Shown: in pieces, positions 1 to 64,000 of the stretch | Layout of the letters: each line of letters opens with the position of its first letter | Position numbering within the stretch: position 1 is the first letter of the stretch | Assembly: GCA_964247055.1 (NCBI GenBank) | Contig: OZ176056.1 | Span: 7,502,001 to 7,566,000, forward strand | DNA from: Paragordius varius | Taxonomy: Eukaryota; Animalia; Nematomorpha | Direction of reading: 5' to 3' | DNA length: 64,000 bases | Notes under the pieces: model-generated | The model's input: the letters and a program-made list of their open reading frames with translations, nothing else | What the model was told of the DNA's origin: nothing | Database searches by the model: none | Translations under genes and position numbers: made by a program

Positions 1-1173
1 CAAATTCGGATAGGTAACAGATCAAAATAACAGCTGATATTTAGATCTAAAATCTAATTTTTTCATAAATTCTAATTTATAAGTTATGCAAATTTAATAT
101 TTGTATTTTGAATCATAATATACATTAATTTTCATTTATATCATGTTATTTTGTGGTAAAAATATATATACTAAAATTTATCATATTTTAATTAATTTAT
201 ATATAAAGCAAATTTTTAATTTACAGCTTTGTAATTTAATATTGGATACAACTATTTCAAAAATTCATAATCAAAATTTCTTATGCATTTAAAACAATTT
301 CCGAGAATATATTTTTGCCATCTATCGCGTTATAAAAAATGATTGGCCATTAAATTTTAAGATAAGTATTTTTACAATTTTTTATATTTCAAAAATGAAT
401 ATCACAGAAAAAATATCATATTATAAAGACAAAAATTTAAGGTCAAAATATTTTTTTTAAAGACGTCCATACTTTTTTTAATCATAACTTTTATATGATA
501 ACTAACCAATTGTTTTAGGTTTAAAAATAGGAATAAAGATATATTTTGTTAAAATTTAAACAAAAGTCACATAGTTATTTTTATAAATAATTGATTATAG
601 AAAATATATATGCTATTTTTTCCTAAAAAATCCTTTAGTTTTTACGTTTTGTTTTTATGATAATGAAATGGTTAAATTTTATTTTTGATATTTTTTAGGT
701 TCTTATCGATTTGGATAAATGATACATTGTACAAAACAGAAAGAATTTTAGTCAAGGATTAAGAAGGGGATTTATACAATGGCCAAATATTGGGAAAATT
801 ATATGGTATGATGTTGAGAAAAATTATAGAATGCGCATTTTTTAATAATTAAATAGTATAACTTTTTGGAGTTTAATATAATGATTACTTTGGCAAACTT
901 CTTGTGGTAATAAAATGGGGTTTTATCATTATGAAATTATAGATTAAATTTTATATACAAGGTAAATTTTTGATTTAAAAAAAATTTAAATTTACATGCA
1001 AAAATTTTTTGGCTACTTACTTCCCTTTTAATTAACTTATCTATTATTTGTTAAAAAATATTTTAAAGCAATTTTTTACAATATACTTTTCACAAAATAA
1101 GATTTTTGCTATTTTTTGTTACTTTGTTTTAAATCGAAACTATACACAATCATTTCATTTTTTTATACAACCA

Positions 1174-1765
1174 CTAGCGTAAATCTCGTGCTGCTACGCA
1201 GCCCGAGGAAGTCCTTCCTTCCGGGGGGGGGGGGGGGGGGGGGGGGGGGCTATTTGAAAAAAGGGACAATAAAATGATCCACATATGTGGATTATTTCGA
1301 AACATTCTTTATTAGCTATGATCTCATAGGAATTTTAAAATGGTGCATTCAAACTAATATATTGTTTACTTGGGGGAAAATAGCAAATTTTTTTGTGGAC
1401 TTTGTTTTTTGAAAAAAATGGCATTTTACGGGGGGGTAAAAGAGGGCCTAAATTAAATAAGCGAGCCGACTATGTTCGGCGCAATCGAAAATAAGTAAAC
1501 AAAAATCATATTTGTTAATGAATGGTCCAACACGTTCTCCGGAAAATTGTCTCAAAGACACGATTTTTGTGGACTTTTGTTTTCAAAAAAAACCCTTTTA
1601 CACGGGGTGGGCCCGAACTGGGGGCCTAATTCAAAAAAGGGCGAAGCTATTGTTAAGGCATTTATTAATGATTATATTTTTTCGACATTTGGATTTGAAT
1701 GGGTCTACCGGTTTTCCGGAAACAGATCACAAAGCCAGCATTTTCCATTTTTATAAATATATAGA
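1174..1765 (-). mobile_element. Non-autonomous Helitron, short subfamily, complete (592 bp)
   Basis: Minus strand starts A|TCTATATATTTATAAAAATGG and ends with a GC hairpin (CTCGGGCTGCGTAGCAGCACGAG) 7 nt before CTAG|T; inserted between A and T with no TSD; sibling at 22661-23242. Confidence 0.85.
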
Positions 1766-1984
1766 TTACCATAAATAAGGTTTAATATCTAACATCCTAT
1801 ACATATGATAGAAATAATAAATAATTATGTATAAAATCAATAAAGTCTGATTGATCATTTGATTGTCTCGTTTGAATATTGAGATAGACAATTTTATTTG
1901 AAATGAACATAATATATTTTTGATTTTATAAGCAATTTTATTATGCGGCACGAAGTTTTTAAATCATTCACATAGTCTCATAAG

Positions 1985-2560
1985 TTTTCTGAAATTTGGC
2001 TCCAAAGGTAGGCTGTATCGATATGATGGCGCAGTTGTAGGCGGGTAGCCCCTTAACCAAAGGCCAATATAAAAATGTAGTTAGATAAAAAATTGCCTTT
2101 ATACCTGGAATCATCGTTCATTCCTAATAGTTTATGGAAGAATGGCTTCAAAACTAAATAATAGTTCAATGATAGCGCATTTTTTAGGAGTAAAGGGCCT
2201 ATATAACGACTAATTTAAAATAACCGCTCTACTAAAATTTTTGACCTTTTACGGGTAATACTTTAAGCTGCTATTGAACTCATATGACCTGATAGGTTTT
2301 CTGCCACAAAAGCACGCTATTTCAATATGACGGGTCAGTTTTTCGCTGGTAGCTCCTTACCCAGCAGCTATCATCAAAGAAACGCTTGACTCAAATTTTT
2401 GCCTTTTTACAGGAAATACGTGGAGTCCTTATGGAAGTTTTACGGTCTTATACCTTGGTCGAAAAATAGATTTAAAAATTATTTTTGTGAACTTTGTTTT
2501 TTTGAAAAAAAGGCATTTTACGGGAGGAGAGGGTAAAAAGAGGGCCCACAAATACATTAT
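1985..2560 (-). mobile_element. Internal fragment of the long Helitron subfamily (tandem subrepeats); duplicated at ~10595-11165 (+)
   Basis: Shares motifs (AACTGCGCCA, GAGCTACCCG, AAAAACTGACCCGTCATA) with 11750-13340; no termini seen; boundaries approximate. Confidence 0.65.
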
Positions 2561-4311
2561 AAATATAAGAAAATATTTTAGTCTTTGGTATATTTTTTAT
2601 TTGAATGAATGCGTTTTAGCAGATTGTAAAATCATTTAACGGCAAATATTTTTCCATTATTTTTTAACAATATTTATAAAATTTTTGAAAATGTAACTAA
2701 TAAAATCGAAAAATCTTATACATGGCAACTGACATATATATTCAATATCTGTTTATAGTAATGTACCTAAAAGGGATGAATTGCATTTTTTTGGCTTATT
2801 ATTTTACAAATATTTTTTGATATAAGATCGTTTTAGAAAGACTAACTACTTTAACACACTCCATTACCTTTCGTGTAGTTTTATATCCCAGAGCGATTTT
2901 TAATTTGAATATCGTAAAAAGTATTTACTACAAATTCAAAAATATGCTTTTTAGTTTTAGGTGCATTATACAAATTTTTTTTTTGAAAATTGTAAAAAAC
3001 TATTCTAAACTTTTTTGCCGCCATATTTTTTCTAAATATTAAATTACTTGCAACAGACAATAATGTGTATTATGGTTAGAAAATGTAAAAATAATTAACT
3101 TTTAAAATCAGGCTACATTTTACCAGCATAAATTTTAGATTTTGTTTTTTATCGTTTATATCGTGTTTTAGGGCTGTCCCAATTTTAGACTTTACAAGTC
3201 ACAAAACTGTAAAAAATATAATCTTTTTTAACTAATACATAAGATTATAACAATGTTTGATTATTAAGTTTACCTAAAACTTTCGCTTTGCGATATAAAA
3301 TTACCCCAAAATGTAAACTAAGACAAAAATTGAAAAGGTAATGGATAGTTAATAAGTAATAAAACAGTTGTGGGTTCATTTGTTTGCGTTTGCTGACTTC
3401 TCAATTTCTTTAATAGAGAATGTATATTAATACCTATTGTTTTTTTGCTTCGATGAAATTATTTGTTTTGCGCATTTTCGAGCGTTTTAACACTTCTGTA
3501 TGGGATGATATTTTAGGGTTGTTTTCCACCCCAGAGCTTCCCATAGATTAAAGCAGTAAACAAACTTATGTTTAATTATAATATCTTCTGCAGTATTTGA
3601 TTAAAAACTCAAGGTTTTTACAATTATCTAACTAGAGTCCCCCAGCTTCAAAACGATTGAAAAGCTGTAAAGGAATAAAAAATTTGTTGGTATTGTAATT
3701 TATCCCGAATAGTTTTTATATTTTTAAACCATATTATACAGTTAATTCTTGTTGTATTCATGCTGATGTTGAAATGGGATTTTAGTTTAAAAAAAATTGT
3801 ACCATCCACCTAAAAGGCTAATTTATGTATTTTAATTTGGCTCAATGCTATATTTTTAAAAAACTTAATTATATGGTGGGACATAATACTAACCCAAAGA
3901 TCATGAAGTGTTAATAAAATATTTTATTGTAAAATTTAAGGCAAACTAATTTAATAAGTTATACAATAATTATTTGTACTGATAATTTACTTTATTAGTG
4001 GATTTGTTTTGCTTAGTTAGCTTTTTTATGTTTGTTTACGTTTAAATTTTTTTGCCTGATTTCGCTAATAGAAGATTTTATTTAGCCTAACCTTTGTATA
4101 GATAATATACTTTTAGCTCGTTCAAAATTATAAGATAGACAATTTTGAGAAATTATACGTGCGTATGTTTACACGTGTAAAAATACGATTCATCCAAATA
4201 AATTAAAAGTGTGTATATATGATATTTCTTGGAAACGAAAAAAATTTAGCTCAAAAGCATTACGTTTGAAATAATATATTCATTTTATATTTTTTTTATT
4301 TTCGCCCCTAT

Positions 4312-7073
4312 ATGTTGTCTATCTACCAACTTATTATGTCGAAAACGGCATTCCTAATGTTAACAATCATGGCAATTTTTGTGATGACTTCTGCCCAATC
4401 GTCAGTTATAAAATGCCCAGTTATGCCAACTACTGTTAAATGCACTTGCAATGCAAAACTTGATAATAATGATACGTTTTATGATGTTTTTTGTAATAGT
4501 TTAACTGATCAAGACCATATTCATAATGTTTTAAGAGTGTTTGATAGTGCCAAATATCGTAAAACACCAATTAAGCTGTTGATACAAAATTCAAAGTTTT
4601 ACGATCCAAATAATGAAATTGCCCTATATAAATGTCAAAATTGTCTCTTTACAAATACTATTTACCTCGATCGAGAAAATGAATGAAACTGCATTTGAAA
4701 CTATGAATGCCGAACTTGAAGAATTTGTTATTATGGATCCAAAAAGTTTGTTTCTGCGCACAGATCAATTTCAAATGATAATGGAGGCAATGAGGCGCCT
4801 GACCAACCTTAAAAAATTAACGTTGGATTTTTCGGATTTTAAAACCTTAAACTTAACACATTTCAATATTTTTACCCGATTGGATGAATTAACTTTGGCT
4901 TTAACTCATGTTACTGATGTACAAGGTGAACTAAATTTACCGAAATTAAAAAATTTGCATTTTGAAAGCAAAGTAAGTGTGTTGCCCTTTCAAAAAGGTA
5001 ATTTACCAAATTTAGAAACGCTCACTGTAACCTCCACCTATCTCAAAAATATTGATAACTATTCTTTCACATCTCTGCCAAATATCAAAAATCTGTATTT
5101 AAATGGAGGCCAAAACATTGCTTTAAACGCCTTAGTGAACTTGAAACAATTAGAAATGCTGACTATTTCCAATAATAATTTGCGAAATTTACCCCTATTT
5201 TGTAAATTAACAAGGTAAAATATTATTATTAAATAGGATGCCAATAGTAAGTACTTTGCTCTATTATCCTTATGATACTTAAGGTGCGATAAAATGTATT
5301 GAATAATTGCAATATATTTTAAATTATCTTAATAAAGACGTGGTGATAAAGTGATTGACCTAAAATCATAGGCTATGTGTAAATGTGGCAAAATTTAAGG
5401 CCAAAAATTCCTCATTTTTTTCATCAATAATAAATTTAAATGGGAATCACCCTCTTTTGTAGTTTTTAAATAATATTTTAAAGTTGACCTGGAGTATCCA
5501 TTTACCCAAATTTGTATCAAAGTGTTAAAAAGAAGAAATAATTTTTAACGCAAATACTCGAATTCTTTTTTATTAATTTTTTTAAAACACTTAAAATCAA
5601 TAATTCTCTTTTCTGTATAGAAAGAATCACGGAATTTCCGTGTTATCCCATATTACTGTTTCGAACACCTTTATTGCCGATGACGCTTTGACCAGTGATG
5701 TTTTTGAGGATTGCACAAACCTAACGATTCTAGAGTTGAGTGGAAGTAAAATTAGATATCTTCCCAACAATCTTTTACTTAGTGCCCGAAATCTCACCTA
5801 TTTAGATCTAAAGCATAATTATATGACTGAAATTCCATCCGGTTTATTATCCAACCTACCTAATTTGAATTTTCTTGATCTGGGCTACAATAACCTAACA
5901 CATGTATCATCTAATGCATGGATTCACAATCCTAAGTTAGAAAGATTAAGTTTGGAAGGAAACAATATAGAAAGCTTTAAAAATGATAATACCGACCTAC
6001 CATACTTAATGGCATTTGGTTTGATTAAAAACAAACTTTCTAGGTTCCCATTTAGATCTTTTATGAAACATAAAAACATTTCCCTTATTTACTTAAATGG
6101 AAATGAGATTAAGAGCATCGATGGTTTGTTGGAACTCATTATAGCTCATTCAACAATAATTATTGATCTTGAAAGTATGTTTATATGTATTACATATATA
6201 GATATAGAATACAGTCATGTATCCTTTGTTTTATCAATTTTTTTCGTTAAATGGGTATAAATATTTGGTAAAGAATGGAAAAAACAAGAGCTCTATGATA
6301 TTAACAATATCATATTTATTACAAAAGTATAAGAATTACCATAGAGCTCTTGTTTTTTTCCATTCTTTATCAAATATTTATACCCATTTAACGAAAAAAA
6401 AATAAATTTTTGATAAAATCAAGGATACATGACTGTAAAGCTAAGAGCATCATTAGTGATAAAAAGCGAAAAAAATACACTTGGCTTAATATTTTCTTTT
6501 GCTGCATAAGTTATCTGGCAAAAATTATTTACTTATACTCTTTGTATATATATTAAAATTACAGCAACCTTATTAGCACTAAAAATCCATCATTAAATTA
6601 TACGAATTCATCAACGTTTATTATCAGCAAAATGCAAATTGGTTAATATGCTTTTATACATTAATAAAACCAGCTTAAATTTTGTTTTTTATGCTAAAGA
6701 ATCATAGCTATAACGAGCTTAACTTTCATTTCTTATTATTGTAGATAATCCTATTGTGTGTGATTGCGACGTGTATAATTTGGTCGCTTGGTATCATGGT
6801 AATTACAAAAAACCTGTTCCAGGAAACGATATAAACTTTGTTTCTACTTACGAGAACATTACCATTGATATATCCCAACTTTACCTGAACGGATTATGTT
6901 CTAATCCTAAAATGAATATCTTTGACATTTCAATTTTAGATGTAACTTTGATTGAAAAACTTTCTCCTCTTTGCGCCGGTCAAAAAGACATGGCACACAG
7001 TTCCTCTGGGGTTGTAGGACATAGTTCTTCTGGGAGTGCCCACAATTCTGTGGGTTTTGAAGATATGATTTAA
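4312..7073 (+). CDS. Secreted leucine-rich-repeat protein (signal peptide, Cys N-cap, LRRs, LRRCT-like cap, no TM segment); exons 4312-5214, 5621-6174, 6745-7073; +1 frame break near 4578-4612
   Basis: Hydrophobic N-terminus then CPVMPTTVKCTC cap; repeated LxxLxLxxNxL motifs (e.g. LTYLDLKHNYMTEIP); NPIVCDC cap; GT-AG introns with matching phases (2, 1). Could be a pseudogene or contain an assembly indel. Confidence 0.85.
6271..6367. repeat. Tiny TA-flanked hairpin/MITE (~27 bp inverted arms) in LRR intron 2
   Basis: AAGAATGGAAAAAACAAGAGCTCTATG ... CATAGAGCTCTTGTTTTTTTCCATTCTT, with TA on both sides. Confidence 0.7.
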
Positions 7074-7835
7074 AATTTATGAAATATTTTTAAATATATA
7101 TACCTGCTTATCATAATTAATGTTTACGGGTTTATTCAATTTTTAAAACACTTATTATTAATTTAAAATTTGAGGTAATAATTTTTTTACACACAAATAT
7201 TGTAATTTGGGCAATCATTACTCATTCTTAATTTGATTATACTTATATCACGAGATTTTAACAATATATATTTTTTATGTATGCTTGGGTATCTTTTAAA
7301 AATTTAATAAATATTTTTTGCAGCTATATTTATATATATATTTGGAGATAGATTTTGTGATTTAATATATTTTGAAAATCCTAACTTAAGTTTACTCTGC
7401 GGTATTTAGATACCCCAATTTGAATCGAAGTGTTAACTTTGTAATTACGATATTAGCGTGAAATAATAATGAAATTATGTGTATGTGCGAAAAATAAAAA
7501 TGTAACCTCCATAGTCCAAGTATTAACAGAAAAGCATATAACATTATACAATTCATTTATTCGTCAGAATTACTTGTTTATTAATTTAGGAAAATATAAT
7601 AACTATTTAGGTGAGAATCGGTTTTTTTATTTAATCAAAAAACCAAAAACAATGAGTGTTTTACATATGGGTCCATTAAATAGTTATTTATATTAAAACT
7701 TTGATTCAAAATGGGGTATCTAAATACCTCAGACTAAATTTAAGTTAGCATAGTTTATAATAATAAACAAAATGCTCTTTTGCAAGTTGTTTCGAATACT
7801 TTGAATTTTCACTGTTTCTAACTAAGAGAGTTCCA

Positions 7836-7940
7836 AATTCGGATAGGAATCACGATCAAAATAACAGCTGACATATAAATTGAAAATCTAATTTTATTTA
7901 TTAGCTATGCAAATTTAATATTTGTATTTTGAACCATAAT
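7836..7940 (+). repeat. Dispersed repeat shared with window positions 1-130; adjacent inverted pair at ~7405-7430/7700-7730 resembles the TIRs of the TTAA family at 47.7-49.9 kb
   Basis: CAAATTCGGATAGG...GATCAAAATAACAGCTGA occurs at 1 and ~7836; GGTATTTAGATACCCCAATTTGAATCGAAG motif recurs near 48880 and 49875. Confidence 0.55.
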
Positions 7941-8241
7941 ATATTTCCTCAAATCCTAGATTCAAAAATAATCGAAGAATCAAGGGACGGCAAAAGTGTA
8001 GGATGCGGTTTTTTCCACAAGTTTTATTTTTTTTAAAAAAATGTACATCCGCGTAAAAACTGAAGAAAGCATTTTAAATTCCTAAATATTTTTTTTGTCT
8101 CTCGGGTATAATAACTGATTTAGATATCAGCTGCTCCTTTAATAGTGTTAGCTATCATTTGGGATACTCTAGAACAGGGCTTCAAAACTATGGGTCGTCG
8201 CGAGTGATAAAATTAATAACAAAAAATGTTTTTTTTACTTG

Positions 8242-9355
8242 TCTATATATTTATAAAAATGGAAAATGCGGCTTTGTGATATGTTTCCGGAAAACCGGTA
8301 GACCCAATGAAATCCAAATGTGGAAAAAATATATTCATTAATAATGCCTCGACAACAGCTTCGATCTTTTTTGAATTAGGCCCCTAGTTTGGGCCCATTC
8401 CGTGTAAAAAACGGTTTTTTGAGGTCCACAAAAATCGTGTCTTTGAGAGGTTGGACCAATCAATTTGAAATAGGATTTTTGTTTAGTTATTTTCGATAGC
8501 GCCGAACATAGTCCGATCGTTTTTTCAATTTAGGCCCTCTTTTTACCCGCTCTCCCCGTAAAAGACCATTTTTTTCAAAAAATTAAGTCCACAAAAATAA
8601 TTTTTTGAAACTATTTTTCCCCCAAAGTATGAGACCGTAAAAGTATTCCCTGTTAAAAGGCAAAAAATTTAAAATGTTTCTTTGATGATAGCTGCTGGGT
8701 AAGAACATACCCGCTAAAAACTGACCCGTCATATATAAATAGCGTGCCTTTGGCTAAATTTAAGAAAACCTATCAGGCCATATGAGTTCAATAACTGCTT
8801 AAAATATTATCCGTAACAAGGCAAAAATTTAGGTCTTGCGGTGTTTTAATATTAGCCGTTAATTAGGCCCTTCACGCCCTGAAAAATACACCACCATAGA
8901 ATGATTTTTTGGTTTTTAGGCAATTTTTCCAAAACCTAATGAGAGCATATGGAATCAATCATGATTTCAGGTATTCTCCGTAAAAAGACAAAAATTTTAA
9001 AGCGCTTTTTTTGTATCAGCTGGGCAGGGAGCTACCCGCCTACAACTGCGCCACCATATCAAAATTGCGTTGTTTAGGAGTTAATTTGATCAGGCCATAT
9101 AAGTTTTATAAGGGCCTGAAATACTACCCGTAAAAAGGTAAATATTTAAGTCGAGCGGTTTTTTTAAATTAGCGGTTAAATAGGCACTTTATGCCCTTAC
9201 GCTATCATTGAACTATTTTAGTTTTTAAGCCATTCTTCCATAAACTTTTAAGAACATATGGAATGAATGATGGTTCCAGAAGGCAAAAATTTTTACGACG
9301 TCTTTTTTATATTGGCCTTTGGGTAGGGGGCTGCCCGCCAACAACTGCGCACCAT
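8242..9355 (+). mobile_element. Long-subfamily Helitron, 5' intact, 3' truncated at the LRR fragment
   Basis: TCTATATATTTATAAAAATGG 5' end; near-identical direct copy of 11408-~12530. Confidence 0.75.
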
Positions 9356-9616
9356 ATTTGATGTATTACGATATTCGGCACCATTAAACACTCTTAAAAC
9401 ATTATGAATATGGTCTTGATCAGTTAAACTATGGCAAAAAACATTATAAAACTTATCATTATAATCAAGTATTGATGCATTGCAAGTGCATTCAACAGTA
9501 GTTGGCATAACTGGGCATTTTATAACTGACGATTGGGCAGAAGTCACAAAAATTGTCATGAATGTTAACATTAGGAATGCCGTTTTCGACATAATAAGTT
9601 GGTAGATAGACAACAT
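9355..9616 (-). pseudogene. Truncated paralogous copy of the LRR gene 5' end (signal peptide + N-cap, ~87 codons)
   Basis: Reverse complement aligns to 4312-4572; the provided ORF runs on into Helitron sequence and stops. Confidence 0.85.
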
Positions 9617-11407
9617 ATAGGGGCAAAAATAAAAAAATATAAAATGAATATATTATTTCAAACGTAATGCTTTTGAGCTAAATTTTTTTCGTTTCCAAGA
9701 AATATCATATATACAGACTTTAATTTATTTGGATGAATCGTATTTTTACACGTGTAAACATACGCACGTATAATTTCTCAAAATTGTCTATCTTATAATT
9801 TTGAACGAGCTAAAAGTATATTATCTATACAAAGGTTGGGCTAAATAATATCTTCTATTAGCGAAATCAGGTAAAAATTTTAAACGTAAACAAACATAAA
9901 AAAGCTAACTAAGCAAAACAAATCCACTAATAAAGTAAATTATCAGTACAAATAATTATTGTATAACTTATTAAATTCCTTACATTGTTAAAATAAAATA
10001 TTTTATTAACACTTCATGATCTTTGGGGTGGTATTATGTCCCACCATAAAATCAAATTTCTTAAAAATATAGCATTGAGCCAAATTAAAATAGATAATTT
10101 AGCCTTTTAGGTGTTGGAAAAAAGATGGCGGCAAAAAAGTTTTAGATAAGTTTTTACAATTTTCAAAAAAAAATTTGTATATCACCTAAAACTAAAAAGC
10201 ATATTTTTGAATTTGTAGTAAATACTTTTTACGATATTCAAATTAAAAATCGCTCTGGGATATAAAACTACACAAAAGGTAATGGAGTGTGTTAAAGTAG
10301 TTAGTCTTTCTAAAACGATCTTATATCAAAAAATATTTGTAAAATAATAAGCCAAAAAAATGCAATTCATCCTTTTAGGTACACTACTATAAACAGATAT
10401 TGAATATACATGTCAGTTGCCATGTATAAGATTTTTCGATTTTATTAGTTACATTTTCAAAAATTTTATAAATATTGTTAAAAAATAATGGAGAAAAATT
10501 TGCCGTTAAATGATTTTACAATCTGCTAAAACGCATTCATTCAAATAAAAAATATACCAAAGACTAAAATATTTTCTTATATTTATAATGTATTTGTGGG
10601 CCCTCTTTTTACCCTCTCCTCCCGTAAAATGCCATTTTTTTTTCAAAAAAACAAAGTTCACAAAAATAATTTTTAAATCTATTTTTCGACCAAGGTATAA
10701 GACCGTAAAACTTCCATAAGGACTCCACGTATTCCCTGTTTAAAGGAAAAAATTTGAGTCAAGCGTTTCTTTGATGATAGCTGCTGGGTAAGGAGCTACC
10801 GGCGAAAAACTGACCCGTCATATTGAAATAGCGTGCTTTTGTGGCAGAAAACCTATCAGGTCATATGAGTTCAATAGCTGCTTAAAGTATTACCCGTAAA
10901 AGGTCAAAAATTTTAGTAGAGCGGTTATTTTAAATTAGTCGTTATATAGGCCCTTTACTCCCTAAAAAATGCGCTATCATTGAACTATTATTTAGTTTTG
11001 AAGCCATTCTTCCATAAACTATTAGGAATGAACGATGATTCCAGGTATAAAGGCAATTTTTTTATCTAACTACATTTTTATATTGGCCTTTGGGTAAGGG
11101 GCTACCCGCCTACAACTGCGCCATCATATCGATACAGCCTACCTTTGGAGCCAAATTTCAGAAAACTTATGAGACTATGTGAATGATTTAAAAACTTCGT
11201 GCCGCATAATAAATTTGCTTATAATATATTATGTTCATTTCAAATAAAATTGTCTATCTCAATATTCAAACGAGACAATCAAATGATCAATCAGACTTTA
11301 TTGATTTTATACATAAAATTGTATGTTTATTGTTTTATTATTTATTTATCTATCATATGTATAGGATGTTAAAAAATATATGGATAATAAAACATTATTT
11401 ATGGTAA
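9355..11407 (-). repeat. Inverted segmental duplication of 1766-4572 (lacking ~3021-3807)
   Basis: Long runs of near identity by eye, e.g. 2560-2990 vs 10150-10600 and 4021-4311 vs 9617-9907. Confidence 0.9.
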
Positions 11408-13340
11408 TATATATATTTATAAAAATGGAAAATGTTGGCTTTGTGATCTGTTTCCGGAAAACCGGTAGACCCAATGAAATCCAAATGTGGAAAAAATATA
11501 TTCATTAATAATGCCTCGACAACAGCTTCGCTCTTTTTTGAATTAGGCCCCCAGTTTGGGCCCATCCCGTGTAAAAAACGGTTTTTTGAAGTCCACAAAA
11601 ATCGTGTCTTTGAGAGGTTGGACCAATCAATTTGAAATAGGATTTTTGTTTAGTTATTTTCGATAGCGCCGAACATAGTCCGATCGTTTTTTCAATTTAG
11701 GCCCTCTTTTTACCCGCTCTCCCCGTAAAAGACCATTTTTTTCAAAAAATTAAGTCCACAAAAATAATTTTTTGAAACTATTTTTCCCCCAAAGTATGAG
11801 ACCGTAAAAGTATTCCCTGTTAAAAGGCAAAAAATTTAAAATGTTTCTTTGATGATAGCTGCTGGGTAAGAACATACCCGCTAAAAACTGACCCGTCATA
11901 TATAAATAGCGTGCCTTTGGCTAAATTTAAGAAAACCTATCAGGCCATATGAGTTCAATAACTGCTTAAAATATTATCCGTAACAAGGCAAAAATTTAGG
12001 TCTTGCGGTGTTTTAATATTAGCCGTTAATTAGGCCCTTCACGCCCTGAAAAATGCACCACCATAGAATGATTTTTTGGTTTTTAGGCAATTTTTCCAAA
12101 ACCTAATGAGAGCATATGGAATCAATCATGATTTCAGGTATTCTCCGTAAAAAGACAAAAATTTTAATCAAGCGCTTTTTTTGTATCAGCCTCTGGGCAG
12201 GGAGCTACCCGCCTACAACTGCGCCACCATATCAAAATTGCGTTGTTTAGGAGTTAATTTGATCAGGCCATATAAGTTTTATAAGGGCCTGAAATACTAC
12301 CCGTAAAAAGGAAGTCATTTAAGTCGAGCGGTTTTTTTAAATTAGCGGTTAAATAGGCACTTTATGCCCTTGCGCTATCATTGAACTATTTTAGTTTTTA
12401 AGTTATTCTTCCATAAACTTTTAAGAACATATGGAATGAATGATGGTTCCAGAAGGCAAAATTTTTTACGACGCCTTTTTTATATTGGCCTCTGGGCAGG
12501 GAGCTACCCGCCTACAACTGCGCACCAAATCGATACAGCGTGACTTTGGAGGCAAATTTTAGAAAACTTATTAGGCCTTATGAGTTCAATAAGGGCTTGA
12601 AATATTACCCAAAAAATAGCCAAAATTTGAGTAGAATGGTTTTAAATTACCCCTTAATTAGGCCCTTGCCCTGAAAGATGCGCCACCATAGAATGACTCT
12701 TTGGTTTTGGGGTACCACGAGAGCATATGGAATCAATCATGATTACAGGTATTACCCGAATTAAGGCAAAAAATTTAATCGAGCGTTTTTTTGTTTCGCC
12801 CATGGTTATAGGCTACCCGCGAAAAACTGCGTCACTATCTCGATACAGCCTGCTTTTGGAGCCAAATTTCAGAAAACTATGAGTTTAATAGGAACAATGG
12901 ATTCCATGATAATCCAAATATTCCCCATATGAGGGCAAAATTTTAACCAGCGCTTTTTTATACCTGCCCTTAGGAAGACCCTCCAAAAACTGCGCCACTA
13001 TATAGAAATTTTATGCCATATGAGCTCATTAAAAGCTTATATTATCCCTAACTAGGTAAAAAATCAGGCGTTATTTTATAAGCTGTTAATTTAGGGCCCT
13101 TATGCCCTAAAAATGCGCCATCATATGAGGATAATTTAGAGTTGAGGTATTTTTTCGAAAATCCATGAGACGATGGTATCAAAGATGATTCTAAATATTT
13201 GCCCTATAAAGGCAAAGAATTTAACTCAGCGCTTTTTCCATATAGGTCTATGGGTAGGGGCCTACCGGTTTAAAACTGAGACGCCATACAAAAATGGCGT
13301 GGTTTTGGAATTAATTTTCAAAAACATTAAGAAGCCATAC
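11408..13340 (+). mobile_element. Long-subfamily Helitron with internal ~155 bp tandem array; 3' terminus not found
   Basis: TATATATATTTATAAAAATGG 5' end; ten recurrences of an AACTGCG/AATGCG core at 124-166 bp spacing; no hairpin-CTAG seen. Confidence 0.7.
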
Positions 13341-13575
13341 GAGTTCAGTTAAACACATTTGTAATTCGTATAATATCATTCTTTCCTTTAATAAGGGACC
13401 ACCGATCATTATAATTTGTATAAATTTACTTTGAATCATAAGATATTATAGAAATTTATAAAAAATGTAGATTTATTTTTGTTAATCTCTTAAAACCGAA
13501 TTATCCCGATAAATATAATCAACAAAATTTTAGTTTTTCGAGTTATTGGGATCGTTAAAAAACTCGCGATCATAA

Positions 13576-14358
13576 ATGGGGACGGGAATTACAAAAGTTT
13601 AAGAAGCCCTGCTCTAGAACATCAGTAATCAAATCGCGGCCCACATGGTCATCAAATATTCATTTATTTTTTTGATACACTTATTAAATATATAAATATC
13701 TGAATATGTGTAAGCTGTGCACATGTTGAGATTTTAGAGTGCTCGGATGCTGAGATAATTTTGGTGAGTACTCTGCTCTATAAATAGGAAAACTGCATGG
13801 AGCCTTTTTTAGTATAGAAAATGGGCTTTTAATAAAAAATACTTTCACATATTTACAAGCTTTAGTGTAATAAACCTCCTCAAGACAAAGGTAAGAAACT
13901 CTTAAACATATCAGACATTACTCTCCTTAATGTGTACAATTTATTGGCACTCTGAAATCCTCTATGGCGCATTTTATTTTTGATTAGTTTTCTTTTAGCA
14001 ACAAAATTCTTCATCACTTTTATATAAAAATTTTAATCTGAATATAAATTATATTTCAATTATCAGGGCTATATCTCATTATTTTAAGCAACTAAAACAA
14101 AGTCTCCAATTCATATTTTTTAAATTATTTTATTCACATGATTTTATGTCACTCTCAGTATCAGACGAATCAAAAAACGCGGAACTTGAAAATTTAATTG
14201 TGAAATGGAAAAATGCCATACAAAAATCACTCGAAGATTTAAAAAACATTCTTAATCAAGAAAATGATTCCGGAATCACAATTCAAAGTATGCTAAAACA
14301 ATACAATATAAACCCCGATATAATTGGATATGACATTGAAACTGAAGAATTTATATGA
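13576..14358 (+). CDS. SFR1: SFR1/Mei5-like recombination factor; last exon 14159-14358 well supported; tentative 5' exons 13576-13596, 13618-13647, 13740-13763, 13788-13811, 13866-13890 (107 aa)
   Basis: C-terminal ELENLIVKWKNAIQKSLEDL...TIQSMLKQYNINPDIIGYDIETEEF matches the Sfr1/Mei5 C-terminal pattern (L..LI.KW....Q..L..L ... L..LL.....D...L.YD.E.E.F). Strong donor at 13891 (GTAAGA) with phase 1 matching the acceptor at 14158. 5' structure speculative. Confidence 0.55.
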
Positions 14359-14396
14359 AATACTAATACGATATTTATTTTAATAAAACATATAAT
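14359..14396. terminator. 38-nt gap between convergent stop codons with AATAAA on both strands
   Basis: TTTATT at 14374-14379 and AATAAA at 14382-14387. Confidence 0.4.
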
Positions 14397-17300
14397 TTAA
14401 CTATTCTTCATTGTTTCTAAGTGAACCTTTATATCGCCATAATCTTCGGTATTGAGGAGAATCAAAACCTGTATATAAAACACTTGTATAAAATATTATT
14501 GGATGCACATCAAAAAAATCATTTTTTCTAATAAAAAATATGACATAAAACATTATGAGAGACTCAATTTATGCAGTACTGAAAATTCCTTTATAATATT
14601 TTTTTAATTGACATTCTTTATTGTTTGAACTTTTTTTATCAAAGCAATAGAGTTTATAAAAGATTAATGAGTTTTTAAAATCTTAAAATAAAAATAGTAA
14701 TTCCTCTCCCTTATATCATAATTCCGATTCTGTGAAAAACATATGGCTACTATACACATTTTTAACTATTATAACATTTTAATAATTCAATGGTTATTTA
14801 GTTTTTTTCAATATTTTATACATATATAATTATAATAGATTATTATTCTACTCAACCATTTTTTTAAAAATGATAAAGTTACAAAATTTAATATTTTATA
14901 GAAGAAAAAAAGGCGTACCTTTTCATTAGCCAAAAAAAGTAGAGTGAGAAGTAATATAGGTTCAGATACATCTTGAAACATATTGAAGGTAGACTCATCA
15001 TTTTTAACACCCATATTATCCTTCAATTATTTATATAAAAGAAATAAAATTATTAAAACAAAACATAAAAATTAGAAATAATTTAATTTTGATATACTTA
15101 AATAAATTTTTGATTGCTAAATTTATGATTGAGTTATTATCGATTATTATTCACTCTTAAATAATTCTCACCCTCAAACAATTCAAATTCACCCTAAAAT
15201 TAAATTATATGTTTTCGAGCTAATAATATAACTCATAATACGTTATAATTTATTATTTTTTCAGCATTATATTAATTTTAAACTAAATTTAATTTAAAAA
15301 TAAATAAAGGTAATTAAGTTAGATGAATCTAACGAAAATTCATTAATAAATTTATTATTAATTTGCTGATATTACATTATATCATTCTAAAACATCTAAT
15401 TTATTTTACGGTGTTTGTAATTTAAAGGTGAATTCAAACTGTAAATGTTATAAATAATTGAGTTATTAGCAATTTATATATCTACTCCTTATTTAAGAAC
15501 TAAAATATTTTTTTGAATTTTCACACGATTTGTCTTTAAATTTAAATTCTTACTGTAGATCTTATCGAATCACGTAATCGAGAAAAGTAAGTCGCATGGT
15601 TTAACAAGGGTCCCCCCTTTTCGTTTTCATTTTGATCATCAGGATTCTTATTGACACGGTCAAATTGGGAAAATAAAATCTATAAATACAAACATATATC
15701 AAATAAGGCGTAAAATATATTTAATGGTAAACATAAAAAGGCAAAAAACTGAAAATATTTTACGAAAATCATAAAAATTTGATTAAATTAATATATATAT
15801 GCATATATGTATGAAACTAAAAAATATTGTGTTGAACGTTTTTTAACAACCTTATCCTAACTTTTATTAAATTAATTTAAAAAATTAAAAAAGCAAAAAT
15901 ATGATTGTGTATTTATAAAAAACAGTCTGTCGATTACAGATTTTATAACTTTATTATATATACAGTAAAAATTGAAATGATACGGACAAAACGTAAAATA
16001 TAAAGCCAAATATTTTATTCAAAAAGACAACCATACTTTTCAAATCTTGATTTTTAATATTTAAATAATTGTTAAAAATTGCAAAGTATGGAATAGAGAT
16101 GTATATTGGTAACACAATTAATCATATATTTTATAATTGTAAATGAATCATATATATGGGAAAATTTAAATTTAAAAAAAAAGAAATATTTGTCTTTATA
16201 TGTTTACGTTTTGTCCGTATAATTTAAGTTTTTACTGTAAAACTGGATTCCTATCTATTTTTATCGTTTCAAACTTTAAAATTACTTATATTAAAGGTAA
16301 TATACTTTTCAAATTTTTATGATAAAAAAGTTTAAAATATATATATTATATAAAACATACTGGTGACATGGGGTGTAAAGGGTTTTTATTATTGGAATTT
16401 ATTTCAACATTTTCTTGACTATTTTGAGGAGGGCTTTCCACTAGCAAATTCCTTTTTAAAAGTTCCCACAATCGACGTTTTAGGGCACGCATATCAGTAA
16501 AACGCCGCTTACGTTCATATTGAATTAGGAGATTTTCAATCTGTGCATAAGAAGACAGATAAATTATGAGAAATATACCATTTGCACTTCAAGAGTATCC
16601 TAAAACACTTCAACTTGGTCCTTAAACACTTCAACTTGGTTTAAAATAATAATTTAAAAATAAAAATTATAATTCAAAAATCACTTTTTTGTTTCAAACT
16701 AATTTTTTTTTTCAATTTAACAAAATTATTAACTTTTAAATGTTTTCAATGAAAAATTGTTAATAAGAACCCAATTTTAATTACGTATTAAAATCCTATA
16801 GATATCTAAAACAATTTTAAGAAATTAATAAATATATACGGTTTCTCAATGATTAAAAGTTGATATTGATTTAAAATTTATGTTAAATGATAGAAAATAG
16901 GTTAAAAACGGTAAAATAGATCAATGATATACAATTTGGTTAATAAAAGTTAAAAACTAAACAATTTTAAGGACTAAGTTGAAGTGTTCAAGGACCAACT
17001 TAAAATTTTCAAAGACCAACTTGAAATGTTCAAGGACACTCTTTAAGTGCAATGGTATATTTTACCATGTAAATTTGTACCATTGATCGAAAGTAATGAA
17101 TAAATTAAACTTTTGTGTAATATAGTAAAAAATTTATAGGGATTATCGAAAAAAAGTATATACTATGGAATATAAATAATTATAGTGTCATTTTTTACAT
17201 GAATATATTGAATTTTATGGAAAAGTTTATGGTATAAATAGAATAACTAAAAACTTATATTTAAAATTGTATAACCATATTAAAGACAAAACAACTTAAA

Positions 17301-20300
17301 AAAATAAATAAAGACAAATATTTTTTTTTAAAAGACAATAATTTAAATTTATTTATTAAAATTAGAACTCATTGTTTAAAATTGTGCAAAGTATAAAATA
17401 ATGTATATTCATAATACAATCAATTATGTATATTTTGTCATTTTATAATTAAATAATTTATGTGTAAAAAATTAGTGTTTATAGATAGTATGGTTTCTAT
17501 TTTGAAAAGCAAAGATATTTGTCTATATATTTTTATGTATTGACTGTATAATTTTGAAACTATAGTATTTTTTAACCGTAATCAAAAGGATATACCAAAA
17601 ATTTAAAGATATATAGTGGCTTCAGAAATTTCATTTTTTTTTAGTTTTATAAACTTTAACCTTTTTTAAAATGCGTGTTTTTATAAAAAATTAAAATTTT
17701 TGAATATTTTTAAAATTTTTTTACCTTTCTTGTGGGTTGAAGTAATTCTTGACCCATATACGTTTCATTCATGATATCTAAAAAAATTAATTTTAAATAA
17801 GTTTTACTTTAAGGAAAAAATATTTAATAATAGCTTATTAATTATTCATAAACCTGGAATTTTGTATTTTAAAATGTGTTATGAAACAAAAAAGTAATAA
17901 AAGGCAACGAAATTTTTTTTAAAAAATAATATATTTTTATTTAAATTTACAAACGGGGAATAGAGATAATTTCAGTACTACTGAAATTATATTTTCTATT
18001 CAAAAATAATTTTATATATATTTGCAGTTCAAGAGTGTCCTTGAACACTTTAAGTTGGTCCTTTAACTTTTTTGTTTTTTTTTTAACTTTTATCAATTAA
18101 ATAGTATCATTCATGTACTTTATCATTATAACCTATCTTCAATAAATTCAATATAAACTTTATATCAAGTTATTCAGAAACCTTATATCTTTATTAAGTT
18201 TTTAATATTAAATTTAAATAAGATTTTAGCACGTGTAATTATAATAAAGTTTTCTGGGTTGTTAATTACAATTTTTCATCTAAAACATTTATGTTAAATT
18301 GGGAAAAAATTAGTTTAAAGCAAAAAAAGTGGTTTATAAATGAAAAATCTTTGTTTTTAATATATACAATAAATTTAGAAAATTAGGTTAAAAAACAAAA
18401 AATAAATGCAAAAATTATGGTTAAATCCAAACTTTAAGTGTTCAATAACCTACTTAAAGTATTCAAGGACCGACCAACTTAGACTGTTCAAGGACACTCT
18501 TGAAGTGCAAATGGTATATATCACATTTTACAAAATATTAACTTTTTTACACCAAAAAAATACCATTTTTCTAGATTTTAGATTTCTACTTTATATTTGT
18601 TTTAAAATTATTAGATTATTAATAATTGATCAAAATACCATTGTTTTCAGCTTGAATTGATATATTCTCTGCAATTTGCAGAGATTTATTCCCAGATAAT
18701 TGATTGTTTTGATTATGGAAACTTTCATCATCATCGAAATCATTATTATTTTCGCAATCACCAGTGAAAGAATTATCATTCTTATTATGATTTAATATTA
18801 AAGTTTTTTCGTCGTTTAATATATCCCCTTCGATGTTTTGGTGACTAAAATTTGCAGTTTTAGAATTTTTAATAATTAAATCTTGTTGTTGTAAAGATAT
18901 GTGTTCTAACCATTCATTAGCTAAGGTTTGAGCTAAAATAGATTGAATTTTGACATAAAAATATATAAAATTTTCAAAATTCTAATATAAGCTTAATGAG
19001 AATGTTTGATAATTAAATTTAATAAATTAACTATTTTCAAAAATCTACGGTGTTATGGGGTGGAAAAATTAAGCTTCTAGAGACAATTACCGTTGAAAAT
19101 TAATTAAATTTGATTTTTGAGTTATAATTCTTTGTTTTAGATTGCAGAGTATGAAATAGAGATGTATATCGGTAACACACAATCAATGATATATTATTAT
19201 ATTACAAATGTTATTAAATCATTTTTGTAGTAAGTATAAAAAAGTATAGTTGTCTTTTGAAAAAAAATTTTATCTTTATATATTTTAACAATTAGTTTTG
19301 GCCGTATAATTTCATTCTATGTTTAATGTATTTTTTTTTCAAAAACCACTCTCAAAAACAATTTATTCGTACTTTGTAACAAAGATTGATGTGTCAAATT
19401 TTCAACTGTCAAGGCAAAAACATTGTTTTGAGATGTCCGGAAACTAGTTTTTTCAACATACGTAGTATAATGGAGTAAATGTTCCGTACTATTTAACTTC
19501 GATAAGCATGAGTTTTGATCATTTGATATACTGTTTACCTGTCTTTTATTTTGAGCATTTTGTCGTTGAGTTGATAATATGAGGTTTGTGGTTATGTTTT
19601 GTAATTCTGCAAATTCCTTACGGATTATATTATGGGAGGATTTTTGAGATTGTTGCCCCATGTCAGAAATCTTATATATATATATATATATATGTGTGTG
19701 TAATATATACACTGAGTTGGTCTTTGAACATTTTAAGTTCGTCCTTGAACACTTCAAGTTGGTCCTTTAACTTTTTATATTGTTTTTCACTTTTATCAAT
19801 CAAATCGTATAACTTTCATCTATTTTATCGTTTTAAACCTATTTCCTACTATTTAACATAAATTTTAAATCAATAAAAACTTTTATTCATTCAGAAACCG
19901 TATATCTTTATTAATTGATCAAAATTATTTTGGATATTTATAAAATTTTAACACGAAATTATAAAATATATAAGTTTTCTGGGTTAATATTTACTATTTT
20001 TCGTTGAAAACATTTACAAGTTAATAATTTTGTTGAATTGGGAAAAAATTATTTTGAAACAAGTGGTTTTTTAATTAAAATTTTTTATTTTTAAATGAAT
20101 AAATATATAGTATAGATTAAAAATAATAAAATAAATATGGTTAAATTAAATCTTAAAAATTTTAAAGACCAACTAGAAATGTTCAAGAACCCACTTAAAA
20201 AGTTCAAGGACCAACTTGAAGTGTTTAAGGAGACTCTTGAAGTGCAAATGGTATAATAAAAGTAAATAATAAAAAAATAGTTATTGGAATAAATCGTAAA

Positions 20301-21401
20301 AGATATTTGTTAATTAACGTTTTAGTTTTATTAACAAAAAAATGTTGGTCGCAATTTAGTTAAAAAACTGTCGCACGATTGTGATAAGAGTTATTTTTAG
20401 ACAATATTTTCTAACTTTATTATTAGTGAATCTAATAACTAAGATCTTTGACTTTTACCTTTGATATTTTACCCACAAACTTTCCGAATTTTCATTTATA
20501 TTAAATTTGCAATAAAACATAGTTAAAATTCAATTATTTTTATTTTAATTTGACTTTATTGTGGGATAATTACAAAAATATAAATAAATTTTTATTATTG
20601 AACATAAAATAATATTGATAAAAATCAGTTTTTATCATACAAAATTGATTATATAGAAATAAAAATTTAAAAAACATTAATAATTAAGTAGAGTTTTAAC
20701 TATATGAAAAAAAAACCCATCAAATACAAAGTTTTTACCCTTAAAAAAGCATATATAAGCCCGTCGAGAAAAAAAAACTCAAATTCAATACTTGAAAGCA
20801 TGGCATTAGGGCTAAGCTAAACAATTCATTTTGAATCCGTTTTTCATGTTGATTCCACCACAATAATTTTTCGTTCATTTTAGTTTTATTGGTATAAAGT
20901 TTCGTAGTAATATTATTATTATTATTCGATAACAACATATCGTCATTAAAGATATTAGTTTCATGTTTAATGAAAATTAATGTATCCAATTCAGTGAGTG
21001 GTATTGATTTTTGTAAAAGGCTATTTGCCTTACTTATCCAGTTATTTAACGTAATTTTAGCTAAAACATATAAAAAATTAAATATGTGTGTATGTATACA
21101 GTAAAAATTGGCATTATACGGACAAAACAATATTTTTTTTAATAAAAAAAAACAATCTAACTTTTTAAATCTTGTGATTTATTTGATATAAAACTCAATG
21201 TTTGAAATTATCAAGTATGTAATAGAGATGTATAATGGTAACACAATCATTTATATATTTTACAATTTTAATTCAAAAATTTATATTTTAAAAAAATCGA
21301 AACTAAAAAGGTATAGTTATTTGTCTTTATATTTTTACGTTTTGTTTTCCGTATATAATTTTTACCGCCTTTATATTTCTTTATTTCTAAATAATCCTTC
21401 T

Positions 21402-21432
<31 letters not shown>

Positions 21433-21893
21433 TTTAACTTTTATAATTTAATTTTTTAATACATGTATCGAAAAAAATTTAGTAAAAAATATTTTTTAAA
21501 CATTTTATAATTATTAGAGCTTACGCAGTCTAGTGGTGGTTTTTCCATTTTTGGAGCTATGATATAACGTTTCAAAGTTGGGTTGATTTAAGGCAGGGTT
21601 TTCTAAATGTTTCAACATAACATAAATTCATATACCGTTTACATTTTAAATTTACTCTTAAACAATCCTTGAACAATTCAAATTCTTCCTTGAACAATTC
21701 AAATTATGTGTCGGGAAAATATAACTCCTCATCATTTATATGATATATATTTTTACGCCATAGTTTATTTTTTCAGCATTATATGAAATAATTAAACAGA
21801 ATTTCATATTTTAAAAATAGTATAAAATAAAGGTGAAATAACGCATAATTTTTATTTTAGGGTAAATTTGAATTGTTTAAGGGTAAATTATAA

Positions 21894-21930
<37 letters not shown>

Positions 21931-24900
21931 TCACAGTTTAAAAATGAAATTATTCAGAAAAAAAGAAAATCATATTTTTTACACCTTTAATTTAATTAAT
22001 AACCTATTGTTTTATTGGTAACACATTAGATTATATATATTTGTAAAAAAGTATAAAAAATCAGGTTTAAAAAAATATGGTTGCCTTTAAAAAAGTATAA
22101 AAATTAATTTATTAAGATAAAAAAACTGAAAAACCATTTTCCATATTTTCATGAGGGTCATTAGGTATATTAAATAAGATTTTAAATGGTTTTTTCAATT
22201 CCCTAACACCACTTTGTTGTACAGTTGATACTTTTCTATTATTGTTGTTTCGATTGATGAGATTTTCAGAGGTTGAATTTGTGAAGGCTGGATCTAGTTA
22301 TAAGAAAATAAAGTAATAAATTTATACGGACAAAACGCGTAAAAATATAAAGACAAATATTTTTATAAAAGATATGATTCTTTTTTAATCTTGATTTTTT
22401 TAAATAAAACACATTGTTATAAACCGCAAAGTATGAAATAGAGATGTTTAATGGTGAAACAATCTATTATATATTTTAAGTATCTAATAAAATTATTTTT
22501 AGAAAAATAATTAAGAACTTAAAGTAAGTATGGGGTTGTCTTTAGAAAAAAAATGTCTTTATATTTTTACGTCTTGTTTTCCGTATAATTTAAATTTTTA
22601 TTGTAAAATTTTATTGTTAAAAAATAAGCTTTTATATCATTTTTTAAGCTTTTTTTATAATTTATATATTTATAAAAATGGAAAATGCTGGGGCTTTGTG
22701 ATCTGTTTCCAGAAAACCCATTCAAATCCAAATATCGAAAAATTATAATCATTAATGAATGCCCCGACAAAAGCTTGGCCCTTTTTTGAATTAGGCCTCC
22801 AGTTCGGGCCCACCTGGTGTAAAAAACGGTTTTTTTTGAAAACAGAAGTCCACAAAAATCGTGTCTTTGAGACAATTTTCCGGAGAACGTGTTGGACCAT
22901 TCATTTACAAATATGATTTTTGTTTACTTATTTTCGATTGCGCCGAACATAGTCGTCTCACTTTTTTAATTTGGGCACTCTTTTTACCCGCTCCTCCCGT
23001 AAAATGCCATTTTTTTCAAAAAACAAAGTCCACAAAAATAATTTTTTGAAATTTATGGCCCAAGTAAACAATTTATTAGTATGAATGCACCCTTTTAAAA
23101 TCCCTATGAGATCATAGTTATTTAATAATGTTTCGAAATAATCCACATATGTGGATCATTTTATTGTCCCTTTTTTCAAATAGCCCCCCCCCCCAGAAGT
23201 CCGAAGGATTTCCTCGGGCTGCGTAGCACGAGAATACACTAGTAAAAAATATAATTTTTACCTGTTCTCGTGCGTAATTAAACGGCAACGATGGTAGTTT
23301 TAAAATTTTAATCTGAAATTATATACATTACAGGTTTAAGATTCCTTTTTAAATTATTAGACGACTTAAAAAGATCTTAATACCAAATTTTTTATGTGAA
23401 TTAGATAAATTTTACCGCTAATTAATCAGAGTAAATGATTGAATTATTATTATATATTAAATTTTTTTTACAAAAAACTGATATAACACGGACAAAATGT
23501 AAAAATATAAAGACAAATATTTTTTTACAAACCAAAAAACAATCCCATACATTTTAAACCCTTAATTTTTCTCATATAAACCATTTAATAACAATCTTAA
23601 AATATATAATTGATTATTGTAATAACCATATTCATATCAATTTCAAACACTTTACAATTTTAAATAATCAATTATATTTTAAAAAACTCAAGATAAAAGT
23701 ATAGGTTTGTTTCTGTTAGGAAACAATATTTGTCTTTATATTTATACGTTATGTCCGTATAATTTCAATTTTTTAATGTATCTAAGAAATATTTTTGGAG
23801 GTTTCTTATATTTAACTCTTTAAAAATTATACATTTTAGGATTAAAGTATGCATTTTAATGATTGCTTATTTCACACTACAGTTGGGTAATTTGCAACAC
23901 ACAACAGTAGTGTATGGAAAAAAGAAAGGAAACAATTATTTATTCCACATTTTGTTGTTTTTTTCCATACACTACTGTTGCGTGTTACAAATTACCCTAC
24001 AATAGTGTGAAATAAGCAATCATTAAAATGTATATATACTATAAAATATGTGGAAAAAAAGTCAAAATTTAGCATACTTTGAGATCGTAGGAAGCGTTTT
24101 TCTAGAATATTCATAACATTGGACATATTGAACGTAGGTAATAAGCTTGATGTTTGATGTGATCCATTTGTTAAAACAGTAGTTTGAGGAAAAATGTGTT
24201 GGCTCTTCGTATTGAGATTGTTTATCATTTCAGTAATATTATCCACATTTAATTGATTTCTGGGGAAAAAATTTAAAAAAAAAATTTTTTTTTTTAAAAA
24301 AAAATAAAAATTTAAAGTTTTGAAAAACTCATTGTGTACAAAAATTTACCATTTACACTTCAAAAAATTCACTCCCTTGAACAATTCACTTTCACCTTCA
24401 AATAATTTATGTGTTAATTATCAAAATTTGATTATATTATTTTATTTAAAAAAAATAAATTTTGTTTTAATTTGAAATAATTCTAAAACTATGCCATAAA
24501 GATATATTTCGTATTAATATTAGATTAGCCCGAAAACATATAATTTATTTTTGGGGTGAATTGGTACTGTTCTAGGGTGAATTTGGTATAAACAATAAAA
24601 TTTAATGAACAATTTCTTTAAATGTTTAAAATATAAGGGAGATTGATTATATATATATATATATATATAAGTAACCTTTATTAAATTTACACCTGGACAC
24701 AAAAAATTGCAACAATAGGTACTTTTTAAATTTATGCCTCTATCTATATTGATATGAATCATTTAAAAAACTTTTGATTAAAAAAAAAAATTAAATTAAA
24801 TATTAAATAAAATTTTACATCTGGTTGGTTGAATTGGTTGTTGTTTCATTTGTGGGTCTTAAAAACTTTTCAACTTCTATAAATAATAACATTTATATAT

Positions 24901-27900
24901 TAAAGTTTTAAAAATATGAAAAAAAATGCCTAAATTTGGAATATACATATTTCTAGATCTTTTATTATTAACATCATTTTATAAAATAGGTTGATTTATA
25001 AATGATAATTTAACTATATAACACATTAAAATTCACTGTACTTTTAACTTATAAAAATGGAAATTGTTTATTTATGATTTACCTATTTTACACTTTACAT
25101 TTTTAAATTAATTACCGTAAAAATTGATATTATACGGACCAAACTCAAAAATATAAAAACAAATAAATATTTTTACTCAAAGGACAACCATATTGGTTTA
25201 ACCTTGATTTATTCTACAAAGATTATATAGTTAAATAAATCGTAAAATACACATTGGATTGTGTTTTCAATTTAAACTCTATTCCATACTTTGCAATTTA
25301 AAAAAAATATATGGATTTAGAAAGTATGATTGTGAGTTTAGAATAAAAATTATTTGTCTTTATATTTTTACGTTTTTTTTCCGTTATAATAATTTCAATT
25401 TTGACCACATAATAGTATTATTTAATTGAAAAGTTATACCTTGTTCCATATCAATCAAAATTTGAGGAAGTTGTAGGTTTTGATTGGGTCCAGAAACAAT
25501 TGAATCTCCGACCTTATCTAAAATAAATTTTTAGCAATTATAAACTTTTTTCATCATTTAAATTATTTGGAGATACATTAATAAATTTAATCAAATTTCG
25601 TCAATCTTATACAAACAAAGCCAAAAAAACCATTAACATTTTAAACTAAATTTTTTGGTTAAAAATCAAACAATATTGATGATTAAATCATTATAAATAA
25701 AATCCCTATCGTAAGCTAGGGACCTTTGAGAAAAATACCGTTAAACAGTTTTAAGGTCAAAAAATGGAAAAATCGAAAATTTTTATTAAAAATCACTTAT
25801 AAAGCCGATAAAAAAACCAAAAAATATAATTATTTTTTAATAATTACGCTTTTTTTTCGAACAAATCACTCTAAGATCACAAAAACACAGATGAATAAGT
25901 TCAAAAAATTGAATGAAAACTAAAATTTCGATCTTATATAACCCTTTTTCTCAAAAATCACCCAAAAACAAAAAGTTAAGTAAGAACACCAAAAAAACAA
26001 TATTTCGTTTAAATAAACCTATTTTTCGTGTAAAATTACCGCAAAAAGTAGTTAATATAAGTAGAAAAAAAATGTATACAAAACAGTATAAAAAACTCAA
26101 AAAACCCATATTTTTGCTTTAATGACACGTAAAAATCCAGTAAAAACGTAATTAATAATTAAAAAACCCCAAAATACTGTGAAAAAACCAAAAAAAAGCA
26201 AACCCATATTTAGATTAAATGCCATATTGTTTCTTAACGTTAAATTTTGTTGTCCATTATTTTCACCCTTACCGACAATTAGAGGTAAAAAGGTTTCTTC
26301 ATTGTTTGAAAAATTTTCGCACAGATCTTCAGAGTCATCAGAACTTTGTTCATTGAATAAGCCATTAGATTCTGTAATTGGGGTTAGGGGAAGCCCCATA
26401 TTGTATCCACCAGCATTCTTATTTTGGGAGTTTTTATCGCCTCCCAATAATATTGTTGAGAAATCGGGTTGCATAAAACTATTGTTGGGTTTTTGCTAAC
26501 AAGCAAAAAAAAGGTAAATGTAAAATATATTTTTTGTTTAAGGGGAATTAATAATTTTTTAATCGATATACAGTATGCATTTTAATGTTTGCTTGTTTGA
26601 CACTATAGTAAGGTCAAATTGTAACACAGTACAGTAGTGTATGAAAAAAAGAAACGAAATAATTGTTTATTTAACATTTTGTAGTTTTTTTCCATACACT
26701 ACTGTGGTCAGTGTGAAATAAAAAACCATTAAAATACATACTGTATTTTACTTTTTTTTCGAACAAACCAAAATATGTTCTTCAATTTAATTATAATCGG
26801 ACTATAAAGGATTAAATGATTAAATCTACAAAGCAACTTCATTTAAAAAATACACTTATTTTCTACTTATTAAATTTTTGTTTTATCATTATTTATGTGA
26901 AAGATTTTGCAATGAAAAATTGATAGAACCAAATACAAAAGTAGTAATGGAAGAAATATTTAAATAAAGAAACAATTTGCTTAGATTCCTTGAATCGTCC
27001 AATTGTAAAAAAATTCAAATCAATTTATAGCTAAATTATGCCCAAACGATTAGTGTTATAGTATTAAAAAAATCAAATATCAAAAAAAATTTTTAGTTAT
27101 TTAGTTTTAGCGTTCTATCCTTGATAATTTAGTTTTTTATTATAATTAAATAACTGTTTTAACCTTAAAAACAACTTTGTAAAATCTTGTAATAATTTCA
27201 AAAAAACTAGAAAAATTGAAAACCAACCATATATGTATACACACATGCCGAAATTTAAAAAAAAATGTACAAATTGATAACACAAAACTTAAAATAATTT
27301 TAATTTTTATATTCCTATTTATGGCCAAATATATACTCGATTTCAAAAAATAAAAAATAAGTATTTATACCAAAAACAATTCATTAGATAAACGAACATT
27401 TGTCCCTACTCCATTATTGTTGAGATACGTTGTTCCTTGAGCATTTACTTGACCTTCAATGCTACAAAGCGAGTACTCACTATCATTTTCAAGGTCGGCC
27501 GGGTAGTTTAAACTTGTCCGTTCATTATTTCGAAAATTGTGTTGTTCTTTCAAAAAACTACAACTGCTATTTCGATGATTATTAAGATTGGATAAACGAC
27601 AACTTTGTTTTCTGGACTCATCTATTGACTTTTTTATAAAAAAAAAAGTAAAAATTTAAGGTTTATACGGACAAAACGTAAAAATATAAAAACAACCATA
27701 AATACTATTTAATACTTGATTGAATTTTTTCTTATAATATAAAGCGTTGTTTAATTTTTGCAAATTAGTGTAAACTAGAAATGCCACAATCAATTACATA
27801 TTTGACAATTGCAAATTAAATAATTTATAAGGGGGAAATTAAGGTATTAGAATAAGTGTGGTTATTTTACATATTTTTACGTGTCCATATCTAATCTTAC

Positions 27901-30311
27901 TGTGATAAAATTATTAAATATATGCCATTTACAAATTCAAATTTACCCTATAAATCAATTATAAATTTTCGGGCTAGTATAACTCGTCATTAATATGAAA
28001 TATATCTTTATGGCATAGTTTACTATTTGTATCAGTATTATTTAATTTTAAACAAAATTTCATAGTTTTTAGGATAAAAAATATAGGTATTCTTAAAAAA
28101 CATATAATTTTTTTAGTGTAAATTTGAATTGTTTAAGGGAGAATTCGAAGTGTAAATATATATATATATATATTAATATATAAGGTAAAATTACTAAAAT
28201 ATACTAAAATATCTTAAAAATTTATATGATAATTTTAATTTTATACATTATATTTGTCAGCGAAACCAATTTCTTGAGTAGCTAAACATATGTTTAAATC
28301 CTTCAAGTCGACTGAACTGAAATGTTCATCTATGAAATAAAGAATATGGAAATAATATATTTTAAAATAATTATTATAAATTACAGGTAAAAATGATTAA
28401 AATTTAATGAAATTATTATATTTTCATTGTATATCTTCAATCAATATTAATTTATTAAAAATTATTTAAATTCTTTAAAATGTGAAAATAAAAAAATCTA
28501 TAAAAAAAATTATGAAATATACTTATAATTTGATTCAAATGTTCATAACTATTCCCATCAGGCCCCATATTTGAATTTAATACATCTATATAAATATATA
28601 GGAATATTAAATTAATATATATCCGCAAAATAAAGAACAAAAAAATACCATTTTTATGCAGTAAAAATTGAAATTATACGGTCAAAACGTAAAATTATAA
28701 AGACAATTTTTTTTTCAAAATTTACAATTGTAAAATAAAATTGAACGTGTTAGATATCCCTATTTAACTCTTTGCCATTTTAAACACTGAGTTATATTTA
28801 AAAATATCAAGACTTAAAAAGTATGGGGTTGCCTTTAAGAAATAAAATTTTTTTACTGTATAATTAAACTTTGAATCTGAATGTGCTATAAAAATATATA
28901 TTATATTTCTTATTAACCTTATCGGGTAATTTATATAAAAATAAGTTATTATTTAATTATATAGTTGACATAATGAAAGTTGAAATTTTTTAGTTCTACA
29001 ATCGCGGCATTTTTACAAATATATATTTTATGGATAAGAATGTTAGATAATTAATTCAAAGATATTACTATTACTTTTCAATTCTTTAAAATTTTATTGC
29101 AAAAAACCTAATTTTCACGCACGTATAATATATATTTTATATTATGATGAGATATTAGTTATCATAATATATTCCTGAGAGTTAAATTGTAAAAAAAGTT
29201 AGCAATATTCAAAACCTTAAAATACAACAAATTTAAATTTAAAACTTAAAATCTCAAAAATTTTTCAAAAACTTTTAAAAATAAAAATCTAAAAGATTCA
29301 AAATATATAAAAACGTTTTTTTTCTAAACCATTAGTTGTATCCTCGTTTATTAGCTGTTGATCGTAATGGTTATCAAACGCAATTCCAAACATATCATTA
29401 GCTTTCATGGCAACATTGTATAACATTAGACCACTCGGGGACCCAGAATCAAAGCCCAAACAGATTCGATGGAATAAGGGATCAATCTATAATGTAAAAA
29501 AATAAAAATTACAGTAAAAAATGAAATTTTGACAAATAACATATTTTTTCGTTTTTTTTAAAAGTCAAACCCTTTACTGTTTTTTTTTTCAACCTTAAAT
29601 TTTATCCAATAAAAATCATTTCATTACTAAAATTAATTGAGGTGGGAATATATATAATGGATGATTGATCAATTTACATCTGCATTTTATACTTTGGAGG
29701 CTAAAATATAGAGTAATATTTTAAAAAATATAGGGCTTAAAAAGTATGGTTGTGTTTAGGAAAAAATGTTGGTCTTATTCTGTGATTTTTTTCGTATAAT
29801 TTCTATTTTTACTGTAAAATAAATACACTTTAAATAATAAATTATACAGTGATTTTGCTAATAGTCATCATAAATATGAAATATATTATGGCATAAATTT
29901 ATTATTTTTTGAGTATTATATTAATTTCAAACGAAATTTCATTTTGAAATTTTTTTTATAAAAAATAGATAATTTTTTATATATTCTGAAACTTATTATA
30001 TAGAGTGAATTTAAATTGTTCATGAGTATATTAAATATTTGTCTCACAAAAAATTTTTTTTGATATTCTGCTAAAAAATAATTTTAATAATATAATTAAT
30101 AAATGATTTTTAGTGTTCTTGTTAAATCAAGTTTTTTATTTCAAAAAAATATTGAAAAAAATTTATACCAAAAACCAATTTTATTAACTAATATAGCAAT
30201 CATAATGAATGCCTAATAATACTAAAAATGTAACTTATTTTATTTTATTTAGTATTTCACAATCTCAATAATAAAAAAATTTTTATGAAAAAAATAAAGG
30301 ATCAATATATA

Positions 30312-30346
<35 letters not shown>

Positions 30347-33300
30347 TTAAAGTAATAAATCTATCTACAAAAATTAAATATTTAAATTTTACTCTTAAAA
30401 TATACCATTTACTATAATTCACCCTTAAATATTTATTATGTTTTTTTAAGATTTACCTATGTTTTTTTTATATTTTTATGAATAAATTTTTGTTTAAAAT
30501 TAATATATTACTGAAAAAATAATAAACTATGCCATAAAAATTATATTTCTAGTGATAATGATGAGTTATATTAGCTGCCCGAAAAAAACATAATTTTTTT
30601 GGGGGGCAAATTTGAATTCTTGTTCAAGGGTGAATTTGAAGAGTAAATGGTATTATGTAATAAAAAAAAATTCAATAAATAAAATAAAAAGTATATACTT
30701 GTGGCACGTTATCAGGTTTTGTGCGTAAAAGATTTTTCACATTTTTTTCAATATTACATCCCACTGTACGGGCCTATGGATAGAATAAAAATATTCAAAA
30801 AATAAAAATTATTTATATAATTATAAAAAGTTTTCTGCATTGCAAAATATATGGAAGTTTTTTAGAAAAAAATCCAATTTAGATCAACCTTATTTTTTCA
30901 TTAAAAACTTAACACTTATTTTAAATTAATTGCTTTATATAAACATTATTCAATAGTCATTTTAAAAAATAATATATATATATATATCCCTTTATCTTTA
31001 ATATAAATTTATTAATTTTTTATAATTAGCTAATATTTAAATTTGGATTGAATATTGTATTAAAACATTTAATAAAAAAAATTTAAAATATAAGCAAATA
31101 TCAACATAAAATCCCAAATTTATTGATTAAAAATATTTGTTAATTAAACATTTAATTCTTTACATATTTTTCAATAAAGTTGTCGTTAATTAAATATTGA
31201 AGTTGAAACTGATTGAATATGTTTAATTTAAAAAGAAATAAGTTTTGATACGTGATAATAGGAAATTATAAAAAAAATATTTTTTTTTAAATTAATTTTA
31301 TTTATTCGAGTAATAAAAAATAATTATGGTTAATTACTTTTGTACGTTTAACTTTTTGAGGTAACAATTGCCCCTCAATTCCATCTTCTTGCATATCTTG
31401 GTTCATTTTTTGCCTTTCCTCTAAATATATATGTATTTAAAAAAAATGCAAATTAAAAAAACGAATTTATTCTTTCAAAAGACAACACACATACTTTTCA
31501 AACCTTAAAATAATCCTATTAAAATCACACTAAAAACAATCTTAAATAGGTATGTAAGGGTCAGGAGTTCAGATTCGGAGTTTTGTGGTAACAAAGTAAT
31601 TCCCGTTATAACTTAAGATCTTTACATTGTTCTGTGGAAAGGTTACGTTGATTCAAGTCCATTTTCATATTATCATTATAAGAAAAGAGTGGTCGCCCCT
31701 TTCTCCTTTTGTCATCAACATTAACAGTTTTTAAAGGGGTGGGGTGTGGCGTCTCTTCTTTGAATATGACAGTTAGAGGCGTAATCTATTAGTTTGGATG
31801 ATATAATAATCGATTTTATCGGTTTTTTTGAAATGAAAGTTGGTATTTCTGGTGTACGAAAGCAGCGTTTGAGTATTCGGCTATCACTAGTTAGGAGTTT
31901 TGTTTGATTAGTTAGGAGTTTTTTTATGACCATGTTTCGAAACCATAGGTAAGAACTGGTCTTATTCCTGCTTTGTAAAGATACCATTTATTACGATTGT
32001 TAACATTTTTGTTTTGGAAAACATATTTTAACTGATTATATTTTATCCAATCTTGTTGTATTCTGCCTTTTGTGGGCTTCCCTGAGATGAGACATCTCCT
32101 AGGTATACAAAAGAGTCTACCGATTCGATGTTATGTCCATCAATGTTAAATAGCTTTGGTCGATTAAAATTATTATTGCTTGGGTCTAAGCAATTTAAAC
32201 ATTTAAAATTTATTACATTTGTTAATTTGTCTCTAATGTTTAGAGCACACTTTTTGTGTACCCACATTTGACATGATATGCATTTAATCGAATTCGAACG
32301 TACTTACTTACTGCAAATGGAACAGGGGTATCTGGGTGACTTTCACTTTCACCCGTTATCATTATTTTTTGTTTTTGTGGCGTTTATGATCATTCCATAT
32401 TGTTCTAAGCATTTCTTCCACTTGGTATAGTTAGTTACCAGTTGATCCCATGATCGTGTTGTTATCACGAGATCGTCGACGAATAACATTTCCCAAGGGG
32501 GGCATTCAGTTCTTATGTCCTGCGTTGCCGCATCCATTATAGTTATAAAAAGGAGTGGGCTTAGGTCTGAACCCTGATGTAGTCCAGCGTTAGTTGGGAA
32601 GAATTTGCTTGTATTGCCGATATTGGTTTTTTGGTTTTTGTATTTTTGTAAAGATAAGATTTGTGTTTTTATTGTTCCTCTATTCCGTTTTTACGCAGTG
32701 CCCATTGTGAATTGTGGAGCGTGGTATTTAATCAAACGCACGTTCCAGATCTACAAAGACATGGTATAGCTTTTGTTTATTTTCCAGATATTTTTCTTGT
32801 TAACTATTGTGCTACTGTTTGGACGGAATGCAAACTGATTCGAATTTATGTTTATATGTTTTCTCAGCCTGTTTTTTATATAATTTCGATAATAGTGTAT
32901 GTTCCAGAAATTTCAGAGGTCTGTAGGACGATGTTTTTTGGTCGATCGCCATTATTTTTATAAATGGAAACAATAGCTGGGAGTTGGTTTGTAATTATTA
33001 TTTGGTTAAAAAGTTTTGTCAGATACTCTACAGTGTTTTTGATGAGTTGAATGAGGTCGACTTAAAGGCTGCTTGATTGGGCCTGGAGCTTTGTGGCTTT
33101 TTAATTTATTGATTGCAGTTGTGACTTCATCTATGGTAATTTCTTGTGTATGGGACCAGCTACGGGTGTAACCGTATTATAATGTTTGGTCGGATTTTTT
33201 TTGGTTGAGTTGTTTTTCTAAAAAATTTCTTTGACTTTCGAGGGATTTGTTATTATATTATCATTCACATCTTTAATACATTTTATGGTTTTATAACATT

Positions 33301-35959
33301 TTTATTATTATTATTAAGGTTTTTGAGTCTTTTAATAAACATGGCGTTTGGTATTTAAAATTTTTTTCCTAAACTTTCAATTTAAAAAAGAGTATGGGGT
33401 TGTCTTTTAGAAAAAAACATTTGTCTTTATATTTTCCCGTTTTGTCCGTTGTGGCAAATATTAGTAATAGTTACAAACATTCTCAGCCAAAACAATATAT
33501 TTAAGAAGCACCAGTCAGATTGAAAGGAGAGAGGGATTGAAAAACTTTGACGAATTCACATTCCTTATATCAAGGAAATGACAAGGGTCAAGGTTAATAA
33601 ATACTGTATCAACTTACGAACCTTAATCTGGTCTAAGCGAAACACTAAAAAAACGAATATTGGCCTATGATTTGATTAACAAAACTTCTTCTAGAGAAAC
33701 TTTCTTGTTGGTGATTTTAATTGCCATATTAGTAATGTGATAGTGCAATGATTACCATGGCATTCATGGGGGGGAGGACGGGTGAAAATCTCGATAAGAT
33801 AGGTGAGAGTTTACTAGAATTTTCGCGGAACAAACATGTTCCCCTAAAGCCCATATAAAGTTAGTTTTTGGTTATACTGTATGATCATTTTTTCTACTAC
33901 AAGTTTACTTACGAAATCGTAAAAAGCATTAAAATCTATTAAAAAGTTAGTTCATGCTTTCTATTGTGGAAAAACGATGTGGCTGGCTATTTTAATTTTG
34001 AAAATTGAAATGTGCAGGATCCAAAGGGTTAACTCCTTGTTACGGGGAAAAAAACGCTTAAAAGTTGATAAAAGTTGTTGAAATCAACTCATAACAATCT
34101 TAAAATATCTTGTTGTAATAATTAATTAAGTTACCAACACACATCTCCTCTCTTTTATACTTTGGAGTTTAAAACAAATGATTTATACCCATATATTTAA
34201 AAATCAATCAATTTTAAGAAAAAAATATTTGTCTATATATTATTACGTTTTGTCCTCCGTATAATATCAATTTTTACTGTATTTTCAAAATTTTAAAATA
34301 AAAATGCCGTAAATTTTGCGCAAATTATTATAAATTTTTTAAAAAGCGTTTTTAACATACTTTATACTGAAAAGTTTTGTTACAATTCAATTCTCAAAAA
34401 ACTATAAAATTTTTAAAGGTACTTATGCTATTTTTCTAAAAAATTATATATTTTGAAAAAAGTTTTATAAACAAGCATGCTTAAGTAGTGAAAATTGAAA
34501 AATAAATTATTTAAGTTTCAAAAATTTATACGTTAATAATTTTTACCTTTTTCTTTATTTATAATGAATCTTATAAAAAGTAACTGACAATTTCATAAAC
34601 ATTTGTATAAATTTAATAAAAAAGTGGAAAATTTTCAATTAAAACATTTCATAAGTTTATAAAAAAAAGTTTTTAAGTTATTAAAATTTTTTTTAAAAAA
34701 TAACCCGATTTTTGGCACAGTATGGAGAGCAACTTGAATGCCTCAGAATAATATCCATCAACACGATATGAATATATCTTAGTACTGGCATCAATGGTAT
34801 TGCTAGCTACCTATAAATATATTTATAAATTAAAAATGAAAAATATAAATTTAATTTAAAAAATGAATTATATATTTTTCATTCAGATTGATTTATTTTT
34901 TTTATGTAAAAATCTAAATTCAAAAGATGAAAAAAATGTAAAAACCAGAAAAATAGATATGGTTTTTAAATAGTCATCTATTAAAAATTTATATATATAA
35001 CCTATCGTTTCGTTCTGGATGCCAATATAAGGGTAAAAATAATATTTTACATTAGATAAAATTATTATAATTACAATTTATTTTAACCCTTAATTTTTTT
35101 TAAAAATAATTTAATAAATTATTAAAATTATAAAATATGTATTATATATTTTTTACATATCTTTTCCTTATTTCTCATAATCCAAATCAAGAGGTTATAT
35201 TTAATAGTTGAATGTAAGTTACATAATTTTTACCTGTTTATATATATTGTGTTATATTATCAAACTTTTTTTATTATTAATGGTAAAATTAAAAATTCTC
35301 TAAAAAGGTTTTTTTATAAATAATACAATCAAAATAAAAAACATTAATTTTTAATTATTATAATTTATGTTTCGGGTTTCTACGTAAGGTTTAGACATGT
35401 AAATTAAAGTCATATATTTAACAAATGTATTCAATAAGTTAGAATGTGGTCAGAAATCTAAGATGAATACAAAATATATATCTATTAATTTTTATGTTAT
35501 ATCTTTGATAAATTTGATTTAATGATAATAAAAAGAAGAAACCTGGAAATTGGTATCATTTTGGGATTGAGAGTGCACAATTTGAGACATATAATCAATC
35601 AGATGCAATTTATAAGCATTATTAACATTAACTTTCTAAAAAAATTAATAAAGAAAAATAACGTTTTCGGCGCATAATTTGATACATGTTGCATAATGTT
35701 CAGACATTTCTGTATTACTCATGGTAATTTTATTTGATTTTCTATTATCAATATACAATATATAATCTAACCTTTTGAGTTTAAGAATTCCTGATTCCTG
35801 CGCGCGTTGTAATTGATTAGTATGTCTTTCAATTTTTTCATTTTTATCGTCCGGCCCTTCATCAAAAAGAGATATTTCATTTGTTAAACCGTTTAATTTG
35901 CTTGATATACGTTTTGGTTTTCTTACATCATTCACAATATCTTCCCTTAAAATAACCAT
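14397..35959 (-). CDS. NCAPH: Condensin I kleisin (CAP-H/barren), ~1002 aa; exons 35663-35959, 35543-35635, 34705-34810, 31338-31420, 30699-30773, 29330-29486, 27371-27621, 26204-26495, 24819-24876, 24078-24259, 22135-22293, 20792-21060, 19373-19670, 18639-18932, 17955-17995 (tentative), 16361-16540, 14919-15020, 14397-14468
   Basis: EHYATCIKLCAEN|KVNVNNAYKLHLIDYM, VASNTIDASTKIYSYRVD, IDPLF, DMRALKRRLWELL and LLFLANEK match conserved CAP-H motifs; all junctions GT-AG and phase-consistent (CDS 3009 nt). Confidence 0.93.
15963..16237. mobile_element. Tc1/mariner-type MITE family R3 (CAGTAAAAATTG...TACGGACAAAACGTAAAAATATAAAGAC TIRs, TA TSD), representative copy
   Basis: TA|CAGTAAAA ... TTTTACTG|TA. 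Other full or partial copies near 17300, 19140, 21099, 22320, 23470, 25120, 27660, 28659-28858, 29512-29814, 33400, 34090, 38620, 43600/44200, 52310, 53100, 60060, 61010, 61560-61920. Confidence 0.85.
16578..17055. mobile_element. MITE family R2 (CCATTTGCACTTCAAG termini, 21-bp subterminal repeats AAGGACCAACTTGAAGTGTTC)
   Basis: TA-flanked inverted termini; further copies ~18018-18514 and ~19705-20251, remnant near 21530-21700. Confidence 0.8.
22661..23242 (+). mobile_element. Non-autonomous Helitron, short subfamily, in an NCAPH intron
   Basis: A|TTTATATATTTATAAAAATGG start (TC changed to TT); hairpin CTCGGGCTGCGTAGCACGAG then CTAG|T; homologous to 1174-1765. Confidence 0.85.
23847..24032. 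mobile_element. Near-palindromic foldback MITE family R4; sibling 26571-26743 (TA-flanked); related inner element 52918-53075
   Basis: Arms TATGCATTTTAATGATTGCTTATTTCACACTA...CAGTAGTGTATGGAAAAAA and their reverse complements. Confidence 0.75.
31590..33290 (-). mobile_element. Decayed RTE-clade (RTEX-like) LINE: RT, Cys/His finger insert and C-terminus
   Basis: EITIDEVTTAINKLKSHKAPGP, HQGSDLSPLLF, MLFVDDLV, WVHKKC...FKCLNC, IRPVLTYGFETW and KRRKGRP in broken frames; boundaries approximate. Confidence 0.85.
33500..33835 (+). mobile_element. LINE AP-endonuclease fragment, opposite orientation to the adjacent RT remnant
   Basis: VSTYEP, LVGDFNCHI, HGIHGG.G.GE and GESLLEF-like pieces with frameshifts. 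Confidence 0.6.
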
Positions 35960-36197
35960 TATTAATTATGCGAGTTTTGAAAAGTCCGCTTTGTTTTTAT
36001 GTATGTGTGAAAACTTGACTATAAAATAAAAAAGTTCAAATTTCAACAATAATTAGAATACTATAGGTTTTTGCAAACTACCAATATATAAGGCTTACAT
36101 TTTTGTTTTATATAATCTTTGCTAAAACTAATTTTAAGATTCCTGTGACAATTCTTTTAAAAAAAAATATTTTTAGAATATAGAATCGGCCAAACAT
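35960..36197. promoter_or_regulatory. Putative bidirectional promoter (238 bp between divergent ATGs)
   Basis: NCAPH ATG at 35959 (-) and orphan ATG at 36198 (+); TTTGAA (CHR-like) on both strands, but such hexamers are common in AT-rich DNA. Confidence 0.55.
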
Positions 36198-39100
36198 ATG
36201 GACATTTTAAAAAACGATAAGATTATAAAAACTGCCAAAAATGATTCTACTAATGCTAATTTATTGAATCCAACTAATGATAATAACTCTATTGCGGATT
36301 TTTTCCCGTTGAAAAAAGCGTTGCAACTTACCATAGACTCCTATGATATCACCAATAAAATTAGGCTTTTATATCATCGTGACAGTAGAGAACTGGAAGA
36401 TAAATGTGTTAATAAATTAATTGGAAAACGATCCGTGATCGACTTAAGGTATATTGCCATATACGTTTTATAGACGTAAAGAACAAATGGATATTGAAAA
36501 TATGCTATATATTTTACAACATAATTTGGAGCACATCTTAACCAACATTGAAAAAACGGATCATGTAAGCAAAAATTATATTTATACCAATTTTTTATTA
36601 TAATATGATCATTTATCTGATTTAGTTATACCTCCAAAAAAATTTGTTGAAACAACATCTTGCTCAATCGATTCAAAATTATAAAAAGATCTTAACTAAT
36701 ATCCGGGATCTTTTATCAACTCAAGACACATCATCATCCACATCTACTAATTTACCTGAATCAAATACTGTAACTCGCACCATCACCAGGAGTTTGAGTC
36801 ACATTCAAAGTTTGACTTGCCCAGGTTTGCCCCTTTTTTGTGCGGTTTTTTACAGCTTATTTTAAAAATATACCATTTATTTAAATTCGATTTTATTTAG
36901 AGGAGATTCCATTCAATTTGGATTATATACGGATCATGGAAGGTTTGGAGTCTTGTTTAAGGTTTCACATTGAACAAGATGGCGCAAATAAGCAAAAGTA
37001 AAAATATGGCTTTTAACTAAATGCATTTTCTAATTATAATTATATAGTTTTTTAGTCCAAAGTTTTTTAGTATTCAGCGATAAAACTTGATTCTAAATTT
37101 ATTTTTCAAATTATTAATTTTTATTTAGATTAACCCAAAATTAAAGTTCTTATCGTGAAATCTCGGCTTTCTTGCGTTTTATTTAACGTTAACCCGTTTA
37201 GTATTAAAGGTGTGAAGCTTTCTGTTCTCATCATTTAAAATAATTAAACGACCCTTTATTATTTTTGAAACAATAAATAATAAATGCTGCATTCGTGTAA
37301 TCTTCTCTATTTTTTAAAGAAGTCCGCACAGTAGTTATTTTAATATCTTATTAAAACTTTAAAAATCTTGATCCTTTTCCCACTAGGATAGGTGTAAAAA
37401 AGTGATATCTTATCAGTGTGCATATATATTAAAAAATAAAAACAAATAGTATTCGTTCGGCTGGTATTTAGGCCGATAGTCGCCCATTATAGTTGGTAAT
37501 ATTTACAATTAAATCACACTTGCTTGTGAAAGTGGGTTAATGATTTTCCCAAAAAAGTGATTTTGAATATTTATGTAATATAAAATTTCTTAATTTATAT
37601 GTTTAAAATTTTTGACACTGTAGAATTGCAAAATTATCTGAAATGGTGAAAATCGCTCCCAAATCATACCCGATCCCTGAAAATAAAAATGTCGTTAAAC
37701 CAGAGAGTATAATTAATCAGCCAGATATCATTGATCAATTAAAGTATATTCTTAAAATTGCGGAAGCACTTTAAATTAAACATTTTTACGATTTTTTCAT
37801 ATTTTTTATAAATTATTTTACACTTACTTCAACCTTAGAATATCGCAGCAGAACAGCGAAAGTCAACTCCTATTAGATAATTATATGTTGGAGAGAATGA
37901 AAAGCAAAAATTTAAAATGGCCCTTGCCTCCTTCCATGGTATATTAGTTGTAAAAAATAATTAATTGTAAGATAGGATTCAAATAGTTAAGTTTGTATTT
38001 CTCTCCAGATTTTATAACACTAATTTCTACATGATAAGGAAAGTAAAAATATAGTTAGTTATCTAATAAAAAAACGTCATTTTTAGCTAAATAGGGCTGA
38101 AAATAAACTCAGCCATATTTATTTTTACAAAAAGTTTTTCTATAAATTTAGATAAATATGGAAAACAAAATCAAATTTATTTTACGAGAATTAAATGAAA
38201 CAAAAACACTCAATCAGGAGCTACAAAATCGTATCAAAACTATGACGGATGTTGAGAAGCAGGCTCATAAAGCCTTAGATATACTAGGAATGAAATGTAT
38301 GAGGTCTGCCATGGTCAGAACCAATAAAAATATGCATTCCATAGAATCTGCTCAAAAAAAGAAAAATCTAGAAAAAACTCATGATCCCAATAAAAATAAT
38401 TTAAATGATAATGGTAGCATACCAATCCTATATAAAACATCTTTGAACGATGGTTTAAATTCTAGCTACCCAAATGCCATCGTAATGAAACAGAGTAATT
38501 TAAAAGATGACACCTCTTTTCTAACATGTGACAGTAAAAATGATATTATCTCAAGTAATTATTAAAAGCAGATTGTCAAAAAACGGTTATATTTCACCAA
38601 AAAAGTCTAAAATTAAATCACTGTAAATATTGAAGTTATACAGAAGACCAAACGTAAAAATATAAAGACACATGTTTTTTTTAATCTGGTATTTTTTTCA
38701 TTAAATACAACTCATTGTATTAGATTGCAAAGTATGAAATTATGTAAATTGGTAACATTATCAATTATATATATTTGACAATTGTAATTAAAGTTTTTAC
38801 ATAGGAAAAATCAAAGGGTAAAAGAATGAGGTTTGGTTGTTTTTGGAAAAAATATTTGCCCCTATGTTTTAACATTTTATATGTGTGATTTGACCAAGAT
38901 TGCCTTAACTTAGATGCGACAATGGATGGATCAACTTTGAACACAATCAAAACTTTGGAAAATTGTCAAAAAAAGACTCAACAACAAAATAGCGTGAAAG
39001 ATAATACAAGTTTAACAGCCAAAGAAATTGGTAAAAAACTTACATTATCTTCATCAACGAATCATCCCATTTTCCCACAGAATATTAGTTTGTTACAAAA

Positions 39101-42100
39101 GATTGAAACACTTACAAGTCTGATATGTCACCTCATGTACCGAAGAGGGATAGATAGAAGGGTACATCATCTCTCTTTTTAGATTTAGCCCGCCCAACGT
39201 CCATAAATGACTACCTACATTATTTAAACGAATTTAACCAGGGGTGTCCAGCACTAATGATTTTTCCGGTCGTATTTTTGACTCAAAAAACTCGGCTGGT
39301 CGCATTTGAAATACATATATGGGCATTCATCAATAATGATATTGGATTTCAATCTAAAATTGTAAAAACACATGTTTCGTTACCCATTGGATGAAATAGA
39401 CTAATTCAAAAAACTTGTTTAAGAAAATCAATATATTTCTGTAAGATCATATTTTGGCGAATTTTTGCGGGTCGGACATTAAATCTCGACGCATGTAATA
39501 TCCCTGATTTTAACTTTAAAATAGCAATCGGACAAGCTTATAACAAGCATGAGCCAAAGTATTGAGGCGCTCGCTGCTTTTTCAACGTCTGTAAGGCTAA
39601 CAAGCTTAATTTTGCTGTATTTCTTAATAATATGAAATTTTTATAAATTTAAATTCCGCCGGTAATGAATAAATAGATTGTCATTTTTTTAGAAAACACA
39701 AAACATATTTTTTCGCATTTTTTTCCATAAAGCACCAGAACAGATTAAGGATATTAATTCTACATTAACATTCAATTATATTGACTGGATCGTTTATTCA
39801 AATTGGGCTCTTTATTTATTTATAAAATCACATTCACCGTATTCTATACTGATTTAATCCCTTAAGTTTTTAATTTTACAGTTGTGTTTTAATTAAAGGC
39901 ATGCCTCAAAATTGTTTGTGGGGTGTATCCAAAATAACTAAATATATCTCTAGGACTGTAATAAATATTTTATTAAATGATTATTACAGTCTTCATAATA
40001 TGCAGAACAAACCCCTGTAATTTCACTAAAATTAACAAAATTATTTTTGAAAAAAATGAATGAGTTAACATTATTCCAAATATATAGTTTTCTTGTGGGA
40101 ATTTAAATTATAGTTTGCTTAAAATGGTTAATATATGCAGAATACCTTGACTCAATCCCAACTAGTGAATGATACGTTGAAACGGCACACCAATTTGTTA
40201 AAAAAATATTCACTCCTTAAAGGCTACATCAAACTCCTGCAGGCAAATTTAGCCGGTTTCACTCAAGATTGGTGTATCATGGATAAAAAATTCAAGGTAT
40301 CAAACAAGAAATAAGTATTATTGAAAAATTTAACATGATGTATATAACGTGTTTCAAATTTTGAGATATGTTGAGTTTTGACTGCAAATATTTGCCTTTC
40401 ATAACTCCAAAAAATTGGGGGTCAATTGGCAAAAAAATTATGTAAAAATTGCGCACACCCAACGTAATTACAAAGATTTTTGCCCGAATAATTTTGGTTT
40501 CAATTCCATAGTTAGTCAGTCAAATGGTTTTTTTTCGGTGTTTGCATTTAAAATAGGTGATATTTGATGTGGCTTAAATAAGGAATATGGTTCTGGTATC
40601 AATTCTCATACAAAATTTTTAACTTAATTTAGCCTTATCCATATATTTTATTTGATGCTTTGCGATAATAATTTTAATGCAAACCCTAAAATCGATTTTT
40701 GTAAAAATATTACAATTTTTAACCTATATTTGTTGGTTAATATTGTATCTATTTATCATTATAATATTAAAAATATCATTGTATAGTATATGAAATAATC
40801 AATATGCTGATAATCAGCTGTTAACCATTTTTTGCTTCTCCTATATGGCGTTTGACCTTAATTTTTTAAATAAATTTACGCCAAAATATTTTTTAAAATA
40901 TATATACATATGACTAATGTAGGAAAAACTTGAAAGTATAAAACCTGAACATATGTCCCCAGAAATTAGGGATTTGTTAAAAAGTCAAAAAAGCTTACAG
41001 GATTTGCAAAATGTTGTTTCACACGATAAAAATTTATCATTGATGTCTGATGATCCTAGCAGCCGAACAAAAATGCAGGTTTAAATATATATATATATAT
41101 ATATATATATACACCATTTACAATTCATATTCACCCTTGAACAATTCAAATTCACCATTTTATTCAAATTCACCCTTAAACAATTCAAATTCACCCTAAA
41201 AATAAATTATGTGTTTTCGAGATAATATAACTCATCATAAATCTGAATATATTTTTACGAGATAGTTTATTGTGTTTTCAATATTATATTAATTTTATAC
41301 AGAATTTTATATTTTAAATATATTATAAAATAAAGGTGATTTTAATTTTAAAAAAACACATAGTTTATTTTAGGGTGATTTTGAATTGTTTAAGGATTAA
41401 TTTGAACTGTGTAAATGGTATATATTTTTACAATTAAATTAATTTTGGGAACAATTATATGAAAAAGTTAAAAAAAATATTTTTAAAATTTTTTTGCAAT
41501 AAACTTTAATTTTATAACACTTTTGATCAGGAATGCAGCAGTCAACCAATGGCAGAAACGCTAAACGACAATCAAATTAACTCTTCTCTCTATACAATTA
41601 ATACAAAAAATACTGATACATACTGGACTGAAAATTTAAACACCGTAAAGACAAATTATTCATTGAATTATTTATTAAAATAAAAAAATATTTGTTTCAA
41701 TTTCACCCTTGAACAATTCAAATTCACCCTAAAAAATATGAAATTTCGGTCTTATATAACTCATTATTAAAATTAAATATATTTTCTTCATGGCAAAGTT
41801 TATTAATTTATTTCAATATTATTTTGATTATATACAAAATTTCTTATTTTAAAAATATAAAAAAATATATTTTTAATCTTAAAAAACACATAATTTATTT
41901 TAGGGTGAGTTTGAATTGTTCGAACGTGAGTTTAAATTGTTCAAGGGCGAATTTGAATTGTTTAAGGGTAATTTTGAACTCTAAATGGTAAATATAATGA
42001 ATGGCATTAAATTTTTATATTTTTAGTCTTGTACATCGATAAAAAGTGATTTGGATTTAGCCCCAAGTGAAACATACGTTCCAAAGTTGGTACAAAACAT

Positions 42101-44227
42101 TAATTATAATTTGAAAGATCCACAATACCTGAGCAAAAACAATACTTTTGAATACCTAACAAATAATGATACCAATAATTCTAATTTTAATGTTAATTCA
42201 AACTATATCGTCACCAATAACTATGCCAAAAATGAAAAATTAAGGCCTAAAGGATCAAACCTAAATCTTGATCATGATAATTGCTTTCAAGAGTCCACAA
42301 AAACTGAAAAATCCGATTTTTTTAATTTTTGGCAGGATGACATAACTCATGAAAGTAAGTTTAAAAATTTTAAATTTCCAAAAATTAAGCATGTTTAGAC
42401 CTTTGGGTGCTTTATTGGCCTACCTAGTATAGGCGAATATTTAATAATATTTGAGCGTTGCATTTGTTGAAAAATTTGTAAAATGTTCCCATTTTGGGAA
42501 TTATTCATCGCATCGCTCTATATTTGAAACCTTAAAAATTAAAATTGAATATTTTATGTTAGGGGTGTCGACCACACGGCCCAGAAATTGATTATTAATT
42601 TACTTAACAAATTTTTAAAATACTGTTTCCAAATTTAGAGGCAATAAAGTTCCAAAAAATTTTAAAATAAATAGTTGACTTTTACAGTCCTATGGTAAAA
42701 ATTATATAAAATATTTGTTAATGCACATATATTTTCAATGCGTCGCGCCAATTTTGTTTGTTTTGAAAATGCGGCCCGCGAAGCCATTTATGTTGGGCAC
42801 CCTTGATCTAATATAATGTTTTAAGAAATATATTTTCCCTTTTTAACATAGATGGGAACCGAGTCTTTTTTAGGAATTAACCAAAAGAGCGTTTTAATAA
42901 TTCCAAAAAAATAATTTAAAATTTTATTTTTTTTGAGCATGTTTTATTTTTTGTTCTTCATGGCATTTAGTAAACTTTGTTAATTTTCTTAAGGGAGCCA
43001 AAATAAGAAGCAATCTTATAATAAATAAATTTATTGATCATAACCTTTTAGTTGTAGATCCTTAATCCTACGAAAAAGTGAAAACAATTAAATTTTTGCC
43101 AATTATCTATAAAATTTAAAAACATATAATTTATTATGGTGTTCTGCTACCAGATACAACCTTAAGTACAATTAGTATGGTAATGAATGAAAATCAAGAT
43201 GTCTCAGCCGGCACTTTAAATTCAGATCTAACATCTATGGACAATCAAAGCACTCTGGTTTCCAATCAAAAAGAAATTATTGATCTATATAATATCGATA
43301 TAGATATGAATGATGAAATAACTCTTAAACCCAAATCGGACCTTAGCTTTAACAATATGTAATAAGCTAATCATATTTGCTTTATTTTCATTTTCAGTAA
43401 AAATTGAAATTATCCAGACTTAATGTACCTCATTAAATTTTCGTTTCATAAAGCCACCTAGCGTTTAATAGGAAGTACTATGACTTCTAATTGCAAAGGT
43501 AGCCTAAGAAAATGATCTTCATTAAGGTTTAATTTACTATAAAGATGGCGCTTTCCTCCATAAATATGTACAACATACAAACATAATGACAATAACTTAT
43601 ATTCAAAACATCGCGATACTTTTAATATACAATTTATCGTTTCCACTGCAAAATATGTAATATAGATGTAATTTGGTAACATAATCAATTATATATTTTA
43701 CAACTGTAAACAGTCCAATACCTTTTGGGTTAGTTTTATATCCCAGGTATCCTAAAAAGTATTTAAGGCGAATTTAAAAATATGCTTTCTTTACCCTTTT
43801 AGGCGCATTAGAATTTTTTTTTTCAAAAATTAAAATTGTTAGAAAATCCCTATTTTAAACAGTTTATTTTAGCACCAAACTTGATACATTTTGTTAATAT
43901 CAGCTGTTCTTTCAGTCGCGTTCTGGAGCTGTCCTCAATTCAGACTCTAGAAGTCATACTGTAAAAATATAAGCTTTTTATCTAATATATAAAAACAATG
44001 TTTGATAATTAATTTCAACTAAAAAAACTTTCAAAACTGTAATTTATTTACCCAATTGTGCTCTGGAATATAAAATCACCCCAAAAGGTAAAATAGGACA
44101 AAAAAGTGAAAAGGTAATTAAGTGTTAGATGGCTTTTCTAGGGAAAATATAGGGTGTAAAAAGTCGTTTGAAAAAGAAAACATTTGTTTTTATGTTTTTA
44201 CGTTTCATCTGACTACTTTCAATTTCT

Positions 44228-44271
<44 letters not shown>

Positions 44272-44638
44272 AAGTCCACAAAAAGTGGTTCAAGCCCCAA
44301 GCCTTATGTCAATTAACGATAGTTTGGCTCTGAACGAGTGTGTCAAAAGTCCTACCTTTCAAATTCGTAGTTCTTCTCTCAAACAGAAACCACAAGAACC
44401 TTTAAGATATTATAGAAATTCAGATCTTTTGTCGAGCAATTCCAATATATTAAACAAATTAAATAGTATCCAAAATATTAAAAATGAATCTCAAATCCCC
44501 AAAAATAATCCAAATGCCAGAAAACAAACAAAAATTTTGAATGGTAAAGAAATGCAAGTTATTCAATCCATCATAAATACCACTCGATTTGATACTAATA
44601 ACAATAAGGGAACCCGATCATCTAAGCTGGGGAATTAG
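36198..44638 (+). CDS. Uncharacterised ~943 aa protein (helical/coiled-coil-like N-half, Asn/Ser-rich C-half); exons 36198-36448, 36474-36564, 36626-36824, 36901-36997, 37624-37743, 37839-37938, 38152-38554, 38914-39161, 40141-40296, 40923-41078, 41531-41644, 42027-42354, 43154-43358, 44275-44638
   Basis: 13 GT-AG introns, all phase-consistent, CDS 2832 nt; incorporates seven of the provided ORFs. No family recognised; the 39161 donor is less certain. Confidence 0.75.
39239..39506. mobile_element. hAT (Charlie-like) MITE, 8-bp TSD aatttaac/attttaac; same family as 47069-47343
   Basis: CAGGGG...CCCTG termini; internal sequence matches the reverse complement of 47280-47340. Confidence 0.75.
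41114..41418. mobile_element. MITE family R1 (CCATTTACAATTCAAATTCACCC termini, 21-bp repeats AGGGTGAATTTGAATTGTTTA), representative copy
   Basis: Other copies ~15160-15450, 21640-21890, 24345-24600, 27905-28160, 30395-30652, 41690-41990, 51415-51636 (TA on both sides), 58356-58607, 61215-61535; often next to (TA)n runs. Confidence 0.85.
42560..42805. mobile_element. hAT-type MITE remnant
   Basis: TAGGGGTGTC ... GGCACCCTTG termini and a GCGGCCCGCG subterminal motif; TSD not resolved. Confidence 0.55.
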
Positions 44639-44941
44639 AAAATATATATCGATTTATGCATTTATATTGTATCCAATATGTGAGTAAAATATATAGCATA
44701 TTTTTCAAGCCAAATGTATGAATAAATTGTAATTTTATTGAAACAAATATTAATAAATTATCTATAAAGCATGTAACAAAATTATTATTAAACAAAATAG
44801 ATTATAAGTTATCCTATATCATTGAAATTCGATTATTTTTTACTCTCTAAATAAACTATGTGTTTTATGAAGTTTTTTGAATAAACCAAAAACGCCATTT
44901 TACAATTTAATAATAAATTCTCAGTGTCTAATACTATAAAC

Positions 44942-47060
44942 CAGTGGTACTCACGAAAAAAATTTGACGGGCCAAATAAAATATATATTTTTTTCGAGGG
45001 CCAGAATCTTATAATGGCAAAAATTCCATAGCTATTTGACATATGCACATATTTATACTCTAAATCAGCAGAATTAATTTTTTGCGGATCGCATGTAAAT
45101 CCAGTAAAAACTCGTTTTGCACCATTTAGTTTAAAAAATTAAATATTTTGATAACAACATTTATTTTGATATTAACCAATAATTTTGACAAATTTGGTTT
45201 CTCCTCATGACAGACCAATCTTAATAAGTCGTCCATATAATTATCGGTTAAGCGATTTCTGTATCTATTGTTGAGATACCTTATTTTTGAATATGCTGTC
45301 CACGGGCAACTTGAGAAAAAACAGTTAGGATAACTTGAGCACATTTTTTTATATTTTCATATTTATTTGGCACATCTTGCCAAAACCATACATATTTTTC
45401 TTCCCTTCGATTCTCCTTATATATAGCCCCGAATCGGAATCCTTTTTAAATCTACGAATTCTCCAATGATATGCGCCTGATCAAAACCGAGATGCTCAAG
45501 TTGCTTAATATTGGATATATCCATACCATGGATTTTCCACGAGTTTTAAGCAATTTTTAATATTTCTTAATCCTTCAAATCTGAATGTCATTTCATTAGA
45601 TAAAAATGTTAAATGATTGTCAATTTTAAATGTTGGAAAATATAGGAGTGTTTTATTTATAAATTCTTGTTTATATATTATTAATTTTTCTTCAAAAGCA
45701 AATATTTGATTAGCAAATTGGGTTATTACTTTGCTCACTTGAAAACTTGTATTAAGACTAAGTCTAAAAGTAAATGTCGCAAAGGTAGGCAATAAAACCC
45801 ACCATTAGTCACTATTAATTTCCTCGTCAAACTTTCTGTTATCTTTTATAAAGAAAATCTCATGTCTTAAAACAAAAAATCTATTTAATACTTTGCTAAG
45901 GCTTAGCCATCTCACAGCGGTCAAAAGAATATCATCAAACTCATTGTGAATATCTTTCAGAAGGTTTAGAATTTACGGCTGTTAAATTCTCTCGGATGTG
46001 GTTAACTATATCCACAACCGTTTTAATTACTAAATTGAGTGATTCATATTTTACATGCGAAACCAAGTTTTGCTGTTGAGTAAATATTTTTCAAATTATA
46101 TTTTTTTTCAAAAGAGGGATAAATCCTTCGTTTCATAGAGGGACAGCCATCTGTGCAGATCGAAACCAATTTTTTTCATAGATATACCATTATTATCGAA
46201 AAATGTGCTACCACTTTCTTTTATTAGTTGGGAATCAGTAAACGGTTTCATATTTTTTCCTAAATTATAACAATTTCATACGAAGCATGTTACAACTTTT
46301 CCTGGGAGAGAGCTATAAAAATAATAGATTTTCTTTCTGGTATAATTCCTTAATTTTTTATTTTTTTCGTTCCTTCCCTCATGATTTTCTGGTAATTTAT
46401 GAGAATGATGGATTGTAAAATGTCTTTCAATCTTGTATTTTTTTATAATTATGTTGTCCTTGCATATAAGGCAGGTATCAACATTTTTAAAATCGACAAA
46501 GAATTTTTCTTCCCATTCCTTTATAAAGAGCGATTTTTATCGGATAATTTACGTTTTTCATTAGATGTCATCCTTTGAATTTATATTTTAAAATTATGTA
46601 AATTTTTGCAAAAAAAAAATATAATTTGAATTATGCTATAAAAAATAGGTAAAAATTTAATGATGTTGATTTGAAAAATATTTTATGGGAATGAGTTATA
46701 TAAAATGATGCAGGATAGCAATGAAAAGTATATGATGCAAGTTTGGGTGAAAAGCTTGCTTAAATACAAAAAAGGAATCCAATAAAAATTTTAAAATAAA
46801 ATACAGAAACAGAGACAACGTGTGCCAAAATTTTGAAATCATTTTATTTAGGGAAATTTTTTTACCAAATTGGGTAAAAAATAGTAATTACGAAATAGAT
46901 CTAAAGAAAATTAATATTAAAATAAGCGAAAATTCGTTTATGTGTATTTTAAAAATTCATATATAAAAATAATAATTTAAGTATCAATATGGTCATAGGG
47001 CAATTTTAAAGCACTCTTAGGGCCGCATGCGGCCCCCGGGCCGCGGTTTGAGTATCACTG
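44942..47060 (-). mobile_element. Decayed hAT (Buster/Charlie, GTF2IRD2-like) transposon, internally deleted, 2119 bp
   Basis: TIRs CAGTGGTACTCA/TGAGTATCACTG; TSD ctataaac/gtataaac; minus-strand fragments of a BED-like N-terminus and hATC-like YRNRLTDNYMDDLLRL. Confidence 0.88.
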
Positions 47061-47068
47061 GTATAAAC

Positions 47069-47343
47069 CATGGCATGAGGCCGGCAAAAAATTTGAAATT
47101 AATGAGTAGCAAAAATATGTGCCTACAATCTCGCAATATTGATATTTTTTGAATATTCTTGTTAAATGAGTCTATGCATTTCTCCAAAACTAGAAAAAAA
47201 TTGTATAATGCGTATACGTTTTGCCTTCATATGTTATGAATTCTAATAAATTATTTATGAATGTCCATAAAAACTTTGAATGCTGCCCGCAGGGTTTTCT
47301 GAATCAAAAAGACGGCCCGCGAGGCCGTATGTTGACTCCCCTG
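47069..47343. mobile_element. hAT MITE with perfect TSD GTATAAAC, abutting the larger hAT
   Basis: GTATAAAC at 47061-47068 and 47344-47351; CCCCTG right terminus. Confidence 0.8.
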
Positions 47344-47686
47344 GTATAAACGATAAAGGAAAGATTCTACCCATCAGCAAGCGGTTCAAATATGTTTTAT
47401 CTAAACTGGTTCTCGTTTTTATACCTTGGTTACAGTTTTTTGAGTACCCTGTTACTAATTGAGCTATTCCTTTCTATTATATGGTGGAAACGGACACTTT
47501 CAGCTATTAGAGAAACACCTTTTTTACATGACTCGGAATCGCTTAAAATTTTGGTAACATCAATTTTTATTTAAAAATTCATTCAAATTTAGGATTTGTC
47601 CCAATTTAGATTAAATAAAATATTTTTTGAGCAAACATGGATTTCAGAAAATTGGTATAAAAATCGTTATCGGTAGACTGTATTAA

Positions 47687-48911
47687 CACTTGGATGCAAC
47701 TAGGGTTGTGTGACCGGGTCATGACCAGGTCAGTGACTATTTATTCCATAATCATTTAAAAAAACAACTGTTTTTTAAAAAATTGGTGGTAAATTTTTTT
47801 GGAAGACAGATAGTTTTATTGCTTTTTAATATACTTTTTAGAAATATAAATTAAATATTTAAATATGCTTATTTTACAATATAAAATTTTTAAACATGCA
47901 TCCTTTAACATTAGCATTTAGCATATCTAGTTTTTTGATAAACAATCAAGCATTTTGCAAAACATGCTATTATTCTATATATATAAACCAATAAAACGTA
48001 AAAACATTTTATAATTGGATATTTCAATGATGAAAGAAAGTGTAAAAAAAATTAGGTAAAATTTTATTTGAAATGTCCAGTATTAAAAGCTATGAATTTG
48101 AAGATTCAGAAGCAAGAATGTGGCAAACTTTATTTTAAAACAAATTTTTGATTAAATTTGATTGAAAATATTGTAAATATATAAAAATGCATAATATAAA
48201 CTTTTAAGAAAAAACATGACATTATTAGTGAAACAAAGTGTCGTTCGAACATTATTTTCACAATCCAACATCGCATGGTATTTATTTAAGTAAAGTGGTC
48301 ATGACCAGGGTTATGACCATGGTCTGACCGGGTCTGACCTGATTTTTTGAAAAGCAGTCAAATGCACAACCCTAGATGCAACACAATCATTTTAGTCCTT
48401 CGATTCAAATTGGGGTATTTAAATACCTTAGGCCTGTTATAATTTAATTTTTTAAAAAATATGGAAAAAATCGAAACCATGGCAAATTTTTGCACTTATA
48501 TAACATCAATAAACCGAAATATATAAAAATTAAGCAATACTGGATATTACTTATTTTAAGCCAAAACCGAAAGGTAAAAATTAAGTTAACGTGACATATG
48601 TGCAATGATAAAATTGAAAAATAATACAAAATTAACCGCTTTTTCTATTTCTGAAAGATGTATATTAAATAAAAAATTAGATTTAATATTCCCTTAAAAT
48701 TAAATGAAGACGATATTTTGCAAAAATTTGTAAAATAAAAATGGCGTCTACATGGAATTTTTTTAAAACAAAATTTTATTTAGATATTTTGGCATATTTA
48801 TATAATTTTTATTAGGATAAATGCATAAAAATTTGGGACTGTTTCCTTCAGTAGTTTTTATCTTAACAAAATTTAATCGGTATTTAGATACCCCAATCCG
48901 AATCAAAGTTT
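47687..48911. mobile_element. piggyBac-like (TTAA) non-autonomous element interrupted by a hAT MITE
   Basis: TTAA|CACTTGGATGCAAC start; after removing the insert it matches the uninterrupted sibling 49336-49904. Confidence 0.65.
47701..48374. mobile_element. hAT (TAGGG-type) MITE, 674 bp, perfect 8-bp TSD GATGCAAC
   Basis: TAGGGTTGTG ... CACAACCCTA TIRs; TGACC subterminal repeats; TSD at 47693-47700 and 48375-48382. Confidence 0.9.
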
Positions 48912-49335
48912 TAATTTATCGGACATGTTTTCATTTACCCTTCATTAATTTTAGTTTTTTAGCCATAGCGAATTTATATTCAAAATTTTAAAAATTACTA
49001 TATTGAGCCTATTGTAAAAAGTCATCTAGCCCATTGAGTTGGTTATTTAAAAAATATCTTAAGATTATTATAATGCTACATTTGAAAAGCGCTCAATTGA
49101 TAATTACACCTTGATTCAAATATGGGTAGATGCCGATCCTAATGTTTTGCTGTTACTGAAAAATACTAAAAAGGGCCTCAATTAATATATGCTCTCTTAA
49201 TAAAAATAATATGAATAAGCCAAATTCCATTATTAAAATTTAGTTTTGAAAAAAGCTCCAATCTCTTACAAAGCCCTTTTTTTATAATTCCTAATTTTTT
49301 TTTGAAATCACACTATTAATATCGAAAAGTATTAA

Positions 49336-49904
49336 CACTTGGATGCAACATATTCATTTTAGTCCTTCGATTCAAATGGATGTGGTTAAATACCCCAGGC
49401 CTGTTTAAAATTATATTCTATAAAAAATCTGGATGGAATCAAAACCATAGCAAAATTTTGGACTTATATAACATTAATAAACCGAAATGTATAAAAAACC
49501 TAATTCAAAAATACTTTATTTTACTTATTTTAAGCTAAAACCGAAAGGTAATAATTTAGGCAACGTAGCATGTGTGCAATGGTAAAAATAAAAAATAATA
49601 CAAAATAACCCTCTTTTTCTATAATGTTAGATGTAATTTAAATAAAAAATTTTAAATTTACCCTTAAAATTAAATCAATACGATATTTTGCAAAAATTTT
49701 GTAAAATAAAAATGGCTTTGAAGTAATTTGACATGGATTTTTTTACAAAACAAAACTTTATTTAGATATTTTGGTATAAATATAAAATTTTTATTAGGAT
49801 AGAAGCATAAGTTTAAATTGGGACCGTTTCCTTCAGTAGTTTTCATAAAATCCTATATCAAATTTAATCTGAGGTATTTATATACCCCAAATTAAATCGA
49901 AGGG
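49336..49904. mobile_element. piggyBac-like non-autonomous element, TTAA on both sides
   Basis: TTAA|CACTT ... GAAGGG|TTAA. Confidence 0.65.
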
Positions 49905-50128
49905 TTAAAAAGGCTTAAGATTTAAATTTGCCAATGCGCCAATGCCTACTTATTTTTGCCTTCAGTTAATTTTTTAAATATAATTAAATTTTACATGAAA
50001 TTTTTAATTTTGGTGCTTGCAAATTTGCAGAGTTTTAATTTTATCCTTTTTTGTATCCTGCCCATTTGAATTAGTCAAAAATTATCAAATAAAAAGTTTG
50101 TAACATCAGCAACAATTATATATAACAC

Positions 50129-50164
<36 letters not shown>

Positions 50165-50704
50165 CTTCAAATTTATTTATCTTAAGTGTGCCCCATACCA
50201 TACTTGAAAAATCTTCAAGTTTTACTTGATCATATGATTTTTTATCACCCCAGCAGGTTTTCTTGTCTAATTTAAGTCCCGTAATGTTAAAAATTTTTTA
50301 TCATAAAAGAGCTAGCCATGACTTGAAAACCGACAAAACTCAAAAAAATCTTACCTCACCCAATGTGTGGGATTAAAAATGTAATAATAATTGACAAGTA
50401 ATAAAAAGATACTATCAAAAAAAGGTTTAAATTATATGCTTAAACATCTTTTCTAAAATAATTTATAAGCTCTCTAGCATATTATAATTATTAATACGCT
50501 GGGTTTTAGTGATTAAATTTACTTCAGGGTTAAACTTTATGTTTACAAACTTTATCTAATCTATATTTTTATATTTCCAAATATGTTAAAAATATTTGAG
50601 ATTGATTGTCACTTTTTAGTTATCGGTAATTACCTAGTTTCAGCTGGCAATTATTTAACACCTAGATATATCGTAATCCGCAACAAAAAATAAAAAACGC
50701 TTAA

Positions 50705-53700
50705 ATGAATATAAGTTTATGGAAGATTCGAGAAATTACCGACAAAGTGTATGCATAATTTACCTTATTTTGCCTTTTAAAAACTTTAATTTTACATTAT
50801 AATCCATGTTTATATGACAGAACGAATGTCGTAATGAATTACACGGAAGTGGAATCGAAAGTTAGGGAAGCCACAAACGATGATTCCTGGGGACCGACGG
50901 GACCAGTTATGCAAGATATTAGTCATTACACATTCACTCATGAACATTATGCTGAGGTTATGGGTATGATCTGGAGACGAATGTTTCAGGAAGGCAAAAA
51001 TTGGCGTAGAACTTATAAAGTACGCAAATTTATTTGTTTTTTTTTGATTAAATTTATATAATTATGTTTTGTATATTTATAGAAATTTAAATTTGAACAT
51101 TTTTTTATGTAAAGAATTAAAAATATTTATTGTCTTTTTATTATAATAAAATATGGAGCTATATTGAATTGTTTAAATTAATAAATAGATAAAAAGTATG
51201 CATAGCGAATTTAACTCTTATAAAATTATTTTTCCTTATTCTTTAATAGTAATATTATATTATATTTGAATGGTTCTTTTAATAATTTGCTCAATAAAAT
51301 GTTAACTTAAGATTCCTAGGTTATTTCAAGTAAAAACTAAGATGATTTAACATAAAATCAATTAGTATGTTTTTAATTATTTACCATAAAATACTTAATA
51401 TATAAATCAATATACCATTTACAGTTTGAATTCATTCTCGAACAATTCACATTCACCCTAAAATAATTTATGGGGTTTTTTAAGATTAAAAATTACCTAT
51501 CTTTTTTATATTTTTAAAAAATGAAGTTTTGTCTATATTAATTATGCCATAAAGATTATTTCTTATTAATGATTAGTTATATTAGCTGCCCGAAAACACA
51601 TAATTTATTTTTAGGGTGAATTTGAATTGTAAATGGTATATTAGCCTGAAAACACATAATTTATTTTTAGGGTGAATATGAATTTTTCGAGGGTGAATAT
51701 GAATTGTTCGAGGGTGAATTTGAATTGTTTAAGGATGAAATTGAATATTTTAGATGGTTTATATTTTTATTATAATACAGAGTTTAGTTCTCCTATCCTA
51801 TTTACTAAGGAATGGAAGTGAACGCGTAGTTAATTCCACCCGAGAACATTTATATGATTTACGAACGCTGGAAAATTTTGCCTACATTGATGAAAATAAT
51901 AAGGATCAGGGTTTGAATGGTATATTATATTACTTTTTTTAATATATATTAATTTTTAAAATTTGAAAATTATTATGGAGAAATATTTTGAAAATTTTAG
52001 TTATTTTATTGATATACAGTGGACTCGTAAATTTTTTAGATAAATAGTGCTTATTTTTTGTGTTAAGCTTGTAATTTTTAATTTTAGTTTTTTTAGATTG
52101 ATTACTATTTGGGGTTAATAATTTTTTGTAAATTTTTTGAATTTTTCTTTACATGGGAGGCAAAAATATATTGAAAAAATAATGAATATTTTTTATTTAT
52201 ATTTAAAAATTTTGGAAAATATGGTAGAATATCAATTTAAAAAATGATATTGAAATTTAATTTTTTTCAAAAAGGTGGATTATAATGTGGATCATTTTAC
52301 AGTAACACGTGAAATTATACGGACGGACAAAACGTAAAAATATAAAGATAAATATATTTTTACACAAAAGACAACATCCATACTTTATTCAAAACCTAAA
52401 TTTTTCCTTCTATATAAGCTATTTAGTTACAATTGTATAATATATCATTTCTATTTCATACTTTATAGTTTTATACCACATTGAGTTTTATTTAAAAAAA
52501 ACAAGGTTTGAGAAGATATGATTGCTTTTTGAAAAAAATATAAGTCTTTATATTTTTACGTTTTGTCCTCTGTATATAATTTCATGTTTTACTGTATTAA
52601 GGGTATCCAATCTATATATATATATATATATATATATTCATGTCAAATATTTTTTTAGAAAATTATTAGCACACTTATGTATTTTTTACCAGTTTGTTTT
52701 GTTTTGTTTTTAATTATTTTAAATTCGTATATGGCTTATGGCAAAATTTTTATGCTTTTTTTTATACGGCCTATATGTTTTATTTATTGTAAATTTTTAA
52801 ATTAAAATATTATTTTATATTTATAATAATAAGAAACTTAAAATCGATACTGAAAATATAGGGATGAAATATATCTTTCTTTATAATCTTTTATATAAAA
52901 ATATAATTATATATGTACAGTAGCGTATGGCATAAAACAATGTTAGTCCATAATAGAATAAAACAACCCTAGTTGTATATATACATTATTCATAATATCC
53001 CCTTGTTTTTTTTAAAAAAAAACATTTTTTTTCATTATTTTATGGACTAACATTGTTTTATGCCATACACTACTGGACTGTTAAAAATTGAAATGGTACT
53101 GATAAAAAAATTTAAACGATTTTTCCATATAAATAACCTATTTTATTTCATTTAAAAATTATTGAAATTAATCTATAATGCATACTTTGCAACCCCAAAA
53201 CAATAAATTATTAAAAAAAAATTACAATTCTTTAACAAATATGATTGTCTTTTGAAAAAAGATATGTTTTGTTTTTGCCCTTATATTTTTACGTTTTGTC
53301 CTCTGTATAAGATAATATTTTACTCTACGTTTTATTATAAAATTTTAATACTTATTATTTGTCTTTACAAGTTTGGATTTAATTTTTTAAATTGATCCTT
53401 ATATTTGCCTTTTCAATATTTCAATAACTTTTTTCTATTGAATATTAATAATAAATATAGCTCTCTTTCTCTTTGCAAATAAGCCGTAAAAGCTTGCAAT
53501 CTTTCGGTTATTTTCAATAACTTTTAACTTTTTTTTAACTTTTCTTTGCTATACCCATAAAATTTTACAATTTATCGTTTTTCCTAAATAACTTAAAAAA
53601 CTTTTAAATTTTTATACTTTTTGTTACTTTTCTTTGCAAATATCAAAGTACGTCAAAAAGTCAAAGAACTAATTCAATTCGTACAAGACGATGACAGGCT

Positions 53701-56700
53701 CAAGGAAGAACGCAAAAAAGCTAAGAAAAATCGTGACAAATTTGTCGGACTTTCTAGTGGACAAATGCGTTTTAATTCTACAAACAACACCACAAATATG
53801 AGTATTACAAAATTTTCTGACACAACCCTGCATGAAGGCGATACCGCTTCAAAATATAGTAAGTATATATATAACTTTGATAAAATTCAAGGAATCTTGG
53901 GAAATTTTTTGGGTGAGTTAGCTTAAAATTAATTTTATCCTTTTAATCAGTTTCAAGTTTTGATAATTTTTTTTAAACTCTATTTAATATGGGGGCGATA
54001 CCACTTTGAAATATAGAGTAAATTTTTTTGAAAAATTTTGATATTTCTAGGATTTAAGGATATTTGAAATTTTTTGTGTTGGGTGAAAATATTGGTTATA
54101 TTTTAATTTTTCATTTTTTTGGAAAAACTTTCCATGTGAATAATGCTACTTCAAACTATAGTATATAAGTTATTTCAAATTTATTAAATTTTGAATAGGT
54201 TATTATTCTTAAATATTGGTAAATATTCTTTTTTTATTACATAAATTTTTATTTTTTTTAATTGCCTATCGGGACATTCATAAATAATTTATTTGATTTA
54301 AAACGTAAGACTGAACAAATCAATTATACACATACACGCACAATTTAAGAATGGTTTCACGTCGTTCTTGATATATGAATATACTTAATCATAGAAATAT
54401 TATTTGGATAATAACTTTTTTAGGCTTTTTTAAGCATATTTTTACAAATTAAATTTTTTTTCGCGGGGGCCGTACGAACACACACGTCCTTTAAACAGTG
54501 TGTGTACTTTGCACCTTAAAATTAATTTATTTAGATTTAAATTACAATAATCTTAATTTTTTCATTTTAAAATATTTATAATTTTTTTTAGTATTTTTAC
54601 TCAAAAATTAAATTTTATTTCTATTACAGCTTTTTAGTTCAAAAAATTTCCCTTCAAATTATTTTTAGCAAGACCTTACTAGCGTGGCTAATAAGAGCTA
54701 TGTTTCGATAGTTTTGGCACTGGAGTACATCACCTTTTTTTATATTGGGAATACAGGTTTGGCCACTCACCCGTTTCCCACACCTTTTGACATAACTTGT
54801 GTAACGTTTTTACAGGAATAGCTTTTGTAAACTTTATTGAGATAATGTCTTTACATACATAGTAGTCTATGCTCCTACGTCAAATGCTCCCAAAAAAGAC
54901 ACAGAAAGGATTTTTATGCAAAGTTTTGCAAATAAAATAGTTTTGGATGAAACGAAGAAAAGAGATATTATTTGATTGGAACAGCAAAGTTGGTAAAGGT
55001 AGAGCAGATCAAATAATCGGACCGTATGAATTGGGAGAACGAAACGAGCCTGGGGAAGCACTGATCAATTTTTGTCAAGAAAATGAGTTGATGATAACTA
55101 ACACATGGTTTCCACAACACAATAGAAGTTTATACATATGGACCTCTCCATGTGGTAAATATATAAGAACCAAATCGATTACACAATATGTCCACAAAAA
55201 TGGAAAAGCTCTATACTCGACACCAAAACAAGCAAAAGCAGCGATTGCTCTAGCGATCATGAGCTTTTAGTAACCAACCAAAATCAAACTTAAAATAATT
55301 AAAAATAAGGTTAAACAGACATACAGATATGACACTCAGAACATTCCAAATACTTTTAAAACAGAAACAAAAGATAGATTGGACAATGAATGTAGCTCAG
55401 AACAAATGAAGTGGCAAAAGAAAAAGTGCAAAGGGTAAGGAGGAAAGATAATAAATGGATATCAGAAAAGAGTTTAGAGATAGCAGAAAAGCGGAGAAAA
55501 GCTAAATCTAGAGGGGATAATAAAATGGTAAAATTATATAACAAAGAATTTCAACGACAAACAAGGAAGGATTATGAAGAATTTCTCAATTTACAATGTC
55601 TGGAAGTGGAATTAAATAACAAAAAAGGATTAATGCAACCAATGTTCCAGAAACTGAAGCAAATGACTCATAAACGTTATATATCATCCCAAAAGATTAA
55701 AAAAGAGAATGGCACCATATTGTGCAAACAAACAAAAGTACGAGAAAGATGGAAGGAATACACCAAAAACTATATCAGGCCCCTTAAGCAAAAGTGTTGC
55801 AATCAAAAGAGGAAGAACGTGATCCAGATATACTAAATGAGGAGGTTGAATTAGCCTTAAAACAAATTCCTAACAACAAAGCGATGGGATTAGACAATAT
55901 CCCAATAGAGTTTATAAAAGCTATTCCTGTAGAAACGTTACACAAGTTATGTCAAAAGGTGAGGGAAACATGTGAGTGGCCAAACGATTGGGCATCATCT
56001 GTATATCTCCCAATATACAAAAAAGGTGATGTACTCCAGTGCGAAAACATAGCTCTTATTAGCCACGCCGGTAAGGTCTAGAATAATACAAAACAGGATG
56101 CACAGTATTATACAGTCAGAAATACCAGAAAATCAAGCCGGATTTATGAAGGGAAAAGCACAAGAGACCATATCTCAAACATGAGAAGGATAATGGAAAC
56201 ATCAAAGGAGTTCCAGAAAGAATTATACATGTGTTTTATTGATTACAGATGTGGGTAACATAAAGGTTAGTAGGGGTATCGTCCCACTTAATAAAATTGA
56301 TTAGCTCTTTTTATGTAAAACATAGAGCGATTATAAGAACATTAGCGGGGCACACAGGAGAAATACCTATCTTGAAAGGAGTCAGACAAGGGTGTTGCTT
56401 ATCCCCTTATCTGTTTAATATGTACACAGAAATGATTATAAGAAAATTAGATGGTAAAAATATTGGAGTAAGAATAGGAGGGCGAACAATCAATAATTTA
56501 AGGTTTGCAGACGATACCACTCTTATAGCTGAAAGTGCAAATGATTTGAAGGAATCGATCGAAGAGATTCGAAATGAAAGTGTGAGGTATGGTCTTACGC
56601 TTAACCCTAACAAAACCAAAATATTATGTACTGAAAAAAAGCCTACAACTATAGGAAATAGAAATAATTAATCACGTTGGGTGCTATAATTCCCGAGGAT

Positions 56701-59700
56701 GGCTCTTCAACTCCTGACATCAGAAGAAATTAGGATTGGGTAGAGAAGCGATGATCAAATTAATAAAGATTTGGAAAAACAAAAGCGTAGGAGTTGAAAC
56801 CAAAAAAAGATTACTCTACTGTTTCGTTCTCCCGGTAACCACATATGGATGTGAGAGTTGGACTCTCAGAAAAAGGGACAAAGAAAGGCTCATGGCTTTC
56901 GAAAGGAGCTGTTGGCGTAGGATGCTAGGATACACCTAGAAGGATAAAATTAAGAATGGAAATCTAACTACAGAAATAAAACCTAAAACAAACATCCTGG
57001 AGATAATTCTAAAAAGAAATTTAACATATTTTGGTCATGTCATGCGATCGAATTCTCTAGAGAAAGATACAATGTTTGGTAAGGTAGAAGGACAAAGGAA
57101 ACGAGGCTGACCACCGATGAGGTGGTTGGATATGATAAAAGAGGAGATTAAAATGACATGAACGATCTCAATGTAGCGGTAAAAGATAGAAGAAAGTGGA
57201 AAGAAATAGCCAAAACTATATCCAAAAAGTAGTTTACGACTTAGGAATAATCAACCAACCAATGCAAGGCTGGCTAAATAAAACTATCATAAATTTTTCC
57301 ATTTTATTGTAAAACCATCATAAATTTTTCAATTTTTAACCAATAAAAAAAACTTTTAATTTTATCATTTTTAACGTGAATTAATTTTATAATATAGATG
57401 ATGACTCCTCAAGTACACACTCACAACCAGAGGGCGAAAATAATGGCAACGATTATTCCAAACCCAAATCTAAAACGGCAATTTATCATCAAAATACCAC
57501 TAATAATATATCAGTTTCGCCTCATAATAGACCGAAATCTGTGGAAAATTCCAATTTACATTCCAATAAGTATGAATGAAAGTTTTTTTATAGGTTTTTT
57601 TTGTTTAAAAAAATCTTAACAAAAAAAGTTACATAAAACAAAACATACAGTGTAAATTTAAAGTCAAAACCATGTTTCTTATATGTTTATGTTTACTATA
57701 CATATAATTTACTATTTATTTTAAGCCAGATAAGTTATCTAAAAAATAATTACAAAAAATTCCAAATATATATGTTTATATATAAATATGTTTAGTTATA
57801 TCCTAACTTTTACGTTTTATCATCTTTATATTAAAAATGTTGCCATTGATTTCAGAGGATGTGTAATGTCTTGATCGTTTTTGTAGTGCTGAAAAAATTA
57901 AATTTTTTTAAAACTGTGTAATCTCAATATAGAAAAAAAATTTTTTTTATTAGAAATTTTGACTACAAAATTAATCAAGGATGTGTTTTAGAAGATTCAT
58001 TTACATAAAAATTGGAGATGAATAGTACATAATTTATATTATTTAAAGTTTTTATGTATATATTTTTAGTTATTAAATTCCATTTAAATAGAGTATTTTT
58101 GCACTCTTTTTTATAGGGAAAAAAAGGACCTAATAAATTTTTAACGAATCAATAATAATTTTGGGTTTAAATGAACACATTTTTTATAAATTATTAATTA
58201 ATTAATTGTTATGAGTAGTATAGAGCATTTTCCAATATTTTAATTTGGACTTAACCGATACTTTTAAGTATTGTTTTTATGTTTATAATATATTTTTACT
58301 TTATTTCAACAAATCAATCATAATTTCTAATAAACTTAAACTATATCAAATTATACCATTCAGCGTTCGAATTCATATCAAAAATAAATTATGTGTAAAC
58401 GAACTAATATAACAGATTATTAATATGAAATATATCTTTATGGCAGAGTTTATTATTTTTTCAGTATTATTTTAATTTTATTTTTTAAAAATATATAAAA
58501 ATATAGGTAATTTTAAATCTTAAAAACATATAGTTTATTTTAGGGTGAATTTGAATTGTTCAAGGGTTATTTTGAATTGTTTAAGGGTAAATTTGAATTG
58601 TAAATGGTATATATAATTTATTTAAATATGTCAAACATATGAAATAAAGAGAAAAAAAATAATTTTTATCTCAATTATTCCAAATAAGTCAAAATTTAGT
58701 TAAGTCAAAGTATTTCTTGATTGAATAATTTTTATTTAGCAATCTATCCTCTCAACATATTCCGAATAACGGAACGAAAAAAGGATACGTGAATAAAACT
58801 AACAACCATCATAATGTGCTTTCTATGTCAAATATCACTAATATTAATGGTAATGTTAATGTTAAACCATCAGCTCGTGATATGTTAAATACGGGCAAAC
58901 GTATAGAGTTAGGTCCTAAAGCCCTCAATTTCATAAAGGGAGAACATCAGAAAAATGAAATTTTAACGACCCCCATTAATAATAATGATGGTTATAATAA
59001 AAATCATTTTTTAATTGACAATGATGACGAAACCTATCAAGAAGAAGGAAAACAACAAAATTTTAAAAATTTTGCTCAAACACAAATGTCAAACAACACG
59101 GGTAATTATATAATAAAAATATTTTTGATTTTAACTTCTTAATATTAAATATTGGAAAAAATGGGTATTATAATGTTTAGTTATTTATTAATATAAGGGG
59201 GAGCGAAAAACCTATATATATTAAACGTTTTTATGTAAAAACTGTTGTTGTTAATAATATAAAGCTGGCAAAGAATTAATATATATATATATATATACTA
59301 ATTTTTTGATTTTCTAAAATTTTATTTCAATTCTAATTATATTGGTTTTCCTGTATATATAAATTAAGATTTACCTCACATTTTTCAATATGGACGGTGC
59401 TTTTTTAAAAGTTAAGGTTTAAATTTTTTTTTAACTTTTATTTTGTTAAAAATTTTTTGAAATATTTCTAGTAACAAATGATCTTTTCCAAGCTTTTGAT
59501 GATATTTCATTGCTTTCAAACACCACTAATAATAAGATTAATGGTAATAACATGGATATATTATCGAATGAGCTTACGTTTAATTCGCCTATGATCATTA
59601 ATTCAAATCCTTCCTTGTTCTCAGAACAAACGACTTTGCCGCCTAATAAAACGGTTGTTGCATATTCAAAGTAATAAACATATCTTTAATTTTTATTATT

Positions 59701-62700
59701 TTAACTTTACCTGTAAATTAAATCTATTTTATAAAAAAAATTTATTTATATATTTTTAAACACAATTTTGTAAACTCCACATATATAAAACATTGTTTTT
59801 TAGGGTTAATTTTTTGTGAAAAGGGCATATTTACACTCTGGCTGATTAATATTGAAGCATTAGATATTTTTGCGATTTTTATTTTTTTTGCCTTAAAATT
59901 ACTTCATAGCCAGCTAACAAAGATATAAATTTATTATATATTTGCAAATAAAACTATTACATATTTTATAAAGAAAAAACCCCATTTTTATGCTTGTTTT
60001 TTTTCATTACAATTTCAAAACGGATTGAGTGTGTTCTTTATTGATTTTAGAGTAAAACTTGAAATTATACTGTGGAAGGACAAAACGTAAAAAACATAGA
60101 GATAAATATTTTTAACAAAAGACAAAACCCCATACTTTTTTTAAAATTTTAATTTTATTAAATATAACTGATTGTTTAAAATTACAAAGTATGGAATAGA
60201 TATGTAAATTGGTGACACAATCAATTATGTATTCAAATAATTGTATACTTAAATTTTATAAAATAAATTAATAAGATTTAAATGGGTGTGCCTGTTGTGT
60301 CTTTTGAAAAAAAATTGTTTTTATATTGTTTTACTACGTTTTGTCCATGGTATAATTTTAACTTTTTACTTTTTTTTACTAAGCTTTTATAACTTTGATT
60401 TTGCATAAATTTTAACAGTGGAGATGATTTTAGCGATTTTTCAACGTGGAATAGTCAACCGAATAATTTCTCAAATACGAAAAATACCGACGACCAAGCT
60501 TTAACAAGCAAACAAACTCCTAATAATACGTTTAATTTTTTTGAAAACTCGCTTGATAACAACCGCAAATTTGATTTCCCCCATAGTAAATAAAGAATGT
60601 TTTAATCCTTACAAAAAAGGGTTTTTTTACTTAAAAAATTATGTAATAAAAGTAACTTTATACATTGTTAAGCAGGCTAAATAAGAAATTGTTTTATACT
60701 TAGGGTAAAAAAATCTAATTTATAAAGCGAGACCATGATTTAAACCGTTTTTTTATATATCCTATCGTTTTGAGTTATTTTTTATGGGATAATAATTAAA
60801 TTCTTTGTCAAATTTATTTGAATCAAACTAATTCAAAATTGATACATGGTAATATCATTTTCTTTAATATATATATTTAATATAAAAATTTAGGTGAAAA
60901 CCTTCAAAAAACTGTTGAAAAGAAGAATGATTTTACCAATAATCCATTTTTATCCTCACAGCCAGCTAAAACACTTTTAACTGTAAGAGTATTTTAATAT
61001 TACAATGTAAAAATTGAAATTATATAAGATTCATCGTAAAGGTCAAAGGACAAATATGTTTTTTTCGCTTCAATATACAACCATACTTTATAAAATCTAA
61101 TTTTTTTTAATTTAAGCTTTATAATTACAGATTATTTCATATGTCTATTCATCATTTTGTCATTGAAAACGATAGTATGTAAATAACTCAGGTTTAAAAA
61201 TATGATATACTAATTACACTTCAAATTCACCCTAAAATAAATTACGTTTTTTTTATTAAGATTAAAAATTAGCTATATTTTAAAAAATAGTAATTTAATT
61301 AAAATTAAAATAATTCTAATTCTAAAAAAATAATAAACTGAGCGATAAACATAAATTTTATATTAATAATGACTTTTATTAGTTTGAAAACACATAATTT
61401 ATTTTTAGGGTGAACTTGAATTGTTCAAGGGTGAATTTAAATTGTTTAAGGGTGAATTTGAATTGTTTAAGGGTGAATTTGAATTGTTCGAAGGTGAATT
61501 TGTTTTGTTTAAGGGTGAATTTGAATTGTAAATGGTATATATATATATATCTTAAAATTCTTAAAAGTATTTGTCTATTAGCTTTTACGTTTTGTCCTTA
61601 TATACTTTTAATTTATCTTAATATCAATAATTTCATTTTGAAAACTACAATTTGTTTTATAGTAAAAATTGAAAGTATACGGACATAACGTAAAAATATA
61701 ACGACAAAAAAATTTACTACAACACAATTATAAAACATATAATAGATTGTGCTACCTACTAATATACATCTCTATTACTTATTTTACAATTTAAACAATG
61801 ATATTTAAATTTTAAAAATTTGATATTGAACAAGTATGGTAGTTAGTTGTCTTTTAAACCAAAATATTTGTCTTTATATTTTTACGCATTTTGTCCGTCC
61901 GTATAATTTTTATTGTAAATATATTATATATATAATCTAGCCTTCCATAATCGTATCCGAAAATAGCAATAAAACAAGCGGAGGAGATTTAAGTTTGAAA
62001 GTTGATGAGAATTGTAAAATTATTAACAATACGTGGTCTGATCTACATGGGAAAATTGACCTTAATATCGATAATTTAAGGTTAACCCCCACACATAATA
62101 AGTCACAGGGCAAAGGAAACAACAATAACTTAGCTAACTACAGCAGTGGAAACGTATATGGAACATCGAAAAATCCAAATACTTTTATTATTGGTGCTGG
62201 TATAAATTTTTTTACATTTTGGATATAAAAAATTAATCTTTTCAGATCTTACATTTTGGTCCAAAGTATAATGAAATACTGATTAAATTTTTTGAAGTTT
62301 AAAAAGGATAGCCTTTAATGAAGGGTAAAAATTAATTGATTAACTTATTGGTTATAGCTAATTTATTATAATTGCTTTAAAACGTTGTTGTTTGTAATCA
62401 GTATATTTTGTACTTTAAGTTAACTAAAATGTTAGATTTTATCTTTTTATTAGTTTGATTTTACGTGAATTGTTATTAGTTAACTTTACTTTGTTATAAA
62501 AAAACATTTAACAGTTTAAATTAGAAAATACGTTTCAACAACTTTAATTTTTTTAAAAATAAATTTTCCAAATATCTTTTTTTCAATATTTTTTAATATA
62601 CCATTTTCACCATTTTTACAAGCAAACGCAACTAAAAAGCGTTTCGATGAAAAATGGTATATATTATGACAGCATAAAAGTGCATTTATAAGGAGTCAAA

Positions 62701-63213
62701 GACTGCTTATTGTTTTATGATTTCATTTAAAATTCATGAAATCCCTAGATATATATTTATAGTAAAATTTAAAAGGCATAATTTTAAACGACAACCATAT
62801 TTACACCTTAATACTTCTTTACTAATTTAAAGTGTTAATACCCTATATCTCCACTCAAAACGATAAGTATTTATATAGAAACAAAATAAATGTTTGGATA
62901 ATTTTAGGGTTTTTCTTTAACAAAAAAAATTTTACGTTTTACCCTCTAATTTATATTTTCATTCAATGTTATATTTAAATTTTTCGTATTAGCTACTCCG
63001 AACAAAAGCGTTGTTACACCTGGATATATTAGTTCCAACAATTTTAACACCAGTTCTTTTAATCAAATGACTTCCAATTCATTAACCAATAATAATAATT
63101 ATACTAATAATTCTACTTCCTTCTCTAAAACAGATTTTAAATCGTCAAATTTCATACCAAACTCAACTGTTAAAAATGATAACACTTTAGATTTGTTTGA
63201 TCCTTTGGGCTAA
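50705..63213 (+). CDS. CLINT1: Epsin-related protein (epsinR/clathrin interactor 1), 686 aa; exons 50705-50748, 50821-51019, 51781-51919, 53649-53858, 57398-57569, 58740-59101, 59472-59670, 60419-60585, 60894-60982, 61941-62199, 62993-63213
   Basis: ENTH domain WKIREITDKVTNVVMNYTEVESKVREATNDDSWGP...NWRRTYKSLVLLSYLLRNGSERVV...DDDRLKEERKKAKKN; DDFSDF adaptor-binding motif; NTWSD; phase-consistent CDS of 2061 nt. Confidence 0.93.
54700..57262 (+). mobile_element. Decayed RTE-clade LINE (endonuclease + RT) in CLINT1 intron 4
   Basis: VYAPT, DWNSKVG, WTSPCG, GVRQGCCLSPYLFN, RFADDT, TYGCESW, YFGHVMR and GQRKRG; many stops and frameshifts; CAAC tail; 5' boundary approximate. Confidence 0.92.
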
Positions 63214-64000
63214 AAAAATATATATTAATATTTTTATAATTTACTTTTCTAAACTTTATGAATTTAAAAAAATATTTTTAATAGATTGAAAAATCAAACA
63301 AAACTTTTTTTAATTCCGTTTTTTAAGGTGCAAATGCAATGTTGTAGTTCATTCCAGTTTTGTTTCTAAAACACAACCATATACAATATGCTTTTATTAA
63401 TCCCTGTAATTTATATTAAATTTAATATATAATATTTTAATGTTAAAATTTTTACTTATATAATGATGGAAGTCACACAAATTTTTAATCATATATGCAC
63501 ACAAAAATTTATTTTAAATAATTAACTAAAAATATATTCCCAATCGCCGCCATTGATTTAAACCGATTGTATTACAATGTTTTTTTTATCATATTTAATT
63601 ATTTTAAAAAATTATATAAAAATAATTTATGGGTTTTTTTCTTAGATTGTAAATGGTGTGTAATGATCATCATCAAAATATGATTTAAGAAGTTTTTAAC
63701 AACAAACACAATAATATAGTATAATTTTGAATTTTTATTAATAAATTTTTAACATATATCTCAATATTCAAGTCTAAAATTATAAGCTAAAAATCTGACA
63801 GTTGATATATTATGGGTTATTTTACGTCGTATATCAATAATAAGCAATAAAGCTATTAATTATATGCTCAATTAAGTTCTTTCAAAAGTTTTTTTATATA
63901 TTATGAAAAATTTAAACTTTAAAATCAAAAAAATAAATATCTAAAAATAATTTGCTCTTTGAAAAGGGTTGTATTATAGAGCTTTAATCCAAATTATAAA

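Follow-up and report, generated by a model that had tools for sequence, protein, structure and literature searches.

Introns shorter than 30 nt near gene 5' ends in a repeat-rich locus of the hairworm Paragordius varius

Genes and introns of the locus

The window that was analysed in this study, a stretch of 64,000 nt from Paragordius varius (assembly GCA_964247055.1, contig OZ176056.1), holds three complete genes and a shorter SFR1/Mei5-like gene. The gene that encodes NCAPH (condensin H/Cnd2; 14397..35959, minus strand) consists of 23 exons that specify 1,095 aa and its introns measure 30 and 27 nt and then 440-3,284 nt; the frame is open, all 22 introns are bounded by GT-AG and Pfam Cnd2 was matched on single exons. 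Head-to-head with it, with the start codons 238 nt apart, lies an orphan gene (36198..44638, plus strand; 14 exons, 943 aa) whose introns are 25, 61, 76, 626, 95, 213 and then 359-979 nt long, also with an open frame and with GT-AG at 13 of 13 introns. The searches found no family and no homologue for the orphan gene, and it is absent from the 10 kb upstream of the NCAPH gene of the hairworm Gordionus montsenyensis. The SFR1/Mei5-like gene (13797..14358, plus strand), the last exon of which matched Pfam Mei5, is placed tail-to-tail with NCAPH; its 5' structure is uncertain and it contains a 54-nt intron (13812-13865). The third complete gene (50705..63213, plus strand) encodes an ENTH-domain protein that is epsinR/CLINT1-like (Pfam ENTH; 11 exons, 686 aa, open frame), and its introns, a first one of 72 nt (50749-50820) followed by others of 308-3,539 nt, include none of the micro class.

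The 45 introns of the NCAPH, orphan and ENTH genes, which all come from this one window, comprise three of 25-30 nt, four of 61-95 nt, one of 213 nt and 37 of at least 300 nt, with a median of 626 nt. All three of the 25-30-nt introns are the first or second in their gene, and the bias towards gene 5' ends that had been claimed in the original prediction was borne out by permutation (P=0.0003 for introns below 35 nt; P below 5e-6 for those below 100 nt). The prediction had also placed introns of 54, 61, 72, 76 and 95 nt and of 0.3-3.5 kb beside the tiny class, and these are present. Introns shorter than 300 nt contain no repeats of the window, whereas many of the long introns are 15-89% repeat and two carry reverse transcriptase remnants: NCAPH intron 4 (31421..34704, minus strand; 3,284 nt) contains that of a decayed retroelement (RVT_1, E 1e-15) and ENTH intron 4 (53859..57397, plus strand; 3,539 nt) that of a decayed LINE (RVT_1, E 3e-20).

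The best case of a tiny intron is NCAPH intron 2 (35636..35662, minus strand), a 27-nt GT-AG segment in phase 0 with an in-frame stop. Its excision joins residues 81|82 of the Gordionus orthologue exactly, the flanking exons being the equivalents of Gordionus residues 56-81 and 82-113, and the same codon carries a 45-nt intron in Gordionus and a 910-nt intron in the hemichordate Glandiceps. The GC content of the segment is 11%, which is below that of 99.9% of the coding windows. Because the unspliced frame stops at 104 aa, ahead of the Cnd2 domain, removal of the 27-nt intron would be required for NCAPH. Judged by homology, this intron is real, as had been predicted. NCAPH intron 1 (35742..35771, minus strand), which the original prediction had missed, is a 30-nt GT-AG segment in phase 2 that is in frame and free of stops, and it could instead be read as 10 extra residues. 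The matching site in Gordionus, 55|56 (R|KSNK), is occupied by a 45-nt phase-2 intron; in Glandiceps, the intron with which it was compared is a 2,743-nt phase-2 intron that lies 29 residues before the CAEN-equivalent site (26 in P. varius).

Gordionus was the sole match for NCAPH among the 1.8 billion representatives that were searched, and its orthologue aligned at 282 bits, compared with 96-142 bits for three other NCAPH proteins. For NCAPH and SFR1, the frames of individual exons had no homologue in a length-limited database, a result that is uninformative about full-length kin. The arrangement of NCAPH and SFR1 is the same at the Gordionus locus L001. By its closest orthologue, its common introns and its common gene order, the source DNA groups with Nematomorpha.

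The other prominent case, intron 1 of the orphan gene (36449..36473, plus strand), is a 25-nt GT-AG segment in phase 2 that shifts the frame and contains an in-frame stop. Among all of the GT-AG joins between the frames of exons 1 and 2, it was the sole high-scoring one (12.8; the next scored 3.4), and its removal gives the frame of 943 aa, whereas its retention leads to a stop at 91 aa. Judged by frame and splice score, in a gene without a homologue, this case of the original prediction can be considered confirmed.

The third predicted case, of 24 nt in the SFR1-like gene, stood only in part. Two GT-AG segments of this length were found there: 13764..13787 (plus strand), which lies upstream of the ATG at 13797, probably in the 5' UTR, and has a G|GTGAGT donor and a TAG end, and 13891..13914 (plus strand), which lies in the 5' part of the gene, is in frame and stop-free and scored in the top 0.3% of the background spans. 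Both combine a G|GTRAG donor with a YAG 24 nt on, and the probability of two such segments in a given 250 nt by chance is about 6e-5. The frame of SFR1, however, can stay open without either of them, and its 5' region gave no alignment to Gordionus. These two introns are plausible candidates, which are not required and are without a homologue.

Chance spans, decayed exons and read evidence

The shortest cases had to be weighed against a dense background, since each kb of strand contains on average 23.6 GT..AG spans of 19-33 nt and, when no threshold is set on the splice score, 35-37% of random single-base indels are 'rescued' by one of them. The original prediction had given its cases by length only; the segments for 19, 21 and 24 nt were assigned here by inference, and those of 23 and 33 nt were placed by the end coordinates of its range. 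The 23-nt candidate (729..751, plus strand) has a weak splice score that 26% of the background spans equal or exceed, its excision yields no long frame, and it sits inside a decayed coding exon with a frameshift and a stop; a parvin-like reading of 697-849 was not confirmed by the searches. At the frameshift of a gene for an LRR protein, the 19-nt candidate (4578..4596, plus strand) restores the frame but scores below all 42 of the real long introns, and one extra base explains the frameshift equally well. A 22-nt segment of the same gene (5215-5236) would need a 10-nt microexon, and inspection by eye suggests that the frame is kept when the exons are joined directly. An alternative reading of the 19-nt case, 36943-36961, is not needed by the orphan frame: one run (X5) has a G insertion after 37203, which is echoed by a loose end in another (X8), and this insertion argues that 37.1-37.2 kb is intronic and hence that an intron at 36943-36961 is unneeded. 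The 21-nt candidate (39162..39182, plus strand) coincides with the start of the 979-nt intron 8 of the orphan gene; its excision leaves a stop one codon on, and the frame stays open without it when the exon is joined directly to 40141 in phase 0. The 33-nt candidate (50322..50354, minus strand) combines a strong donor with a weak AAG acceptor, 19% of the background scores as well, and no gene was identified at this position, on the strand divergent from the ENTH gene. Hence, four of the seven listed cases (19, 21, 23 and 33 nt) lack support owing to weak scores, the absence of a rescue or the absence of a gene. The predicted class of tiny introns beside those of 54-95 nt and of several kb can be retained for GT-AG introns below 30 nt at 5' ends, although its range narrows from 19-33 nt to 25-30 nt, or 24-30 nt with the SFR1 candidates.

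For these weak cases, it holds that an apparent tiny intron may be a collapsed longer intron, a pseudogene lesion or a chance GT..AG span, as spans of this kind are frequent and one in three random indels is rescued by them. As an account of the whole class, this is extremely improbable. The 8.2 kb of coding sequence in the three genes has no further break, and homologous intron positions cannot be due to chance. The read records, which spanned the 27- and 25-nt introns and not the 30- and 24-nt segments, are also against it: a 151-nt DNA record from an independent run is identical over the 27-nt intron and its flanks, which confirms its genomic length and clears the best case of the assembly collapse that had been named as a refuting outcome, and in a 228-nt match of an independent run over the 5' region of the orphan gene, in which the genomic length is also the same, the sole difference falls inside the 25-nt intron. 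A search for sequencing runs that contain the locus returned no RNA run, and four runs that were aligned to it behave as DNA and showed no splice joints.

Splice signals and a possible mode of recognition

Four of the micro-introns were scored, and they fell between the 19th and 71st percentiles of the splice signals of 42 long introns. All five tiny introns or candidates have GT-AG ends in a U2-type donor and acceptor context, and neither the U12-type RTATCCTT donor nor the TCCTTAAC branch motif was found in the five sequences. An origin from introners or MITEs was not borne out: the NCAPH sites are ancestral and the repeat coverage of the micro-introns is nil. Because ordinary GT-AG signals stand at ancestral sites, the tiny introns look like shrunken introns of the major spliceosome. 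We therefore consider it probable, on the basis of five candidate introns, that they are ordinary U2-type introns which kept their ancestral positions while one hairworm lineage reduced them to 24-30 nt. Promoter-proximal introns would be recognised across the intron, with the 5' site, a branch A that lies some 7-11 nt before the 3' end and the AG read as a compact unit with little polypyrimidine tract, and deletion would push them to a lowered size floor. At that size, they may offer transposons too little room to insert, or be under too much constraint to accept them, while the later introns would have gained MITEs and retroelements, reached 0.3-3.5 kb and come to be recognised across the exon. 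A single spliceosome with both of these routine modes would suffice, and fitting a lariat loop of 15-20 nt would call for no more than minor changes around its active site.

A distance of less than 20 nt between the 5' site and the branch is far under that of model-animal splicing, which speaks for a specialised route, i.e., lineage-specific changes in U2 snRNA, U2AF/SF1/SF3b or the branching factors (Yju2, Cwc25, Isy1), or a dedicated pathway of the RBM17/SAP30BP type. The branching-factor regions have diverged in Stentor (PMC9505925), and a passage in PMC8363638 indicates that human short introns can rely on RBM17 in place of U2AF. However, the five candidates have no distinct motif, their signal strength is the same as that of the long introns, and myxobolids, which splice introns of 22-27 nt, have retained the U2 branch-pairing region and U2AF1/2, i.e., canonical U2 and U2AF (PMC13644364). 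No spliceosome genes or snRNAs are present in the window, which likewise gives this route no factor gene. We regard it as rather unlikely, and the altered core factors or separate recognition system that had been predicted did not follow from signals within the long-intron range at ancestral positions. It is likewise rather unlikely that the hairworm lineage changed its spliceosome, in the U2 snRNA linker or the branching factors, such that one machine splices promoter-proximal introns of 24-30 nt and introns of several kb in the same transcript.

The tiny introns may also be real but inefficiently spliced, acting as 5' expression valves whose retention would lead to an early stop in the case of the 27- and 25-nt introns and to a short in-frame insertion in that of the 30- and 24-nt ones. 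In favour of this reading, the three micro-introns of 30, 27 and 25 nt lie within 840 nt around the common NCAPH/orphan promoter, and a study cited in PMC13644364 put the splicing efficiency of microsporidian tiny introns at about 25%. That NCAPH is an essential housekeeping gene counts against a valve. Neutral shrinkage, moreover, accounts for the pattern without any regulation, and such valves seem improbable.

Comparison with known systems

Shrinkage of ordinary introns has parallels among other parasitic animals. Introns below 30 nt have been published in animals for dicyemids and myxobolids only (PMC13644364, 2026; 51 genomes). The original prediction had cited dicyemids and had omitted the myxobolids (PMC13644364) and the 5'-clustered microintrons of flukes (PMC6530080). 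In the myxobolids Henneguya, Thelohanellus and Myxobolus and in Dicyema, there are AT-rich GT-AG introns that are 22-30 nt long, conserved in position and weak in their polypyrimidine tract (PMC13644364, PMC6543705), but the genomes of these animals are compact and the tiny class sets their median intron length (22-27 nt), whereas in the repeat-rich genome of the ecdysozoan P. varius it makes up three of 45 introns, with a median of 626 nt, and occurs only at 5' ends. Genome-wide miniaturisation with a median below 30 nt was thus not what these three genes showed. Their architecture corresponds to that of flatworms such as Opisthorchis, by resemblance and not by common ancestry: 5'-clustered microintrons, without a unique motif, in large genomes that also have a class of kilobase introns, for which microintrons intron definition was proposed (PMC6530080). 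The fluke peaks, however, are at 37 and 90 nt (PMC6530080), and the 24-30 nt of P. varius fall under the supposed floor of 30 nt. Trichomonas also has two length classes in one nucleus, one of which is 23-28 nt, but it is unicellular and intron-poor, with a long class of at most 196 nt and a strict fused branch/3' motif (PMC12316389). Tiny lariats, as would be expected for P. varius, occur in Stentor, which is unicellular and has tiny introns only (PMC9505925).

If these introns are genuine, P. varius would raise the number of animal lineages with introns below 30 nt to three and would be the first ecdysozoan among them, and extreme intron shortening would be uncoupled from genome compaction. 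If the spliceosome was changed, it would be the first animal under the 30-nt floor with a bulky, transposon-rich genome, and Gordionus (35-45 nt) would be a close relative for locating the changes. Gene prediction software that applies the customary lower limit on intron length would cut NCAPH and the orphan gene short and would include the 30-nt intron in the protein sequence. The Gordionus genome papers do not mention introns. The Gordionus locus shares the phylum, the intron sites and the pattern of short first and long later introns with P. varius, but differs in having 45 nt at both NCAPH sites and GT-AG segments of 35 and 41 nt in SFR1. Given this difference in length at shared NCAPH sites, a comparison of the spliceosomes of the two hairworms offers a way to test what determines how short an intron can be.

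Gene content and hairworm kinship

The window is eukaryotic, with a GC content of 26%, and single-exon searches identified NCAPH (Pfam Cnd2), SFR1 (Mei5), an ENTH gene and an LRR gene. When the first-exon frame of NCAPH was compared with 1.84 billion representatives, the single match was a hairworm protein, from Gordionus sp. m RMFG-2023; this NCAPH scored 282 bits against the window, compared with 96-142 bits for three other NCAPH proteins. SFR1 (13797-14358, +) lies tail-to-tail with NCAPH (14397-35959, -) in both genomes. These results most likely place the source among the nematomorphs, as a species distinct from this Gordionus. In the Gordionus locus (L001), the list of called genes omits SFR1, which was located at 53373-53787 (-) and contains GT-AG segments 35, 41 and 87 nt long. 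The stretch was also present at low depth in sequencing runs labelled as five different organisms, which would fit a parasite within host samples.

In three gene models the frame stays uninterrupted between start and stop codons and every junction is GT-AG: NCAPH (1,095 aa, 22 introns), an orphan gene (36198-44638, +; 943 aa, 13 introns) and the ENTH gene (50705-63213, +; 686 aa, 10 introns). Joined translations were used solely for reading-frame checks, while homology searches were made exon by exon. The middle exons of NCAPH (26496-16541, -) aligned poorly to Gordionus and were modelled from the reading frame alone; the predicted protein is much longer than that of Gordionus (870 aa). The family search found no family for the orphan protein, which has a probable coiled-coil exon at 38152-38554. 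NCAPH and the orphan gene are arranged head-to-head, their start codons 238 nt apart (35960-36197).

Tiny introns and weaker candidates

The 27-nt NCAPH intron (35636-35662), listed among the best cases of the original prediction, contains an in-frame stop, and its retention would end the protein at 104 aa, upstream of the conserved domain. The flanking exons map exactly to Gordionus residues 56-81 and 82-113, and the same position, identical in codon and phase, holds an intron of 45 nt in Gordionus and 910 nt in the hemichordate Glandiceps. Assembly collapse was rejected as its source because an independent study supplied a 151-nt record that crosses it with 0 differences. The same Gordionus comparison revealed a further intron of 30 nt (35742-35771), in frame, stop-free and missing from the initial list, whose Gordionus counterpart, at an identical phase-2 site, measures 45 nt. 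The window contributes two homology-anchored tiny introns and shows that in-frame ones are easily missed. In NCAPH exon 1 (35856-35885), a low-depth 90-nt contig from run X5 carries three amino-acid-changing differences, all to A; either error or a second haplotype could account for them.

The 25-nt orphan intron (36449-36473), also predicted, provides by far the best join of the two exon frames. An independent run crosses it, and the sole difference in 228 nt sits within the intron, which is weak alone (~11% by chance). The gene may instead start in exon 2, but a chance ATG frame of exon-1 length occurs only ~0.025 times per kb. Three micro-introns fall within 840 nt around the promoter region shared with NCAPH.

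Among the 45 introns of the three complete genes (median 626 nt), three measure 25-30 nt, four 61-95 nt, one 213 nt and 37 at least 300 nt. The tiny introns rank 1, 2 and 1 in their genes (permutation P=0.0003), which bears out the proposed 5' bias. The proposed coexistence with long transposon-bearing introns also held: reverse-transcriptase remnants lie inside two long introns, and window repeats make up part of many others and of none below 300 nt.

Short GT..AG spans are common in the window (23.6 per kb) and repair about one third of random indels, so restoring a frame does not by itself support an intron. The suggested 19-, 21-, 23- and 33-nt introns failed or found no support. The 23-nt candidate sits in a decayed coding exon (697-830, +) broken by a one-base shift as well as a stop; its translation resembles the parvin CH1 domain, an identity that homology tools did not confirm. 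The 24-nt SFR1 case is plausible. The 5' region of this gene contains two segments of 24 nt whose donors are close to consensus, and two such segments are expected ~6e-5 times in 250 nt (a region picked after inspection), yet neither is needed for the gene model. On the strand running away from the ENTH gene (50160-50360, -), two strong donors separated by 5 nt accompany a 46-codon frame; this may be a small gene, so far unrecognised, or a UTR.

Splicing, origin and repeat context

The sequencing-run search found the locus in no RNA run, and for this reason we infer splicing of the tiny introns from sequence rather than directly. Their ends are canonical and their splice scores fall inside the long-intron range. 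A single major spliceosome would serve both extremes. An altered core splicing machine appears rather unlikely. The window encodes no spliceosome protein or snRNA that could bear on the question, and myxobolids retain canonical U2 and U2AF while splicing introns of 22-27 nt (PMC13644364). The tiny introns are confined to 5' ends, the NCAPH positions are ancestral, and the corresponding genes of a relative, Gordionus, have introns of 35-45 nt. Compact promoter-proximal introns may be recognised by intron definition, deletion having pushed their length to a lowered floor; later, transposon-inflated introns would rely on exon definition. With the hemichordate as outgroup, the introns had probably shrunk to ~45 nt or less before this lineage and Gordionus separated; in this comparison of two genes, either further shrinkage here or re-growth in Gordionus may have followed.

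Among animals, only myxobolids and Dicyema have published introns below 30 nt (PMC13644364, PMC6543705). Fluke genes similarly combine microintrons clustered at the 5' end with kilobase-sized introns, and their length peaks lie at 37 and 90 nt (PMC6530080). Our literature search, limited by literature coverage, found no tiny-intron report for Nematomorpha, and two genome papers on nematomorphs say nothing about introns. As far as that search reached, the combination of sub-30-nt introns with a repeat-rich ecdysozoan genome is new.

Regarding the repeats, 1385-4573 and 9355-11770 are diverged copies in inverted orientation (92-94% identity), and this duplication includes the LRR gene 5' end a second time, in truncated form (9293-9616, -). 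The breakpoint of the duplication, near 4573, directly adjoins the LRR frameshift at ~4580-4600, where the 19-nt candidate (4578-4596, +) lies. By eye, the broken frames at 45400-46600 (-) look like what is left of a hAT-type transposase; the one frame searched against Pfam had no match. The repeat-rich block of the inverted duplication also contains a 1.1-kb direct duplication (8244-9354 and 11410-12527; 97.6% identity).

Follow-up and report, generated by a model that had tools for sequence, protein, structure and literature searches.

In the horsehair worm Paragordius varius, a segment of 27 nucleotides on the minus strand (35662-35636) is, on homology and sequence evidence, very probably a true U2-type GT-AG spliceosomal intron in the gene for CAP-H, an ancient bilaterian intron that has shrunk to this size. 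For animal introns, a lower limit of about 30 bases has long been assumed. CAP-H (NCAPH) is a subunit of condensin I, which functions in chromosome packing and is essential. Positions throughout are those of the window, by which we mean the whole stretch of 64,000 nucleotides that was analysed (GenBank assembly GCA_964247055.1, contig OZ176056.1, positions 7,502,001 to 7,566,000). On the minus strand, the segment and its borders read ...GCC GAA AAC / GT (35662-35661) ... AG (35637-35636) / AAA GTT AAT, and its excision joins ...CIKLCAEN to KVNVNNAYKLHLIDYM and restores the reading frame. Read through, it would be translated as VIFLY*FF*, which contains, in addition to the in-frame TAA described in the sequence-only reading, an in-frame TAG; the coordinates given there for the 27-nt GT..AG segment proved exact in both sequence and translation. 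By sequence, every alternative GT/AG pair in the vicinity breaks the frame; with the following AG, the segment would be 31 nt long and the frame shifted. The GC content of the segment (11%) is near that of intron 3 (16%) and far from that of the exons (29-39%). A U12-type intron was considered and rejected, as the actual donor GTTATTTT does not fit the extended donor (A/G)TATCCTT.

The gene had been named as NCAPH from its sequence alone, and this identification is borne out by profile and protein comparisons. Pfam Cnd2 (PF05786) is matched in order by four exons of the window, which cover its N-terminal, middle and C-terminal parts (profile positions in Table 1), and the exon at 34810-34703 by itself reaches 35.6 bits, above the gathering threshold of 29.8. 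The closest protein is the CAP-H of Gordionus sp. m RMFG-2023 (P0001, 870 aa), which also carries PF05786. Judged by this homology, the minus-strand gene is the condensin I kleisin CAP-H/NCAPH. By tblastn, the N- and C-terminal CAP-H exons could be placed on the window, and the divergent middle (approximately P0001 residues 284-710) was not placed. All searches were run one exon at a time, and some of those with short exons were negative: Pfam gave no match to exon 2 alone, PDB sequence searches with exon 1, 2 or 3 singly found no kleisin, the pieces being too short, and a word search with exon 1 found nothing. No further exon turned up between exon 4 and the IDPLF exon when either Paragordius or Gordionus was searched by motif, and no synteny was found between the adjoining plus-strand gene and the Gordionus flank.

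Table 1. Predicted exons and introns of the Paragordius CAP-H gene, and a retroelement fragment lying within it, in window coordinates.
Feature	Positions	Strand	Evidence and remarks
CAP-H exon 1, 188 nt; ATG at 35959-35957, 3′ end AG/, phase 2	35772..35959	-	ORF with in-frame stops before it; tblastn P0001 from residue 14; GC 31%
Probable micro-intron 1, 30 nt, GT..AG, phase 2	35742..35771	-	Stop-free on read-through; 17% GC
CAP-H exon 2, 79 nt, ending KSNKITMSNTEMSEHYATCIKLCAEN	35663..35741	-	69% identity to Gordionus P0001
Micro-intron 2 (very probable), 27 nt, GT..AG, phase 0, 11% GC	35636..35662	-	In-frame TAA and TAG; orthologous introns; tblastn gap
CAP-H exon 3, 93 nt, KVNVNNAYKLHLIDYMSQIVHSQSQNDTNFQ	35543..35635	-	Cnd2 91-121, E 1.4e-5; 71% identity to Gordionus
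Intron 3, 732 nt, GT..AG, phase 0, 16% GC	34811..35542	-	Cnd2 profile 121/122 continuous between neighbouring exons
CAP-H exon 4, VASNTIDASTKIYSYRVD...	34703..34810	-	Cnd2 122-156; 89% identity to P0001
Degenerate reverse-transcriptase fragment	32352..32690	-	Pfam RVT_1 58 bits, E 1.2e-15; nearby frames broken; located in the long interval from exon 4 to the following recognised exon
CAP-H exon, IDPLFHRICLGFDSGSPSGL..., 3′ end not fixed	29364..29486	-	Cnd2 220-266; tblastn P0001 residues 179-218
CAP-H exon fragment	28259..28333	-	tblastn P0001 residues 259-283, 48% identity
CAP-H exon fragment (..LLQPTRK)	17719..17775	-	tblastn P0001 residues 711-729
CAP-H exon, IENLLIQYERKRRFTDMRALKRRLWELL...	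16361..16540	-	Cnd2 658-699; tblastn P0001, P0003, P0004
CAP-H exon (ILFSQFDRVN...)	15554..15679	-	tblastn P0001 residues 784-817
CAP-H exon, C-terminal ..LLLTLLFLANEK motif, then GT	14919..15017	-	tblastn P0001, P0003, P0004; sequence

The homologues compared were the CAP-H proteins of Gordionus (P0001) and of the hemichordate Glandiceps (an acorn worm; P0003) and an intron-free Logan contig of 2.3 kb (P0004), with the bird Athene included for intron position. All three sequences are contiguous over the region of the ..CAEN/K.. junction, which upholds the earlier claim that the CAP-H motif is uninterrupted there, and each of them, when aligned onto the window by tblastn, skips the 27-nt segment with a gap of precisely 9 codons. 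In a MAFFT alignment, the end of exon 2 and the start of exon 3 fall in neighbouring columns, and the end of exon 2 lies in the ..AEN or ..TEN column of all homologues; the anchor of exon 2 rests on alignment to four homologues.

Conservation of the intron position in other animals, which the sequence-only reading had proposed to check, was found in each of the three genes compared. The phase-0 position between Asn and Lys (N/K) is occupied in Gordionus by an intron of 45 nt with an in-frame TAA (L001, 10289-10333), in Glandiceps by a phase-0 intron of 910 nt (L002, 5074-5983) and in Athene by a phase-0 intron of 308 nt (L004). The Gordionus annotation was built with RNA-seq hints (STAR + BRAKER). 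As far as these alignments go, the N/K phase-0 position is an ancient, bilaterian one. The site of intron 3 (Q/V) likewise carries an intron in Gordionus (152 nt), Glandiceps (1045 nt) and Athene. Precise DNA elimination in place of splicing was discounted, since the segment has GT and AG at its two ends and lies at an ancient intron position.

How much the GT..AG pattern contributes to such a call was gauged by a census based on open reading frames only, in which 20-35-nt GT..AG segments bridging open frames were counted in this AT-rich window. There were 260 of them, 30 with low GC; control dinucleotide pairs in the same census gave 285-494, with 25-70 low-GC, so GT..AG shows no enrichment, and therefore an ORF-only approach cannot call micro-introns in this window. 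The weight of the call of a 27-nt intron is that of homology and positional conservation and not of the GT..AG pattern alone. Low-GC candidates on the minus strand at 47.7-49.3 kb are surrounded by ORFs of non-coding appearance and were rejected as probably due to chance.

Upstream of this intron, the segment 35771-35742 is probably a second micro-intron, of 30 nt, as judged from its position and composition. It divides an Arg codon (AG/A) just before KSNK, and it agrees in both position and phase with intron 1 of Gordionus, which is annotated with a length of 45 nt (L001, 10165-10209; AG/G before KSNK); Glandiceps has an Arg codon split by an intron of phase 2 at a distance of 1-2 codons from the site. 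The GC content of the 30-nt segment is 17%, compared with 29-31% in the exons on either side. The segment had been overlooked in the earlier reading.

Among the predicted introns of the gene, only introns 1 and 2 are tiny (30 and 27 nt); they are located after nt 188 and 267 of the coding sequence, and intron 3 already measures 732 nt. Further along the gene, recognisable exons are separated by one gap of 5.2 kb (34702-29487) and another of about 8 kb (26100-17775), each of which may be divided by small unrecognised exons. The earlier statement that the same gene has introns above 3 kb thus holds for the distances between recognisable exons, while the lengths of the individual introns may be smaller. 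MITE-like and retroelement copies are present in the later CAP-H gaps. A state in which short introns make up the bulk of introns (median <30 nt) in a compact genome is not what the Paragordius CAP-H gene displays.

The following course of events would account for these features. An ancient intron of phase 0, placed between Asn and Lys in the motif C-I-K-L-x-x-E-N / K-I/V, would have shrunk to 27 nt in the hairworm lineage, and the spliceosome would remove it, probably by intron definition. The putative signals are a donor of no more than GT(T/A), a TAG acceptor with a run of T, and TTAAT as the candidate branch site; read by eye, the branch A of this TTAAT is at a distance of 9 nt from the 3′ end, and seven T in a row (T7) stand before the AG. 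Removal would be obligatory, because the two in-frame stops precede nearly the whole protein.

An improbable variant of this reading is that the intron is real but inefficiently spliced, its retention (stops, then decay) tuning CAP-H output, so that the tiny size would be regulatory and not neutral. It has a parallel in the very short introns of Microsporidia, whose median splicing efficiency is reported as about 25% (Hadjez et al. 2026, PMC13644364), and either of the two stops would give a truncated product or decay. Even less likely is a decaying or non-functional copy of CAP-H, in which the 27 nt would be a retained or inserted frame-breaking piece and the working gene would be located elsewhere. 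In line with such a copy, the contigs of three presumed RNA runs with the same species label gave no match to 34300-40200 at a likeness of at least 90%, and the middle third of the protein is unmapped on the window by homology, which leaves its intactness unproven. However, the recognisable exons all have open frames and keep their order between the ATG and the C-terminal ..FLANEK motif, the middle part that maps poorly diverges just as strongly in Gordionus CAP-H, the GC content of the 27-nt segment is intron-like, and exact GT and AG ends stand at an ancient intron position that Gordionus uses too. When residues 1-270 of Gordionus CAP-H were used in a word search, the only matches were two bird proteins, with no nematomorph CAP-H transcript fragment among them. 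A second, intron-free CAP-H copy may exist elsewhere in the genome. An assembly or sequencing artefact, by which a longer true intron was collapsed, as the sequence-only reading had considered, or the 27 nt were spuriously inserted, hardly comes into question: the region is AT-rich and T-runs are error-prone on some platforms, but the segment is not an assembly collapse, since a separately assembled short-read contig (DNA run X1, record 4, depth ~620, from a run that may share the assembly's sample) matches 35445-35796 throughout, without a single difference or gap, and the Gordionus intron at the same place is short as well (45 nt).

A genuine spliceosomal intron of 27 nt would have consequences for both annotation and evolution. 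Common aligners take gaps below about 21 nt as deletions, and gene finders of the AUGUSTUS type have a minimum intron length of about 40; therefore, genes like CAP-H would be truncated in automatic annotation. A 27-nt intron at an ancient position of an essential gene, in a repeat-rich ecdysozoan and side by side with introns of kb size, would add to the list of animals with introns below 30 nt, and it would decouple intron miniaturisation from genome compaction. Going beyond this one gene, we consider it reasonably probable that the horsehair worms form a third, independent animal lineage in which introns of less than 30 nt are spliced, and that, unlike in myxobolids and dicyemids, such introns are confined to the promoter-proximal part of genes (the first one or two introns), the later ones being kb-long and filled with transposons. 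If this is true, the driver of the extreme shrinkage would be something linked to where transcription units begin, such as co-transcriptional intron definition or promoter-proximal processing, and not genome compaction, and gene finders with a higher minimum would systematically break nematomorph genes, which could inflate the gene loss reported for the phylum. The BUSCO completeness given in the Gordionus genome paper is only 71.6%.

Within the Nematomorpha, intron 2 of CAP-H in Gordionus montsenyensis (GCA_954871325.2, OX940785.2) has in common with the Paragordius intron the gene, the ..AEN/K.. boundary, phase 0, the GT..AG ends and an in-frame TAA. It is also the second of two neighbouring short introns at the 5′ end, and the lengths of the Gordionus CAP-H introns (45, 45 and 152 nt, then 0.25-14 kb) follow the same 5′ pattern as those of Paragordius. 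However, its 45 nt are above the classical animal minimum, in contrast to the 27 nt of Paragordius, and the sequences of the two introns have no similarity.

Among 51 animal genomes surveyed (September 2026), introns of less than 30 nt were present only in myxobolid myxozoans and a dicyemid, all with small genomes (PMC13644364). The ultra-short introns of myxobolid Myxozoa and Dicyema japonicum have reported medians of 22-27 bp (Hadjez et al. 2026, Mol Biol Evol, PMC13644364; Lu et al. 2019, PMC6736024), and the Paragordius intron resembles them in its length class (<30 nt), in its conserved ancient position between conserved exons, in a donor reduced to approximately GTa, in A residues upstream of the AG and in belonging to a parasitic lineage. 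In those animals, tiny introns form the majority in compact genomes (67-75 Mb in D. japonicum and H. salminicola, ~20-200 Mb in myxozoans generally), whereas in Paragordius CAP-H only the two 5′-most introns are tiny and the later ones range from 0.7 kb to several kb, with transposon copies. They also belong to other phyla than Nematomorpha (Ecdysozoa), and no nematomorph is named in PMC13644364.

The microintrons of the flatworm Opisthorchis felineus (class <75 bp, with peaks at 37 and 90 bp; Ershov et al. 2019, PMC6530080) lie beside kb-size introns, are mutually adjacent and occur preferentially at the 5′ end of genes, a pattern that is also found in Paragordius CAP-H, and annotation programs whose minimum intron length is set high readily overlook them (PMC6530080). 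The length class is different, the peaks being at 37 and 90 bp in Platyhelminthes versus 27 and 30 nt in an ecdysozoan. Finally, among human short introns, the 56-nt intron of HNRNPH1 is described as SPF45-dependent (PMC8363638); like the Paragordius intron, it is of the U2 type and too short for the normal arrangement of polypyrimidine tract and U2AF, but it is twice as long as the 27 nt of Paragordius.

On its minus strand the window carries a CAP-H gene of approximately 21 kb, running from an ATG at 35959 to below 14919, and four of its pieces gave colinear matches to Cnd2 (PF05786, condensin complex subunit 2) when the Pfam scan was run exon by exon on minus-strand pieces. The same strand reads ...TGC GCC GAA AAC / GT...AG / AAA GTT AAT... 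around a 27-nt segment, for which the sequence-only reading had described a GT..AG stretch with an in-frame TAA at 35636-35662; sequence and translation agree, and the read-through product (VIFLY*FF*) additionally includes an in-frame TAG. The GC content of the segment is 11%, in a window that is AT-rich throughout (20-35% GC per 2 kb).

No GT/AG pair other than that of the segment preserves the frame, because the next downstream AG gives 31 nt and a frameshift, and no other GT was found near the end of the homology. The segment would belong to the U2-type introns and be recognised through intron definition. In its donor, GTTATT, agreement with the consensus is confined to +1, +2, +4 and +6. 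Towards the 3′ end there is a T7 run, with TAG as the acceptor, and the branch A may come from a TTAAT, at a distance of 17 nt from the donor and 9 nt from the acceptor. A U12-type intron is ruled out by the donor GTTATT.

Since the sequence immediately 5′ of the 27 nt, searched alone, had no match in Pfam or PDB, real homologues were needed as the upstream anchor. An exhaustive search with exon 34810-34703 found P0001, an 870-aa protein with 89% identity across that exon, identified by word search as the product of Gordionus sp. m RMFG-2023 and encoded on OX940785.2 of GCA_954871325.2 (locus L001). The assembly is apparently the one reported under the name Gordionus montsenyensis, which has 26.9% GC and was annotated by STAR and BRAKER with RNA-seq (Gordionus genome preprint). 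The other homologues were from the hemichordate Glandiceps talaboti (P0003), an intron-free 2.3-kb Logan contig of unknown organism with a 692-aa ORF (P0004), an oomycete (P0005) and the owl Athene cunicularia (P0006). In all of them the stretch ..(C/S)(I/V)(K/R)(L/M)..EN K(I)..N(A/S)..LHLID.. is uninterrupted. A gap of exactly nine codons was observed at the segment when P0001, P0003 and P0004 were compared with the window by tblastn, and the end of exon 2 and the start of exon 3 fell in adjacent columns when each window exon was given its own row in a MAFFT alignment; both agree with the earlier claim that removing the 27 nt restores the contiguous CAP-H motif.

Looked for in other animals, as the sequence-only reading had proposed, an intron was found at the same boundary in Gordionus (where the annotated product omits it), Glandiceps and the owl, which indicates that the site is an ancient bilaterian phase-0 intron position, now reduced to the 27 nt. 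These genes also share the following boundary, ..NFQ / VAS.., with an intron of 732 nt in the window, 152 nt in Gordionus and 1045 nt in Glandiceps, and one present in the owl.

Features in the window and at the corresponding homologous loci
Feature	Position	Strand	Details
30-nt segment	35771-35742	minus	AAA AG / GT...AG / A AAA TCA
27-nt segment, ends	GT 35662-35661, AG 35637-35636	minus	from sequence
CAP-H piece	35635-35543	minus	Cnd2 91-121, E 1.4e-5
CAP-H piece	34810-34703	minus	Cnd2 122-156, 35.6 bits (cut-off 29.8)
CAP-H piece	29486-29310	minus	Cnd2 220-266
CAP-H piece	16540-16361	minus	Cnd2 658-699
C-terminal CAP-H exon	15017-14919	minus	..LLLTLLFLANEK
RVT_1	32352-32690	minus	in retroelement remnant 31600-33200
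PHD/zinc-finger-like match	32046-32303	minus	weak, sub-threshold; same remnant
Short-unit repeat beside (TA)n	16560-16640, 17000-17060, 19630-19766, 20180-20280, 21660-21735, 41050-41200, 41900-41990, 61410-61570		
Four low-GC GT..AG segments	47737-49336	minus	29, 20, 22, 24 nt; bridge open frames; ORFs look non-coding
Intron at 27-nt site, Gordionus	L001 10289-10333		45 nt; GAA AAT / GT...AG / AAA ATT; in-frame TAA
Intron at 27-nt site, Glandiceps	L002 (CAP-H locus) 5074-5983		910 nt; GCT GAA AAT / gtaagt ... ctgtag / AAA ATC
Intron at 27-nt site, owl			308 nt

The 30-nt segment, absent from the earlier reading, is quite probably a second micro-intron, judging from its place and phase, which are the same as those of an annotated 45-nt Gordionus intron (L001 10165-10209) that interrupts the Arg codon immediately ahead of K-S-N-K (CGC AG / G AAA TCA). 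It is stop-free and a multiple of three in length, and is thus hidden within a long ORF. Glandiceps has a 2743-nt phase-2 intron that also interrupts an Arg codon, at a distance of one or two codons from this position. The 30-nt segment has 17% GC, compared with 16% in intron 3 and 29-39% in the exons. With both tiny introns removed, they follow CDS nucleotides 188 and 267.

Collapse of a longer intron in the assembly does not account for the 27 nt, because a 356-nt Logan contig from DNA run X1 (record 4, with a depth of ~620), which covers both tiny segments, aligned to 35445-35796 with 0 differing letters and 0 gaps; the genomic-read check named earlier thus gave no difference, in a run that may share its sample with the assembly. 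The runs listed by the run search include none recorded as RNA. Runs X6-X8, which are labelled with the same species and presumed to be RNA, had no match on 34300-40200, neighbouring gene included; they may be shallow, derive from other tissue, or represent a divergent population or species. No transcript-derived nematomorph CAP-H fragment was found in the protein collection either, so we infer the splicing of the 27-nt intron.

GT-N-AG segments of 20-35 nt bridging two open frames were not enriched in the window over control dinucleotide pairs; the pattern alone therefore proves nothing, and the argument for the 27-nt intron comes from homology, phase and position. The four segments at 47737-49336, whose ORFs look non-coding, are probably chance matches, which indicates that ORF logic alone over-calls micro-introns in the window. 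A 25-nt GT..AG segment (36449-36473, plus strand, sequence confirmed) bridges two open frames in the divergently oriented neighbour gene; no homologue was found in the Gordionus flank, so this segment stays unanchored.

Introns above 3 kb, also claimed earlier, are likely only: gaps of 5.2 kb (from exon 4 to the next recognised exon, with a broken reverse transcriptase inside, RVT_1, 58 bits) and ~8 kb (26100-17775) were observed, but small divergent exons may divide them. The reverse transcriptase belongs to a frameshifted non-LTR-type remnant that lies within the long intron of CAP-H and is oriented like the gene. The window contains no fewer than 19 diverged copies of a MITE-like dispersed repeat (38630-38830), many of them within CAP-H introns and in several of the long gaps, and its word depth in X1 (~396,000 vs ~600 around) indicates a family extremely abundant genome-wide. 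A short-unit repeat adjoining (TA)n runs, with translations such as ..NLNCSRVNLN.., ..LKCSRTNLKCS.. and ..FELFKEEFELFK.., is probably a further abundant MITE or satellite-like family of introns and spacers.

The word 'intron' does not occur in the Gordionus genome preprint or in a nematomorph comparative-genomics preprint. Gordionus CAP-H (L001 10001-52790, 43 kb) has the same layout as the window (45, 45 and 152 nt followed by 0.25-14 kb), and since its first two introns, both exactly 45 nt, stand beside introns of up to ~14 kb, the 5′-short pattern is common to both worms, the size below 30 nt being seen, for CAP-H, only in Paragordius varius. Introns below ~30 bp had been held absent from animals and, among 51 genomes, were found only in myxobolids and Dicyema japonicum, where the splice signals are reduced to 'GTa ... 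AG' with A residues lying upstream (Hadjez et al. 2026, PMC13644364); the signals of the 27-nt intron are similar. Flatworm microintrons likewise cluster at the 5′ end and occur together with kb-size introns, but their length distribution peaks at 37 bp (PMC6530080), unlike the 27 and 30 nt of CAP-H in the window. The 27-nt intron is a well-anchored example in an essential gene, its orthologue traced through four species, and, given these earlier reports and the 5′ clustering, it extends an already known kind of feature to a new lineage, with a placement like that in flatworms.
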